DNA from: Octopus sinensis
Lineage: Eukaryota
DNA: 64,000 nt
NCBI RefSeq assembly: GCF_006345805.1
Contig: NC_043002.1
Span: 10,230,001-10,294,000 of the forward strand
Direction: 5' to 3'
This document shows positions 1 through 64,000 of this stretch, piece by piece. The position numbers and the translations under genes are program-made. Position 1 is the first letter of the stretch. Every line of letters starts with the position of its first letter. The notes below the pieces were generated by a model. The model was not told the DNA's origin and did not search any database. It saw only the letters and a list, made by a program, of their open reading frames with translations.

Positions 1-81
1 CACACATACAAGCAAACAGACACACAGACAGTCACACATTTACAACTTAATTATTAATATATATATATATATATACACATG

Positions 82-113
<32 letters not shown>

Positions 114-171
114 CTTATATATATACATACACACATTCATACATACGTACATACATACATACATACATACA

Positions 172-269
<98 letters not shown>

Positions 270-339
270 TATATATACATACACACACATAAATACACAC
301 ACATACGTACACACACACGCACGCAGTATTTACAGCTGC

Positions 340-2900
340 ACTTAAATGCATTATACTAGCTGGCTGAACGAAACAATATGCAGTTTAATGCTGTAAGATT
401 TCAAATAAACCACAGACTGATATTTTCAGGACCTGAGAGCATCACATACAGTGAAACATTGCCAAAATAGAAACAAAGTATAGATAACTAGCGGGATTGA
501 TTCTATGGTCCTTCCGGGTAAGACACTCAGATTTCATATCGGCTCCGTGGAACAAATTCGTTCTAAGCCTCCTGGTCTATTGCTCATAGCTGTTATCACT
601 GCATAGCGTCAAAGTAACAACAGAACTTGATGCGATCCAACGCTGCTATATTAAACCGTTTGTCACTGTGCAGCAGATGAAGTACTGGTAGATCCTGATA
701 AAACTACGATTTTACTTCTTGGAGGAAATTCTACAAGTGATAGTACATGACCTCGGCTTCAGGTTTACTGGATGCCATTGTGTTGTACCAAGGCATCGTC
801 CTCTGTATCTAAAGCAACAGCAATCTACGTAGGAACGAATTATATGAACTTTAGTTTATCGAAATTATTGTATATAAAGGCAATAATAAATCTCTGAACG
901 AGGTATAAACAGTAACTGCACGACAATGTGAGGTATATTTGCCATCTCAATATGGCTAACCACTAAGGGTGGGTGTTACTGTTGACGAGGGAAGGATGAC
1001 TTCCCTTTGCAATACCGATAGGGCACAGAAAGTGTGCCTATAGCCAGCTGGAGGAGATGTTCTCCTGGGGCTACAAGCTACAGTAACACCCACCCTTAGT
1101 GGTTAGCCATATTGAGATGGCAAATATACCTCACATTGTATATATAACTTAACCTAAATATGTTTCTCTCAACGACTGACCCAGTCCATATCTAATTTAA
1201 TTGAATCCGCTGATAGGATTTATTAAGTCATTTTTAAGACAATTTTTGTGGTATCATGGCCAATTAAAGTAAATAACTGTAACTAGTTGAGGTGTGGCTA
1301 GGCAAATATGTTTATCTGATATCCCTTGAAGAACTTTCTGCAGGATTCGTTTGAAGGTAAATGGATATTTTTCTTTGATATTTTTACGGATAATTTGAAA
1401 TAGACCAGATCTTATTGAGTGAAAGTAATTACATTGCAGTGGATTTATGTGTTATGAGCCTGAAATGTGTTGGGGGCGTATGGCACGTGGCCTCAGCCTT
1501 GGATCAATTCTGAATCTGACGTTAAGGACGTGTGGGCAATACTGGTGTATCATCCACATTGTGCAAATGATGTAACGCTCATGGTGACACTGAAAGGAAC
1601 AAAGATTCAGCAAACCTGATCAATCATGAACTTTTTTGTGAACGCTCTCTAGAGTGACTCAATTCTAGTAATGGTTTGTTTGGTGTGGGGTGACCACATG
1701 GTGCAGCAGTATTCGCCGTGTGGCCATACAAAGGAGAAGATATCTTGCTCTCTGATCCGCACAACCAGAGAGCAAGTTGTCATTGATAATTTTCTGGAGA
1801 TTAGAGTTATCAGCAATTATTCTTAATTTGTTGGGTTTTATGTCGTTTGTATAGAGAAGGGAGTCCTGCGGTGCCTCTTTCTGGGCTTGAGCGGAATCCA
1901 CCGATTGCACATGTGGTCTGTTCACAAAGAAGTAATCAGACGTAGTAGTTTTCCACGTATTACAACTCTAATATTTGACAATTTGAAACGTGAATACTCT
2001 GATCAACTCTGTCAACGCTTTACTGGTGTCATAATACATGGCATCAGATTTCGAATGTGATCACAAAGTTTGAAGATATTATTGATGCATTGTAAGTGCT
2101 GGTTCGCCCAGAAGCCAATTATCCACGATCTCACTAACCTTTCAAAAACTTTGATGGTATGGAAGATGAGTGACACTGGGCAATAGTTTTGGAAGATCGG
2201 GGTGACATTTTGAGATAAGAACTGTTTCAGTATCAAGCCTGAGTGTAAAGAATTTCTTCAAAGCTTGGTTAGAAGGGATGCAAATCGATGTCTACATTCA
2301 TTCAGGACATTAGCGGCGAATCTATGAGATACTACAGCAGAATTTTATCTTTTATTTACTGCTGCTATGATGTCTGAGGCGGTGGCAGTTCTATATCCTT
2401 GAGGTCACTAAAGACAGAGTAGTGCCGTTTCTGCAGAAATACCGCCATTTAATAACCCACGCGTGAGAGCGATTCTATTCTTGTTGGCATAAGAATGGAA
2501 CACTTTCAGGAACTGTTTTTAATTACCCAGTTTTCCTCAGCAGCTTTTTGATTGTGGAAGTAGGTTTTCATGCTGGCCTGCATATGCTGTTTCTCCACCT
2601 CAAGCCTTTTATTGTTGCTGAATGTAGATGCTGTTGGTGGTTTTGTTTTAATTGGTTGATTTTTGTATAGTCTTTTGATTCAAGCAATGAGTTTGTTTTT
2701 CTCTTTTGGAATCCAGTTTCTCTTGGTGCTTGTGAATTTCGTAGAAATCATTGGGAAAAATGGTTTACTACTTCTTTATTTAGTCAGTGCGATCTTTATT
2801 TTAAGAGCGTGCGATCTGCTCTAGTGATGCTGAATTTTTAAAATTTTCACCTCGGTGTCAACGTGAGTGTTGTTTCGGCGGGTTTCCCTGAGGATGAAGA
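340..2900. mobile_element. Old rearranged CR1/L2-group LINE: RT C-terminal part on + (340-870), 5' and RT part on - (about 1690-2900)
   Basis: Plus strand reads WLAERNNMQFNA; minus-strand ORFs VTPIFQNYCPVSL..IKVFERLVR and KLRIIADNS (decayed ADD motif); many stops and indels. Confidence 0.75.
923..1139. mobile_element. MITE-like element with perfect 60-bp inverted termini
   Basis: 923-982 is the exact reverse complement of 1080-1139; absent from the paralogous site near 44640. Confidence 0.85.
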
Positions 2901-5509
2901 AAGAGATGCAGAATGTCATTTCAAAAATCCAGCTCAATATGTATGGAATCTTGTAATAGTGGGCATTGAATGGGGATGTGAAATTATGATTTCATGAATG
3001 GGAAGTTTCAGTACTTTAGTGAATCACTCATTTATAACGCCATGTTCATCTGCTAGAATTACGACCAATATTCATGTAAAAAACTCCCTACTACCTCAAT
3101 TAAATAATACGTTGCATTACATGTTCCCAGGTGGCATTTCCTAATTGGGGCTTCGTTCTTATCGCCAAATGATTTGATATTCTATTTTCCAGTGTTATTT
3201 GTCGAGTTATATGTCGGTCATAAATTAGTGCCGAACGCTAAAAGTAAAACTAACAATGAACATTGCATTGCAAACCTAAAACATATTTGTATTATAACTA
3301 TAAATCAGAAATTCAAGTAGAGAATGCATGTTTACGGTTTCCATACACCACATACGGCGGCTGTTTGTTACATAAACTCAAATTCTGAAAACATTTGCAA
3401 TACTAGTTAATTTCATTTTGTGAAATAATTTTCAGCTCATTAAGGATTTCGAGGTAAGTTACATGTGTAGTAGCAATTTAGAACTGAATTTGTTTTCATT
3501 TTGTTTATGAAATGTGACGCAAAAACCTATTCTAATTAATCCCTAGACGGATGACACGAACACTAATTACCTTTCGTTTTGAATATAAATGCCTTGTAAT
3601 TATTTTACCCTTTCATATTTTACCCTTTCATATGGAATCTATTTTGCGTGAAATTCCACTCGGAGTCATAGGTGGAATATGACTTTGAAATAGTTATTAT
3701 TGTTGTTTAATTTACATAAGGAATTAAAACAAAATCTATGATCACAATAAATTCTATTCGTGGACGTCACATACTATTTATGTTTTCAGGAATGGACTTT
3801 CCTTTTTGTTAAATGATTTGCGAAATAACGAATGATACTAGCAAGATTTGGTTGGTATTTCTAGCAGGTCCATTAAAACGTGTAGGCTCCCTACTTGGCA
3901 TGTTATGGGAGTTCTGTGCTCTTGTTTCTGTTTGCTATTGTATTGTTCGATAGTTGAGGTTCATTACTTTGAAAATTGTATTTTTTTTAGAATCATGCAC
4001 AACAACTCATGCATTTCTATTATAATATTTCCCTCTAGAGGTTGAACCAGGGGTTCGTATTTATTTATTTATTTATTTATTTATTATTTATTTATTCATT
4101 CATTTATTCATTTGTACTGAAATGGAACAGATCACCATTGAAAACTGCCGCATGAGAGAAAAGAGCTGTGCGTGCAATTCGTCAAAATCTGTGTACCTGG
4201 TAACGCTCTATCAAGTTGATGCTGGTGCAAATCACCTTGTCGCTATTATATTCTGTTTTATACGTTATCGAAATCATTGTAGTACATAACCAGCTCAAAA
4301 AGCTGTTAAAATCAGCTACAGTTTATTTGATGAAACTTCAGAATTTTTGTCGCACAAACACGACCTAGTTACTGACACTTAAATTACTTTGCTACGTATA
4401 TAATACTTTTCGTCTGAGTTAATCCTCATTCATATGGATGTATACATATAAAAAAAAAGGGCCTATGCATACATACATATATTCGTCAGTCTATTTGTAT
4501 ACACGTCTATATTTGCGTATGGATATATTCTTGCGTGTAATTGTGATGGTTACATTATACTGATAGCTGTTTAAACAGTTATCTATGCGATGTTCCGATT
4601 GATATATGTCAGTTGCTATTCTTTTAAAACAACAAAAAAGAGACATATTATTAACTCTCTCGTATGTACACTTTCTTTTCTGGAGAGTTATATTATACTT
4701 TGTTGTATTTCATTGTGCTTGATGTCGGCCCTCCTGTGCTACACACTATTTCCAATGAAACATTAAAATTTCATTACATTCTGAAGTGATGTTCGGCGTC
4801 AATAAAATAAACATATGAATGCTCAGATCGATATGATTAAATAGTCCCTTTTCTAAAAGTTTCTTCAATTCTACGTTTACAAGGAAGGATTATGAATATA
4901 TTTATGTATCGCGGATTCAGTTACTATGTTTTTCAGTGCTTCTAAGAGGCTGTCATGGTTATATAAAGTCGAAGGTGTTCTATATTATTTCCAATGTTTT
5001 CTAATGTGAATTTCTACTTTTGAACCAATAAGCTTGCGTGAGTGTGCAGGTCGCCATTAATGCGACTAAAAATTTAATACCAAATAATAAATATTTAATT
5101 AAACTTAAGAGGCTTTGTGTGTTTTGAATGGCTAATATGTGGCTTCTAGGCGATGTTGATTTAGTTTAAGCACAGTTTCATGTCAAATCACTTTCGCAAA
5201 TATGTCTCCAATGTTCCATTTCAATTTTGGGAATATTCTCATTGGCTATATAAGATTCAATATTAATTATTAAGCAAAGCTGACATTCTGTTCTTTATTC
5301 TGGAACACGTGACTCTAAACATAATATTTTGCGTGCTTCTATATAACATGCAAAGCGTTATAACTTCTCTCAACATCAACATAATACCGCTAGTATTCCG
5401 GGTAGGCCACAATAACACACATTTATTCGGTATTTTACACGTAATTATAGAGTCAACCACTGAAGTATGAGAGACAAAGTATATGCAGGAGGCGAACACC
5501 AACCTTGCC

Positions 5510-5870
5510 CCTAACTCACACGTTATTTGACATGTATCCGCTTCCATTACAGTTTCCGGCGCATCATTATACACCTTGGTCTCAGGTCTACCACGGGGAT
5601 GATTTTCAAGAGTAAAGTCACTAGACCAGAACTTCTCAAACCATCAACGTCCAGTGTTCTCATTCGACACATCTTCCCCAACACCTCATTGATTCTTCGA
5701 GTTGTCTGGGAAGCATTGGTTCCACGACGGAACTCGTATTCATAAACAACACGAATTTTTGATCTACCCATGGGTTCACAAAAATTGATTTACAAGAGTA
5801 AACTCACAATATAGTCAGACACCATGAATTGCATTTCGAAATGTAAATCTTCAATGTTGTAAAACATTGG
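5510..5870 (-). mobile_element. Mariner transposase N-terminal (HTH) fragment at the copy 1 deletion breakpoint
   Basis: MGRSKIRVVYEYEFRRGTNASQTTRRINEVLG resembles the mariner N-terminus; frameshifted downstream. Confidence 0.8.
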
Positions 5871-6195
5871 ATGAAGCATTCGAGTTAATGTCTATCAAAC
5901 TTCGTGCCTAAGAAAGTCGGAAATTTCATTCTTAATGACCCGATACATACGGAGACACGTCTAGCGTAGCATTGCCAGTACAAATTGCACGCACATTATG
6001 TACACAGAGGATGTGCGTACAAACACGACTGAAATACAAGCGTTTACCTTTGTAGTAATGTGTCATGCGAATTCAGTCTGAAAATTACATGAAAACAATG
6101 TGTCAGTAAAATAAACTGCCAAGTCACGGCATTATTTCGAGGAGGAGGTTAATTAGTTGATCTGAAATCGACGATGACAGAATCCGTATGCAAAA

Positions 6196-6610
6196 GGCGG
6201 CGAGCTGGCAGAAACGTTAGCGCGCCGGGCGAAATGCGTAGCCGTATTTCGTCTGCATCTACGTTCTGGGTTCAAATTCTGCCGAGGTCGAATTTGCCTT
6301 TCATCCTTTCGGGGTCGATTAAATAAGAACCAGTTACGCACTGGGGTCGATATAATCGACTTAATCCCTTTGTCTGTCCTTGTTTGTCCCCTCTGTGTTT
6401 ATCCCCTTGTCGGTAGTAAAGAAATAGGTATTTCATCTGCTGTTACGTTCTGAGTTCAAATTCCTCCGAGGTCGACTTTGCCTTTCATCCTCTCGGGGTC
6501 GATAAATTAAGTAGCAGTTACGCACTAGGGTCGATCTAATCGACTTAATCCGTTTGTCTGTCCTTGTTTGTCCCCTCTATGTTTAGCCCCTTGTGGGCAA
6601 TAAAGAAATA
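6196..6610 (+). mobile_element. SINE family A (tRNA-derived, octopus-type), dimeric, 16-bp TSD
   Basis: Head ggcggcgagctggcagaaacgttagc with B-box-like gttcaaattc; TSD agaatccgtatgcaaa at 6179-6194 and 6611-6626; empty site near 32530. Confidence 0.88.
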
Positions 6611-7380
6611 AGAATCCGTATGCAAAGTATGTACTGTCATAAGAGCCAGCTGTCCTGTTGACGTGAATATCTGTCTAAAATCAAAGAGAATGAGATATAC
6701 TATGGACAACTACTTCGAAAGATCCATTTTCTACATCCAGGTTACAAGTTTGCCTTTATACGAATAATAATTGATGGACATGATTTTTCTGAGTAAATGA
6801 CAAACATACTGTCTACACAGACTTGGATTTTCAGAAAATGACAACCAGTAAGAGGTACAGTAAAACTCTGCAAGATGTTTCTGAAATTTAAAATGACTTT
6901 TTTTCCTTATTTATATTCCAACGATTGAGCTTTCTATCTTTGTTACAAACCAGCTCCTTCAGAGAAAGAATTTAAATGATTAAAAACAGAACAGAACATA
7001 CATAACTGGCACTCCTTCGGTTAAGGTGATATGTGTTTCAGTTGATCCGGTCAATGGAACAGCCTGGTCGTGAACTTAACGTGCAAGTTACTGAGCACTC
7101 CACAGGCACACATACACTTAACGTAGTTCAGGGAGATACAGCGTGTCACAGAATATGACAAGGCCGGCCCTTTCTACTCATTTTTGCCAGCTGAGTTGAC
7201 AGGAACAACTTGAAATAAAGTGTCCTGCTCAAGGTCCAAAAGCGCCGCGGAGAACCGAACTCAGGACCTTACGATAGTAAGCTAATTACCCTTTTTGCAT
7301 TAATCATTAAGCCTCGTGCATTCACATACATAGACCTGTCTACATACATGCATGCATACATACATACATACATACATACA

Positions 7381-7482
<102 letters not shown>

Positions 7483-7895
7483 CACAATGAGTTTAAAAAA
7501 TCCATAGTTATTATCGAGAAGATATGAAATAGAGAGTGAAGTAGAGGAATGAAAACAGACGTGGGATTCGTATCTCACGATTCGTATCTCCACTTCACTC
7601 TGTATTTCATATCTTCTCTAGAATAACTAGTACCTATGCATTTTCTCGTACCGTCTCGGAAAAAGCTGTAAGGCCACTTTATAAATGTTCTAAAATCTTT
7701 CACAGCCTTGGATTTTTTAAAATCTCATTCTGAAATTTTTTTTATATATATACATGCTAATATATGACCTACGTTGGACTCCTCATTCGCATAATCACCG
7801 AGCCTGGAGCTTAACTATTGTCTGTTCATAGCACTTACTCAGCAATACCTGACACCTTTGGGTCTTCTTCACACCATTACCTCTCGTAATTTCAA

Positions 7896-7898
<3 letters not shown>

Positions 7899-7992
<94 letters not shown>

Positions 7993-8032
7993 GTCCGTCC
8001 GTCCGTCCGTCCGTCCGTCCGTCCGTCCGTCC

Positions 8033-8086
<54 letters not shown>

Positions 8087-8110
8087 TTGTCTGTCTATGT
8101 ATGTATGTGT
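7899..8110. repeat. Compound tetranucleotide microsatellite (ATCT)n(GTCC)n(GTCT)n
   Basis: Directly visible. Confidence 0.97.
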
Positions 8111-10103
8111 GTATGTATTTGTGTATGTATTTGTTGTTTACACACACACACACAAACACAAAACACACATATATATTTATTTATAGTTCAAGTCAGGTGA
8201 ATAAGGGACATAGATGTTAAGGCACTGGTTTGTGTCAAAATTTAACAAAGCAACCATAGACGAATAAAAACATTGCCACCGAAATACAGAAAGATATTAA
8301 GGTTATATATACAATTAATTGAACCCAACTTAGTGTATCATCAGCCCATGGGCTAATCCAGAAAGGCATAGTCTCTTAAATATACGGTCCAAAATACACT
8401 TCAGATCACGCTAGGAGCAGGCTACGAGAGAAGTGAATCGTAGCTAAATAGATAACCAATGATGGATAGATTTCAATTTGTTACAGTTTTAATTGATTAT
8501 AGGTAATTTTATCGTTATAAAAAGCCATTTTCCTCAGATGAATACACGAACCGCGTTATTCAGAACATTTAAAAACATATAATCCATGGCATGGGCATAT
8601 TGTTTGACTCCACGATCATCACTGGCCGCAGAATGAGTTTGCCAAATCAAAACAAATTTTAAAATGGTTTTATAGCAGAGGACAGCACGACGTCATAAAC
8701 AGATTGGGTGTATTTAAGATTTATAGCTTAGAAGGTGGTTAGTCCGCATAGTAGGTGGGGGGGGGAGGGGAGAAACAGCCGGGCGTCTTCTCTCCACAAT
8801 TAAGAAAGAGATAATTCAGTTCCCCTTATGATACGACCCAACTAGAGATATATGCTTAGAAGCGAAAAGTAAGGTCCACGCTTCTTTTTATATATTTATC
8901 TGTTTAACACCCATCCATACAAGCTTTATTAATAAGTGTGCTTGATGGAGCCATAGAAACAATAATTCTATTTATAGAATGGAAAGGGAGGAATAAGGAT
9001 GGTAATTCGTCGTGTTAATAGATAACTAAGGAAGTATACAATTACTAGCGTACTATAACACCATTATATGAAACCAAATGATAATAGTAAGAGAGAGATT
9101 ATGGTAGATAAAAACTGAACTGGAAAAAAGAGGTTATAATAAACAAATAGCAGGGTATTGTCATAATAAAAGAATTTGGATAATAAAAATATAACTAGTA
9201 AAAATTTCATGCAAATCAGGAAAAATATAATAAGATATAACAATGATAATGTCGTGTAGTAATTATAAAGATAATCTTAAAGAAACTGAAGAATAGTTAG
9301 AAATAGTACAATGGAAGTTAGATGAAAGAAATAATGCAATATAAAGGGGGCCATTATAACAGGTAAAACGTATATTTGGAGCATAAGAATAATGAAAATA
9401 ACATAGCTGGTGAGTGGTGGTAGGAGGATGAGTAAAATACGAAAAGTCTATTTCTTACTTTAGATTATAAAGTCAGACACAGAGAAGAACCTTATGTATA
9501 AAAATGTATTTAAAAATATAATTATAAATGTACACTTCAATTTCATTAACGGCTTTTAAAATGATATAACGTACCCATAATGAATTTTTTAATTCGTTAG
9601 AAAAGATATAATTAATTGACACCTATCTGTCGCTCTGGTAACCGGGTGCTCGCGACTGGGGATGGGCCAAGCAGCACAAACTGAGTCTCTGTCGCGATCC
9701 TGTTCTCTGCTACAGAATGGTGCAGCTAAAATTAAAATCTGAATATTAAAATTATTTTATTATAGTTTACAAATAACACTATACTTATCTAAGTAGAATT
9801 TGACTAATTTACTACCTTAAATACAGAAAAAAGTGACTAATTAGACAAACTTACAAATTAGCTGAACAATTTTGTACAATAAATTTAAAAGATGAGAACT
9901 ATAAAGAGTGATAAATTAGAAGAACTGGCATTATTTGCTGCAATATTTAAAGTAAAAGGTTCCTTATTCTTTACTTTACTAGAAGTAATAGCTTGTCCTA
10001 TACTTTTCCAGGTGTAATAACCTCTCCTGTACTTTTCCAGGTTTATAATCTTAGGAATATTACTATTCATGCTCGCATTTTTCCATGTAAGATATATATA
10101 TAT

Positions 10104-10145
<42 letters not shown>

Positions 10146-10147
10146 AA

Positions 10148-11290
10148 TTTCAATACGGAGTAAATAATTCACGAGAATATATTTTGGAAGCGATCATTGA
10201 CTCTATTGTTATCTAGTGTAACAGTTTAAAATTAATAATAACAGAATAAATAATATAGGCGATAGCAGGCATCCCCACTAAAAAAAAACAATCCTTAAAT
10301 AGCTGAAGGATTAAAATTAATCAAAGGGCATATTAAGTATGTCTACCTGCTGGAAATAACAGTCAAAACTATGAAATAAGACAATGAGAAAATAATAAAT
10401 TCTCATTAATATTGTCTCTTTAAAAAAATATTTTTCCCAAGAGTGGCTGTGTCGTAAGTAGCTTGCTTACGAACCACATGGTTCCGGGTTCAGTCACACT
10501 GTGTGGCAACTTGGGCAATTTAAATTTGATTAACATACACTGATATGATTAACAAACACTGATAAAAACTACAGAGATCAACCGTCCGAACGCAAACGGA
10601 CTAAGACAATCTCTCATCATACATTCAAGTATCTGGACTCACGGGGACTGGTTTCTGGATCGGCATAATAGCCCCCAAAATTCTCAGGACGCGTTACCAT
10701 GTTGGAGAGCCCCAACCCGTCATGTTAGAGTCTGTGCTGCAACTGATGCGTTTTGCACCAGTCTGAAAATAATTTCAATACGGAGAAAATATTTGCGAAA
10801 ATATCATTGACTCTATTATTATCTAGTGTAGCAATTTAAAAATGATAATAACAAAATCAATAATATAGGCGATTGCAGGCCCCTAAGAAGGATTAAATAA
10901 CTGAAGAATGAAAATTAATCAAAGGACATACTAAGTAAGTTTAGCTGCTGGAAATAACAGTCAAAACTCTTACTTAAATCGCCAAAATACACTGCAATCG
11001 CCTACATTAAACTTCCTCATAAAAGACATATATCTATCACCATCTCTGAACCAAAACAATGGAATTCTACACTTCATAGCGTGCTGCCTTCTTAGCTCAC
11101 ATCTGAACAGTCAAACGACTGGCCATCGGGGAAAATAAGAAATATGAAATAAGACAATGAGAAAATAATAAATTCTCATTAATGTTGTCTCTTTAATAAA
11201 TGTTTTTCCCATGAGTGGCTGTGTGGTACGTAGGAGTGGCGCAGGAGTGGCTGTGTGGTAAGTAGCTCGCTTACGAACCACATGGTTCCG
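10148..11290 (+). repeat. Diverged direct duplication (about 10148-10520 and 10772-11290), each copy ending in a family C SINE head
   Basis: aatttcaatacggag...tcattgactctatt and gaaataagacaatgagaaaataataaattctcattaat each occur twice. Confidence 0.8.
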
Positions 11291-11660
11291 GGTTCAGTCA
11301 CACTGTGTGGCAACTTGGGCAAGTGTCTTCTACTATAGCCTCGGGCCAACCAAAGCCTTGTGAGTTGATTTGTTAGACGGAAATTGAAAGAAGCCCGTCG
11401 TATATTTGTATATATGTATATATATGTGTGTGTGTGTTTATGTGTCTGTGTTTGTCCCCCCCCCAACATCGCTTGACAACCGATGGTGGTGTGTTTACGT
11501 CCCCGTAAACTTAGCTGTTCGGCAAAAGATACTGATAGAATAAGTACTACGCTTACAAAGAATAAGTCCTGGCGTCAATTTCCTCGACTAAAACCGGTGC
11601 TCTAGCATGGCCGCAGTCAAACGGCTGAAACAAATAAAAGAAAAAGAAAAAAAAGAAAGA
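11236..11660 (+). mobile_element. SINE family C (tRNA-derived, internal microsatellite)
   Basis: Head ggcgcaggagtggctgtgtggtaagtagc; tail cagcatggccgcagtcaaacggctgaaacaaataaaag. Confidence 0.85.
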
Positions 11661-11984
11661 ATGACTAGTGATGCTTGAAATTCTATAAGCAATTTTTAAT
11701 GGCTAATTACTTTCCACCAACCATGTTTGTGTCCGTGCGTGTGTTTTGTGTATGACTGTGGGTGTGATTGAGTGCGCATGAATGTTTAGCAACTTTTGCA
11801 CATATGTTGTCGAATTTTAATAATACTGATGTTTGCTACATAATTTCGACTATCTCGTATAATCCTGTCGTATTACTAGTGTGAAAAAATAAAAAAAAGA
11901 CTCTTAAGGTCGCTATTATTTTCACAAAAATCAAACAAAATTTCCATGAACTTTCCTATTAACAAATAATATCTTATTTTACAG

Positions 11985-12052
11985 TTTGCAGGGTGAGTCG
12001 TAAATATGGAAATTGGAAATGCATTGTCCATTCGAATCGATTTGAATACTAA
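11985..12052 (+). pseudogene. Orphan terminal exon of copy 1: (I/V)CRVSRKYGNWKCIVHSNRFEY*; coding exons 1-3 are not found upstream
   Basis: Identical acceptor tcttattttacag; 68 nt to TAA; AATAAA at 12113-12118; flanks 11770-12300 align with 57200-57720. Homology of copy 1 to copies 2 and 3 stops at about 5505, before the ATG exon. Confidence 0.72.
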
Positions 12053-12319
12053 AAGAAAATTCCATATTCAGTGCACTTTAATCTCAATAGATTTCGACAA
12101 TGTACCTATGTCAATAAAGTATAATGAGATATGGAAATCAGTATTTTATACATGCGACAAATATTGACTTACCATTATTGCTATTACACATGTACTGTCA
12201 CCTGTTTAAGCGGGAAACTCCGCTGTATTTGTTTATTCTGATTGACACTATTTAGCATAGATAAACCACAATTTACGCATGAACATATTAGCACACAAAC
12301 ACGCATACATATTTGTGTG

Positions 12320-12321
12320 GG

Positions 12322-12352
<31 letters not shown>

Positions 12353-12525
12353 TATATATAATATATATATATATACATATATATATCATATATATATATA
12401 TACATATATATATATACATATATATATATACATATATATATATATAATATATATATAATATATATATACATATATATATATATACATATATATATATACA
12501 TATATATATACATATATATATATAC

Positions 12526-12597
<72 letters not shown>

Positions 12598-12644
12598 GTA
12601 TATATATATATTTATATATATATGTATATATATATATATATATC

Positions 12645-12677
<33 letters not shown>

Positions 12678-12705
12678 CACACACACACATATGTATATAT
12701 ATATA

Positions 12706-12755
<50 letters not shown>

Positions 12756-12765
12756 TATAATATAC

Positions 12766-12812
<47 letters not shown>

Positions 12813-12842
12813 TATATATATATATATCTATATATATATATA

Positions 12843-12878
<36 letters not shown>

Positions 12879-12916
12879 CATATATATATATAATATACAT
12901 ATTTCTATATATTCAT

Positions 12917-12975
<59 letters not shown>
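12320..12975. repeat. Long compound (AT)n/(AC)n microsatellite; similar tracts at 55-320, 7330-7480, 14346-14730, 41920-42010 and 63745-63965
   Basis: Directly visible; source of the many YI-rich spurious ORFs. Confidence 0.97.
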
Positions 12976-12976
<1 letters not shown>

Positions 12977-13195
12977 GGGAAGAGTTTACGAAAATACAAA
13001 AGACGAAGACAGGTGATGTACAAAACAAACAGATGTATTAGTATAACGCTCAGGAATAGAAGAAGTCTTTTACATTTGGAGCCTACGCTCTTCTACAGAA
13101 AAGGACACAGAAAAAACAAGGAGAGAAACAAGGAGAGAAAAAGTGTGTGCCAGACAGAAGGGTCATACACCATATATATATATATATATATTTAT

Positions 13196-14346
13196 ATCCT
13201 TAAATCCTTAAATCCTTAAAAATGTTTTAGCCCGAAGGCCGCGGCCATGCTGGGGCACGACCGCTGAATGAGCTACACTAGTTTGTGAATCCACCTCTGA
13301 TACGTGGCACTTGATCAACAAGGGAGTTCGATGCTGCTGCCCGCATCCGTGTCTCCTGTCGAGAGGTAGGTTCATCTGGGACTCCCAACAAGAAGAGATC
13401 CAGTTTAGTTTTAAAGAAACCCACATCCACACCATGTAAGTCTCTCAGGCATTTAGGGAAGATGTTAAAGAGCTGTGGTCCTCTGAAACCCAAGCTGTTG
13501 CAGTATCTGGACCTGTATTTTGATGGTGATGTTGGAATCCTTGGCACCACGCAGCGGCGCCCCGTTCTGCGGTTGGAGTAACTTTGAATGCAAAAGTTTG
13601 GGACAAGACCCTCCAGGATTTTCCAGATGTATATCACTGCATATCTATCCCGCCTCCGCTCCAGGGAGAAGAGGTTTAATACCTTCAGTCTTTCCCAGTA
13701 GCTGACATTTTGCATTGAGACGATTTTCTTTGTGTAGCTTCTCTGAGTTGCTTCGAGTTCTGCTGTTTGTTTTATATTGTGTGGTGACCAAAGTTGGGAG
13801 CAGTAGTCCAAGCGGCTGAGGACGAATGTTTTCCATAGGACCATCAGTGTCTCCTTCTCTCTTGTTCTGAAAGTTCGGAGAATCCATCCAGCTAGCCGTC
13901 TGCATTTTATCACCAGATTAGCAATATGCATTTGGAAAGATGCATCATTGCTCATGTCAATGCCCAGGTCACGCACTGATTTTGACTCAGGGATTGCAAT
14001 TCTTCCTGGGCCAGTGTATCCAGTCTTCACGTCATTTACTTTTGTGTGCCAGTAGCGCAGGGCCTGGAACTTACCTGCATTAAACTGCATGTTGTTGTCC
14101 TCAGCCCACCTGTATATTGTGTCCAGCTCATGTTGCAGATGCGCAATATTTTCAGGGTTTTGTATTGCGTTGGAGACTTTTGTGTCATCTGCATAGTTAG
14201 CAAGGGTGGTCATCGTAGCAACTGAAAGGGCCACTATGAACATCAGTGGCCCCAAGACAGTGCCCTGTGGGACACCGCTTGTTATTTGCGTTTCCTTGGA
14301 GGTGGCTCCATTGCTCACAACTGCCTGTTTTCTGTCTTTTAGGAAG
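13196..14346 (-). mobile_element. 5'-truncated CR1/L2-group LINE, RT C-terminal half, relatively young
   Basis: 346-aa ORF 13278-14318 with SGVPQGTVLGP, YADD, WAEDNNMQFNAGKF, SRLDYCSQLWSP and SLERRRDR motifs; 3' tail with (TTAAGGAT) repeats near 13196-13222. Confidence 0.93.
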
Positions 14347-14472
14347 TTATATATATATATATATATATTATATTATATATTTTATATATATATATAATTT
14401 ATATATATATATATATATCTATTATATATATAATATAATATAATATATTATATATATTATATATTTATATAT

Positions 14473-14532
<60 letters not shown>

Positions 14533-14591
14533 TAATATATATATATATATATTATATATTTATATATATATATATATATATATTATATATT

Positions 14592-14625
<34 letters not shown>

Positions 14626-14635
14626 ATATATTTAT

Positions 14636-14675
<40 letters not shown>

Positions 14676-14690
14676 ATTTATATATATATA

Positions 14691-14732
<42 letters not shown>

Positions 14733-14841
14733 CTTCCTAAAAGACAGAAAACAGGCAGTTGTGAGCAATGGAGCCACCTCCAAGGAAACGCAAATAACAA
14801 GCGGTGTCCCACAGGGCACTGTCTTGGGGCCACTGATGTTC

Positions 14842-14875
<34 letters not shown>

Positions 14876-15474
14876 ATATGTATATATGTATATGTATATG
14901 TTTCCGTGTCTGTGTTTGTCCCCCAGACATCGCATGACAACCGATGGTGGTGTGTTTATATCCCCGTCACTTAGCCGTTTGGCAACAGAATGCGATAGAA
15001 TAAGTACTAGACTTACAAAGAATAAGTCTTGGGATCGATTTGCTGAAACAAATAAAAGAATATACATGCGTGTGTGTCCGTACTTGTGGATATGGTAGAT
15101 GAGTTTAGATTCAGATGACTATGCTGGAGTGAGACATGTTTTTTATCTATTTCCTTAACTTCTTGGAGATTTTAGGTATAATTATACTAATGTGTCCATC
15201 TGTTCTAATGGAATTAAATTCTGTCTTCGTGCAGCTGTAGATTGCTCTGCATTTTAAATTGATGTAATGATTGCATTGTTCAATTAAATGGAGTTGCATG
15301 AAACGATCGTACTGCATTACCTCTGGATATCATTGTTGCTTATTTTGATATATATATATATAATATATATATATATAATATATATATATATATAGTTAAA
15401 CCAAACATGAAAACACAAAGACAAAACACAACAACGCAACAATATATATATAACAATATATATAAAACACAACA

Positions 15475-15518
<44 letters not shown>

Positions 15519-15690
15519 AGACGCAATGGCCCAGTGGTTAGGGCAGCAACTTTCTCTCACTCTTTCTTCTGTTGGCCTGCTCGCTTAGTCAGCGGGGTAG
15601 GGGTCATTTGAAGGCTAAAAGAATGCGAAGCGCATTGTGACCAGCGAGGTATGGCAACATCTGATAGCCTGGTCGGTCATGGTGATCACG

Positions 15691-15734
<44 letters not shown>

Positions 15735-16242
15735 ATATATATTAGTACAGCAAGCTCATTCAAATTACATAGATTCAAAAATTTATCTTGGGAGGTGTGG
15801 TGTTACAAACACGACGGCTTTCTAAGCAAAGCTGTTTCTGAGGAGTAGGTGTTACTTTTCAATGTAAGCATATGTAGTTCAACAAGCAATTATGAAGATT
15901 AGTGCCATTTTGAACAGGATATGTGATATGGAATCTCAGTAATTAGAGATGCCAGATAACTGAAAATTTGTCTTTTCGCATGTATATATGTATATATATA
16001 TATATTTGGTACATTAATACACAATATTTTTATCTCTTTATTTGAATCATTGTATGTATGTCTACTCATTTGGATTCCCCTTCTAACCACGCTATACCTT
16101 GCTGACGTAGTCCCTGGTAAAGATATCGGAATGTAAGTTCAAGTTAGTTGAGCACTACTATGTGTGTTCTATATTAATATTCTCTCGATCCTATCTGTTG
16201 ATGATGATGATGATGATGATATATATATATATATATATATAT

Positions 16243-16285
<43 letters not shown>

Positions 16286-18340
16286 CACACACACACACAT
16301 TTATATATATATATAATAAATAGATGAAATCTACGGAAGCTCAATACAGAAAACAGATTTGCTCAAACGATATGAACTACATGGTCTAAGTCCATAGGGC
16401 ACAGAGTGCTACAACTACATGTGTTGATATGAAGAGAGTTCTGTATATAAAGTCGATCAGGGTTGTTATAAATATATATACATATATAAATATATACACA
16501 CGCACGCACACACACACGTAAACACACACAAACATATCTATATATAGGGATATATAACATAAAGAGTGTAAGTATAAAGCGAAAGAATTATTTCACCAAT
16601 TGCCATCCATACAGCGATGATCCTTTTCGCAGCCTTTATCATATGAAAGAAATTTATTTTATTGTATAATAAATAAATAAATAAATAATAAATCATTTTA
16701 CGTAACTGAATGAATATATTTCATATAAATCAGTTGTATAATACTTAAATTTATACCAGTGCAAATGCTTGCTCATCAGATCAATGAATATCAAAGGAAC
16801 TTTGATTTCATTGCCCCAATACATACATGTACAACAAAGAGAGTCTACATTGAAATACTGATATATAGATGAGAATCAGCAAAAACATAAGGGAAATGAT
16901 TTATTATAGATGGGAGGAGGGAGATTTAACACAATATTGAATACTAAAAGCTGGATTACGGTGGCGGAAGAAAGTAAGATATATACTTGACATCTATTAA
17001 AGCGATGATGGTTTTGCAGCCTTTATCATATAAGAACCAATATATTTTATTCTAGAGTTAATAAATAATAAATAGGTTATTTTAATTACCTGTATTAATA
17101 TATATTATATAATTCAGTTGTATACTGTATGGACGTCAATTATATATCTTACTTTCTTCCGCCAACGTAATCCATTTTTTAATTTCCAATATATTTAAAA
17201 TCTCCCTCCTCTCTTGTATATTAAAACGTTTCATTTATTTTATAGGACATTATATGTTTATTGTTAATAACCTAGAAGTAAATATAGTAGAGAAAGGAAA
17301 AACGGAACTGGAGAAAACTTTGTATATATTTTTTTATAAAACAGAGAGATTAATATGAAATGGATGAGAAATAAATTGAAAGTAAAAAATATATAAGTCA
17401 AAAAGTAAGATGAAAGAAAGGAGACGGGGCATGCGCAGGATTAATTATTTTTGTAGATTGTAGTCATTAAAATACTTGAGTTAAACTAACAATTGGTATG
17501 CTTCCGCTCCATTATCTTGCTTAATAATCTGTATGAGTATTTACCCGTTTGATAAAAATATTTGATTGGTTATATTGTTGAATTTAACCACATGGAATAT
17601 AACAACCATTGAATTGACCACATGAAATATAACAGACACGATTATGCAAATCCTTTTTTGCTTAACTGAAGCCGTTGGCTTCTGAACAGTCTCAGTTACG
17701 ATTTAGCTGTTGACATTTGTATCATAATAACTTAGAAAGGGAGCTGTTATTTGCTATATTCTGTTGTAAATTGAATGTTAAGATTTATATTATTTAGTAT
17801 TGTTTTAATTCCAAAAGTTTATCAATGGTCTCAAAGCATTCATCGAGATATATTTTCCAGTTTCATTCTTATCCAGAATTTAATTTCTGAAGAAGAACTT
17901 TTAAATAAAGAAAATTTATTTATCGTAAAATGCAGAACACAGCTGAATACGAACGCATAACCAACTTTGATCCGAGTATATATCATAATTCATGTTCACA
18001 TACATATCGCTGTAAATATTTAATCTCACTATCTTAGCTTTTGAGATTTTGTATATCTATTTATTCCCTAAACATAAAATAAACAATTACCTTCACTGTC
18101 CTGAACCATAGGGATCACCAATTACATCCTCTTAGATTTTTCTATCTGTTGATTCATTTCATTCACAAAATCCCATACAGAACTGGGACTAAAATCTTTT
18201 TAAGAAAATGCGAAATCAATAATTTCAATGTCATGGTTAGCGAAAGTGAAAACGGTCGACAAAAACAATACTCTTCCAATTATAAAATGTATTGAAAAAT
18301 ATGTAAAAATGATGTAAACCATATTGCATTTTCCTTCTTT

Positions 18341-18385
<45 letters not shown>

Positions 18386-19392
18386 CATACATACGTATAT
18401 ACATACATACATAACGCAACTAGCATAACCAAGATGGGAAAGGGAAATATAATTATGCTCACATATTCAGGTATTATGAAGTATATGTGCCTATCTGCGA
18501 CTTGCTAGAATTTACACTACGATGTGTTTGTAATATTTTCAACAGAAGATTCCCATGAAAACATTTATTAGCAACAAAATTTTAGCTTTTTACTGCTACC
18601 ATCTGTCTAAATATTAGGAAAACTTCAAGGGTACATACACCTTGCGTATGGCGTTACAAGTGCGACAACTGTTTCTGGGAGCTCGGAGAGACTTCATAAT
18701 GTTGGAAGATGTATTTCACAAAAAATATGCAACCAGTAATAGAGAGAGTCAAATACACAGTGGATAGATCTGGCTTCCGTCTTTATGTTTTCAGGGCGGA
18801 GAGATAATAATCAAACTTTTCAGGTCAGGAGATAGGGAATTTTTTTGGTAGAATGGGTAAAGAGGAAAGCAAGCAGTATTGGAATGATGAAGTAGGTAGC
18901 CCGATTGGGGTAAGAGGGAGGGTGGAAGAAAGGCAGAACAGGAAGAGAGTAAGTACAGGAAGATGGAGGGATGAGTGGTGAGGTTATTGGAAGAATTAGA
19001 GTCTATGTTTATTTAGTGTGTGTATGTGGGGGGATGCCTGTAATATTTGTATGCTCTGTTTATATACGTTCATGTAATTTGTATTTTGTTTTTGTTGTTG
19101 TTGTTTTTATTTATTCTTATTTTGTTCATGTGTTTATATCCACTTATTATTATCATTACATATGCTTGTATGTATGTATGTATGTATAACAACAATACTA
19201 GTAATAATAATAATAAATCGAATCGAAAAAAATCGTAATATATATATATATATTTATTTCTATTTGTTTATTTATCTGTGTATTTATTGTGTTTTCGGGA
19301 TCCTCTATCGTCATATGTTATGGTGTGTGCTAGTGCTCCATTCTAGTTCTCTAGTCAGGCTAGGTTTTTTGCGAACAAATATTTAAACGTAT

Positions 19393-19473
<81 letters not shown>

Positions 19474-20687
19474 TTAAACTTAATTTTAAATTGCTTGACT
19501 CAGAATTTCACCGTTCCTATCTTCGTTTTCGAAATAAATGAAACAGGAAACGGTTAATAAAAAAGTTTAGAGAACGAAATCATAAAAATTTGCCACATCA
19601 GTTTACAAATAAATTTTAAAATATGTGAAATAATTTCACGAATTTCAAATCTATTAAATCATAAACGAACGCATTAAAAGAAATTGAATAATTATGTTAT
19701 AATTAGATTACATTTTTCATCGTTATTTTAGAAAAGGTTAAGAAATTCCTTATACTCCGGTATTCTAAATGATTACTCCATTATTAAAGAGAGCAAGCAC
19801 AATATGATATGAAATGAAGAGAAAAAGGTAATAGTAGCATGTATAGTGAGAATTTGTTCACCAATAAACTGAGCTCAAACTTTTCCATTCAGAAAATCAA
19901 ATGTACGAACCATTGTGAAAGAAAGTAAAAAAAGCCAACAAAATGAAAGCTATACAATGTGAGAATGTGAAAGCCTTTTCATTGAAGGTTTTTCTATGAG
20001 TGCTGCCATTTACCTATCTATTCCTGAAATTCGTTATTATGACTTATACACAGAGCTTCAAAGTTTATTAGTTATTTATTCAAACTGTTTCTTTTTTTAT
20101 AATAAAACTATATCCATTTATGTAAGACGACATATTCGCTCGTTTTTCTTGTTACTTCATTGTGATAATAAATACGCAAAAGCAAGTACAGACCAAATTA
20201 TATTAAACAAGATTCCTTTCCATCTCCAGATATATGCGTAAAGACTAGCAGAGAATTTACTGTTTGAATTCAATAACGATAATTTGTGTGGGCAATATCA
20301 TGACTTGAATTTATAACACAAATAATTCTATTTTCGTCCATATACAGGATATGGAAAACCACAAATTAATGCTGCATTGGTACTATGTAATAACGAACAG
20401 GCCAATTCGCCTACTAAACGGAAGCGTCTGTAAAATTATGTATATATAAGGCGAGAATATTATTTCATTTATTTCGTTTTATGACTACAAATGCATCTGA
20501 TCATGCATGTTATCTGTTTTCGTTATTTGAATATCATAATAAATTATATTCCTTCTGATTCCCCAGTTATTTTTCGACGTTCGCGCGATAATTTCTTATA
20601 TCTTTCTGGATTACATTCACGTATACAAGGGCGAAGATTGATATACATATATACATACACACACAAACATATATATACATATATACA

Positions 20688-20732
<45 letters not shown>

Positions 20733-21073
20733 GTACAACTTCTCGAAGCGTGCTTATAGTGATAAATTATATGGTTATGGACGTTGTGTCTAGTTTCAGC
20801 ATAGTTGGCATTAGAATTTTTTTCTTTTGCCCTTGTTGATAAGCTGTTTATAAATTTAACCTTTAAAGGTATTTTTTAATATGCTGGCCATTGATAAAAA
20901 AGTTTTTCGGAAAATTTTATCCTACATTAGATGCATATATATATACGAAGCAATTTCCCCAGCTCCCCTTCAGGGTTGGCGAAAGCAATGTGGTGGACAA
21001 CGAAAAACCTGGCTGATGACAGCTACCACACAGCGATCTATTGAGTCTCCTCTCGCGAACGACACGATCCGAA

Positions 21074-21490
21074 GGCGGTGAGCTGGCCGAAACGTTAGCA
21101 GGTCGGGCGAAATGCTTTGCGGTATTTCGTCTGCCGTTACGTTGTAAGTTCAAATTCCGCCGAGGTCGACTTTGCCTTTCATCTTTTCGGGGTCGATAAA
21201 TTAAGTACCAGTTACGCACTGGGGTCGATGTAATCGACTTAATACCTATGTCTGTCCTTGTTTGTCCCCTCTGTGTTTAGCCCCTTGTGGGTAATAAAGA
21301 AATACGTATTTCGTCTGCCGTTACGTTGTGAGTTCAAATTCCGCCGAGGTCGACTTTGCCTTTCATCCTTTCGGGGTCGATAAATTAAGTACCAGTTACG
21401 CACTGGGGTCGAAGTAATCGACTTAATCCGTTTGTCTGTCCTTGTTTGTCCCCTCTGTGTTTATCACCTTGTGGGTAGTAAAGAAATATA
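21074..21490 (+). mobile_element. SINE family A, tandem dimer
   Basis: Same head and body; body repeated twice. Confidence 0.85.
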
Positions 21491-21957
21491 TAAAAATATA
21501 TAATACATTGTATTATATGTTCCCAGATAGAATTTACTAAATGGGGTTTTGTTCCCATTATCAAATGATTTAATATTCGTTTTTCCTTATTTTCCAACAT
21601 TTCCTCTGTTATTTTTCGAACTACGTGTCTGTCATAAATTAGTACTAAACTCTAATAGTAAAACTATAACAATGAACGTGTCATTGCAAACCTGAAACCT
21701 GTTTGCATTATAGCTATAAATCAGAAATTTATGCAGAGGCTGTGTGTTTACGGTTTCCATATACCACATACGGCGGCTGCATTTTAGCTCAAACATTGAA
21801 AAAGTTGACCACACTAGGCTATTCCATTTTGTCGTATGTTTTTCAGAATTTCGAGGTAAGCTACATCTCTAGTAACAAATTTATAATTGATGTTTTTTGT
21901 TTTCACTTTGTTGATGAATTTTTACATAGAGAACTATTGTAATTAACCCCCCCCAGT

Positions 21958-22337
21958 GGAGGCGCAATGGCCCAGTGGTTAGGGCAGCGGACTCGCGGTC
22001 GTAGGATCGCGGTTTCGATTCCCAGACCGGGCATTATGAGTGTTTATTGAGCGAAAACACCTAAAGCTCCACGAGGCTCCGGTAGGGATGGTGGCGATCC
22101 CTGCTGTACTCTTTCACCACAACTTTCTCTCACTCTTACTTCCTGTTTCTGTTGTACCTGTATTTCAAAGGACCGGCCTTGTCACTCCCTGTGTCACGCT
22201 GAATATCCCCGAGAACTACGTTAAGGGTGCACGTGTCTGTGGGGTGCTCAGCCACTTGCACGATAATTTCACGAGCAGGCTGTTCCGTTGATCGGATCAA
22301 CCGGAACCCTCGTCGTCGTAACCGACGGAGTGGTTCC
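21958..22337 (+). mobile_element. SINE family B (tRNA-derived), 10-bp TSD
   Basis: A box tggcccagtggtt and B box ggtttcgattccc; TSD aattaacccc at 21941 and 22338; empty site aattaatccctagac near 3534. Confidence 0.88.
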
Positions 22338-23429
22338 AATTAACCCCTAGACATATAGGACTAACATTAATTACCTTTCATTTTGAATATAACTTATTTT
22401 AAACTTTCATCACATCAGTAATATCGAATCTATTCTGCGGGAAATTCCACTCGAACATAGGTGGCATACGACTTTGAAATAGTTATTATTGTTGTTTAAT
22501 TTACATGAGCGATTAATAAAAAGATCTATGATCAAAATATATTGTGTTCGTGGACGTCACGTCTATTATTGTCTTCAGTCATATCCTTTCCAGCTTGCCA
22601 AAGTATTTAAGAAATAACGTACCATATTACGAAGATTTGGCTGATATTTCTAGCAGCTCCAGTAAAACATGTAGCATCCTTTTTTCGCATGTTATGCGAC
22701 CTCTGTGGTCTTGTTGCTGGTTGCTATCGTACTGTTTGGTAGTTGTGGTTGTACCAACAATAATCCTCACACTGAAAATGTATTTCTTTGAAACTTGTTT
22801 TTTTCTTTTTGTTAGAATCATGTGCAATGTATGCAATTCTTTTATAACTTCCCCCGCCAGAGATTGAACAAGGGATTTGCGTTTATTCCTTTATTTATTT
22901 ATTTATTTATTTATTTATTATTTATCATTTATTTATTTGTTCTGAAATAGCACTGGTAGCTATTGGAAACTGCTGCATGAGACAAAAGGGATGTACATGC
23001 AATTTGTCATACGTGCGACTGGGAATGCTCTGTCAGGTTGATGCTTGTTCGAATCACCCTGTCACTATTATATTTTGTCTTTACCTATAATATACATCAC
23101 GTCCTCTGTGTGTGTGTGTGTAAAATATTATAACGGTCATATTTTTCAACTGATTTCCTCCAGTCTCAGAACATACATTACTTATGTTGCAGAGATGGTT
23201 TTAGATTCTTAAAATATTTCGTATAATGAGCAACAAAATTTCTAGCCTTGTGCCTATTCTTATAGCTAACGTCAACGCAATAAAACTAAATATTTATGCA
23301 TGTGTTGCACTGCACACTTTGTTTTCCTGTTTCTTATAGACACTCCCTTCTGTTAATTTTCTACTATAATTCGTGTTTTCAATTTCTTTGTCTTTAAATG
23401 TATTTTTATTTCTTGCCTGGAGAGTTATA

Positions 23430-23832
23430 TTAAGGGGCTAAACGCAGAGAGGACAAACAAGGATAGACGAACGGATAAAGTCGATTATATCGACCCCAGT
23501 GCATAACTGGTACTTATTTAATCGACCCCGAAAGGATGAAAGGCAAAGTCGACCTCGGCGGAATTTGAACCCAGAACCTAACGGCAGATGAAATACCTGT
23601 TTCTTTATTACCCACAAGGGGCTAAACGCAGAGAGGACAAACAATGACAGTCAAACGGATTAAGTCGATTACATCGACCCCAGTGCGTAACTGGTACTTA
23701 ATTTTATCAACCCCAAAACAATGAAAGGCAAAGTCGACCTCGGCAGAATTTGAAATCAGAGCGTAACGGCAGATGAAATACCGCAAAGCATTTCGCCCGG
23801 CGTGCTAACGTTTCTGCCAGCTCGCCGCCTTC
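23430..23832 (-). mobile_element. SINE family A, tandem dimer
   Basis: Reverse complement of family A. Confidence 0.85.
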
Positions 23833-24743
23833 TGGAGAGTTATATTATGTTTTGTTGTATTTTATAGATTCATTTACTGTATTTATGGTCGGCTCGCTTA
23901 TGCTGTACTCTTAGTTCAATCAGATATTATATTTCAATACACTCTGGAGCGATTTACGGTATCGACAAAATAAGCAGCATCTGAATGCTGGGGTCAATGC
24001 GATCAAATAGTCCCCTCTCTAAAAGTTTCTTGAATTGTACGTTTGCAAGAAAAGATTATCATTATTTTTTGCATCGAGAATTCAGTTACTATGTTTTTCA
24101 ATGGCTTTGTTGTACAAAGTTGAAGGTTTTGTATTATTTTCAATAAGTATTCTACTGTGAATTGTAACTTTTGAACCAACAGGTTTACGTGAGTGTGCAG
24201 GTCGACATTAATGCGACACCAACTTTTGACACCAAATGATGTTTTATTAAAGTTAAGATCCTTTCTGTGTTTTTGAGCGGCAAATATGGCTTCCAGGTGA
24301 TGTTGGCATAATTTTATCACGCTGTGTCATGTCAAATCCCTTTCGCAAATATGTCTCCATTGTTAGACTTCAATTTTTGATAATATTGTCATTGGCTAAA
24401 CAAGATTTAATATTAATTATTAAGCAAAGCTGACATTCTGCTCTTTACTCTGTAACATGCGACTGCAAACAAAATATAATACGTGCTTCTATATATCATG
24501 CAAACCCCTAGTATTCCGGGTAGGCCACTGTGACATACATTTACTTCTGTATTTTACGTGTAATAACAGAGTCAATCACTGAAGTATGTGAGACAAAGTA
24601 TATGCGGGAGGCGATCACCAACTTCATATTTGAATGTTAATATTATTTAAATTATTGGCTTTCCGAACGAATTACTTTTTTGACAAATATTAAAGAAATA
24701 TCGAATATAATGAGACATTTTATTTGTGCTTCTTTATTAACAG

Positions 24744-24813
24744 ATGTATACATTTCCGGTAAGTTTGTTCCTCCTCCTAATCAATCCTAAAGTTGTTACC
24801 AATGCTCCACAAG
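24744..24813 (+). CDS. Cys-rich secreted protein, copy 2, coding exon 1: MYTFPVSLFLLLINPKVVTNAPQ+G
   Basis: ttaacag|ATG; 70 nt; donor G|gtaagc; paralogous to 51215-51284. Confidence 0.75.
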
Positions 24814-25540
24814 GTAAGCTTCAACCTTCTTATTTTCATCTGATATACCGCCATTAAAATCCTCCATGTTTTTCTTTTCATGCAGCATGCAACGTAAGCT
24901 TTCGTCATATCCATGGAATATTTCTTGAGTCGGTAAATGTCTTATATAATGAAACCTTTCAAGGAAGAATTGCTATCTTATCGATCTCCATCATCTAAAA
25001 TTCTACGACAGAATTAACAAGTTTAATTAACAAAGAAATTCTTGATTAAACAATAACCTTTGTTCATTTGTGTCATTACCACGTTATAATAAGAAATAGT
25101 TAAAGAAAATTAATGAAAATACGAAGCGAAATACAAAGGAAAATACAATAAAAGTCCTCTCACATGATATTGAAATAGTCGAAAAGTTTAAAGTGAAATA
25201 TGTGTCTACTAAATACTAATTACATCGATATTTAACTGGAAATTAATTATCATTCTATTTTTAGATATCGTTCGCTAATCATCCGGCAATCTTGATGCTC
25301 AAAATCGCATTAGCAACAAAGACAACGAGGGGTCCATATTGACTGCACTGATGGTCTCTGCTTTTGAGCGCTTTCGTCATTCACATGATTACGATACTAA
25401 GACCTAGCAATCATATATTATAATTGAATTAATTCAATTCACGCAGATTTTGTACTAAACCACATTTAAAACAGTGATTCACCTTGTCAAAAATGAAAAT
25501 TACCAGTTTTTAAGCCTTCATAAATGCATTTCCTTTATAG

Positions 25541-25666
25541 GGTGTAGAGGATGTTTCTATGAAGCAAATTGCTTTTGTAGTGGAGAACATACGCGTTTAA
25601 ACCCATCAATGGAAGATTGTAAGGAAATATCATGTCTCAATTCACAATCGAAAGCGATGATAAGCT
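25541..25666 (+). CDS. Cys-rich secreted protein, copy 2, coding exon 2: GCRGCFYEANCFCSGEHTRLNPSMEDCKEISCLNSQSKAMIS
   Basis: tcctttatag acceptor; 126 nt open; T|gtaagt donor; 24/42 aa identical to copy 3 including all six Cys. Confidence 0.8.
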
Positions 25667-26314
25667 GTAAGTAAAAAGTAAAAAGTATTAACTATGATAA
25701 ACTTTCTTCATATTTTTCTTATCAGACGGGTTAACCGTTGGTTTTGTTTTTCTGTGTGAATAGTTACACATTTAATGAATAATGCCAGTTTTTTAACTTC
25801 GTCCTTGTAGCATTTTCTACATTTATTAGTGAAAATATATTAATTTTGTTTCGTAAACTTTTCTAGAACATAGATTATTAATTATGGATGTAAGTGGATT
25901 AAGTTACTATGAGGAGAACAGATCTAGAAAGTGTTCCACAAATTGTTTTTCAGAATTTGAAACTGTGCAAAGCGTCTGATGGAGTGATGGTGATACCGAA
26001 ATATTCATACTGCAATAATTCGTTTAGTTTAATATAGGTGAATGCTACAAATGTAAAACCTAGTATGGTGGACATCATCTGATGAGTGGAAACGGTTAAC
26101 ATTTGATTAAAGTTTAGGTTTGAAATGGAATACTTTTCCATGAGAATAAATCTCAAATTTATTTATTTAAGACCAGGATACCTAACTATCTTTTTATTTT
26201 ACTTCAATAATATTAAGCTATTTAACTAAAGAATCTCTTCAGGTTAAGCAGCCATTTTGCAATAAGAGTCAGCGTAGCACGAGTAATTTGATTCAGCACA
26301 TCAGTACTTTGACA

Positions 26315-26900
26315 GCAGCGCCATCTCAGCCAAACAGTTATTCTGTGTCGATGAAGGGAAATAACCCTGAAACAATGCGGTCCACAGATAGTGCTTTGTA
26401 CTGGTTGGGGGTGCTAATCCTCCCTGTTCGAAAATATAAGGACACAGCTAATGTGTCGTATAGCCAGCTGGAGCCGATGTATCCCAGGGCTAAACAACAG
26501 TAGCATTCGTCCCAAAGGGGACTCTTACATTAGGTTGGCAAATAATCTGCTACTAAATGTCTCACGTTGAGAGATCTAGGAACAAAAATGTTTCTCTCTA
26601 TTATATTGGTGATTGCATGTCACTTAGAAAATTTATATATATTTTCGAACAAGGATTTCGCACCGCCATCTCAGCCAAATAGTTATTCTGTGCCGATGAA
26701 GGGAAATAACCCTGAAATCGTACGGTCCACAGGTGCTAAACTCCCCCTGTCCGAAAATATAAGGACACAGATAGTGTGTCGTATAGCCAAATGGAGACGA
26801 TGTCTCCTGGAACTAAACAACCGGAACCGCCACATTAGGTTGGCAAATAATCTTTGTTTTAAATCACTGCTACTGAATATCTCTCGTTGATAGATTTAGG
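26315..26900 (+). repeat. Tandem duplication of about 340 bp inserted in intron 2 of copy 2
   Basis: cgccatctcagccaaa(c/t)agttattctgtg at about 26320 and 26664; absent at the equivalent site in copy 3 (near 53450). Confidence 0.8.
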
Positions 26901-27036
26901 AACAATAATGTTTTCACTTTACACGCACACACACACACACATGTATATATATATATATATATGTTTATAATATACATATATACATATATATATGTATGTA
27001 TGAATATGGAAAATTATAAAATTACATTTTCTTCAG

Positions 27037-27167
27037 ATTGTAAAGACACTCAAGGACAATGTTTGACCAGAGGCGTCTTTGCGTTTGACTTCTACGACTC
27101 TCGTTGTCGAACACTTTACTGCAAAGTACCACCGAGCGAAGGAAACAAGTGGCACAATATGATCAGA
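27037..27167 (+). pseudogene. Cys-rich secreted protein, copy 2, exon 3 with a 1-nt deletion near its 3' end (YCKDTQGQCLTRGVFAFDFYDSRCRTLYCKVPPSEGNKWH, then frameshift); pseudogene or sequencing error
   Basis: ttttcttcag acceptor and A|gtatgt donor as in copy 3, but 131 nt instead of 132; one extra base in cacaatatgat would restore Y-D-Q and phase 1. Confidence 0.65.
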
Positions 27168-27241
27168 GTATGTTGGTTCGACAATGTTATTCTCTCTCAC
27201 TTTTTTCTCGATTCATCTCTGCCTAATATATGTTTATGCTT

Positions 27242-27294
<53 letters not shown>

Positions 27295-28829
27295 AGAATC
27301 AATAATATGTAGAAGAATAAATACATTTAGTTGGATATCTTCAGGGACAGAAGAACAACGAAATAAACTAAGTCGAGAACAGTGTTTTCAAATATTCAAA
27401 TGTAAACAATAATTTAATAATATAATAATATAAGCGATTAAGGGACATAAATTTAATTATATGGGATGTTGTGGGTTGTTAAGGGTATTAAAGACAGAAT
27501 GAGAGATGAAATAGGTACTTGAGGGGAAAAAACGTAAATGATTTTGGGAAACAGAAGAGGAAATTAACTCTGTATATACTATAATAACTATTAATTATTT
27601 ATCAATTCTATATACTAACATATATATTCCAGTATTGAGAGAAAAGTTATTGTTTAAATATTTCAGAGATGAATATGAATATTTATACGAAGAAAATATA
27701 ATAAGTGTACAGAGAGGAAAAGGTAGAATTTATGAGGGGGGAAATAACGAAAAGGGAAGAAATGTGAGAAAAACACATATGATGTTAGGAGGGTCGGGGA
27801 AATATTCGTTAATATTATACTACGATGTTGTGTTTAGAATGTTATACGGAGAAATGTTATAATAATTATTATATAAATTCATTAGTTACTATAATTTATT
27901 AGTTTATTTTGCATATTCTTAGTTTATGCATGTGTATGCAAGTATAGTATTGGTATATCCCATTTATTTTCATTAGAAATTAAATAAAGAATTTTGACAA
28001 ATACGATTATTTATTTCCCCCCACTGTAGATTATTTTTTAATGTTCGGATAATTTTGGTATAAGAGCTTTTGAATGTTTGAGAGATCAATGGATTAAATT
28101 TATACATATATTATGATCATTGTTTTGATAATTAACCGTGCTTATATCCTGGATTTAATATGTGTGTTACATGGGTATCCTTAATACGGAAAAGTTTAAT
28201 TGATGGACTATTGAATATGCTATTTAAAATTTCAATGTTGGTATATATATGGAAGAAAAAATATATTGGAATTCACCAAGAAGTGGATATTATATAGTAT
28301 GGCATATTATATAGTATGGATATTATATAGTATGGCATAGCTATTATATAGTATGGCATAGAGTTAAGAATAAATTAATAATAGAATTTGGGGTCAAGTT
28401 TTGGAGTTTAAATAAAAATTGAATACAGGTGAGTTAATTAAAGGAAATAGAAGTAGGGGCTATGGTTTTATATATGGAGTATAAGTATGGTGGGATTAGC
28501 AATGGAGAGGATGTTACATTGTTGTATTATGATAAATTTGATATTAACTATAATGTTCGTAATTAAAAATATTAATATTAATATTAAGGGTTAAATAATG
28601 ATTATGGTGATAAAAAATGAGGGTTATAATTATGCTTCTAATTAGAAATAATGTCATTGAATAATATGAAGATGGAATCTAAATGCTAATCATTCTATTT
28701 GAATATTAAAAAGTAGGATTTTTCCATTAAAGATGTGATTAGGATGGAGTGTCTGCACCATCGGAATAAAGTATGCTTATAATATATAAAGTAATATATT
28801 ATTGTAATTATATCCAGTGCATTCTATGT

Positions 28830-29345
28830 TATTATTACAATATAGTGAAATGATATCCTCCATCAGGCATTTGCCATACTCTGAACGTCTTACTTCCCTG
28901 GACATGGACACATCGAAACTCCGACGTCTGGCAGCTGACTAGGCAGACACCCATAAAATTATCAACCATCGCACAAACAATAACTCTGAGCACCTTTTCA
29001 GACTCCACCCATCTAACACCCGTGGACATATTTACAAAGTCAGAAAACAGCACAGCTCCCATGACTTTAGGAAACATTTTTTCACGCTGAGAGTTGCTGA
29101 AGCATGGAACAAACTGCCGGCATCAGTTGTTAGTTGTCGGAGCACTGCATCCTTCAAAACTTCCATGCTTTCTGAGATTCGCCAACACTACACCTGATTT
29201 TCTCCCCTCCATACACACACAAGCATGTACCTGACTCATGCATTTTTCGCTTTCCAGACATTTGTACACTACTGCATGTGCTTTATATGCACTGTCTGAC
29301 AAGTTGTGGTGCACCTGAGCACTGTATACAATAATTTCATTATTA
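28830..29345 (+). mobile_element. CR1-type LINE 3' fragment
   Basis: Translates to YSERLTSL...RRLAAD*ADTHKII...TRGHIYKVRKQHSSHDFRKHFFTLRVAEAWNKLP; (ATT) tail. Confidence 0.8.
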
Positions 29346-30129
29346 TTATATTATTATATAATTTCATTATTATTATATATGTATTTAAAAACAATTATAT
29401 GATTATATAAATTTGGAAAAAGTATATTTATGTGCATGTAAACATTATCAATAATTTTCGGATTTATCATTTAAAAGATTTTGCATAGAGAATAGTAAGC
29501 AATACGTTTCATCTAGGCAGAGAGAGCAAGTCTTGGCTGATGGTCAATAGGGTAGAGCATTATTTGATCTTTCCATCGAATTTTATAAGTTGTATTTTTA
29601 AGTTACCACATAAATTTAATGTCCTGTATTACTTCTTTTATTAATATTTCTAAAAGATGCTTCATGTTTGGCGATACGAGATTTCACGTTGCACGCCGTT
29701 GCTCGAACATAACAGAAATATATACCTTCGGCTTCAACTGTAGTTTGGTATACTAGGTTTCTACGTTTACAGGAATTGCTAAATTTACAATTTTCTTAAA
29801 TCTACAGTCGCATTATTATATGTGTCGATTGTGTATGTATTACTGGTTCAGATTAGTCTAGGTATAATATTAGTGTCATTTTTGGTATTATTTGTGTTTC
29901 TAGTTGCAAGGGGATTATTTCAATTTGTGTAATACTCCAGTTTAATATTATTAGAAGATGATATATGTTTTAAATAAGATTTTAGTTATAGAAATTCCAA
30001 TCCTTATTATATTATTATTAATTATGTTACTGTATTTACTGGAAGAGAAATGTTATCTACTATGGAACGGATTACTCTTATGAAGTTTGTCTTTATCTGG
30101 TTGCCATAAAGTAAGATAAGCCCAATCGT

Positions 30130-30136
30130 ATCATCG

Positions 30137-30188
<52 letters not shown>

Positions 30189-30227
30189 TATCATCATAAT
30201 CATCACCACCATCATCATCATCATTAC

Positions 30228-30269
<42 letters not shown>

Positions 30270-30270
30270 G
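30130..30270. repeat. Trinucleotide microsatellite (ATC)n(ATT)n; (TTC)n(ATT)n at 35625-35730
   Basis: Directly visible. Confidence 0.95.
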
Positions 30271-30346
30271 CTTGTTGCTGCGTTTATGGTTGCTATCTGC
30301 TGTATGTTTTATATATGGAAAATGTTTCTTACGTTTATATAAACAG

Positions 30347-30395
<49 letters not shown>

Positions 30396-30600
30396 ATATA
30401 TATATATATATAGGTAGTTGAATGAATTATCTTATTATGGATAATTCGGTTAACCGATACCTGGGTAGCAAATTCACGTCAGAAAAACACGGTTGAAGCT
30501 ACATGCCAAGGGCAGAGATCACTTTGCTTTCGTGTGGAAATTTGTGTGTTTTTTAATACAAATAAATGAAAGAATGGAGTTGAACGACGATTTAACAAAA

Positions 30601-30699
30601 TTCCTTTATTCTCGACATATCTTTCGAAGGCTGCATATTCCTAATTTCGAAGGAATAAGGGGTGCATTATGCCGCCTTCTCATCAGGAAAAGCAAGGAA
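30601..30699 (-). ncRNA. Inverted copy of the 31007 hammerhead with mutated stem III (GAAAG instead of GAAAC)
   Basis: Reverse complement of the 31007-31104 motif; part of an inverted repeat of about 150 bp (30556-30712 / 30994-31143). Confidence 0.6.
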
Positions 30700-31006
30700 C
30701 TTATGTCAGCATCAAGATGAACAAAAGCTCTTAGATGACTGCCCACACGGAGCCCATAGCGATAATGAGCGTTTCTTTAAAATATTCCGTTATAAGTAGT
30801 GACGTCAAAAATGGTTGAATGTAGAAGATTCTAGAGAGTTCAAGGGTTCAAACTAGGTTGGAAGAGAGAGGTCTAAGAATAGGAAGGTGACAGGGTGCAA
30901 GTCACATGAATGGTGATTTGTTGTTGTTTTGTTTTGTGATTGAGTGTCTATGTGTGTGTATGTATATAACTGCATTCGTGTCTATGTGTGTGTATGCTGA
31001 CGTAAG

Positions 31007-31104
31007 TTCCTTGTTTTTCCTGATGAGAAGGCGGCATAATGCACCCCTTATTCCTTCGAAATTAGGAATATGCAGCCTTCGAAACATATGTCGAGAATAA
31101 GGAA
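31007..31104 (+). ncRNA. Type I hammerhead ribozyme (Penelope-type), extended stem II
   Basis: CUGAUGA 31020-31026; stem II GAAGGC/GCCUUC; GAAAC-AUAU-GUC (31081-31092); stem I UUCCUUGUUUUUC pairs with GAGAAUAAGGAA with one bulge; predicted cleavage after 31092. Confidence 0.8.
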
Positions 31105-31137
31105 TTTTGTTAAATTGTCGTTCAACTTCATTCTTTC

Positions 31138-31191
<54 letters not shown>

Positions 31192-31503
31192 TCACATATA
31201 AGTATAAACAAATTTATGTCAACACAACATAAAAATAAGATATGATTTTCTTTGCACATATTATTGACTGCTGTTAAATCAATACTCTGAATTTCTTAAA
31301 ATTCTGCATGAAGATCATTGGATTTACTTGTCATAGATGGGGATTTACCTGGGATCTGTATTCTACACACATTTACTGGTATCTACCCGTTGGAAATTTA
31401 CCTTATTTCTCTATACTGAGTGCTTATTTGATACCTGCCAGGATTTTTAAATCCCACTTTTCTGATATATATATATAAATGTGTGTGTAGTATATATGCA
31501 TGC

Positions 31504-31549
<46 letters not shown>

Positions 31550-31560
31550 TATATATATAC

Positions 31561-31727
31561 TTTATTTAAAGCAGCAGAAAATTCACACAAAACCTGTTAC
31601 TCTGAGTTTCCCGTTGCCGTTTATCGGACAGTTTTTGCTAGAATTCTAGCAAAAACTGTCTGATGAACGGCAACGGGAAACTCAGAGTAACAGTTTTTGT
31701 TGAATTTTCTGCTGCTTTAAATAAAGC
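31561..31727. repeat. Palindrome of about 165 bp formed by two head-to-head Penelope pLTR-like pieces
   Basis: Centred on gctagaattctagc; arms begin tttatttaaagcagcagaaaattc and end gaattttctgctgctttaaataaa. Confidence 0.88.
31650..31699 (+). ncRNA. Minimal type I hammerhead ribozyme (Penelope-type)
   Basis: 10-bp stem I CAAAAACUGU/ACAGUUUUUG; CUGAUGA 31660-31666; short stem II CG-GCAA-CG with an A/G closing mismatch; GAAAC-UCAGA-GUA; predicted cleavage after 31689. Confidence 0.68.
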
Positions 31728-31817
31728 ATATTACTCTACCACTGGTATTTGAGTACTCTTTTTTCCACCTTGTTTCACATTTATGTGTTTACTCCGGTAT
31801 ATATATATATATATATA

Positions 31818-31891
<74 letters not shown>

Positions 31892-32639
31892 AAGTGTGTG
31901 TATGTATGCATTATGTGTGTATATATATATATATATAAAAATATAGCATGAACGGATATTATACAGGTAAATATATAAAATGAATAGCAGCGAACCTTAC
32001 CTTCCGCATTTAAACCTATATCTCTGGTTGAATGTGGAGAGTAGATACTCAGTTTTCTCTTAACCCCGCCCCACCTACCATGCTTAAGGCCACCAAGGCT
32101 ACAAGTCTTACCCTTAAAATATATTACATATATATGCTGTTCCCTGCTATAAAACTATCTTAAACATTTGTTTTGATTTCGCAAAATCGTTCTGTGACCA
32201 GCGATGTTTGTGGAATCACAAAAGATGCACTTGTTGTAGATTTTAAATGTTCCTAATATTGTGATTCGTGTACTCATCTGAAGAAAACGTTTTTTTATAA
32301 TGTTATAAAGTACCTATTAATCAATTATAAAATTCGATGGAAATAGCTCTAATGAATTGACATCTATATATGAGCATACAAACACAACTGAAATACAAAC
32401 GTATTGTAATATTGTGTCATAATAATTCAATATGAAAATTACATGAAAACAATATGTCAGTGAAATAAACCGCCGGTTCGCAGTGTTAACTTGAGGAGGA
32501 GGTTAATTAGTTGATCTGAAATCGCCAATGAGAGAATCCTTATGTAAAAGTATGTGATACCTAGTAAGGGGCCTAGGCAAATTTTCAGAAAGAGTATGGA
32601 GAGTAGTGTATGAGCTGCACGCAAGCGTACGAGTGGCTC

Positions 32640-32935
32640 AGACGTTTCCAAGATGGCCGAAAATATGCTGTTATTCACGAACTTTCTGGCAGACCTCCAA
32701 ACAGCGGCATTGAGAAAAACAGCTCAGATGTGCAAGCAGCTGTGAGAGGAAATCACCATCTGTGAGTTACCAAAGGATGTGCAGATTAGTTACGGTTCAC
32801 TTCAGTCCATTATCACTGAAGATTTGGGTATGAGACACCTGTCTGTCAAGTTTGTGCCAAAACTGCTATCAGCCGACAAAAAATCTCTCGGGTTTCAGTT
32901 GCACAAGATCTTGATTGTGCCGAGAACATTTTGAT
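32640..32935 (+). mobile_element. Mariner transposase internal fragment
   Basis: Translates to ISYGSLQSIITEDLGMRHLSVKFVPKLLSADKK, a decayed WVPxxL-type motif. Confidence 0.75.
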
Positions 32936-32952
32936 ATATATATATATATATG

Positions 32953-32984
<32 letters not shown>

Positions 32985-33198
32985 CACACGAGTAAGCAGA
33001 AGAAGGTGGAAAAAATACTACTCGACTACCGAAGGTAAGAGTAAAATGTTTCTTTTTTTTTATTAAAGCTGCAGAATCACCAAAATAACTCTTACTCGAG
33101 GTTTCACGCTTCCGTTTGTCAGACAGATGTGATCAAGACTGGAGTGAAGATTTCAGGCTTATAGTGCTGGTTTTGCAGCTTCAATAATAAATTTCACT

Positions 33199-33241
<43 letters not shown>

Positions 33242-33289
33242 TTATATACACACATATGCAGGAAGTAATAGACATCTATAATTTTCAAA

Positions 33290-33790
33290 ATCTTTTATTT
33301 GATATTAATTGGTTGAAGGAGAGGTTTTCCTCTAGCTGCTTGTCCATAATACCTAAGCGTATTCAGATATGTAACACACTTCCTTGGACTAACTTCTAGC
33401 TGGTTTGCAATGTCAAAAGCCTTCGGACGGGCTTCGTTTCCCACAAGTCTCTTCAAACAGCGAAACTTCCTTTCCGAAGGCCCAGGTCGGCCGGGACAAG
33501 AATCTGTTGATTCTTTTCCTTGGCTTTTGAATAGCACTATAATTCTATTAACAGTCACAACAGGAATTTGAAGATTTTCGGCAATTTTTCCCGCCTAGAA
33601 TTGCCCAACAATACAACCTCTTTAAAAACCTGACATTTCTGCTGAATTTTTTTGTGCGTGGCATGGTTACGCTTCGCAAATGTTTAATATAATGGCACCT
33701 GGAATGAAAAAAAATAATTACATTGTAAATCCTACACCGCTGAAAACATATTAAGTCACTTAGATCAGGAATTTCGAAAATTAAAGGTGT
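33290..33790 (-). mobile_element. Tc1-like transposase N-terminal fragment
   Basis: ORF 33295-33558 has GRP, an HTH-like segment and YYGQAARGKPLL (Tc1 R.ARKKPLL motif). Confidence 0.75.
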
Positions 33791-33970
33791 CTATATATAT
33801 ATATAATATATATATATATATCACGTGACCGACCAGACCATCAGATGTAGTTACATATCGCTGGTCACAATGCGTTCGCATTGTTTTAGCCTTCGAATGA
33901 CGCCACCCCACTGGCTAAGCGAGCAGGCCAACAGAAGAAAGAGTGGGAGAAAGAGTGGTGAAAGAGACAG

Positions 33971-34070
33971 NNNNNNNNNNNNNNNNNNNNNNNNNNNNNN
34001 NNNNNNNNNNNNNNNNNNNNNNNNNNNNNNNNNNNNNNNNNNNNNNNNNNNNNNNNNNNNNNNNNNNNNN
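33971..34070. other. Assembly gap (100 N, real size unknown)
   Basis: Run of N. Confidence 0.99.
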
Positions 34071-34570
34071 TTTACTAAACCGGTAATTCTCAGACTGCAG
34101 TTTCTTTCTTTTCAGCAATAAAGATAATTTATTTGCCCAGGGAGAATTCTTCAGTGAGACCCTGTTTTTCTGGGATCCTAACTCACTAGAAGCATGTGCG
34201 TCTAATGAATTACTCTCCTAACTAATCATATCACTGCGCAGACCCGAACGACCGACAACACTAGGGCATTCTGGTATATCGCCTGGCGCTCATAATTTAT
34301 CGAGAAATATGTAAACAAATCAAATTGCGATAAAATAAAAATAATTATAATCGCTGGTATTACTAACACAAGCCATATATTTTTCATATATCAGTACATT
34401 AAGGCGAAATATGTGCTAGGAATACAGAAGCTTGATAAATTAAGTGAATGAAGATAAAAACATTTAACTAAACCGGTAATTCTCAGACTGCAGTTCTTTC
34501 TTTTCAGCAATAAAGATAATTTTTTGCCCAGGGAGAATTCTTCAGTGAGACCCTGAAATATATATATAAT

Positions 34571-34613
<43 letters not shown>

Positions 34614-34619
34614 CTCTTC

Positions 34620-34995
34620 TACTATTTTACTTGTTTCAGTCATTGACTGCGGCCATGCTGGAGCACCGCCTTTAATCGAGCAACTCGACCCCGGGACTTA
34701 TTCTTTTGTAAGCCCAGTACTTATTCTATCGGTTTCTTTTGCCGAACCGCTAAGTAACGGGGACATAAACACACCAGCATCGGTTGTCAAGCAATGCTAG
34801 GGGGACAAACACAGACACACAAACACACATACATATATATATATACATATATACGACGGGCTTCTTTCAGTTTCCGTCTACCAAATCCACTCACAAGGCT
34901 TTGGTTGGCCCGAGGCTATAGTAGAAGACACTTGCCCAAGGTGCAACGCAGTGGGACTGAACCCAGAACCATGTGGTTGGTAAACAAGCTACTTA
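34620..34995 (-). mobile_element. SINE family C
   Basis: Reverse complement of family C. Confidence 0.85.
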
Positions 34996-35032
34996 CCGCA
35001 CAGCCACTCATGTGCCTATATATATATATCTA

Positions 35033-35081
<49 letters not shown>

Positions 35082-35083
35082 AT

Positions 35084-35131
<48 letters not shown>

Positions 35132-35678
35132 GTGAAACTATGTGGAAAAAACATAAAAAGTGGAAGAGAAATGCCTTCGTTTCATATAGTTTAATATCTT
35201 TTTATATATGGATTTCGCAATTTAAATTAGCTTTTCAAGGGACACTGTACAGCAATCAATTCTCAGACAGAGGAGTCTCGTCATTTTGGATGTTGTATAT
35301 ATATATATATATATATACACACAGCAAATAAGTGAAATCTAGAGACGCTCAATACAGAAAACACTTTTTGATCAAACGATATGAGCTACGTGGACTAGGA
35401 CGACGGATGTAGTGAGCAACAAAAGAAATACACTTGAGCTGATATGAAGATAGCGCTGTAGGTAAAGTCGATCAAGCGTGTTATATATTAATATACGTAC
35501 ATATATACACACGGGCACGGTAACATCATTGCTTTTGTCTGCCGTAAGGCTTAATTCTCACTCAATACGCCAGCTGAATTCAATTCGTCCCCAGTCGAAA
35601 GATGCCTGTTGTTATGTCCTGTTGTTATTCTTCTTCTTCTTCTTCTTCTTCTTCTTCTTCTTTCTTCTTCTTCTTCTT

Positions 35679-35709
<31 letters not shown>

Positions 35710-36337
35710 TTATTATTATTATTATTGTTGTTTTTGTATTTATATTCGTATTATTTTTTGTTTTTTTTTTGTATTTATATTCGTTTAACATCGTCCGTTT
35801 TTCTGTCCTTGTTTCGTACACATTTGATCTTTTTCCCGAGGAATCTAATGCTCTAAGCTTAGTTTTTCTTTGGGGCTGGCCAGATTGGAGCAATCTCAAG
35901 ATTAATCAGCCGAAATTGCGAGGATGATCCGGTTCTTGACTGAAGATTAAAGGCTTCGAATGACCCGTCCGTGTTTTTTGTATCGTTTATTTGGATGTTT
36001 TGCGTTCTTGTCCCAATTGTATATTTTATATACATATACACACACACACGCGCATAGTCACACATATCTATGTATAAGGTTATAAAATATAAAAGTGCAA
36101 GTATAAAAGGAAAATATTATTTCACCAATTGACATCCATACAGCGCTGATGTTTTCGCAGCCTTTTATCATATGAAAGCAATTTATTTTATTGTATAAAA
36201 AATAAATAAGTAAATAATAAATCGTTTTACATAACTGAATGAATATATATCATATAATGCAGTTGTATAATACATAAATTAATTGCAGTGTGAATTCTTG
36301 TACTTTCATTTCATCGCCCCAATACATATATGTGTGT

Positions 36338-36722
36338 GGAAGCACTCCGTCGGTTACGACGACGAGGGTTCCGGTTGATCCGAATCAACGGAACAGCCTG
36401 CTCGTGAAATTAACGTGTAAGTGGCTGAGCACTCCACAGACACGTGCACCCTTAACGTAGTTCTCGGGGATATTCAGCGTGACACAGAGAGTGACAAAGC
36501 CGGCCCTTTGAAATACAGGTACAACAGAAACAGGAAGTAAGAGTGAGAGAAAGTTGTGGTGAAAGAGTACAGCAGGGATCACCACTACACCCTGCCGGAG
36601 CCTCGTGGAGCTTTTTTAGGTGTTTTCGCTCAATAAACACTCACAACGCCCGGTCTGGGAATCGAAACCGCGATCCTATGACTGCGAGTCCGCTGCCCTA
36701 ACCACTGGGCCATTGCGCCTCC
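36338..36722 (-). mobile_element. SINE family B
   Basis: Near-full reverse complement of 21958-22337; empty site near 16820. Confidence 0.85.
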
Positions 36723-38039
36723 ACACATACATGTATAACGCAGAGAGATTACATTGAAATACTGATATATACATGAGAATCAGCAAAAACATAAGGAAAA
36801 ATGGTTTATGGGAGGAGGAAGATTTAACACAATATTGAAAACTAAAAACTGGATTATGGTGGCGGAAGAACGTAAGATATATACTTGACATCTATAGAGC
36901 GATGATCGTTTCGCAGCCTTTATCATATTGAAACAATTTATTTTATGATATCATAATTAAATATATGAATAAATAAATAAATACATTAATACATAATAGA
37001 TTATTTCACATACCTGTATAAATCTATATTATATAATTCAGTTGTATAATGTATGGACGTCAATTATATATCTTACTTTCTTCAACCAACGTAATCCACT
37101 TTTTACTTTTCAATATTTTAAAAATCTCCCTCCTCCATTCTATAGTAAACGGTTTAATTTATTTTATAGAACATTATATATCTGTCGTTAAAACCTAGAA
37201 GTAAAAAAGAGAAAGGAAAAGCGGAACTAGAGGAAATTTTGTATATATATTCTACTTGAAACAAAGGGATTAATATGAAAAAGAGGAGAAATAAATTGAA
37301 AGTAAAAAATATATAAGTCAAAAATTAAGATGAATGAAGGGACACGGGGCATGCACAGTATTAATTATTTTTATATATTGTAGTCATGGAAATATATAAG
37401 TTAAACTAATCATTGGTATGCTTCCGCTCCATTATCTTGCTTAATAATCTGTATGAGTATTTACCCGTTTGATAAAAATATTTGATTGGTTATATAGTTG
37501 AATTTAACCACATGGAATATAACAACCATTGAATTGACCACACGAAATATAACAGACACGGTTGGGCAAATTCTTTTTGCTAAGTTGAAGGGGATATTCG
37601 TTTTGATATGTTTCGGGTGTAATGGGCTAAAGAGAAGATATTGTTTCGATAAATCTCAGTTACGGTTTGATTGTTGACATTTTTATCATAATATATAAGA
37701 AAGGGAGTTGTTCTTTGCTATATTCGATTGTGAATTAAATGTTAAGGTTTATGTTTTTTTAGTATTGGGTTAAATTCCAAGAGATTATCGATAAAGCAGT
37801 CGTCCAGATATCTTTTCTTCATTTCTCTTATCCAAAATCTAATTTCTTTGCAAGAACATTTACAGAAAGAAAATTTATTTATCGAAAAATACAGAACACG
37901 CCAAAATTTGAACGCAGTATATATTTTAATTCATGTTCACATACATATCACTGTAAATATTTCATCTCACTATTTTAGCTTTTAGGCTTTTGTATATTTA
38001 TTTATCCCCTCCCCGAAAAATGAGCAACTACCTTCCCTG

Positions 38040-38530
38040 TCCCAAACAATAACAAATAATCAACAGCCGAAGGCAACCGCCAAAACTTAAGAAACTTCTA
38101 ACCAAAGCAAGATTTGCATCAGAGGAAGAAATTAGGCAAATTACCAAATGTGATTTAATAGAACAGGGACCAGCTAAAAAATTTAGGAATAGAAACGAAT
38201 TAAATGTGACCGCAAATATGAACTGTAAAAGCAAAAGCCTGATAGATTGTATCACATGCCCCCGATGCAACGATCATTATATTGGAGAAACAAAAACGAA
38301 ACTAACCAACCGGTTAAATGTGCACAGACATGAAATAAAATATCCCGCACTTAGATGCATACCATGCAGTGATCATTTGGACACCTGCGCACGAGGAAAA
38401 TTTAAAATGTTCATTTTTCATAAAATAAATGAAGAGAACCACCTTCTCCGGAAGGCAAAAGAAGGATATTTCATAAGATTTCTGATTTCGAAACTAAACC
38501 GGAAAGAGTCAAAACAATTTTACTGAAAAC
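38040..38530 (+). mobile_element. Penelope-like element 3' end, GIY-YIG endonuclease
   Basis: RQPPKLKKLLTKARF followed by ORF 38206-38526 with CKSKSLIDCITCPRCNDHYIGETKTKLTNRLNVH; inserted at the end of the Z' block. Confidence 0.88.
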
Positions 38531-38916
38531 AACTTTCACTATACGTAATAACACGTATATGAAAACGTTAAGAACTGAAAGCGCTTGCACATCTATGAAA
38601 GCAAAAGCCACACACAACGTGTATAATCTCTTCATAAAGGTTAGTGCCTTTCGACTTTCTAAAAAGGTTCTTTTCTCAATCTTAACTGTTTGAGAAAAAA
38701 AATCTTTGGAGTATTTTGGAAATTCCTTGATACAGTTAAAATATTTGGAGAGATATTTTCTCAAAGAGTTAAGATTGAGAAAAGAATTTATGAAATCTCT
38801 TTACGAGGGTTAGTGCCTTTCGACTTTCTAAAAAGGTTTTTTCTCAATCTTAACTCTTTGAGAAAAAAATCTCCCCTCCAAATATTATAACTGTGTCAAG
38901 GGATTTCCAAAACACT

Positions 38917-38964
<48 letters not shown>

Positions 38965-38966
<2 letters not shown>

Positions 38967-39180
38967 CTTTACTGCCCACAAGGGGCTAAACATAGAGGGG
39001 ACAAACAAGGACAGACAAAGGTATTAAGTTGATTACATCAACCCCAGTGAGTAACTGGTACTTAATTTATCGACCCCGAAAGGATGAAAGGCAAAGTCGA
39101 CCTCGGCGGAATTTGAACTCAGAACGTAACGACAGACGAAATACCGCTAAGCATTTCGCCCAGCGCGCTAACGCTTCTGC
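38965..39180 (-). mobile_element. SINE family A
   Basis: Reverse complement of the family A body. Confidence 0.8.
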
Positions 39181-39409
39181 ACACACACATACACGCGCGC
39201 ACACACACAAATATATATAGATGAAGGCATGGCTTTGTGATCAGAAGATTATTTCCCAACCACATGGTTCTGGGTTCAGACACCCTGTGTGGCACCATGG
39301 GTAAGTATATTCTTCTATAGCCTCGGGTCAATCATAGCCTTGTGAGTGGATTTGGTAGACGGAAACTGAAAGAAGCGCCTCGTGTTATATGTATATATAT
39401 ATTTAGTGA

Positions 39410-39730
39410 AGGCGTGTGGCTTGGTGGTTAGGGCATTCGGCTCACGATCGTTAGGTCATAAGTTCAATTTCCGGTGACGCGTTGTGTCCTTGAGCAAGAC
39501 ACTTTATTTCACGTTGTTCCAGTCCACTCAGCTGGCAAAAATGAGTTGTACCTGTATTTCAAAGGGCCAGGCTTGTCACACTATGTGTCATACTGAATCT
39601 CCCTGAGAACTACGAACTACGTTAAGAGCACTCGTACCTGTGGAGTGCTCAGCCACTTGCACGTTAATTTCACGAACAATCTGTTCCGTTGATCGTATCA
39701 GCTGAGACCTTGTCGTCGTAACCGGAATGC
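39410..39730 (+). mobile_element. Diverged SINE related to family B (partial copies also at 7010-7310, 15520-15690, 33820-33970)
   Basis: tRNA-like head and shared 3' body ctcagccacttgcacgttaatttcacga. Confidence 0.7.
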
Positions 39731-39732
39731 TC

Positions 39733-39809
<77 letters not shown>

Positions 39810-39814
39810 CATAC

Positions 39815-39848
<34 letters not shown>

Positions 39849-40439
39849 GTGTGTATATATATATATACATATATGTAAGTATGTATGTATATTTCTTTCT
39901 ACGTATGAGTATCTGGGTTTGTTCCTGCCCTATCCCTTCACAACCGCTGTTGGTATATATATATATCCACTATCGTAGCAGTTCACCAAAATAGAAAGAT
40001 AGAATAAGTACTATGCTTACAGAAAAAGTAAAGTATTTGGTTCTATACATTCGGCTATAAACTTTTCAGCATGGTCGCCATCTAATGACTGAAACACGTA
40101 ATAAATAAATGATAAAAGATAGGTGACTTAACATTTATGCCTGAAAAAATATGTACTCGTATATTTTTCAATAGTGTGTGTATATTAATCGAAGTGTCTA
40201 GTGTTATTTGTATATTACGACTTAACCTATGAATCGATTTCGCACTGGGTGTTAAACTTGATGGTATATAACAGACTGATTATCTAACACTACGCTCATC
40301 TGACAGCTCTAATAAATATAGAGATACATAAGCGGGCTGCTGTGTAACATCCGGTTTGATATACAGTGTGAAAACTATTGTAAGATCGGAATGTATATAT
40401 ATATATATATATATATATAATACAATACAATAAAGTAAA

Positions 40440-40830
40440 TGAGTTGCCGAGCTGACAGAAATATTAGCACGCCGAGCGAAATGCTTACCGGTATTTCGTC
40501 TGTCGGTACGTTCTGAGTTCAAATTCCACCGAGGTCGACTTTGCCTTTCATCCTTTCGGGGTCGATAAATTAAGTTTCAGTTACGCACTGGGGTCGATAT
40601 AATCGACTTAATCCGTTTGTCTGTCCTTGTTTGTCCCCTCTATGTTTAGCCCCTTGTGGATAATAAATAAACAGGTATTTCGTCTGTATTTACGTCTGTA
40701 TTTACGTTCTAAGATCAAATTCCGATGAGGTCAACTTTGACACTTATCCTTTCAGGGTCGATAAATTAAGAACCCGTTGCGTACTGGGGTTGATCTAATC
40801 GAATGGCTCCCTCGCCAAAATTTTCGGATC
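40440..40830 (+). mobile_element. SINE family A, diverged dimer
   Basis: Family A head and body plus a degenerate second unit. Confidence 0.8.
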
Positions 40831-41930
40831 TTGTGCGTAGAGTAGATAATAATACAATAAATGCAATTTAATATGACATTATATGTGTGTGTTTGTGTCA
40901 GTAAATATAAATACATGAGTTGTTTTGACTCTTGTTTCTAGCAACAGTAATGCCAGAGTGACAAATAATTTAACCTTTCGGCTGAAAAATTGCGGACAAG
41001 CCGCCCTCATATATATATATAACGAAGACTTGGGGCAAAGCAGTGTTGGTATGAGCAGAATTTTGGTGAGCTGAAATATGTTTTGTCACATATTTCAGCT
41101 GCTAAAAGACAAATACAGTGTAGTTACCCGTGGAGAAAAAATCTCTCTTATGCTAAAAAGGTGAGAAAATACGCAGTTCGTTCAGTGTCGCCATCTGTTA
41201 GGAATCTCAGACACCGATGTTTCGAATTTTTTTTTTACTCTTGTCAATGACATGTAACTAAGAGAGGTATATCTGAACGCACTTAATAAAGCTGTAGCTT
41301 TATATATAATTCAGTCTTCACGTTGTCTGATTTGCGCTAGTAGATCGCCCGATGAAGGCACATAACGAAGCATTGGCGCAAAGCAGTGTTTAGGTATGAG
41401 CAAAATTTAGGTTACTTGATATTTACTAAAGGGCAAATACACTACAGTTACCGTGTGAGAAATTCTCTCTTACGTTCACTGAATTATATAAAGCTACAAC
41501 TTATGATGTTCGTTCAGAGTGACCGGCATATATAGAGATTTAATATTCAAATCTATACTAATCTATAGAGAGAAAGTTGTCGATATCTCTATACTTATAT
41601 CATCCAATACCGATCATCCGTTACTTGTGGTTTAATAATTCACATGACACCCGTCATTATCACACATAGATAGGAACAGATGAACATGAAACTCATACAT
41701 CAACTTCTCTGTTCTTTGTTTAGGTTCCTATTGTTTTTTTCTCTGGACTGATGAGTGCTTTGATATTTGAAAATTATAAAATGAATTTGTATCTATGTAT
41801 GAAACGATTGTTTGCATGAATAAACTTCCTACAACTCTTTAACATCTTATCTCTTCCATTTTTGACAAATATGATTGGATTAGTAGAACTTCATTTCATA
41901 AATTAATCATACACTTTAAATATATATATA

Positions 41931-41997
<67 letters not shown>

Positions 41998-43167
41998 ATA
42001 TATATATATTTAAACTTAAATTGAAATTGCACCATCCCAATCTTCGTTTACGAAATAAATGATACAGGAAAGAGTTAATAAATAAGTTTAGAGAACGAAA
42101 CTACAAAATATTTCACTAGATAAGTGTACAAATAAATTTTAGAATATGTTAAATAATTTCACGAAGTTCAAATCAACTAAATCAAAAACAAATGCATTAA
42201 AAATGAATTATATAATGAAATTACATTTTTCATAGGTATTTTAGAAACAGTTAAGAAGTAACTTATACACCGGTATTCTAAATCATTACTCTATTATTAA
42301 AGAAAGTAAAGGAATGAGATATGAAAGGAAAAGAAGAATGAACAATAGCATGCACAGTGAGAATTTGTTCACCAATAAACTCAGCTCAAAAGTTACCATT
42401 CAAGAAATTAAAATGAAGTGTATAACAATAACAAGTACGACGAAGTTTGAAATAAAATAAAACATGAAAAAGAAAATCGAAAATGAAACTGGTAAGTTTG
42501 AAGGCCTTTTCTTTGAAGTTTTTCAATGAGAGTCGCCATTTGCCTATCTAGTTTTGAAATGAGTTATTATGATTTATACATACATGTCCTTTACATATAT
42601 GTTCTTTATTCAACCGGATTTTGTTTTTCATAGAAATAAAACTTTACCCGTTGAGGAAAGACGACATATTTGCCCGTTTTGCTTGTTACCTTATTGTGAT
42701 AATGAATATACAAAAGCAAGTTCAGACCAGGTTATATTAAACATGCTGTCACATGATTTCTTTCCATCTCCAGATATATGTGGAAAGACCAGTAGAGAAT
42801 TTACTGTTTAGCGAAAATTCGTGCGAGCAATATCATGACTTGAATTAATAAGCAAACACTTCTATTTTTGTTAAAATATAGAACATTGAAAACCACAACT
42901 TAATGCTTTATTGGCACTATGTAATAATGAAATGGAAAAACCACCACATAAAGTGGGAAGCGTTAGTAAAGTTATGTATATATAAGGCGAGGATATTGTT
43001 TCATGCGTTTCGTTTTATGATTACAAATGCATCTGATGATGCTTTTTATGTTTTCATTTTTCGAATATCATAATTAATTATAGTTTTCTAATTCTCCAAT
43101 AATGTTTCGACGTTTGAATAATACCTTCTGATAACTTTCTGGGTTACATTCACCTATTTACGGGCAA

Positions 43168-43199
<32 letters not shown>

Positions 43200-43210
<11 letters not shown>

Positions 43211-43483
43211 ATATTCTCTTTTATTCTTTTTTTTTATTTCAGTCATTTGACTACGGCTTTGCTGCAGCACCGCCTTTAGTCGAGCAAATCGGCCTCAGCA
43301 TTCATTCTTTGTTTGCCTAGTACTTATTCTTGCGGTTCTTTAGCCGAACCGCTAAGTTACGGGGGCGTAAACAAATTAGCATCGGTTGTCAAGCAATGTT
43401 GGGGGGACAAACATATACACACACACGTACACACATACGTATATGTACACACACACGTACACACATACGTATATGTACACACA

Positions 43484-43546
<63 letters not shown>

Positions 43547-43822
43547 ATATATATATATATATTCTCTTTTATTCTTTTTTTTTATTTCAGTCATTTGACT
43601 ACGGCTTTGCTGCAGCACCGCCTTTAGTCGAGCAAATCGGCCTCAGCATTCATTCTTTGTTTGCCTAGTACTTATTCTTGCGGTTCTTTAGCCGAACCGC
43701 TAAGTTACGGGGGCGTAAACAAATTAGCATCGGTTGTCAAGCAATGTTGGGGGGACAAACATATACACACACACGTACACACATACGTATATGTACACAC
43801 ACACGTACACACATACGTATAT

Positions 43823-43894
<72 letters not shown>

Positions 43895-44055
43895 GTATAT
43901 ATTTATGACGGGCTTCTTTCAGTTTCCGTTATGCTATATACACTCACAAGGCTTTAGTTGGCCCGAGGCTGTAGTAGAAGATACTTGCCCAAGGTGTCAC
44001 ACGGTGGGTCTGAATCCGGACCCATGTGGTTGGTAAGCAAGCTACTTACCACATA
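43200..44055 (-). mobile_element. SINE family C with its 3' half duplicated in tandem (348-bp period)
   Basis: ORF-track translations at 43313 and 43661 start identically, 348 bp apart. Confidence 0.82.
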
Positions 44056-44089
44056 CCCACTCGTAAATGCATTATACAAGTAGGTTGAA

Positions 44090-46900
44090 CAATCCAAATG
44101 CAGTTCAATGCTGCAAAATTTCAAATGCACCACAGGCTGCATATCCAGGACCCAGCAGCCAGACACACAGTGGGACATTGCCAAAATAGCGACAAAGTAT
44201 ATACATTTGGCAGGATGGATACTACGGTCCTTCAGGACAAGAGACTAAGATCTCAAGTTGGCCCTGTGGAACCCCTTTGTTTTCGGCTCCTTGACTATTG
44301 TTCTCAGCTGTGGTAAATGCATAGTGTCAAAGTAACACCGGAGCTTAAAGCGATCCAACGCTGCTATGCTATAGTAAACCGTTTGTACCACAGGTGAAGT
44401 ACAGGCAGAAGCTGACAAAACTACGGCTCTACTACTTTGGGGGAAATTCCTCAAGTGCTTGTACCTGACTTCGGCTTCAGACAATGTAAAAGTTCCCGTA
44501 CGTGATGGCATTATGTTGTACCAAGGCATTGTCCGCTCCATCTAATACTTGGGTTTTGAGGGCCCATCACTTTTCAAAATCTGTAAAACAACATACGTAG
44601 CAACAAATAATATGAATTTGTGTTTATTGTAATTTCTTGAATATATAACTTAACTTAGATAAGTCTCGCTCAAAGAGTGACTCCGGCCATGTTTAATTTA
44701 ATTGCACCACCTGATAGGATCTACTAAGTCATTTTAAAGACAAATGTTGCTGCATGTGGCCCATTCAAGTACGTGGTTGTTGTTGATGTGTCCAGTTAAG
44801 AGTGTCTTATCTGATATCCCTTGAAGAACCTTGTCTACGTTTCGTTTTAGGGTAATGGGATCTTTTTCTCTGATTTGTTTTCTGTTGATGTTCAATAGAG
44901 TAAGGCTTCTTGAGGGGAAGCAATTGTATTGTGATTAATTTATGTTTTATGAGCCTGAAATGTGTAGGGGGCGTATGTCACGTGACATCAGCATTGGACA
45001 AATTCTGAATCTGATGTTAAGGTCGTTTGGGCAATTCCGGTGTTAAATCCTCCAAATTGTGCAAGTGTAGTAACGCTCACGATGACGCTGGGAAGAATAA
45101 AGATACAGAAATCCTGATCAATCATGCCATTTATTTTTTGTGAACACTCTCTGGAGTGACTCAGTTCTCGTACTGCTTTGTTTGTTGTGGAGTAACCACA
45201 TAGTGCAGCAGTATTCTTGGCGTGTCTGTACAAAGGGAAAGCTGACATCTTGCTCGCTGAACCGCAAATTTCAGAGAGCAAGATGTATTGATAATTTTCT
45301 GGAGCTCAGAGTCATCTGCAAATATCCTTAATTTGCTGGGTTTCATGAATCCCAAATAGTTGCCTGTTGATTCTTGCTGGACTTGAATGGAATCCAACGA
45401 TCACAACATGTCCTTTGTTCACCAGGAAATGATTCAGCGTAGTAGCTTCAAATGGATTCTAATTCTAATATTTGACAATTCTGAAACGAGGATATTGTGG
45501 GCAACTCTGTCTAACGCTTTACTGTAACCAAAATATATGACATCAGAGTTCGAATGTGATCCCAAAGCCTTGAGGACATCTTGGATATGATGTCACTGCT
45601 GTCTTTCCCGGAAGCCAGTTATCCTCGATCTCACCACACTTTCAAACACTTTGATATTATGAGAGGTGAGTGAGATTGGGAAATAGTTTTCTGTGAGAGA
45701 CGTGTTTCCCATTTTGAAAATCGGGACGATAGTTTGCGATAGGAACTTTTCCGGTACATAGCTTGAGTGTAAAAAATTTCTCCAGAGGTTGGTTAGATGG
45801 GTAGCAAGTCGATGTCTACATTCCTTTAGGGACACTAGGGACGAATCTATCAGGTCCTACAGCAGAATAGTGCATGACATCATTTATTGATGCTATGGTG
45901 TCTGTGGGGGTGAAAGTTCGGTCCAAAGTAATATGTTGAGGAGCGGCGAGCTGGTAGAGTCGTCAGTACGCTGGACAAAATGCTTCGCAATATTTCGCCC
46001 GTCGCTACGTTCTGAGTTCAAATTCCGCTGGCGTCGACTTCGCCTTTTAAAGGCGGTGAGTTGGCAGAAACGTTAGCTCGCCGGGCGAAATGCTTAGCGG
46101 TATTTCGTCTGCCGCTACGTTCTGAGTTCAAATTCTGCCGAGGTCGACTTTGCCTTTCATCCTTTCGGGGTCTATTAAATAAGTACCAGTTACGCACTGG
46201 GGTCGATATAATCAACTTAATCCGTTTTTGTGTCCTTGTTTGTCCTCTCTGTGTTTAGCCCCTTGTGGGTAATAAAGGAATAGGTAATATGTTGAGGAAT
46301 GAGCTCGTTCAGAAGCTTTGCGTCAATATCTTGGAGATCGCTAAAGACAGAGAAGTACTTTTTCTGCAGAACATCCGTCGTTTCTTCAGCGTCATGTGGG
46401 AGAATGCTAATTAATAGACCAACTGATGAGAGAACGTTACTATGTCTGTTGGCACATAAGTAAAACACTTTCGGGAACTGTTTCATGTTTTGCTTACCCA
46501 GATTACCACAACAGCTCTTTGATTGTGGATGTAGGTGTACAAGCTGACCTGCAGATGCTGATTTCCCTACTCAGTACTTTTATGCTGCTGTTGGCGATTG
46601 TATTTTAAATGGAGGATTTGTTAATAAAGTCTTTTGATTCACCCGATGAATGTTTTTGTTTCTCTCTTGGCAGCTTATTTCTATAAGTGCTTCAGATTGA
46701 GATTTTCATAGGAATCATTGAGAAAAATGCCTTTTGCTCCTTTATTGTAGTCAATGCGATCTGAACGGGTGATGAATGTTTTTTGTTTTCGCCTCTGTGT
46801 CTATGTGAGTGTAGTTTTAGTGGTTTTCCCTGAGGATAAAAAAAAAGGGATGCAGTGCGTCATTTCAGCAATCTGTGTATGAAATCTTTATTTGTACAAG
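44090..46900. mobile_element. Paralogous copy of the old rearranged LINE at 340-2900
   Basis: ORFs MQFNAAKFQ...RLLDYCSQLW (+), QTIVPIFKMGNTSLTENYFPISLTSHNIKVFE (-) and KLRIFADDSELQ (-). Confidence 0.8.
45943..46283 (+). mobile_element. SINE family A with an extra partial head, 15-bp TSD
   Basis: TSD gtaatatgttgagga at 45928-45942 and 46284-46298. Confidence 0.88.
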
Positions 46901-47290
46901 ATGTATGGTATCTTGTTTGGAATCATGCATTTGCGACTATTGACTAGGAGGGGTTGAAATTATGTTTCCGTGGATGGGAAGCCTGGGTACTTTAGTGAAG
47001 CACTCATTCATAAAACCATGCTTTATCGGATAGAATTACAACCAATATTCATGTAAAATAACTCCCTACAATTTTAAATACATAATACATTGGGTTATAT
47101 GTCCCCTTATAGATTATACGTTCCCTTTTGCTAAATGGGATTTTGTTCCCATTACCAAATGATTTTATATTATTTTCTTAATTTTCCAACATTTTCTGTG
47201 TTATTTGTCTAGTTATGTGTCTGTCATTTATTAATGTAAAACTAACAATGAACGTGTCATTGCAAACCTTAAACCTATTTGTATTACAGC

Positions 47291-47443
47291 TATAAATCAG
47301 AAATTCATGTAAAGAATGTATGTTTACGGTTTCCATATACCACATACGGCAGCTGTATGTTAAAATAACTCAGACTCTGAAAAAGTTTGCAAAACTTGTT
47401 AATTTTATTTTGTATGTTTTCAGCTCTCATTCAGAATTTCCAG
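47291..47443 (+). promoter_or_regulatory. Candidate TATA box and 5' non-coding exon of copy 3 (paralogues 3299-3453 and 21715-21855)
   Basis: TATAAA conserved at 3299, 21715 and 47291; a 35-bp near-invariant block follows; AG|gtaag donor conserved at 3454, 21856 and 47444. No conserved ORF here, and coding exon 1 starts at ag|ATG, which requires an upstream UTR exon. Confidence 0.5.
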
Positions 47444-48850
47444 GTAAGTTACATGCTTAGTAGAAAATTTATAATTGATGTTTTTTTCATTTTGTTTATG
47501 AAATGTGACACAAAGAACTACAACGATCAATCTCTTGATATATAGCGCTAAAAATAACGACAATTCGTTTTGAGATTTTTCTTTACTTTCATCATATCAA
47601 TAATATCAAAATCTAGTTTGCGTGAAATTTTATTCTAAAACATAGGAGAAACGCGACTTTGAAATGGATATTATTGTACTTTAATTTACATGAGCGATTA
47701 ACAAAAATGTCAATGACCAAATTATATTCTATTCGTGGCCATCACGTCATATAATTTCCCTCTTATCTAATGGGATATAGGGAAGTTTTGGTTGAAATTT
47801 CTTGCGGGTCCAGTAAAATATGTAGGCTCCCTACTAAGCATTTTATGTAATCTTTGTTCTTGGTTCCTATCGTAATGTTTGCTAGTTGCGGTTGTACCAT
47901 CAATAATCCTCACACTGAAAATTTCTTTCTTTGAAAATTGTTTTTTGTCAGAATTGTGCGCAATTCCTGCAATTCCTGCATTTCTTTTGTAACATCTCCC
48001 GCCAGAGTTTGAACCAGGGATTTGCGTTTATTAATTTATTTGTTTACTTATTAATATATTTAACTGTACTGAAATGAAACTGGTGGCTATTGGGAACTGT
48101 TGCATGAGACAAAGAACTGTGCATGCACTCTGTCAAAATATGTGTGAATGGGAACGTTCTGTCAAGTTGGTGCTGGTTCGAATCACACTGTCACTATTAT
48201 ATTTTGCTTTTATACAATATTATTGGTATTTTCGAAGTCGTTGTACCTACGTAGTAACGCAAAAAAGCTGTTAAAATCAAATTAAGTTTATTTGATGAAA
48301 TTTCAGAATTTTTGTCGCGCAACTACGCCTTAGTAGCTGGCACATACATCATGTTGCTACGTATATAATACTTTTCATTTGAATTTATCTTTATGCATAT
48401 GGATGTATACATATCTATATGGCCGTTCTTATATATAACTATAAATGCATCAGTCTATCTGTATATATGTCTACATATGTGTATGAATATATTCCTATGT
48501 GTAATTGCGATTGTAAAGTTGTGCTGATAACTGTTTATACGGTTATCCGTGGGATGTTCATGTATCAATGTTTATTGTGTTAAAATAATGAAAAAATATA
48601 TTATTTGCTCTCTTGTCTTTACACCTAAAACATTTCCCCCAGTATACGATCAACTGATAACTGATGCTAAGATGCCTCAAAACTCAGGATATTTATCTAT
48701 TACGATGAACACAATAGCATTTATAGGTTTTAAGTATGAAGGTGAAACCTTTGAAAAATTTGAGGGCTGATTAAGTTTATGCTTGTATTTGAGCCCACAC
48801 TACCACCATTGGCCTTGTGCCGACAGCAGAAAGGTTTATTATAACATGGA

Positions 48851-49233
48851 TGGAAGCACTCCGTCGGTTACGACGATGAGGGTTCCGGTTGATCCGATCA
48901 ACGGAACAGCCTGCTCGTGAAATTAACGTGTAAGTGGCTGAGCACTCCACAGACACGTGTACCCTTAACGTAGTTCTCGGGGATATTCAGCGTGACACAG
49001 AGAGTGACAAGGCCAGCCCTTTTGAAATACAGGTACAACAGAAACAGGAAGTAAGAGTGAGAGAAAGTTGTGGTGAAAGAGTACAGCAGGGATCGCCACC
49101 ACCCCCTGCCGGAGCCTCGCGGAGCTTTAGGTGTTTTCGCTCAATAAACACTCACAACGCCCGGTCTGGGAATCGAAACCGCGATCCTACGACCGCGAGT
49201 CCGCTGCCCTAACCACTGGGCCATTGCGCCTCC
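48851..49233 (-). mobile_element. SINE family B, 11-bp TSD
   Basis: TSD ttattataaca at 48836-48846 and 49236-49246. Confidence 0.88.
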
Positions 49234-49810
49234 ACTTATTATAACAATCTGTCAGATGGCTTGCTGGCAGCAGCGTTAGCACAACGTATAAGATGCTTAG
49301 CGGCATTTCAGCCGTCTTTACTTTCTGAGTTCATTTTCAACTTTGCCTTTCATCCATTTGAGACTGATAAACAAGGACCACTTGAGCACTGGGGGGAAAT
49401 AATCGACTCGCTGCAGCCCCAAAATTTCTAGCCTTGTGCCTATTCTTATAGCTAACGTCAGCGCAATAAAACTAAATATGTATGCTTGTGTTACACTTTG
49501 TTTTCTTGTTTCTTATAGACACTCCCTACTGTTAATTTTCTACTATAATTCGTGTTTTCAATTTCTTTGTCTTTAAATGTATTTCTATTTCTTGCCAGGA
49601 GAGTTACATTATATTTTGTTGTATTTTATGGATTCATTTATTGTATTTATGGTCGGTTCGCTTGTGATGTACTCTTAGTTCAGCGAGATATTAATATTTC
49701 ATTACCTACTGGACCGAATTACGCTATCCATAGAATAAGTAACATGTGAACGTTGGGAACGATATGATCAAATAGCCCACTTTCTAAAAGTTTCTTAAAT
49801 TATACGTATA

Positions 49811-50458
49811 GGATCTTTACCTTTTGACCGACAGATTTAAAAAATATTTTTTTGTAACTAAACACATTCAAACTTCGGACACTGGTAGAATGTGTCTTAT
49901 AAAATATCTTTTACTCTTAGCATTTTTGAGAAAAACTTATGTTTACGACGTTATTTCAAGTTAAAGTTCTTCTATTTCGGTAATTTCAACCAATCAATGT
50001 CGTGTAATCAGCTGAATAAAATTACTGCTGTTGTTTGTCAACAAGAACTTCCGGCGGTGTATATTTTCTTTGTCACTGTTATTTATGACAACCCTAAACC
50101 TAAAACCCTAACCCTAACCCTAACTCTAAAACCCTAACCCTAAAACCTTAATGCTAAAACCAATACAAACGCATGAACGATGTCATAAATAACAGTGACA
50201 AACGAAAAATACACCGCCGTTAGTTGTTAACAAACAACGGCAGTAATTTTATTCAGCTGAATACAAGTCATTGATTGGTTGAAATTACCGGAATACGACA
50301 ACTTTAACGTGAAATAACTTCGTAAATATAAGTCTTTCTCAAAAATGCTAAGTGTAAAAGATGTTTTTATATGACACATTCTACCAGTGTCCGAAGTTTG
50401 AAAGTGTTTAGTTACAAAAAATTATGTTTTAAATCTGTCGGTCAAAAGGTAAAGATCC
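49811..50458. mobile_element. MITE with about 280-bp imperfect TIRs, TA target duplication and an internal (CCCTAA)-like array
   Basis: ta|ggatctttaccttttgaccgacagattt ... aaatctgtcggtcaaaaggtaaagatcc|ta; telomere-like repeats at about 50093-50150; absent at the equivalent sites in copies 1 and 2. Confidence 0.88.
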
Positions 50459-51214
50459 TATGTATAAAAGAAAGGATTATCAGTATTTTTTGGTATTGAT
50501 GTTTTAGTTACTATTCTTTCCAATGGCTTGTAACAGGCTGTAATTTTGATATAAAGTCGAAGGTTTCGTATTATTTCCAATATGTATTTTACTGTGAATT
50601 ATTACTTTTGAACCGATAGGCTTTCGCGTGTGAGTAGGTCGCCATTAATGCGACGAAAATTTTGATACCAAATAATAAATGTTTAATTAAAGTCAAGAGC
50701 CTTTGTGTGTTTCTGAATGGCTAACATATGACTTCCAGGTGATGTTGATTTAGTTAAAGCACGCTGTTTCATGTCAGATCCCTTTCGCAAATATGTCTCC
50801 AATGTTCCATTTCAATTTTGGGAATATTGTCACTGGCTATACAGGATTTCATATTAATTATTAAGCAAAGTTGACATTCTGTTCTTTATTCTGGAACACG
50901 CGGCTCTAAACAAAGTAGTTTACGTGTTCCTATACATCACAGCCAGCCTTATATCTTCTCTCTACATCAGCATAATGCCCCAGTATTCCGGGTAGGTCAC
51001 CGCGACATACATTTAATTTTTATAATTTACACGTAAGAATAGAGTCGACCATTGAAGAATGAGAGACAAAATATATGCGAGAGGTGATCACCAATCTCAT
51101 ATTTGAATGTTAATATTGTTTAAATATTTGACTTTTCGAAGGAGTTACTTTAGCAACAATATTATGGAAATACCGAATATAATGAGATATTTTATTTGTA
51201 TTCTTTACTAACAG

Positions 51215-51284
51215 ATGTATATATTTCCGGTAACTTTGTTCTCACTTGTAATCCTTCCTAACGCTGTTAAGATTAATCCATTTG
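51215..51284 (+). CDS. Cys-rich secreted protein, copy 3, coding exon 1 (signal peptide): MYIFPVTLFSLVILPNAVKINPF+G
   Basis: Branch point and acceptor ctaacag directly before ATG (51215); 70-nt open frame ending at phase-1 donor G|gtaagc (51285); hydrophobic core; same length, frame and splice sites as copy 2 (24744-24813). Confidence 0.82.
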
Positions 51285-52072
51285 GTAAGCTTCAATATTC
51301 TTAAGTCTTCATCTTTGATAATGAACATGATGAGTGTATAAGATCCTGATATACTCCCATTTAAAGCCTCCATGTCTTCTTTCCATGCAGCATGCAAAGT
51401 AATTTTACGTCATGTCCGTGAAATTTCTTGAGTACAAGTCGGTAAACGTCTCATAACATCGAACATTTGAAGGAAAAGTTTTAACTTATTGAACCCCATC
51501 ATGTAAATTTTTAAAATAAAATCGAGAAGCGTAATTAATATAAAAAATTCTTAATTAAAACAATAATCTTCATTCTTTTGTGTCATTACCACGTTTTGAT
51601 AAGAAATATTTGAAAGAAAATGAATGAAATTGAAAGGAAAATACAATAAAAATTCACTCACATCATATTGATACAGTCGAAAAATTTAAAGTGAAATATT
51701 TATCTACTAAATATTAATTTCATCGATATTTCACTGCAAATTAATTATCCCGCATTTCTAGATGTCGTTGGCTAATCATCCGGCGCCCTGAATGCTCAAA
51801 GCCGCATCAGTTTCTTATCGGTCTCTTGATTATCTACAAAGACAGCAAGGGGTCAATATTGACTACACTGCTGGCATCTGCTCATCAGCGCTTTCGTCAT
51901 TCACACGATTACGACGTTTGCTAAGACCTAACAATCAAATATCATAATTAAAGGAATTTGATTCACGCAGTATTCATACTAAACCACATAAACTAAACCA
52001 CGGATCCCCCTCGTCAAACAGCGAAATAACATGTCTTTCCTTTAGCCTTCATAAATGTATTTTCTTTTACAG

Positions 52073-52198
52073 GGTGTAACGGATGTAACGAAGAAGTAAC
52101 TTGCTTTTGTAGTGGAGAAACTAAGCAATTAGAGGCATCAATGGAACATTGTGAGGAAATATCATGTCTCAACTCATTAACGAACGTTGTGAATAGCT
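52073..52198 (+). CDS. Cys-rich secreted protein, copy 3, coding exon 2 (module 1): GCNGCNEEVTCFCSGETKQLEASMEHCEEISCLNSLTNVVNS
   Basis: Acceptor ttttcttttacag; 126 nt (multiple of 3), phase 1-1; donor T|gtaagt; six Cys all conserved in copy 2 (25541-25666). Confidence 0.88.
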
Positions 52199-52329
52199 GT
52201 AAGTAAAAAGTAGTAACAAAGATTAAACTTTCTTCATATTTTTCTTATCAGACGAGTTAACTGTTGGTTTTGTTTTTCTGTATGAATACTTACACATTTA
52301 ATGTATAATGATATTAAGTTACCAGGGAA

Positions 52330-52932
52330 GGCGTCGAGCTGGCAGAACCGTTAGCACGCCGGGCGAAATGCTTCGCGGTATTTCGTCTGCCGTTACGTTC
52401 TGAGTTCAAATTCCGCTGAGGTCGACTTTGCCATTCATCCTTTCGGGGTCGTTAAATTAAGTACCAGTTACGCACTGGGGTTGATATAATTGACTTAATA
52501 CCTATGTCTGTCCCTGTTTGTCCACTCTATGTTTTAGCCCCTTGTGGGTAATAAGGAAATAGGTATTTCGTCTGCCGTTACGTTCTGAGTTCAAATTCCG
52601 CTGAGGTCGACTTTGCCATTCATCCTTTCGGGGTCGTTAAATTAAGTACCAGTTACGCACTGGGGTTGATATAATTGACTTAATACCTATGTCTGTCCTT
52701 GTTTGTCCACTCTATGTTTAGCCCCTTGTGGGTAATAAGGAAATAGGTATTTCGTCTGCCGTTACGTTCTGAGTTCAAATTCCGCTGAGGTCGACTTTGC
52801 CATTCATCCTTTCGGGGTCGATAAATTAAGTACCAGTTATGCACTGAGGTCGATATAATGGACTTAATCCGTCTGTCTGTCCTTGTTTGTCTCCTCTGTG
52901 TTTAGTCCCTTGTGGGTAGTAAAGAAATAGCT
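52330..52932 (+). mobile_element. SINE family A, tandem trimer in intron 2 of copy 3
   Basis: Three body units of about 190 bp; imperfect TSD tattaa(g/t)ttaccag; empty site near 25785. Confidence 0.88.
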
Positions 52933-53559
52933 ATTAATTTACCAGTTTTTTAGCTTCGTCCTTGTAGCATTTTCTACATTTATTAGTGTAAATATATTAA
53001 TTTTGTTTCGTAAACTTTTCTAGTACATAGATTATTAATTATGGATGTAAGTGGATTAAGTTACTATGAGGAGAACAGATCTAGAAAGTGTTCCACAAAT
53101 TGTTTTTCAGAATTCATAACTGTGCAAAGCGTCTGATGGAATGATGGTTGTTTAGAAACAGTCATACTGTATTAATATATTCAAGTAAAAAAAAGGTTAA
53201 AGCTAAAGATGCAAAATAGATTAAGGTAGACTTTGTCCCATGAGGGGAAAATGTTAACATTTAATCAAAATTTAAGTTTGAAATAGATTACTATACCATG
53301 ATAATAAACCTCAAGTTTTATTATTACTTTCATGCCAGGACACCTAACTATTTTTTAAAAAACTTTATTAAGATTAAGGCTATTTAATCAATGAATCTCT
53401 CAAAGCCAAGCAGCTATTTTGCAATAAGAGTTAGCATAGCACCAGTACTTTGGGTATACGGTTATAATGGCATAGGAAAGTCAGCAACCTGCAGGAGACC
53501 TCGAGGTTGATCAAAAACGAGATGATTACATAATAACTATTGTCTCAGTTGGTTACGCA

Positions 53560-54520
53560 TTGGAATCCAGATGGAGAATGTAATGATACCTTTGTACTCT
53601 ATGGAGAAGGTGTCAGCAGGTTTGTGATTAACAGATTAAATATATTTGCTACACCTGGATCAACTAGATAGGTCAGAATTTCTCGCGACGTGTCGGCTCC
53701 CCTCGCCACAGCATTCGCTCCGTTCCCCTCGTGCTCTTGCCATTCTCCTCCACGTTGGTCCAAACATTTTTCGTAAATCTTCTTCCTACGTGTTTGGAAG
53801 TCTTCCGAGTGGTCTGTTCCTTTCGCCTGGTTACCACTTGGCAAGCGCACGGGTCCACCGATCGTCTGTAAATCTTGCAACATATCCGGCCTTTTGTAGC
53901 TTTCAGCGGTGGAATTCTGTGACAACATTCTTCACTCCAGTTTTATGTCTGATCTCTTCGGTCCGATATTTCAACGTCTCCCTGCACTCTAAGCAGATGT
54001 TTTCCTCCTCTCTTCGTCAAGACCCAAGTCTCGCATGCGTATAGCGTTGCTGGCAAGACTGTGCTGTTGAAGAGGTTGGCACGAGTTGCCCTGTCTAGGA
54101 TCACCTTCAGCACATGCTTCAACGTGTCGAGTGATTACCATCATGTTCTTACCCTTCCCGAGATCTCATTCTCCATCTCACACATCATAGTCACTTCTTG
54201 AACGTAATACACATAACTGCCCACCTCTTCTATCTCATCGCCTTCGGCTGTTAGACGACCGGCCGTATTACTTGGTGTTCGTAGACTTGATCTTCAGGTG
54301 ACCCCTGAACCCCTTGCATGGTCTGTAGCGGATCGTTGCTCTTCACTATCAGATCTATGTCTTCAGCGACCCTGAGATGGGTGAACGGGCTCTCCGCTTA
54401 TCCTTATACCTCTGTTCAAGTGGATGTCCCGTATGGCTATTTCCAGACACGCCTTGAAAAGCTTAGGACAGATAGTATCTCCTTGCTTGACGCCCTTCCC
54501 ACCAGGAACATTCACTGTTT
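53560..54520 (-). mobile_element. Decayed RTE-clade LINE RT fragment inside intron 2 of copy 3
   Basis: Minus strand reads GDTICPKLFKACLE and GEPFTHLRVAEDIDLIVKSNDPLQTM (RTE RT motifs QGD.ISPKLF and LTHLRFADD); absent from the copy 2 intron. Confidence 0.75.
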
Positions 54521-55167
54521 ATTTACCTCATTCTATTTAATTACATACTTAAAACTTCCTGTATCAACATGACTGTTCTGCTTACGATTCTTTTTACCCA
54601 AATATCCATCCAACTATGTATTTTCTCCGCTCACAACTCTTGGAAGGTTTAGCCATTTACACGTCATGGAAACCAGGAAAACCGTGCCTATGAGTCATAT
54701 GATTTCCGACAGTAAAATTCAGGAGAGATGGGATTGATGATGATGACGATAATATTGACAGACATAGGAACGACGGAATCCTCAATGCAAAGATTTCGTC
54801 GAAATGCTTCCATGAAAGTCAACGGGACAAAAAAGGCAAAGAAGCCCTCTTTGTGGTTTTAAACCAGAATAAAGGTTACGACTGCAACCGACGTAAGCCA
54901 CAGTAAGATTCGAACATGGGACACAATAGGCAGAAGTACCATAATGTACTCGGCAACAAGTATGGCGCATTTCTTAGTATTTCATTTATCGACCGCAGAA
55001 GGATCAAAGACTGCTTGATTGGTATCTTTTGTGGTAGATACAATGTCTTCGTGTCACGTGTCTCATGTTTAGTCACTTAAATTTTGTAATCCTTTTTTAT
55101 GCGTGTGGAATTTACGTAGTGTAATACTTACTGTTTGCCATGTCTCTTACATAGCACATGATATAAT

Positions 55168-55592
55168 AGATCTTTTCAGTTTGAACGGCAGTTTTTAACA
55201 TAATTTCTAGGTAACTAAAAAAATTTTAACTTCGTATACTGATAGAATGTGTTTATAAAACATCTTTTTCTCTTTGCTTTATTGAGAAAATTCTATAGTT
55301 TGTAAGATATTTGTTGTGTTTTTTTCTTCAATTTCTGCAATTTCAACCAATCAATGACGTCTATTGAGGTAAAAAACATTCTGTGCCGTATGAATATGTC
55401 CCTCGTTTAAGAAACAGATTGGGTTTATTTACCTTTGTGAAGAAAAAAAGATACCCTTCCCCCCACTCCTAACCCTAATTCTAACTATAAAACAGATTGA
55501 AATGCAATAGATCGATACTATAGTCATAATTATGGGTGACAATTTCATATGACACCGCTAGAAAAAACTGCCGTTCAAACCGAAAAGATTCG
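55168..55592. mobile_element. Related MITE-like element with about 30-bp TIRs and a cctaaccctaa core
   Basis: gatcttttcagtttgaacggcagttttt ... aaaaactgccgttcaaaccgaaaagatt; shares caaccaatca and ccctaa motifs with the 49811 element. Confidence 0.7.
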
Positions 55593-56175
55593 ATATAACT
55601 ATGTGTCACATTTTCTATGTAACACTTTACACACACACACACACGCACACATACACACACACATATACATATACATAAGAGGTTCTTTTAGACGACTTTC
55701 ATTTGTATATATGAAAAACATGACTTCACAAATACAATTGCACAACATTTTTTGAATATCTGACGAAGCTATAAGGCGATACACTACCAACCAACTATTA
55801 GTGAACTGTATCCCACGGCAAAAACACCTTTAATCTGATGAAGAACATTCCACTAATACTCGTCACCTTCGCAATATATACATACATATATACATACATA
55901 TATATATATATATATATAATTATTATTTGAGGGAATAAATCCAAACTTACAGGGAAAAAATTCAATTTAGAAATACTAAATCAAATTTCACACAATATAA
56001 TATATATGTAAAAATTAGAAAAAAACACCTTTTATCAATTCAAAATGAACAATTAAATTACACCATCTAGAAAATTACATATTATAGGTTTTAAAATATA
56101 TTCTTTTCTAGATGGTATAGGAATATCCTTCAATGATGAATTCCAAAAGAGTGGTTCTATTTTACCTGTATATTG

Positions 56176-56242
<67 letters not shown>

Positions 56243-56253
56243 ATTTCTTTCAG

Positions 56254-56385
56254 ATTGTAAAGACAATCAAGGACAATGTTTGACCGAAGGCTACTTTGTG
56301 CTTGGCTCCTATGACTTTCGTTGCCGAACACTTTACTGCCGAGTACCGACAAGCCAATTCAAAAACTTGACGCGCTATGATCAGA
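56254..56385 (+). CDS. Cys-rich secreted protein, copy 3, coding exon 3 (module 2): YCKDNQGQCLTEGYFVLGSYDFRCRTLYCRVPTSQFKNLTRYDQ
   Basis: Acceptor tttctttcag; 132 nt, phase 1-1; donor A|gtatgt; four Cys conserved in copy 2 (27037-27167). Confidence 0.88.
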
Positions 56386-56665
56386 GTATGTTGGTTCGAC
56401 AATGTTATTCTCTCACATATTTTTCTCGCTTCATCTCCATTTATGTTTCCTACTTTTTTCTACAATATCATTTCAACGCTTCAAAAACAAACTTATCTTT
56501 GTTTACACATGATGGAATCTCTATAAAATCTAGCGTTTATGGATAACTTTACAACTTCTAATAGTGCAGAATTCGCCGGTCGGCAGTTTGGCTTAAAGGG
56601 TAGAACACCCCAACCTGATACTGGAAGGATGTGACTGCTCCTTTTGGCTGGTTGCCGGCAACTTT

Positions 56666-56704
<39 letters not shown>

Positions 56705-56711
56705 ATATATA

Positions 56712-57074
56712 TAGGCGCAGGAGTGGCTGTGTGGTAAGTAGCTTGCTAACCAACCACATGGTTCCGAGTTTAGTCCCACTGCGTGGCATCTTGTGCAAGT
56801 GTCTTCTGCTATAGCCCCGGGCTGACCAATGCCTTGTGAGTGGATTTGGTAGACGGAAACTGAAAGAAGACCGTCGTATATATGTATATATATGTGTGTG
56901 TGTGTCTGTGTTTGTCCCCCTAGCATTGCTTGACAACCGATGCTGGTGTGTTTACGTCCCCGTCACTTAGAATAAGTACTGGGCTTACAAAGAATAAGTC
57001 CCGGGGTCGATTTGCTCGACTAAAGGCGGTGCTCCAGCATGGCCGCAGTCAAATGACTGAAACAAGTAAAAGAG

Positions 57075-57075
<1 letters not shown>
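56712..57075 (+). mobile_element. SINE family C in intron 3 of copy 3
   Basis: Head and tail present, with an internal deletion. Confidence 0.85.
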
Positions 57076-57107
<32 letters not shown>

Positions 57108-57413
57108 CTGAATTCAATTCGTCTCTGGTCGAAAGACGCCTGTTGTTATGTCCTGTTATTATTATTATTGTTTTTTGTATTTATATTCGTATTATATATA
57201 TATATACATGAATGCTTGTATGTATGGTTATATATATGACTGTGTGTTTGTGTTTGCGTATGAATGTGTAGCAAATTTAACTATCTCTTATAATCCTGGC
57301 ATACAACTCATGTTCAGAAAATTTTAAGACTCTTATGGTCGCTATTATTTTCTCAAAAATCAAACAAATCTTCAAAGAAATTTCATATTAACAAATAATG
57401 TCTTATTTTACAG

Positions 57414-57481
57414 TTTGCAGGCTGGATCGTAAGTTTGAAAATGGGAAATATCTTACCTATAGGAAACGATTGGATTGCTAA
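57414..57481 (+). CDS. Cys-rich secreted protein, copy 3, terminal coding exon: ICRLDRKFENGKYLTYRKRLDC*
   Basis: Acceptor tcttattttacag; phase 1; TAA at 57479-57481; AATAAA at 57539-57544. The paralogue at 11985-12052 has the same length, stop position and downstream AATAAA. Joined CDS is 70+126+132+68 = 396 nt = 131 aa plus stop. Confidence 0.82.
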
Positions 57482-57905
57482 AAGAATATTCCATGTTCAG
57501 CACTCTTTAATCTCTAGAGTATTAACAGAATATATATCAATAAAAATATAAGGAGGTACGGAAATCAGCGTTATATATCGAGTAGAATTATTGACTTACC
57601 TTTTCCTGGTATTATACATGTAAAACCTTCTGTTGAAGTGTGAAATACCGCTCTATTTGTTTATACTGATTGCACCAATCAGCATTGATAGACCACTATC
57701 TAGACATTAACATATTAGCACACACACCCACTTACTCACATTCCTGTACATATACATGTATCTATGTATATTTTCTGTGTCCCTTTCTATAGAAGAGCGT
57801 AGGCTCGAAACGTAAAAGACTTTTTCTATTCCTGAGCGTTATAATAATACATCTGTTTGTTTTGTACACCACCTGTCTTCGTCTTTTGCTTTTTTCGTAA
57901 ACACT

Positions 57906-57949
<44 letters not shown>

Positions 57950-57975
57950 GTGTGTGTTTGTATAAGTATCTATGT

Positions 57976-58036
<61 letters not shown>

Positions 58037-59789
58037 TGCGTGACTTGGGTGTTAAAAACGACTACATTGCTAGAAATAATAGCTAAAATGCGCTAATGCT
58101 GTAGTTAACGCTCATAAATGAAAAATATACGTTAACAGGGACCATGATTGTCCGAAAAACACCGATCGAGGAATCTTACAACTAATATCAGTTTCGGCAA
58201 TTTCCGTTACCTCATCAGTTAAGCTAGCTCGGTATTCGACTATTTCCAGACCTGTTTCTCTCTTAGTATACATGCTTTCGTCGTCCACATTTATGGATGG
58301 TTTAACGATTCGCCAATGTGTACACACAAAATTAACACAAGCAACAGGCTGCAATTTTTCTCAGTAAAGGAGATTTATAATTGTCACTAAAAGTGTGTGG
58401 CAGATGTGGAGGCGATGGTTCTGGTATTGTTGTTTAAAATGCAGCTTTGCAATAATTTCCAAGTCGACAAATTATATCATTGATTTGATGAAAATTGTTG
58501 GTTGCTTGAAAAATATTGTCCAAGTTTAATACAATTTAATATTTAGTCAATGCATGAAGTGTAATTGTTGGGCCCATGGCCTAATGAAGATTCCGCCACG
58601 GGAGCTGGCTGTAAAGGTGCCCGACAGGGCAGGTTTTAAGTTAGTAAATAATAAATTATTTTACACATCTGGAGAGAGTGACAAAAAAGAGAGGAAACAA
58701 TATGTTTATTATAAACAACCCCTATCAAAAACTGAAATATGTCATATGAAGAATTCACCGAATTAACGATTATAAATTGTAATGTATATACGAAACTATA
58801 AGCCCCAACGACTTAATGGACGAGAAAACATACCAAAGATTTCGTCCTTCACAAATAATAGAATAATATATGAGACTATTACACGTATAACGGATGTTCC
58901 ATCAGATGAAATTTACGAAGCTCATAAATCACATGTTTTCAAAACAAATCGAGGACAGACACAAAATATAATTTCGAAAATATGTAAACCGCTCAAATTA
59001 TAAGATAAACAACCATGAGTATATCCACCTATAGTATATACATCTGCTTTATCGCGCACGAAGAATTAACAGAATATATACCGTATTTGCTGGATTATGA
59101 GAAGCGTATTTTATTTAAGAACGCATCAAAAGATCGCAGCTGTATTACGGACAGGAGACCGAATGTTGTAACCCTGGAAGTCGGATGAACATAAAACTGG
59201 TAAGCATTATTATTGTTACTGATAATAAAATATTAAGAAAAAAACAAAAACTGTCAGGATCTGTTAGCACAAATTTATAATAGTTGATAAAGTACTGTAG
59301 TTGTTATGTAGAGAAATCATATCATCGCATTATACCTCATTTCTTAGTATACGTAACCAAATTCTGAAATACTTCTGGCATTATTCCAGGACCGTATTAC
59401 ATTTAAGAAACTATTTTAATTTTCAAAATGAAAACTTCTCCGAGAAAGATAAGAGAAACATGTAAATTTAATTCGCCACGTCAACTATTTGCAATGAATA
59501 GATGACAAAACCCCATAGCGATGGTGAGCAGCCCTGATGAATGATTGCGGTTACATAAAATATCATAGATAGAGGTCTGAGTTTTACATCCTATATTTTG
59601 ATGCAAAGGATCATACATTTTCCCTTACGAATCTACTTTAAAATATTTTCCAATAAGTGTATGATGAAACACTAAAGTTCTTTATTCTGGCTAAATTTGG
59701 CACTTTTCAGAACAGGAAAAGAAACCGCAGTATCCCGTCTACAAGTATAATTATCTTTAAAACTAATATCAGCTGGATTATTTCTGAGA

Positions 59790-59960
59790 GATAATAGTTT
59801 CTGCCAAGTTGGTGCACTCAGATTTCATCATGGCATCAAGACGGCTCCGGAATCTGGTGCCTGCCTTCCTCTTTGTTTTCCTAGGAAGACCTTCGAAAGC
59901 CTCGTTCATCTTGGCCACTTACTCGGCCTTGGTATTGCAGGCAAAATATTTAGTGCCTCT
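59790..59960 (-). mobile_element. Tc1/mariner transposase C-terminal fragment
   Basis: Minus strand reads EAFEGLPRKTKRKAGTRFRSRLDAMMKSE, resembling the AC.RFRSRLEAVI C-terminus. Confidence 0.6.
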
Positions 59961-60536
59961 CTAAACTACGCCTCATACATAGTAGTCCATGAGATTATGA
60001 TCGCGGGAATTACGAGACCAGAAATTGGATCTGATGAAGTCGTAGAAATTCTCCGACAACCATTTCTGACATTTTTCATAGATGTCCATATAATGTCTTA
60101 CAGTCTGTACAGTGTTAACAGAGCATTGGGCAAGCTAACATGTGCTCATCTACAACTTTAATTTTTATACTCTCCAACGCCGTTTACAGTTCGGAAATAC
60201 ATGACAGAAAATGGAAAAAATATACCTGTTCCTGTAAAATAGTCATGCATCTTTTACAGAAGAGCATCTTATGTATCAGTATATACTGAAGAATACACAA
60301 ATCGGTCATAAACTGTAAAGAAAATGTGACAAATGCCGAGATAATATTATATAGTTATGTATGGGAAATCTCGGCACAGAAAATACTTAGAACCGCTCAA
60401 ATGATTTGAAATTACACTCTGATATCTTTCCGAGGAACAGGTCATCAGGTTAAGAATGGTTATAAGGGTTACAAGTGAGCAGAGATGGAGACAATGCTAC
60501 ACATAAAAGGATAAAACATTGCATTTAAATACATAC

Positions 60537-60616
<80 letters not shown>

Positions 60617-60648
60617 TATATTATATATATATATATATACATACACAC

Positions 60649-61074
60649 ACATAAATATAAGAGAGTTACCGCTAAGTGGTTAACTCTAGTGCTAAAAATT
60701 AGCTCCTTATTCTGGTATAGCCACCGAAGTTGTTTCCACAAAGAAACAACATTACCTTCAACGTAAGGAAAGTGAAATACAACGAAAAGATAGATTAATG
60801 CTGAACAATTGTTTCTTTATTAATATAATATGCAATTATACTCACATATTTATCTGCTGATGATTTATAGATAAATATGTGAGTATAATTGCATATTATA
60901 TTAATAAAGAAACAATTGTTCAGCATTAATCTATCTTTTCGTTGTATTTCACTTTCCTTACGTTGAAGGTAATGTTATTTCTTTGTGGAAACAACTTCGG
61001 TGGCTATACCAGAATAAGGAGCTATTTCTAGCACTAGAGTTAACCACTTAGCGGTAACTCTCTTATATTTATGT
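60649..61074. repeat. 426-bp near-perfect palindrome (arms about 206 bp, 13-nt spacer)
   Basis: 60649-60855 is the reverse complement of 60869-61074 with about 3 differences seen. Confidence 0.93.
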
Positions 61075-61181
61075 ATAAATTTGTATTGTCTCCCTGGTTT
61101 TTTATGTGCTAAGCCACATTGTGTTAAACTGATGGTGATTAGTGATTATTAAATTAATATCTAATTTTTCACCCTCATTTA

Positions 61182-61239
<58 letters not shown>

Positions 61240-61308
61240 CCACGAGAGCCACCGCCTGGTACTGCGTCAGAACATTATTGTTATTATTTATTATTATTAT
61301 TATTATTA

Positions 61309-61345
<37 letters not shown>

Positions 61346-61924
61346 GGAGGGTTTTTGTATTACTTTATTTTTGAAGCCAATAGATCAATCATTATCGTTC
61401 TGATTAACATTACAGGGATTATATATTAATTTATATTTTGCAGCCACTATTGGCTAGTACATTGTTATAGTAGGAGATTACTTCTCGAAACTTTCTATAG
61501 AGAAAGCGAGGCTAGACATTCTGTTACTAATATTAGCTATCGTTTTTTTTTTATTTAAATGACAGGGTCCTGTCTACTTGCTGTCTACTTGACAAACGAT
61601 ATATGATAAAATCTGTCACGAAGCAGAAATTACTGCAACGCTAGATTATAAAACAATAGATAAGGTCTGTATTGCTTACATGAAGGAGAATTTAAAAACC
61701 GCTAATTCAGTCCACCTTCTGACATGAGGACGAAAGCAAAGCGACTAAGTTTGCTAACCACGTATGGATTTTAAAATGTAATGCAACACCGCATTTGAGT
61801 AAATGGAAAATAATTGAAAAACCCAACCATATGTCAATGCAACTAATAAATGTAAACTATATTCAGACCCATTTCAAGTCTAGAATCCCTAACTCACTAC
61901 TGAACACTGGGCCTGAAATTTTTG

Positions 61925-62540
61925 AGGCGCAGGAGTGGCTGTGAGGTAAGTAGCTTGCTTACCGACCACATGGTTCCGAGTTCGTTCCCACTGCGTGGCA
62001 CCTTGGGCAAGTGTCTTCGACTATAGCCTTGGGCCGACCAAAGTCTTGCGTGTGGATTTGGTAGACGGAAACAGAAAGAAGCCCATCGGATATATGTATA
62101 TATATATATAGTTAATCCAAACAAGAAAACACAAAAAAACACAACAACGAGAGGACGTTGAACAAATATAGTATTATTGGACGCTCAGGAAAGAAGGGAA
62201 GAAGGAGGGTTTAACGTTTCGAGCGGAGCTCTTCGTCGGAAACATAGGAGAAGGAAAGATCCAGAGAAGGGAAGTCAGAGGAAAAAAAATCGCCAACGGT
62301 ACACATGAGGTCACATATATGTATGTGTGTGTGTATGTTTGTGTGTCTGTGTTTGTCCCCCCAACATCGCTTGACAACAGATGCTGGTGTATGTACGTAC
62401 CCGTAACCTAGCAGTTCGGCAAAAGAGAGACCGATAGAATAAGCACTAGGCTTACAATGAATAAGTCCTGGGATCGATTTGTTCGACTAAAGGCGTCGCT
62501 CCAGCATGGCCGCAGTCAAATGACTGAAACAAATAAAAGA
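61925..62540 (+). mobile_element. SINE family C interrupted at its internal microsatellite by a Penelope pLTR-like insert (about 62110-62320)
   Basis: 5' half 61925-62095, 3' half 62340-62540; the insert carries a hammerhead-like motif on the minus strand. Confidence 0.75.
62209..62243 (-). ncRNA. Degenerate minimal hammerhead-like motif in a Penelope pLTR-like insert (related motifs at 57785-57820 +, 13066-13102 -, 33088-33128 -)
   Basis: Minus strand reads GUUU-CCGACGA-A-GAGC-UCC-GCUC-GAAAC-GUU-AAAC. Each related copy carries core substitutions (CUAUAGA, CUGUAGA with CAAA, CUGACAA). Confidence 0.45.
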
Positions 62541-62744
62541 ACATATACAACGTAACAAACTGAGGAAAAGAAAACCTTCAAAGGCGTGTGATAAACATCC
62601 AATTCAGTGGTACTTCAGTTAGATACCATATAATATTGGTATAATTCAATAATAAAGATAAGTTAAATTATAAGGATAAATTAAATATGGAACTGTGATT
62701 ACGTATATCAGAAATATATATATAAGTGCAGACGACTGGCTGGG

Positions 62745-63410
62745 TGGATCCTAAGAACATTCAGAACCAGAGATAAGGAAACCATGATGGTCCTCTGGCG
62801 GACATTCGTCCTCAGTCGCCTGGATTACTGCTCACAGCTATGGTCACCCACCAGTGTAAAATTAACAGCAGACCTTGAAGCAATCCAGAGAAGATTCACA
62901 AAGAAGATCGTCTCTTTGCAACAGCTCAGCTACTGGGAAAGGTTGAAACAGCTAAGACTCTACTCCCTGAAGAGAAGACGGGAGAGGTATGCAGTAATAT
63001 ATGTCTGGAAAATCCTGGAAGGAACTGTGCCAAATTTTGGCATTGTAAGCTACACCAATGCTAGAACGGGACGACACTGCATAGTGCCAAAGATCCCAGC
63101 AATGCCATTACGCTTCAGGACCAGCTTCTGCAACAGCCTAGGTTTCAAGGGCCATAGCTTTTTAATATTCTCCCAAAGAGTCTGAGGAAATTGCACAAAG
63201 TAGATTTAGCGGTTTTAAAATCAAAGCTGGATATCTTCCTGTCAAGAGTCCCAGATGAACCTACCTCACGGCAAGAGGTGCAAATGAGAGTAGCTGTATC
63301 AAACGCCATTCTTCACCAAGTGCCACATATTAGACGAGGTTCGTCGTAATAACAGTGTAGCACAACACGGCGTTGCATCAGCATGGCCGCAGCTCTGAAC
63401 TGAAACTAGA
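62745..63410 (+). mobile_element. CR1/L2-group LINE 3' fragment, same family as 13196-14346, frameshifted
   Basis: ORF 62784-63185 has LWRTFVLSRLDYCSQLWSP...RRRERYAVIYVWKILEG; ends cagcatggccgcagctctgaactgaaac plus an A-run. Confidence 0.9.
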
Positions 63411-63808
63411 AAAAAAAAATTATAAGTCGAAACAATTTGTTGGCCTTTTATGGTTTTCATAATTCTTTAGATTATATAATATTATGTTATGTTATATATT
63501 ATATTTATAGTATTTAATGTAATATTATAATATAAATAAATTACTGGATTGTCAATAGGATATCTCTATATTTAATTGATATATATATATCTATATATGG
63601 AGGGCGTAAAGAGACAGAGAATGATTCACGTAAATCGATAAAAACCTTGGCTCTTAAAGTACAATATGTGTGTGTGTCTGTGTATACATGTAACATGTAA
63701 AAATAGAAAGCAGGCTTAAAGTTTTCAGATGATTAATAAATAGTTATGTATGTATGTATGTATGTATGTATGTATTGTATGTATGTATGTATGTATATGT
63801 ATTTATAC

Positions 63809-63889
<81 letters not shown>

Positions 63890-63928
63890 CATAGATATAT
63901 ACATACGTACATAAATTCATACATACAT

Positions 63929-63963
<35 letters not shown>

Positions 63964-64000
63964 ACTATTTATTAATCATCTGAAAACTTTAAGCCTGCTT

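Follow-up and report, generated by a model that had tools for sequence, protein, structure and literature searches.

Probable birth-and-death evolution of a cysteine-rich orphan gene family in Octopus, with near-neutral divergence between paralogues and a possible burst of replacements in one copy

Introduction

Do the tandem copies of a cysteine-rich gene in Octopus sinensis differ mainly in their amino acids because selection favors change between the cysteines, as in toxins, or would nearly neutral divergence produce the same pattern? The question is raised by a stretch of 64,000 nucleotides (GCF_006345805.1, NC_043002.1:10230001-10294000; here called the window), for which an earlier note, made from the sequence alone, reported that nearly all differences between paralogues are non-synonymous around a frozen cysteine scaffold and proposed toxin-like accelerated evolution. 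Here we compare the copies with each other, with the non-coding DNA around them and with their orthologues in Octopus bimaculoides and Octopus vulgaris.

Results

The window contains three tandem duplication units of ~22 kb each, and every unit descends from a single gene belonging to an orphan family so far known only from Octopus. Self-similarity on the plus strand delimits the upstream region of copy 1 (343..5505), which is paralogous to the upstream regions of copy 2 (21494..24743, the start of the second unit) and copy 3 (44064..51214, the start of the third). The O. vulgaris chromosome matches the window at 97-98% identity, with 98.4% for the copy 3 upstream region (against L001). In both the O. 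bimaculoides and O. vulgaris loci, the copy 2 orthologue is followed by the copy 3 orthologue, in an order collinear with the window. The three paralogues are not equivalent: only copy 3 is intact, with a frameshift in copy 2 and no more than a relic left of copy 1.

Copy 3 consists of four plus-strand exons that together give an unbroken reading frame of 131 amino acids. Coding exon 1 (51215..51284), located by tblastn with the O. bimaculoides protein P0001, provides the ATG and a predicted signal peptide, ends in phase 1 and has AG before it and GT after it. Exon 2 (52073..52198, 126 nt, six cysteines) and exon 3 (56254..56385, 132 nt, four cysteines) are both bounded by AG/GT splice sites, and the terminal exon (57414..57481) encodes two cysteines and then a stop codon. 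Frame and splice sites are intact in three species. Compared with O. vulgaris, exon 1 is identical (L001), all three differences in exon 2 are non-synonymous, both differences in exon 3 are synonymous, and the terminal-exon peptide is the same as the C-terminus of P0002. Identity to P0001 is 59% over exons 2-3. The copy 3 protein has no annotation in the source assembly, the O. vulgaris gene models omit exon 3, and the exact protein was not found in the protein collection that we searched.

The coding sequence of family genes is split into four exons (70, 126, 132 and 68 nt) by introns that are all in phase 1, and copy 3, the O. vulgaris gene and both O. bimaculoides genes fit this structure exactly. 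The product is ~131 amino acids long; its hydrophobic N-terminus points to a signal peptide and secretion, followed by a mature chain of ~108 amino acids whose 12 cysteines presumably form six disulfide bonds. These are spaced C-x2-C-x5/6-C-x-C-x13-C-x4-C-x11-C-x6-C-x14-C-x4-C-x16-C-x19-C, and all 12 are invariant in an alignment of 10 family members. In the window, the full set of 12 is present in copy 3, which fits the family on cysteine pattern, exon structure, similarity (E=5.6e-25 to P0001) and synteny; copy 2 keeps the first 10, as far as its frameshift.

The relatives of the window genes are P0001 and P0019 in O. bimaculoides and P0002 in O. vulgaris, and a HMMER search run exhaustively against 1.84 billion representatives returned 10 matches, all of them from Octopus. 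In the O. bimaculoides RefSeq set the family is modeled as LOC128248166 and LOC128248167, both named "uncharacterized protein". That group shares the four-exon phase-1 structure, the predicted signal peptide, the 12-cysteine pattern and the gene order with the window; unlike it, window copies 1 and 2 are incomplete, and copy 3 differs from its O. bimaculoides orthologue at a dN of ~0.2. Paralogues in O. bimaculoides are LOC128248169, LOC128248170, LOC128248178, LOC128248058, LOC128248081, LOC106872966 and LOC106869804, and further members are LOC118763715 in O. sinensis and CAI9724926, CAI9724927 and CAI9723911 in O. vulgaris, where at least three more family members lie upstream. Literature searches found nothing published on these loci. 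AlphaFold2 models had pLDDT values of 43-45, too low to give a fold or a disulfide pattern; Foldseek searches of these low-pLDDT models against the PDB found no match at E<=0.001, and the top matches were weak ones to VWC or FnI-like modules (E>=0.26). As to class, the product is most likely a binding or recognition protein that acts outside the cell, whether in defence, in venom or saliva, or in reproduction.

In copy 2, coding exon 1 (24744..24813, plus strand, predicted signal peptide) is 87.5% identical to the start of P0001, and exon 2 (25541..25666, plus strand, 126 nt, six cysteines) and exon 3 (27037..27167, plus strand) have AG/GT splice sites. Exon 3 is frameshifted, since it measures 131 nt compared with 132 nt in every relative; the missing base falls within a short homopolymer run around 27135-27145, and the frame is lost past the fourth cysteine of the exon. 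This frameshift may be a homopolymer sequencing error. Copy 2 also carries Asp at Gly83, a nearly invariant glycine in the family, and its terminal exon was not found in the assembled window sequence. A remnant of an alternative terminal exon (29481..29552, plus strand; tblastn with P0020, 67% identity) matches that of O. bimaculoides LOC128248167 isoform X1 and is collinear with L004 14978-15052, with four stop codons interrupting the window version. On the window's copy 2 branch we counted nine non-synonymous and three synonymous changes, compared with four and six on the O. bimaculoides branch. Copy 2 is either a decaying gene or a misassembled one.

The expected site of the copy 2 terminal exon is an interval that is not collinear with either relative (32556..34582), and this interval holds the only run of Ns in the window (33971-34070). 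Repeats flank both sides of this gap, and continuity of the sequence across it is not demonstrable. Intron 3 of O. bimaculoides is collinear with the window only as far as window position 32555, and O. vulgaris becomes collinear again only at 34583; the 943 O. vulgaris bases preceding the equivalent of 34583 are missing from the window. The O. bimaculoides terminal exon (L004 19717-19784) lies 6.8 kb past exon 3, between the last and the next collinear anchors. The gap is outside all of the exons compared by the earlier note, so its difference counts are unaffected.

Copy 1 is a relic of which only the terminal exon is left (11985..12052, plus strand), with an open frame, its last cysteine replaced by Tyr, and one new cysteine. 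Exons 1-3 have left no trace from 5505 to 11849, and the upstream homology ends ~120 nt short of the expected ATG position. The terminal exon is 14.7% diverged from its O. bimaculoides counterpart and its flanks are ~14% diverged, so it looks neutral.

Divergence between the paralogues

The earlier note's hand counts were exact. Between copies 2 and 3, exon 2 differs at 28 of 126 nucleotides and 18 of 42 residues, with one silent change in the codons for identical residues, and exon 3 differs at 10 residues over its first 34 codons, or 11 over 35, with three silent changes; in the terminal exon, for which the comparison relies on the relic copy 1, copies 1 and 3 differ at 14 of 21 residues, with one silent change. 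All ten cysteines of exons 2-3 are retained, which exceeds chance (hypergeometric P=0.006) and therefore indicates that the cysteine scaffold is under selection.

What these counts had been taken to mean does not follow. Of coding changes made at random, about 78-81% would replace an amino acid, and the non-synonymous fraction is 0.86 in exon 2 (0.81 expected), 0.75 in exon 3 (0.79 expected) and 0.89 in the terminal exon (0.81 expected), or 0.82 for the paralogue divergence compared with 0.78-0.80 expected, so the supposed excess is at chance level (binomial P 0.26-0.67). Synonymous steps were undercounted because silent changes had been scored only in codons for identical residues; the Nei-Gojobori method gives 4.0 for exon 2 rather than 1. 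The ~4:1 ratio of non-synonymous to synonymous sites had also been left out of the count.

By the same method, dN/dS between copies 2 and 3 is 1.47 for exon 2 and 0.79 for exon 3, neither different from 1. Exons 1-3 together give 1.2, the mature chain gives 1.06, and leaving out the cysteine codons gives 1.31 (Fisher P>=0.56 for each of these three values). As pairwise dN/dS is not significantly above 1, the pairwise part of the claim fails on the note's own terms. The low dS of which the note spoke is not seen: dN is 0.27 and dS is 0.23, equal to the divergence of non-coding DNA at 0.20-0.23 (0.228 for intron 1, Jukes-Cantor, and 0.201 upstream). Gene conversion, which the note had named as a possible cause of low dS, plays a minor part, with 128 sites in the pattern expected from orthology, nine in a concerted pattern and two in the third pattern; three of the nine concerted sites cluster in exon 2. 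Non-synonymous changes between the pair (59/258) are marginally in excess of non-coding changes (314/1795, P=0.04). In exon 1, 11 of 23 signal residues differ, with a dN of 0.39 compared with 0.25 in the mature part.

Rates among orthologues

We fitted maximum likelihood codon models with in-house code rather than PAML or HyPhy, on only 5-7 sequences of 131 codons. One-ratio ω was 0.84 with five sequences and 0.74 with seven, neither different from 1, and the free-ratio model fitted better than the one-ratio model (P=0.017), which is to say that ω varies among branches.

The copy 2 lineage is constrained. Between the window and O. bimaculoides its ω is 0.36 (P=0.018, below 1), and its non-synonymous rate is 0.47 times the non-coding rate (15/258 versus 608/5233, P=0.0025). 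For copy 3, the same species comparison gives an ω of 0.89, with non-synonymous changes per site at 1.8 times the rate of flanking non-coding DNA (P=2e-4); over all exon sites, 71/396 differ compared with 543/5200 in non-coding DNA (P=2e-5). Copy 3 synonymous divergence is also raised (16/81, ~1.9 times non-coding, P=0.016), and instead of selection this could reflect a higher mutation rate in the exons or bias in the non-coding reference. Intron 1, adjoining exon 2, has an ordinary divergence of 0.10-0.12.

The copy 3 stem leading to the window and O. vulgaris has ~30 non-synonymous changes compared with three synonymous ones, or 27:6 (P=0.29) when codons with multiple hits are assigned conservatively. 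Its ω is 8.3 under F3x4 and 5.3 under F1x4 (P=0.028 and 0.036 against ω=1), for a branch picked post hoc, so that P~0.03 is uncorrected and becomes ~0.3 after correction for 11 branches. Both this stem and the stem following the duplication have ω of 6-9. Since then, copy 3 of the window and of O. vulgaris have come to differ by only three non-synonymous and three synonymous changes.

Site models gave a mixed result. The M7 versus M8 comparison, which had been put forward as a check, came out borderline: M8 was favored with seven sequences (P=0.026-0.032; P=0.07 with five) and over M8a (P=0.014), with ~40% of sites at ω ~1.7, but M2a was not significantly better than M1a (P=0.07-0.10). M1a placed 28-39% of sites at ω 0.06-0.14. 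Taken together, the evidence for positive selection in this rapidly evolving, cysteine-rich and apparently secreted family is suggestive but not established. As to toxin-like pressure, the frozen cysteine scaffold, the variation of ω among branches and the faster amino-acid change in copy 3 than in its introns stand; pairwise ω above 1 and a conserved signal peptide do not, and no result marks the protein as a toxin.

Discussion

We consider it likely that the locus reflects birth and death in a family of small, secreted, disulfide-rich proteins whose loops either change freely or are episodically selected to change, with paralogues that are near-neutral outside conserved residues and a burst of change in copy 3. 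The duplication would go back about twice as far as the divergence from O. bimaculoides, and after it synonymous sites, introns and most non-cysteine codons would have diverged at roughly the same neutral rate, while purifying selection held the cysteines along with a small number of further residues, namely two glycines and the Lys-Asp that follows the seventh cysteine. Since non-synonymous sites outnumber synonymous ones four to one, neutral divergence would make almost all differences alter the amino acid without any further cause. Copy 3 would then have undergone a burst of replacements on the stem of the O. vulgaris group before returning to constraint. Tentatively, the burst may have been adaptive in the ancestor of the O. 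vulgaris group and later stabilized, with copy 2 constrained and now decaying. If so, the family would serve recognition, defence or venom in a lineage-specific way and be involved in divergence at the species level.

Sustained positive selection on the loops between the cysteines, as in an arms race or a recognition system such as those of conotoxins, defensins or gamete-recognition proteins, would account for variable loops around a fixed scaffold, the preference for M8 over M7 and M8a, the high ω on the two copy 3 stems, the faster divergence of copy 3 exons than of their non-coding surroundings, and a tandem array with gene turnover. We regard it as rather unlikely, since pairwise ω (1.06-1.3) is not significant, one-ratio ω is 0.74-0.84, M2a brings no improvement, copy 2 orthologues are constrained, and recent copy 3 change is evenly divided between non-synonymous and synonymous. 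The signal peptide is also less conserved than the mature part, unlike in conotoxin superfamilies, and profile and PDB sequence-profile searches found no similarity to toxin families.

The opposite reading, that the window copies are non-functional and their differences are unconstrained drift, draws on the overall ω near 1, the relic state of copy 1, the frameshift, lost glycine and unassembled terminal exon of copy 2, and the incomplete annotation of copy 3 in both species. It is hard to reconcile with the retention of every cysteine, with the intact frame and splice sites of copy 3, with an ω significantly below 1 in the copy 2 lineage and with the M1a class of strongly constrained sites, and drift alone would not be expected to make amino-acid change in copy 3 outpace non-coding DNA; we therefore think it very improbable. 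We give equally little credence to the burst in copy 3 being the product of locally raised exon mutation or of conversion by an unsampled paralogue. Its raised synonymous divergence, the many codons with two or three changes, the incomplete sampling of nearby paralogues and the grouping of concerted sites in exon 2 would all fit, but an imported tract or raw mutation would add synonymous changes in proportion, which the ~30:3 burst branch does not have. Nor are the copy 2 exons accelerated, intron 1 is ordinary in its divergence, and the derived residues of copy 3 are found in no sampled paralogue. Birth and death, with mostly near-neutral paralogues, thus remains our preferred reading.

Comparison with known systems

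One family member, P0005 (A0A0L8H3R2), carries the automatic UniProt name "UPAR/Ly6 domain-containing protein", and like Ly6/uPAR proteins this family would have an extracellular cysteine-rich module of ~100 amino acids that opens C-x2-C-x6-C. The Ly6/uPAR domain, with its three-finger beta fold, has 8-10 cysteines that include a CC doublet, and a C-x-x-x-x-C-N motif at the C-terminus; the Octopus family has 12 cysteines, no adjacent pair and no C-terminal C-N. In none of the 10 members did Pfam models for Ly6, uPAR or toxins give a match, even with E values as high as 10, and the exon 2-3 peptides of the window likewise had no match to UPAR_LY6 or related toxin profiles. The PDB yielded no match by sequence profile, nor by fold with models of pLDDT 43-45. 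Neither profiles nor cysteine pattern supports membership in Ly6/uPAR.

In conotoxin superfamilies, snake-venom PLA2 and three-finger toxin genes, exons are more divergent than introns and the cysteines are frozen. The Octopus genes resemble them in encoding small, presumably secreted proteins from tandem or expanded arrays, in having invariant cysteines and variable loops, and in the copy 3 lineage, where the divergence of exons is 1.8 times that of introns; this relation holds for copy 3 orthologues, is reversed in copy 2 and is marginal between copies 2 and 3. They differ in that no ω above 1 is robust, purifying selection on one paralogue is clear, and no similarity of sequence, or of fold as judged from low-pLDDT models, was found. 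The signal peptide, unlike that of conotoxins, is not conserved, with a dN above that of the mature part between copies 2 and 3.

One example of a mollusc-specific hypervariable cysteine-rich peptide family is MgCRP-I of Mytilus, which, according to PMC4558851, has six cysteines and a conserved pre-pro region. These two features set it apart from the Octopus family, and we found no sequence relation between the two. Both families are lineage-restricted and secreted (presumably so in Octopus), with an invariant cysteine array and a hypervariable mature region.

Gene structure and family

The window DNA is eukaryotic and AT-rich, with a single run of Ns at 33971-34070, and self-comparison revealed three tandem units of ~22 kb each, starting near 343, 21494 and 44064. 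Cysteine-rich reading-frame pieces form two pairs, the first at 25459-25671 and 52030-52203 and the second at 27012-27242 and 56244-56543, and by tblastn each is present in the window in two copies only. Splicing the copy 3 pieces together gave a peptide that matched the 131-aa O. bimaculoides "uncharacterized protein LOC128248167 isoform X2" (P0001, E=5.6e-25) as well as an O. vulgaris hypothetical protein (P0002), and both served as guides for our gene models.

The gene has four coding exons separated by introns that are all in phase 1. The ATG and a predicted hydrophobic signal peptide lie in exon 1; exon 2 (126 nt) has six cysteines, exon 3 (132 nt) has four, and the terminal exon (68 nt) has two and the stop codon. 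Copy 3 (exon 1 51215-51284, exon 2 52073-52198, exon 3 56254-56385, terminal exon 57414-57481) has an intact 131-aa frame and no annotation in the source assembly. In copy 2 (exon 1 24744-24813, exon 2 25541-25666, exon 3 27037-27167) the frame is broken in exon 3 and no terminal exon was found, while copy 1 is a relic in which exons 1-3 are absent and the terminal exon lies at 11985-12052. Window copy 3 and the copy 2 and copy 3 orthologues of every relative align over 396 nt with zero indels. An Rfam scan of the window gave zero matches.

An exhaustive HMMER search over 1.84 billion representative proteins returned 10 relatives, all from O. bimaculoides, O. vulgaris or O. sinensis and all labelled "uncharacterized" or "hypothetical", one of them with the UniProt automatic label "UPAR/Ly6 domain-containing". 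The 12 cysteines are invariant in the 10-member alignment, and Lys68, Asp69, Gly72 and Gly83 alone are nearly so. Pfam gave no meaningful match to the exon peptides or the 10 family members, and a profile search of PDB sequences matched no chain. AlphaFold2 produced poor models of P0001 (pLDDT 42.7 alone, 45.4 with the 10-member alignment), and Foldseek against the PDB found no match reaching an E of 0.001. The available literature, searched by topic and by the names of the loci, yielded nothing on this family.

The array extends past the window, with at least three more members upstream in O. vulgaris, one of them on the opposite strand (locus L007, OX597819.1, 123.54-123.66 Mb: ~23276-38617 on the minus strand, 79417-79539 and 100332-108628 on the plus strand). 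One L007 member has a duplicated terminal-exon-like piece at 108461-108517. The O. vulgaris model P0002 places its first exon ~9 kb upstream of the copy 3 ATG (window 42338-42415; 10001-10078 in the O. vulgaris locus L001) and skips exon 3; a paralogous piece of this upstream exon lies at window 19830-19919. A further database protein, P0011, also lacks exon 3, which is intact in the O. vulgaris genome. Because of the shared intron phase, skipping exon 3 stays in frame, and it could be either real alternative splicing or mis-annotation.

Differences between the copies

The earlier note had claimed, from a hand count, toxin-like accelerated evolution around a frozen cysteine scaffold. The numbers themselves were reproduced. 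Between copies 2 and 3, 28 of 126 nucleotides and 18 of 42 residues differ in exon 2, with one silent change in conserved codons, and 10 residues differ in 34 codons of exon 3, with three silent changes; in the terminal exon, 14 of 21 residues differ between copies 1 and 3, with one silent change. All ten cysteines of exons 2-3 are kept between copies 2 and 3, and this retention is significant (P=0.006). However, the excess of non-synonymous differences, which had been read as selection, does not exceed chance (binomial P 0.26-0.67). Non-synonymous sites outnumber synonymous sites by ~4:1 in this gene, so in so small a gene neutral change alone produces the hand count: the expected non-synonymous fraction at ω=1 is 0.77-0.80, and the observed fractions are 0.86 in exon 2, 0.75 in exon 3, 0.89 in the terminal exon and 0.82 across exons 1-3. 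The three paralogues were also not equivalent, two of them being incomplete copies.

Comparing copies 2 and 3 by the Nei-Gojobori method gave dN 0.281 and dS 0.192 for exon 2 (dN/dS 1.47), dN 0.213 and dS 0.270 for exon 3 (0.79), and dN 0.273 and dS 0.227 for exons 1-3 (1.20); the ratio is 1.06 for the mature chain and 1.31 when its Cys codons are removed, and in no region is it significant (Fisher P >= 0.56). Jukes-Cantor divergence between copies 2 and 3 is 0.228 in intron 1, and divergence is 0.201 in the 500 nt upstream and 0.178 in the alignable part of intron 2. Against this range of 0.178-0.228, a dS of 0.23 is not low, which rules out a dS lowered by gene conversion or by codon bias and leaves codon bias nothing to explain. 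Conversion between the copies is minor: four-way site patterns (copies 2 and 3 from the window and O. bimaculoides) comprise 128 supporting orthology, 9 concerted and 2 of the third pattern. Together with non-coding divergence of ~0.23 between paralogues and ~0.12 between orthologues, these patterns place the duplication before the species split.

Orthologue comparisons and codon models

The orthologue set comprised O. vulgaris L001, which is 97-98.4% identical to window 34583-63941, and two O. bimaculoides genes (on loci L004 and L005), to which a third clade was added (O. vulgaris P0004 and O. bimaculoides P0021). Exon change was set against collinear non-coding alignments; totals from 300-nt flanks were dropped as a yardstick, since several flanks are non-homologous insertions (p ~0.5). 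Between the window and O. bimaculoides, copy 2 has dN 0.060, dS 0.170 and ω 0.36 (P=0.018), and its non-synonymous change per site is 0.47x that of local non-coding sequence (15/258 vs 608/5233, P=0.0025). Copy 3, in the same comparison, has dN 0.202, dS 0.227 and ω 0.89, with non-synonymous change at 1.8x the non-coding level (55/312 vs 543/5200, P=2e-4) and synonymous change likewise raised (16/81, P=0.016). Only six differences separate window copy 3 from O. vulgaris, three synonymous and three non-synonymous, the latter all in exon 2. When changes were polarised using outgroups, the copy 3 branch shared by the window and O. vulgaris received ~30 non-synonymous and 3 synonymous changes and the O. 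bimaculoides copy 3 branch 18 and 7; the copy 2 branches received 9 and 3 in the window, including loss of a nearly invariant Gly, and 4 and 6 in O. bimaculoides.

Codon models of the Goldman-Yang type were fitted with our own maximum-likelihood code to a tiny data set of five or seven sequences. With five, the one-ratio ω is 0.84 (vs ω=1, P=0.45), the copy 2 clade has ω 0.35 (below 1 at P=0.027), the copy 3 clade 0.88, and the duplication stem 2.1, which is not significant; M2a against M1a and M8 against M7 each gave P=0.070. With seven, the one-ratio ω is 0.74 and M2a against M1a gave P=0.096, while M8 was favoured over M7 (P=0.026) and over M8a (P=0.014), with ~40% of sites at ω ~1.7. A free-ratio model beats one ratio (P=0.017). 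The copy 3 stem of the O. vulgaris group has ω 8.3 (P=0.004 vs one-ratio, P=0.028 vs ω=1), but this branch was picked after the counts were known, it fails correction for 11 branches, and with changes counted conservatively (27:6) P is 0.29. Replacing F3x4 by F1x4 codon frequencies gave a one-ratio ω of 0.76, a copy 3 stem ω of 5.3 (P=0.036), and P=0.032 and P=0.013 for M8 against M7 and M8a. Accelerated evolution does not follow from the hand count; the orthologue data support it in part, but only at nominal significance.

Incomplete copies and the assembly gap

Copy 2 is one base short in exon 3 (131 nt), within a short homopolymer stretch, and this breaks the frame after the tenth Cys; in the alignments the frameshifted codon was coded as missing and the sequence was left unmended. 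Copy 1 loses its homology to the promoters of the other copies at 5505, ~120 nt short of where the ATG is expected. The interval 5505-11849 shows no trace of exons 1-3, and the last Cys of the terminal exon has become Tyr. The O. bimaculoides counterpart of this exon (L004 330-397) keeps both Cys and an open frame and is in no annotated protein; the locus examined ends there.

The gap at 33971-34070 is distant from every exon compared in the earlier note, so its counts are unaffected. The O. bimaculoides orthologue of copy 2 has its terminal exon 6.8 kb past exon 3 (L004 19717-19784). Intron collinearity between the window and O. bimaculoides ends at window 32555 (L004 17769), and collinearity with O. 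vulgaris begins only at window 34583 (L001 944), so the unassembled interval falls exactly where the copy 2 terminal exon is expected. Nothing in the window corresponds to L001 1-943, of which the first 224 bases align with O. bimaculoides 2.8 kb past the terminal exon. The O. vulgaris loci flank copy 2, L001 starting ~7 kb downstream and L007 ending ~29 kb upstream of the window equivalent. Repeats adjoin the gap on both flanks, and continuity of the sequence across it is unsupported. The gap probably hides an exon, although a hidden exon and a deleted one would look the same in these alignments.

Repeats and mobile elements

Short tandem arrays of a 184-bp unit are scattered through the window. 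Intron 2 of copy 3 holds 3.0 copies of the unit at 95% identity (52377-52935), and the corresponding position in copy 2 holds none. Other sites are 6194-6610, 21071-21488, 23432-23832 (minus strand), 38962-39180 (minus strand), 40448-40802 and 45943-46286. The unit includes a tRNA-like motif, GTTCAAATTCCGC, and therefore looks like a SINE-derived satellite. Also in copy 3 intron 2, 1.86 kb (53884-55742) is missing from the orthologous O. vulgaris locus, an insertion or deletion later than the divergence of the two. An inverted repeat pair of ~300 bp (49791-50090 and 50181-50473; 89% identity, ~90-bp spacer) sits 0.75-1.4 kb upstream of the copy 3 ATG, with a related copy at 55169-55380. Retrotransposon fragments lie at 13281-14372 (minus strand) and 62685-63182 (plus strand), comprising a 364-aa open frame that matches the reverse-transcriptase domain RVT_1 (E=6e-8) and, near the window end, a related C-terminal piece. 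A 157-aa open frame with a Cys/His-rich stretch (38053-38523, plus strand) has no Pfam match and is probably part of a mobile element; the region is repeated at 16813-18110.

Evolution of the family

The data best support birth-and-death evolution of a small, lineage-restricted protein that is presumably secreted and disulfide-rich. On this reading the Cys scaffold is held by purifying selection, with weak constraint at most other positions. Copy 1 is dead. Copy 2 was conserved until recently and now looks damaged in the window genome, and copy 3 went through rapid, possibly adaptive, change in the ancestor of the O. vulgaris group before settling. The observation in the earlier note is confirmed in part and its interpretation supported in part; its count is right but is not evidence for selection.

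If the tentative copy 3 burst is real, these orphan genes would offer a tractable case of episodic adaptation in a secreted protein specific to cephalopods, and would be candidates for a role in the saliva or venom of the octopus, in its immunity, or in gamete or chemical recognition. A role in venom, immunity or reproduction is conceivable, and none of our results is evidence of a toxin. The main present value is corrective: a neutral explanation of the count, copies recognized as incomplete, and a gap that probably hides an exon. We also flag unannotated or mis-annotated genes: the source assembly lacks a model for copy 3, and in O. vulgaris the models leave out exon 3. We regard these genes as an uncharacterised new case of a well-known kind, the rapidly evolving tandem Cys-rich secreted proteins.

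Follow-up and report, generated by a model that had tools for sequence, protein, structure and literature searches.

A probable unannotated gene for a predicted secreted 12-cysteine protein of an Octopus-restricted family

We identified a locus in Octopus sinensis that is probably a functional protein-coding gene, the orthologue of LOC128248166 in O. bimaculoides and a member of an uncharacterised family of 12-cysteine proteins seen only in Octopus. The locus, termed copy C, lies in a stretch of 64,000 nucleotides of contig NC_043002.1 (assembly GCF_006345805.1), referred to herein as the window (Table 1). An earlier note had proposed a four-exon gene at this position encoding a 131-aa protein with 12 cysteines, with GT-AG splice sites, phase-1 introns, and a following AATAAA, and this model was reproduced by a unique splice solution. 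Specifically, when all GT/AG combinations near the proposed sites were tried by script, a single combination yielded the 131-aa protein, and all of the introns ran from GT to AG in phase 1. The ATG of the first coding exon (E1) directly abuts a splice acceptor (aacag/ATG), the cysteines fall at residues 25, 28, 34, 36, 50, 55, 67, 74, 89, 94, 111, and 131, and the protein ends in RKRLDC, an adjacent cysteine pair being absent. No stable RNA fold was found in the 3′ UTR (z = 0.17). Searches of protein databases returned matches at E = 2.5e-42 (LOC128248166) and 1.3e-25, and, on comparative grounds, the four-exon open reading frame (ORF) is far beyond chance because the ORF, the splice sites, and the 12 cysteines are intact in two other species.

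Table 1. Features of copy C and of related tandem copies in the window.
Feature	Position	Strand	Description
Tandem unit C	36027..57771	+	limits defined by homology with units A and B
Exon -2 (further upstream exon)	42338..42415	+	used by O. vulgaris model CAI9724926.1 alone
Exon -1 (upstream exon)	47414..47443	+	ATG + 27 nt; in frame with E1; GTAAGT donor conserved
Copy C coding exon 1 (E1)	51215..51284	+	70 nt; family-conserved ATG and hydrophobic N-terminus; ends in phase 1
Copy C coding exon 2 (E2)	52073..52198	+	126 nt, phase 1-1; 6 Cys, CxxC-x5-CxC-x13-C-x4-C
Copy C coding exon 3 (E3)	56254..56385	+	132 nt, phase 1-1; 4 Cys including CKDxxGxC motif
Copy C coding exon 4 (E4)	57414..57481	+	68 nt (65 nt CDS + TAA); last 2 Cys
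Copy C 3′ UTR	57482..57544	+	AATAAA at 57539-57544
Tandem unit B	16491-27219		extent by homology
Paralogous copy of exon -2 in unit B	19830-19919		
Copy B exon 1	24744..24813	+	70 nt; acceptor and donor as in copy C
Copy B exon 2	25541..25666	+	126 nt; 6 Cys kept
Copy B exon 3	27037..27167	+	131 nt; 4 Cys kept, donor conserved
Copy A upstream part of unit	343..5505	+	homologous to unit C 44064-51097 and unit B 21494-24622
Copy A exon-4 relic	11985..12052	+	acceptor, 68-nt length, and stop codon kept

The O. vulgaris locus was colinear with positions 34583-63941 of the window at 97-98% identity, and all four copy C exons were intact in it, with three synonymous and three non-synonymous changes; all three amino-acid differences were within E2, while the protein encoded by E1 was identical. 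The O. bimaculoides locus was likewise colinear (~85% nucleotide identity) with identical exon boundaries, and isoform X3 of its LOC128248166 (XP_052824995.1) was the positional orthologue, having the same four coding exons, boundaries, and phases, and a protein 65% identical to that of copy C in which 12/12 cysteines were kept. Isoforms X1 and X2 of this gene use an extra donor in exon 3 (AAG/GTGACA) that the window lacks, and their reading frame in exon 4 differs. At the same locus in O. vulgaris, the annotated product is a 97-aa 'hypothetical predicted protein' (CAI9724926.1) that contains E2 and E4 along with two upstream exons; E1 and E3 are skipped, leaving it without a signal peptide and with 8 cysteines only. 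Because the O. vulgaris annotation is joined differently, the four-exon mRNA may not dominate in every tissue or species.

Thus, the description of the gene as hidden and matching no named gene holds for the source assembly, but not for O. bimaculoides, where RefSeq already carries it as "uncharacterized LOC128248166", isoform X3. The exact copy C protein was not found in a collection of 15 billion proteins. We consider this to be mainly a case of missed annotation, in that the protein is missing from the gene set of the source assembly, the reference model of O. vulgaris for this locus omits the signal-peptide exon and E3, and the full product is annotated in the O. bimaculoides RefSeq set only.

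The proposal that the gene is complete with four exons was borne out for its coding exons but not for the full exon count. In annotated orthologues, E1 is joined to an exon further 5′, which brings the exon count to five or more, of which four are coding in the family-conserved frame in copy C. The additional 5′ exon, exon -1, would prepend MFSALIQNFQ to the E1-encoded protein. It is used by O. bimaculoides isoforms X1 and X3 and is an internal exon in the O. vulgaris model. The RefSeq translation of XP_052824995.1 begins 11 codons earlier than E1, in an upstream exon.

A HMMER profile search of 1.84 billion representative proteins returned nine clusters at E<=1e-3, all of which (9/9) were from Octopus, in agreement with the earlier suggestion of a lineage-restricted family. 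The members other than the direct orthologues (LOC106869804, LOC106872966, LOC128248169, LOC128248170, LOC128248178, LOC128248081, O. sinensis LOC118763715, and O. vulgaris CAI9723911.1) form a second subfamily (CxGCYYxxxCxC...GVYxNxCVT) of uncharacterised proteins of 126-155 aa. These are 25-44% identical to copy C and have the hydrophobic N-terminus, the CKDxxGxC motif, and the same 12-cysteine framework, which in copy C reads C-x2-C-x5-C-x-C-x13-C-x4-C-x11-C-x6-C-x14-C-x4-C-x16-C-x19-C. All 12 copy C cysteines aligned with the family; ten cysteines were invariant across 11 aligned family sequences and the last two were retained wherever exon 4 was present. The architecture, with an ATG right after the acceptor and four phase-1 coding exons, was common to copy C, its two orthologues, and the two paralogue loci examined for it (one 100 Mb away, and LOC128248169). 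Apparently intact O. bimaculoides relatives are located ~110-600 kb away, four members falling within ~600 kb, and one O. vulgaris member is ~100 Mb distant on the same chromosome. Copy C and nine relatives had no Pfam match at E<=10, and no PDB match was found.

The protein is predicted to be secreted, as had been suggested, based on a signal-peptide-like N-terminus across the whole family. The N-terminus was hydrophobic in all members, with an invariant first methionine in 11; in copy C, the Kyte-Doolittle mean was ~2 over the first ~15 residues, there was no later hydrophobic segment, and the cysteine count was even. By our own reading, the -3/-1 positions of the likely cleavage sites were poor under the von Heijne rule. 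In the mechanism we propose, E1 would encode the signal peptide, and the mature protein, of ~107-114 aa and 12.5-13 kDa with a near-neutral pI, would fold in the ER around six disulfides before being secreted. It would then act extracellularly, binding its target through variable loops between the fixed cysteines. AlphaFold2 models were beta-rich with no confident fold (pLDDT 38 and 41), and Foldseek returned no match at E<=0.001, a result that does not count given models this poor.

Comparison of the window with O. bimaculoides revealed that 41 of 107 mature residues differed but 0 of the 12 cysteines (P = 0.002). Nucleotide identity was 78.6% in E2, 82.6% in E3, and 78.5% in E4, and flanking non-coding segments were mostly 87-91% identical, although the 3′-terminal 230 nt of intron 3 were at 80%; the 3′ UTR was 97% identical (75/77 positions) versus ~79% for the adjoining coding part. 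The exons encoding the mature part have diverged between species more quickly than the introns, 5′ flank, and 3′ UTR (Fisher test, p = 5e-4), and the dN exceeded the intron rate (p = 0.006), but because synonymous divergence (0.23) is also above the intron rate, the exon-versus-intron contrast is no proof of positive selection. Omega was 0.89 between species, a value near 0.9 that alone also fits relaxed constraint, and 1.26 for copy C versus copy B. Fast mature exons in which every cysteine is kept fit a putative secreted disulfide scaffold with diversifying loops, and the family would evolve by birth-and-death duplication and diversifying selection, like venom, reproductive, and immune proteins.

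Three tandem units, offset by ~18-27 kb, were present within the window, as expected from the earlier proposal of a tandem-duplicated cluster; the working paralogues that this implied were not. In copy B, exon 3 is frameshifted by a 1-nt deletion lying 26 nt upstream of its donor, and no exon 4 was detectable downstream of exon 3. The homology of copy A ends 118 nt short of the expected exon 1 start, exons 1-3 are absent from unit A, and its exon-4 relic has a tyrosine in place of the last cysteine. Judged from these sequences, neither local copy is demonstrably intact. The exon lengths and splice sites said to recur in the two copies were found at the positions given and with the sites preserved, apart from the length of copy B exon 3, which is 131 nt rather than 132. 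Six-frame profile searches of the window found family exons at copies C and B alone.

This decay bears on whether copy C is itself a gene that is dying or already dead, or else a locus for a non-coding RNA; its ORF would then be a remnant that yields no working 131-aa protein. Copies A and B are both decayed, the overall omega is ~0.9, the O. vulgaris model is built on a different exon set, and the copy C protein is unannotated in the source assembly. However, the ORF, six splice sites, stop codon, and 12 cysteines have stayed intact in three species at a dS of ~0.23, the cysteine framework is retained in paralogues of just 25-30% identity, and the four-exon product is among the RefSeq models for O. 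bimaculoides, such that we regard a dead locus as quite improbable. A derivation of the ORF from a transposable element, or by chance assembly of ORF fragments, is less credible still and can be taken as refuted for practical purposes: SINE and LINE fragments abound in the introns, but the exons are unique sequence, occurring in the window at copies C and B only, the loci in the two other genomes are orthologous and colinear, and no transposase, reverse transcriptase, or integrase domain was recognised by Pfam. A match to a known transposon protein, named at the outset as a finding that would speak against the gene, was accordingly lacking from the Pfam searches of 10 members.

With a functional secreted protein thus preferred, its affiliation and role come into question. 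Ly6/uPAR (three-finger, LU-domain) proteins resemble the copy C family in being small, secreted (a prediction here), disulfide-rich, and beta-rich, and UniRef names one paralogue (A0A0L8H3R2) "UPAR/Ly6 domain-containing protein"; the CxxC at the mature N-terminus and the beta-rich, low-confidence AlphaFold2 models would also suit a very divergent member. Ly6/uPAR proteins have 8-10 cysteines in ~70-90 residues, with CCxxxxCN at the end, and copy C is unlike them in cysteine number and spacing, having 12 in ~107 residues and no C-terminal CCxxxxCN. Moreover, 0/10 family members matched any Pfam model at E<=10, the LU-domain model included, and neither single members nor the family profile recovered a PDB chain of the LU kind at E<=10, making this affiliation very unlikely. 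In venom-peptide superfamilies of the cone-snail type, the signal exon, introns, and UTR are conserved, mature exons diverge around fixed cysteines, and the families turn over by tandem duplication and pseudogenes. The resemblance of the copy C family to these is in manner of working only, with no sequence relationship, and copy C differs in lacking a propeptide region and in its much larger mature protein with six predicted disulfides. For copy C, a more specific identity as a posterior salivary gland toxin, in venom or saliva, would accord with its conserved signal exon and UTR, hypervariable mature exons, tandem birth-and-death evolution, and restriction to octopuses, and octopod venom families have been reported to originate via local duplication (bioRxiv 10.64898/2026.02.02.703354). 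The same evolutionary signature is, however, common to reproductive and immune proteins, novel genes of octopod age are reported to be highest in male reproductive tissue (PMC7656900), and literature searches found no mention of the LOC identifiers or peptide motifs of the family, which we also count against a toxin; such a function appears rather unlikely.

Collectively, we favour a functional secreted protein belonging to an orphan, Octopus-restricted family that bears several marks of molecules acting between organisms or sexes, namely a predicted framework of six fixed disulfides, exons whose coding sequence outpaces the introns, clustered copies with pseudogenes, and no detectable relative in protein-family or structure libraries. 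On a rough split, a reproductive or pheromone-like role is conceivable, as is a neural or other one, and somewhat fainter possibilities are a salivary or venom role and one in skin, mucus, or immunity. Animal genomes contain many comparable families, which makes this one a useful find more than a surprising one, and importance would come only with a tie to venom, mating, or chemosensation.

More speculatively, the family may represent a new disulfide-rich fold invented in octopods and a fast-diversifying extracellular ligand (in venom, as a mating or egg-sperm signal, or in defence), a doubtful proposition as a whole. The family could also be modular, with 12- and 8-cysteine products generated by exon skipping. 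The number of cysteines per exon is even (six in E2, four in E3, and two in E4) and all introns are in phase 1, so exon skipping stays in frame, and the exon-3-skipped, 8-cysteine form is the product annotated in O. vulgaris.

Copy C, which encodes a 131-aa protein with 12 Cys in four coding exons (E1-E4), is a real gene, and the earlier note had observed it correctly. Specifically, a script that tested every GT/AG combination near the sites named there returned a single solution that yields exactly the proposed protein, so that the four-exon model with AATAAA downstream of E4 was reproduced exactly. All introns are in phase 1, the donors are GTAAGC, GTAAGT, and GTATGT, and the acceptors have good pyrimidine tracts.

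The four coding exons stood, but the anatomy was incomplete, in that annotated orthologues splice an additional upstream exon onto E1. This exon is in frame with E1 and would prepend MFSALIQNFQ, giving two candidate N-termini, MYIF... and MFSALIQNFQMYIF.... The E1 start codon lies directly after an acceptor (aacag/ATG) in copy C, in copy B, and at both paralogue loci that were inspected. Because the upstream extensions had no sequence in common, and every one of the 11 aligned family members has the initial Met of E1, the E1 ATG appears likelier to be the start codon than that of the upstream exon.

Features of the 64,000-nt window, in window positions; a minus sign in brackets marks reverse-strand copies
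Feature	Position	Strand	Remarks
E1, copy C	51215-51284	+	GT/AG combination script
E2, copy C	52073-52198	+	GT/AG combination script
E3, copy C	56254-56385	+	GT/AG combination script
E4, copy C	57414-57481	+	GT/AG combination script
AATAAA	57539-57544		downstream of copy C E4
Upstream exon	47414-47443	+	ATGTTTTCAGCTCTCATTCAGAATTTCCAG/GTAAGT; spliced to E1 in annotated orthologues
Far-upstream exon of CAI9724926.1	42338-42415		MNNSMHSEN...
Paralogous copy of far-upstream exon	19830-19919		unit B; 57% amino-acid identity
Unit A	to 12342
Unit B	16491-27219
Unit C	36027-57771
Copy A exon-4 relic	11985-12052		acceptor, length, and stop kept; last Cys to Tyr
Copy B exon pieces	24744-27167
Assembly gap	33971-34070		100 N, between units B and C
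~185-bp SINE-like units, three head-to-tail	52327-52935		copy C intron 2; 91-95% alike
Further ~185-bp SINE-like copies	6194-6610, 21071-21488, 23432-23832 (-), 38962-39180 (-), 40448-40802, 46050-46286
Second SINE-like family	56700-57105		copy C intron 3; (TA)n on flanks
Further copies of second family	11238-11641, 34582-35059 (-), 39211-39400, 43183-43444 (-), 43531-43792 (-), 61925-62105
Decayed LINE reverse-transcriptase fragment	53640-54520	-	antisense in copy C intron 2; motifs GVKQGDTICPKLF, LYACETW
Segment without O. vulgaris counterpart	53884-55742
LINE-type reverse-transcriptase C-terminal ORF	13278-14318	-	346 aa
LINE-type reverse-transcriptase C-terminal ORF	62784-63185	+	133 aa
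Local tandem duplication, 348 bp	43180-43562 and 43528-43906		copy C long 5' intron; 98% identical; (CA)n/(TA)n-rich
3' UTR and ~45 nt past poly(A) signal	57479-57590		75/77 positions match O. bimaculoides

Self-alignment resolved three units at offsets of approximately 18-27 kb, in line with the cluster of about 20-25 kb tandem duplications described previously, but made up of one apparently intact gene, copy C, and two decayed copies. Exon pieces were present at both places where paralogues had been reported, yet copy B is frameshifted and without a detectable exon 4, and copy A is represented only by an exon-4 relic, alongside the retained upstream region of its unit. Copy B kept E1-E3 and their 10 Cys, with a 1-nt deletion 26 nt upstream of the E3 donor, in A-rich sequence of a kind prone to error in long-read assemblies. 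Searches with per-exon family HMMs in six frames and sensitive blastn found neither exon 4 of copy B, for which the assembly gap between units B and C limits inference, nor E1-E3 of copy A. Copy B and both of the copy C orthologues were mutually about equidistant, and the B/C duplication is therefore at least as old as the split between O. vulgaris and O. bimaculoides. With B as outgroup, a relative-rate test gave 22 versus 24 unique changes in the two C lineages, that is, no asymmetry.

We then consider the family to which copy C belongs. A full HMMER search, with a profile that combined the O. bimaculoides orthologue with the O. vulgaris model and the exon pieces in the window, covered 1.84 billion representative proteins. 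Nine clusters passed E≤1e-3; each came from O. bimaculoides, O. vulgaris, or O. sinensis and each carried an uncharacterised label. A further word-indexed search for homologues, started from the family alignment, brought in no additional members. The 12-Cys family is undescribed and, judged by these sequence searches, octopus-restricted, and the lineage specificity proposed in the earlier note holds. Members have 126-155 aa, a hydrophobic N-terminus, and a common 12-Cys framework, and both paralogue loci examined likewise have four phase-1 coding exons. Four members are located inside ~600 kb in O. bimaculoides, while one O. vulgaris member is ~100 Mb distant on the same chromosome. Pfam searches with copy C and nine relatives gave nothing above noise, and searches of PDB sequences, whether by single protein or by the family profile, gave chance matches only or none. 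AlphaFold2 models of the O. bimaculoides orthologue were beta-rich and of low confidence (pLDDT 38 and 41 with 9-row and 13-row alignments, respectively), and Foldseek comparison of the low-confidence model to the PDB returned only noise. The UniRef label of one paralogue, "UPAR/Ly6 domain-containing", was not reproduced, ten members being without a Pfam match, and an internal duplication relating the exon-2 and exon-3 modules was not significant in hhalign. Literature searches turned up no paper with the family's LOC identifiers, UniProt identifiers, or peptide motifs, and the family is likewise absent from general papers on octopus venom and novel genes.

The region from 34583 to 63941 is colinear with O. 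vulgaris OX597819.1 (123.44-123.48 Mb, 97-98% identity) and O. bimaculoides CM046606.1 (106.63-106.66 Mb, ~85% identity), which makes its source an octopus closely related to the O. vulgaris reference without matching it exactly. The E1-E4 boundaries are identical to those of copy C in both species, with three amino-acid changes in O. vulgaris, all within E2, and 65% protein identity in O. bimaculoides. The exact 131-aa product was absent from a collection of 15 billion proteins, and a database protein search found no further model with the copy C exons, so that copy C seems unannotated in its source assembly. To that extent the gene is "hidden", as had been proposed, but for databases it is no novelty, since its O. 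bimaculoides orthologue is already predicted: isoform X3 of RefSeq LOC128248166 (XP_052824995.1) joins E1-E4 in the same manner.

Other predicted models at these loci are joined differently. In O. vulgaris, CAI9724926.1 (10001-24334 of the orthologous locus L001, corresponding to window 42338-57481) connects two upstream exons to E2 and then E4, skipping intact E1 and E3, and its predicted protein therefore is without the putative signal peptide and four Cys; this joining is either a genuine alternative transcript or an annotation error. The duplicated unit took in the far-upstream exon of this model, since unit B has a copy of it. Isoforms X1 and X2 of LOC128248166 (14627-14758 and 19961-20098 of the O. 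bimaculoides locus L002) use a donor inside exon 3 (AAG/GTGACA), after which exon 4 and the 3' UTR are translated in a different frame to give products of 148-159 aa. At this donor position the window instead carries AACTTGACG, and thus an isoform of this type cannot form in copy C.

Comparison to O. bimaculoides placed the mature-coding exons E2, E3, and E4 at 78.6%, 82.6%, and 78.5% identity. Identity was 87-91% in the 5' flank, in intron 1, at the beginning of intron 3, and in the region downstream, and 80% over the final 230 nt of intron 3; the putative signal exon was at 90% and the 3' UTR at 97%. The excess of coding divergence was significant (Fisher p = 5e-4). Between copy C and this orthologue dN was 0.20, dS 0.23, and omega 0.89, while omega between copies C and B was 1.26 (first 100 codons). 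None of the 12 Cys was among the 41 mature residues changed (P = 0.002). Taken together, these patterns point to an unchanging scaffold whose loops diverge quickly, not to decay spread evenly over the protein, and positive selection is suggested, although not proven, from so few sequences.

The conserved segment spanning the 3' UTR adjoins coding sequence of ~78% identity, and parts of it were recognisable in the paralogue 100 Mb away. RNA folding of the 3' UTR indicated no stable fold (z = 0.17), and scanning the window for Rfam families and tRNAs gave no matches. A regulatory site within this segment is possible.

The copy C protein probably enters the secretory pathway, where it would go on to form six disulfides, and probably acts extracellularly, binding a target via its variable loops. 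The distribution of Cys over E2, E3, and E4 (six, four, and two, respectively), with all introns in phase 1, would also permit an in-frame 8-Cys form skipping exon 3, and such a form is what the O. vulgaris annotation represents. Novel genes of octopod age are reported to have their highest expression in male reproductive tissue (PMC7656900), and a recent preprint reports that venom-gland families expand through local duplication (bioRxiv 10.64898/2026.02.02.703354); neither mentions the 12-Cys family.

The window is AT-rich (GC ~0.33), with many microsatellites and SINE/LINE fragments. ARAGORN detected no tRNA-like head in the ~185-bp SINE-like repeat. The segment without a counterpart at the O. 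vulgaris locus reflects an insertion in the window or a deletion in O. vulgaris. The two LINE-type ORFs are open and mutually similar, and probably derive from fairly young retrotransposon copies.
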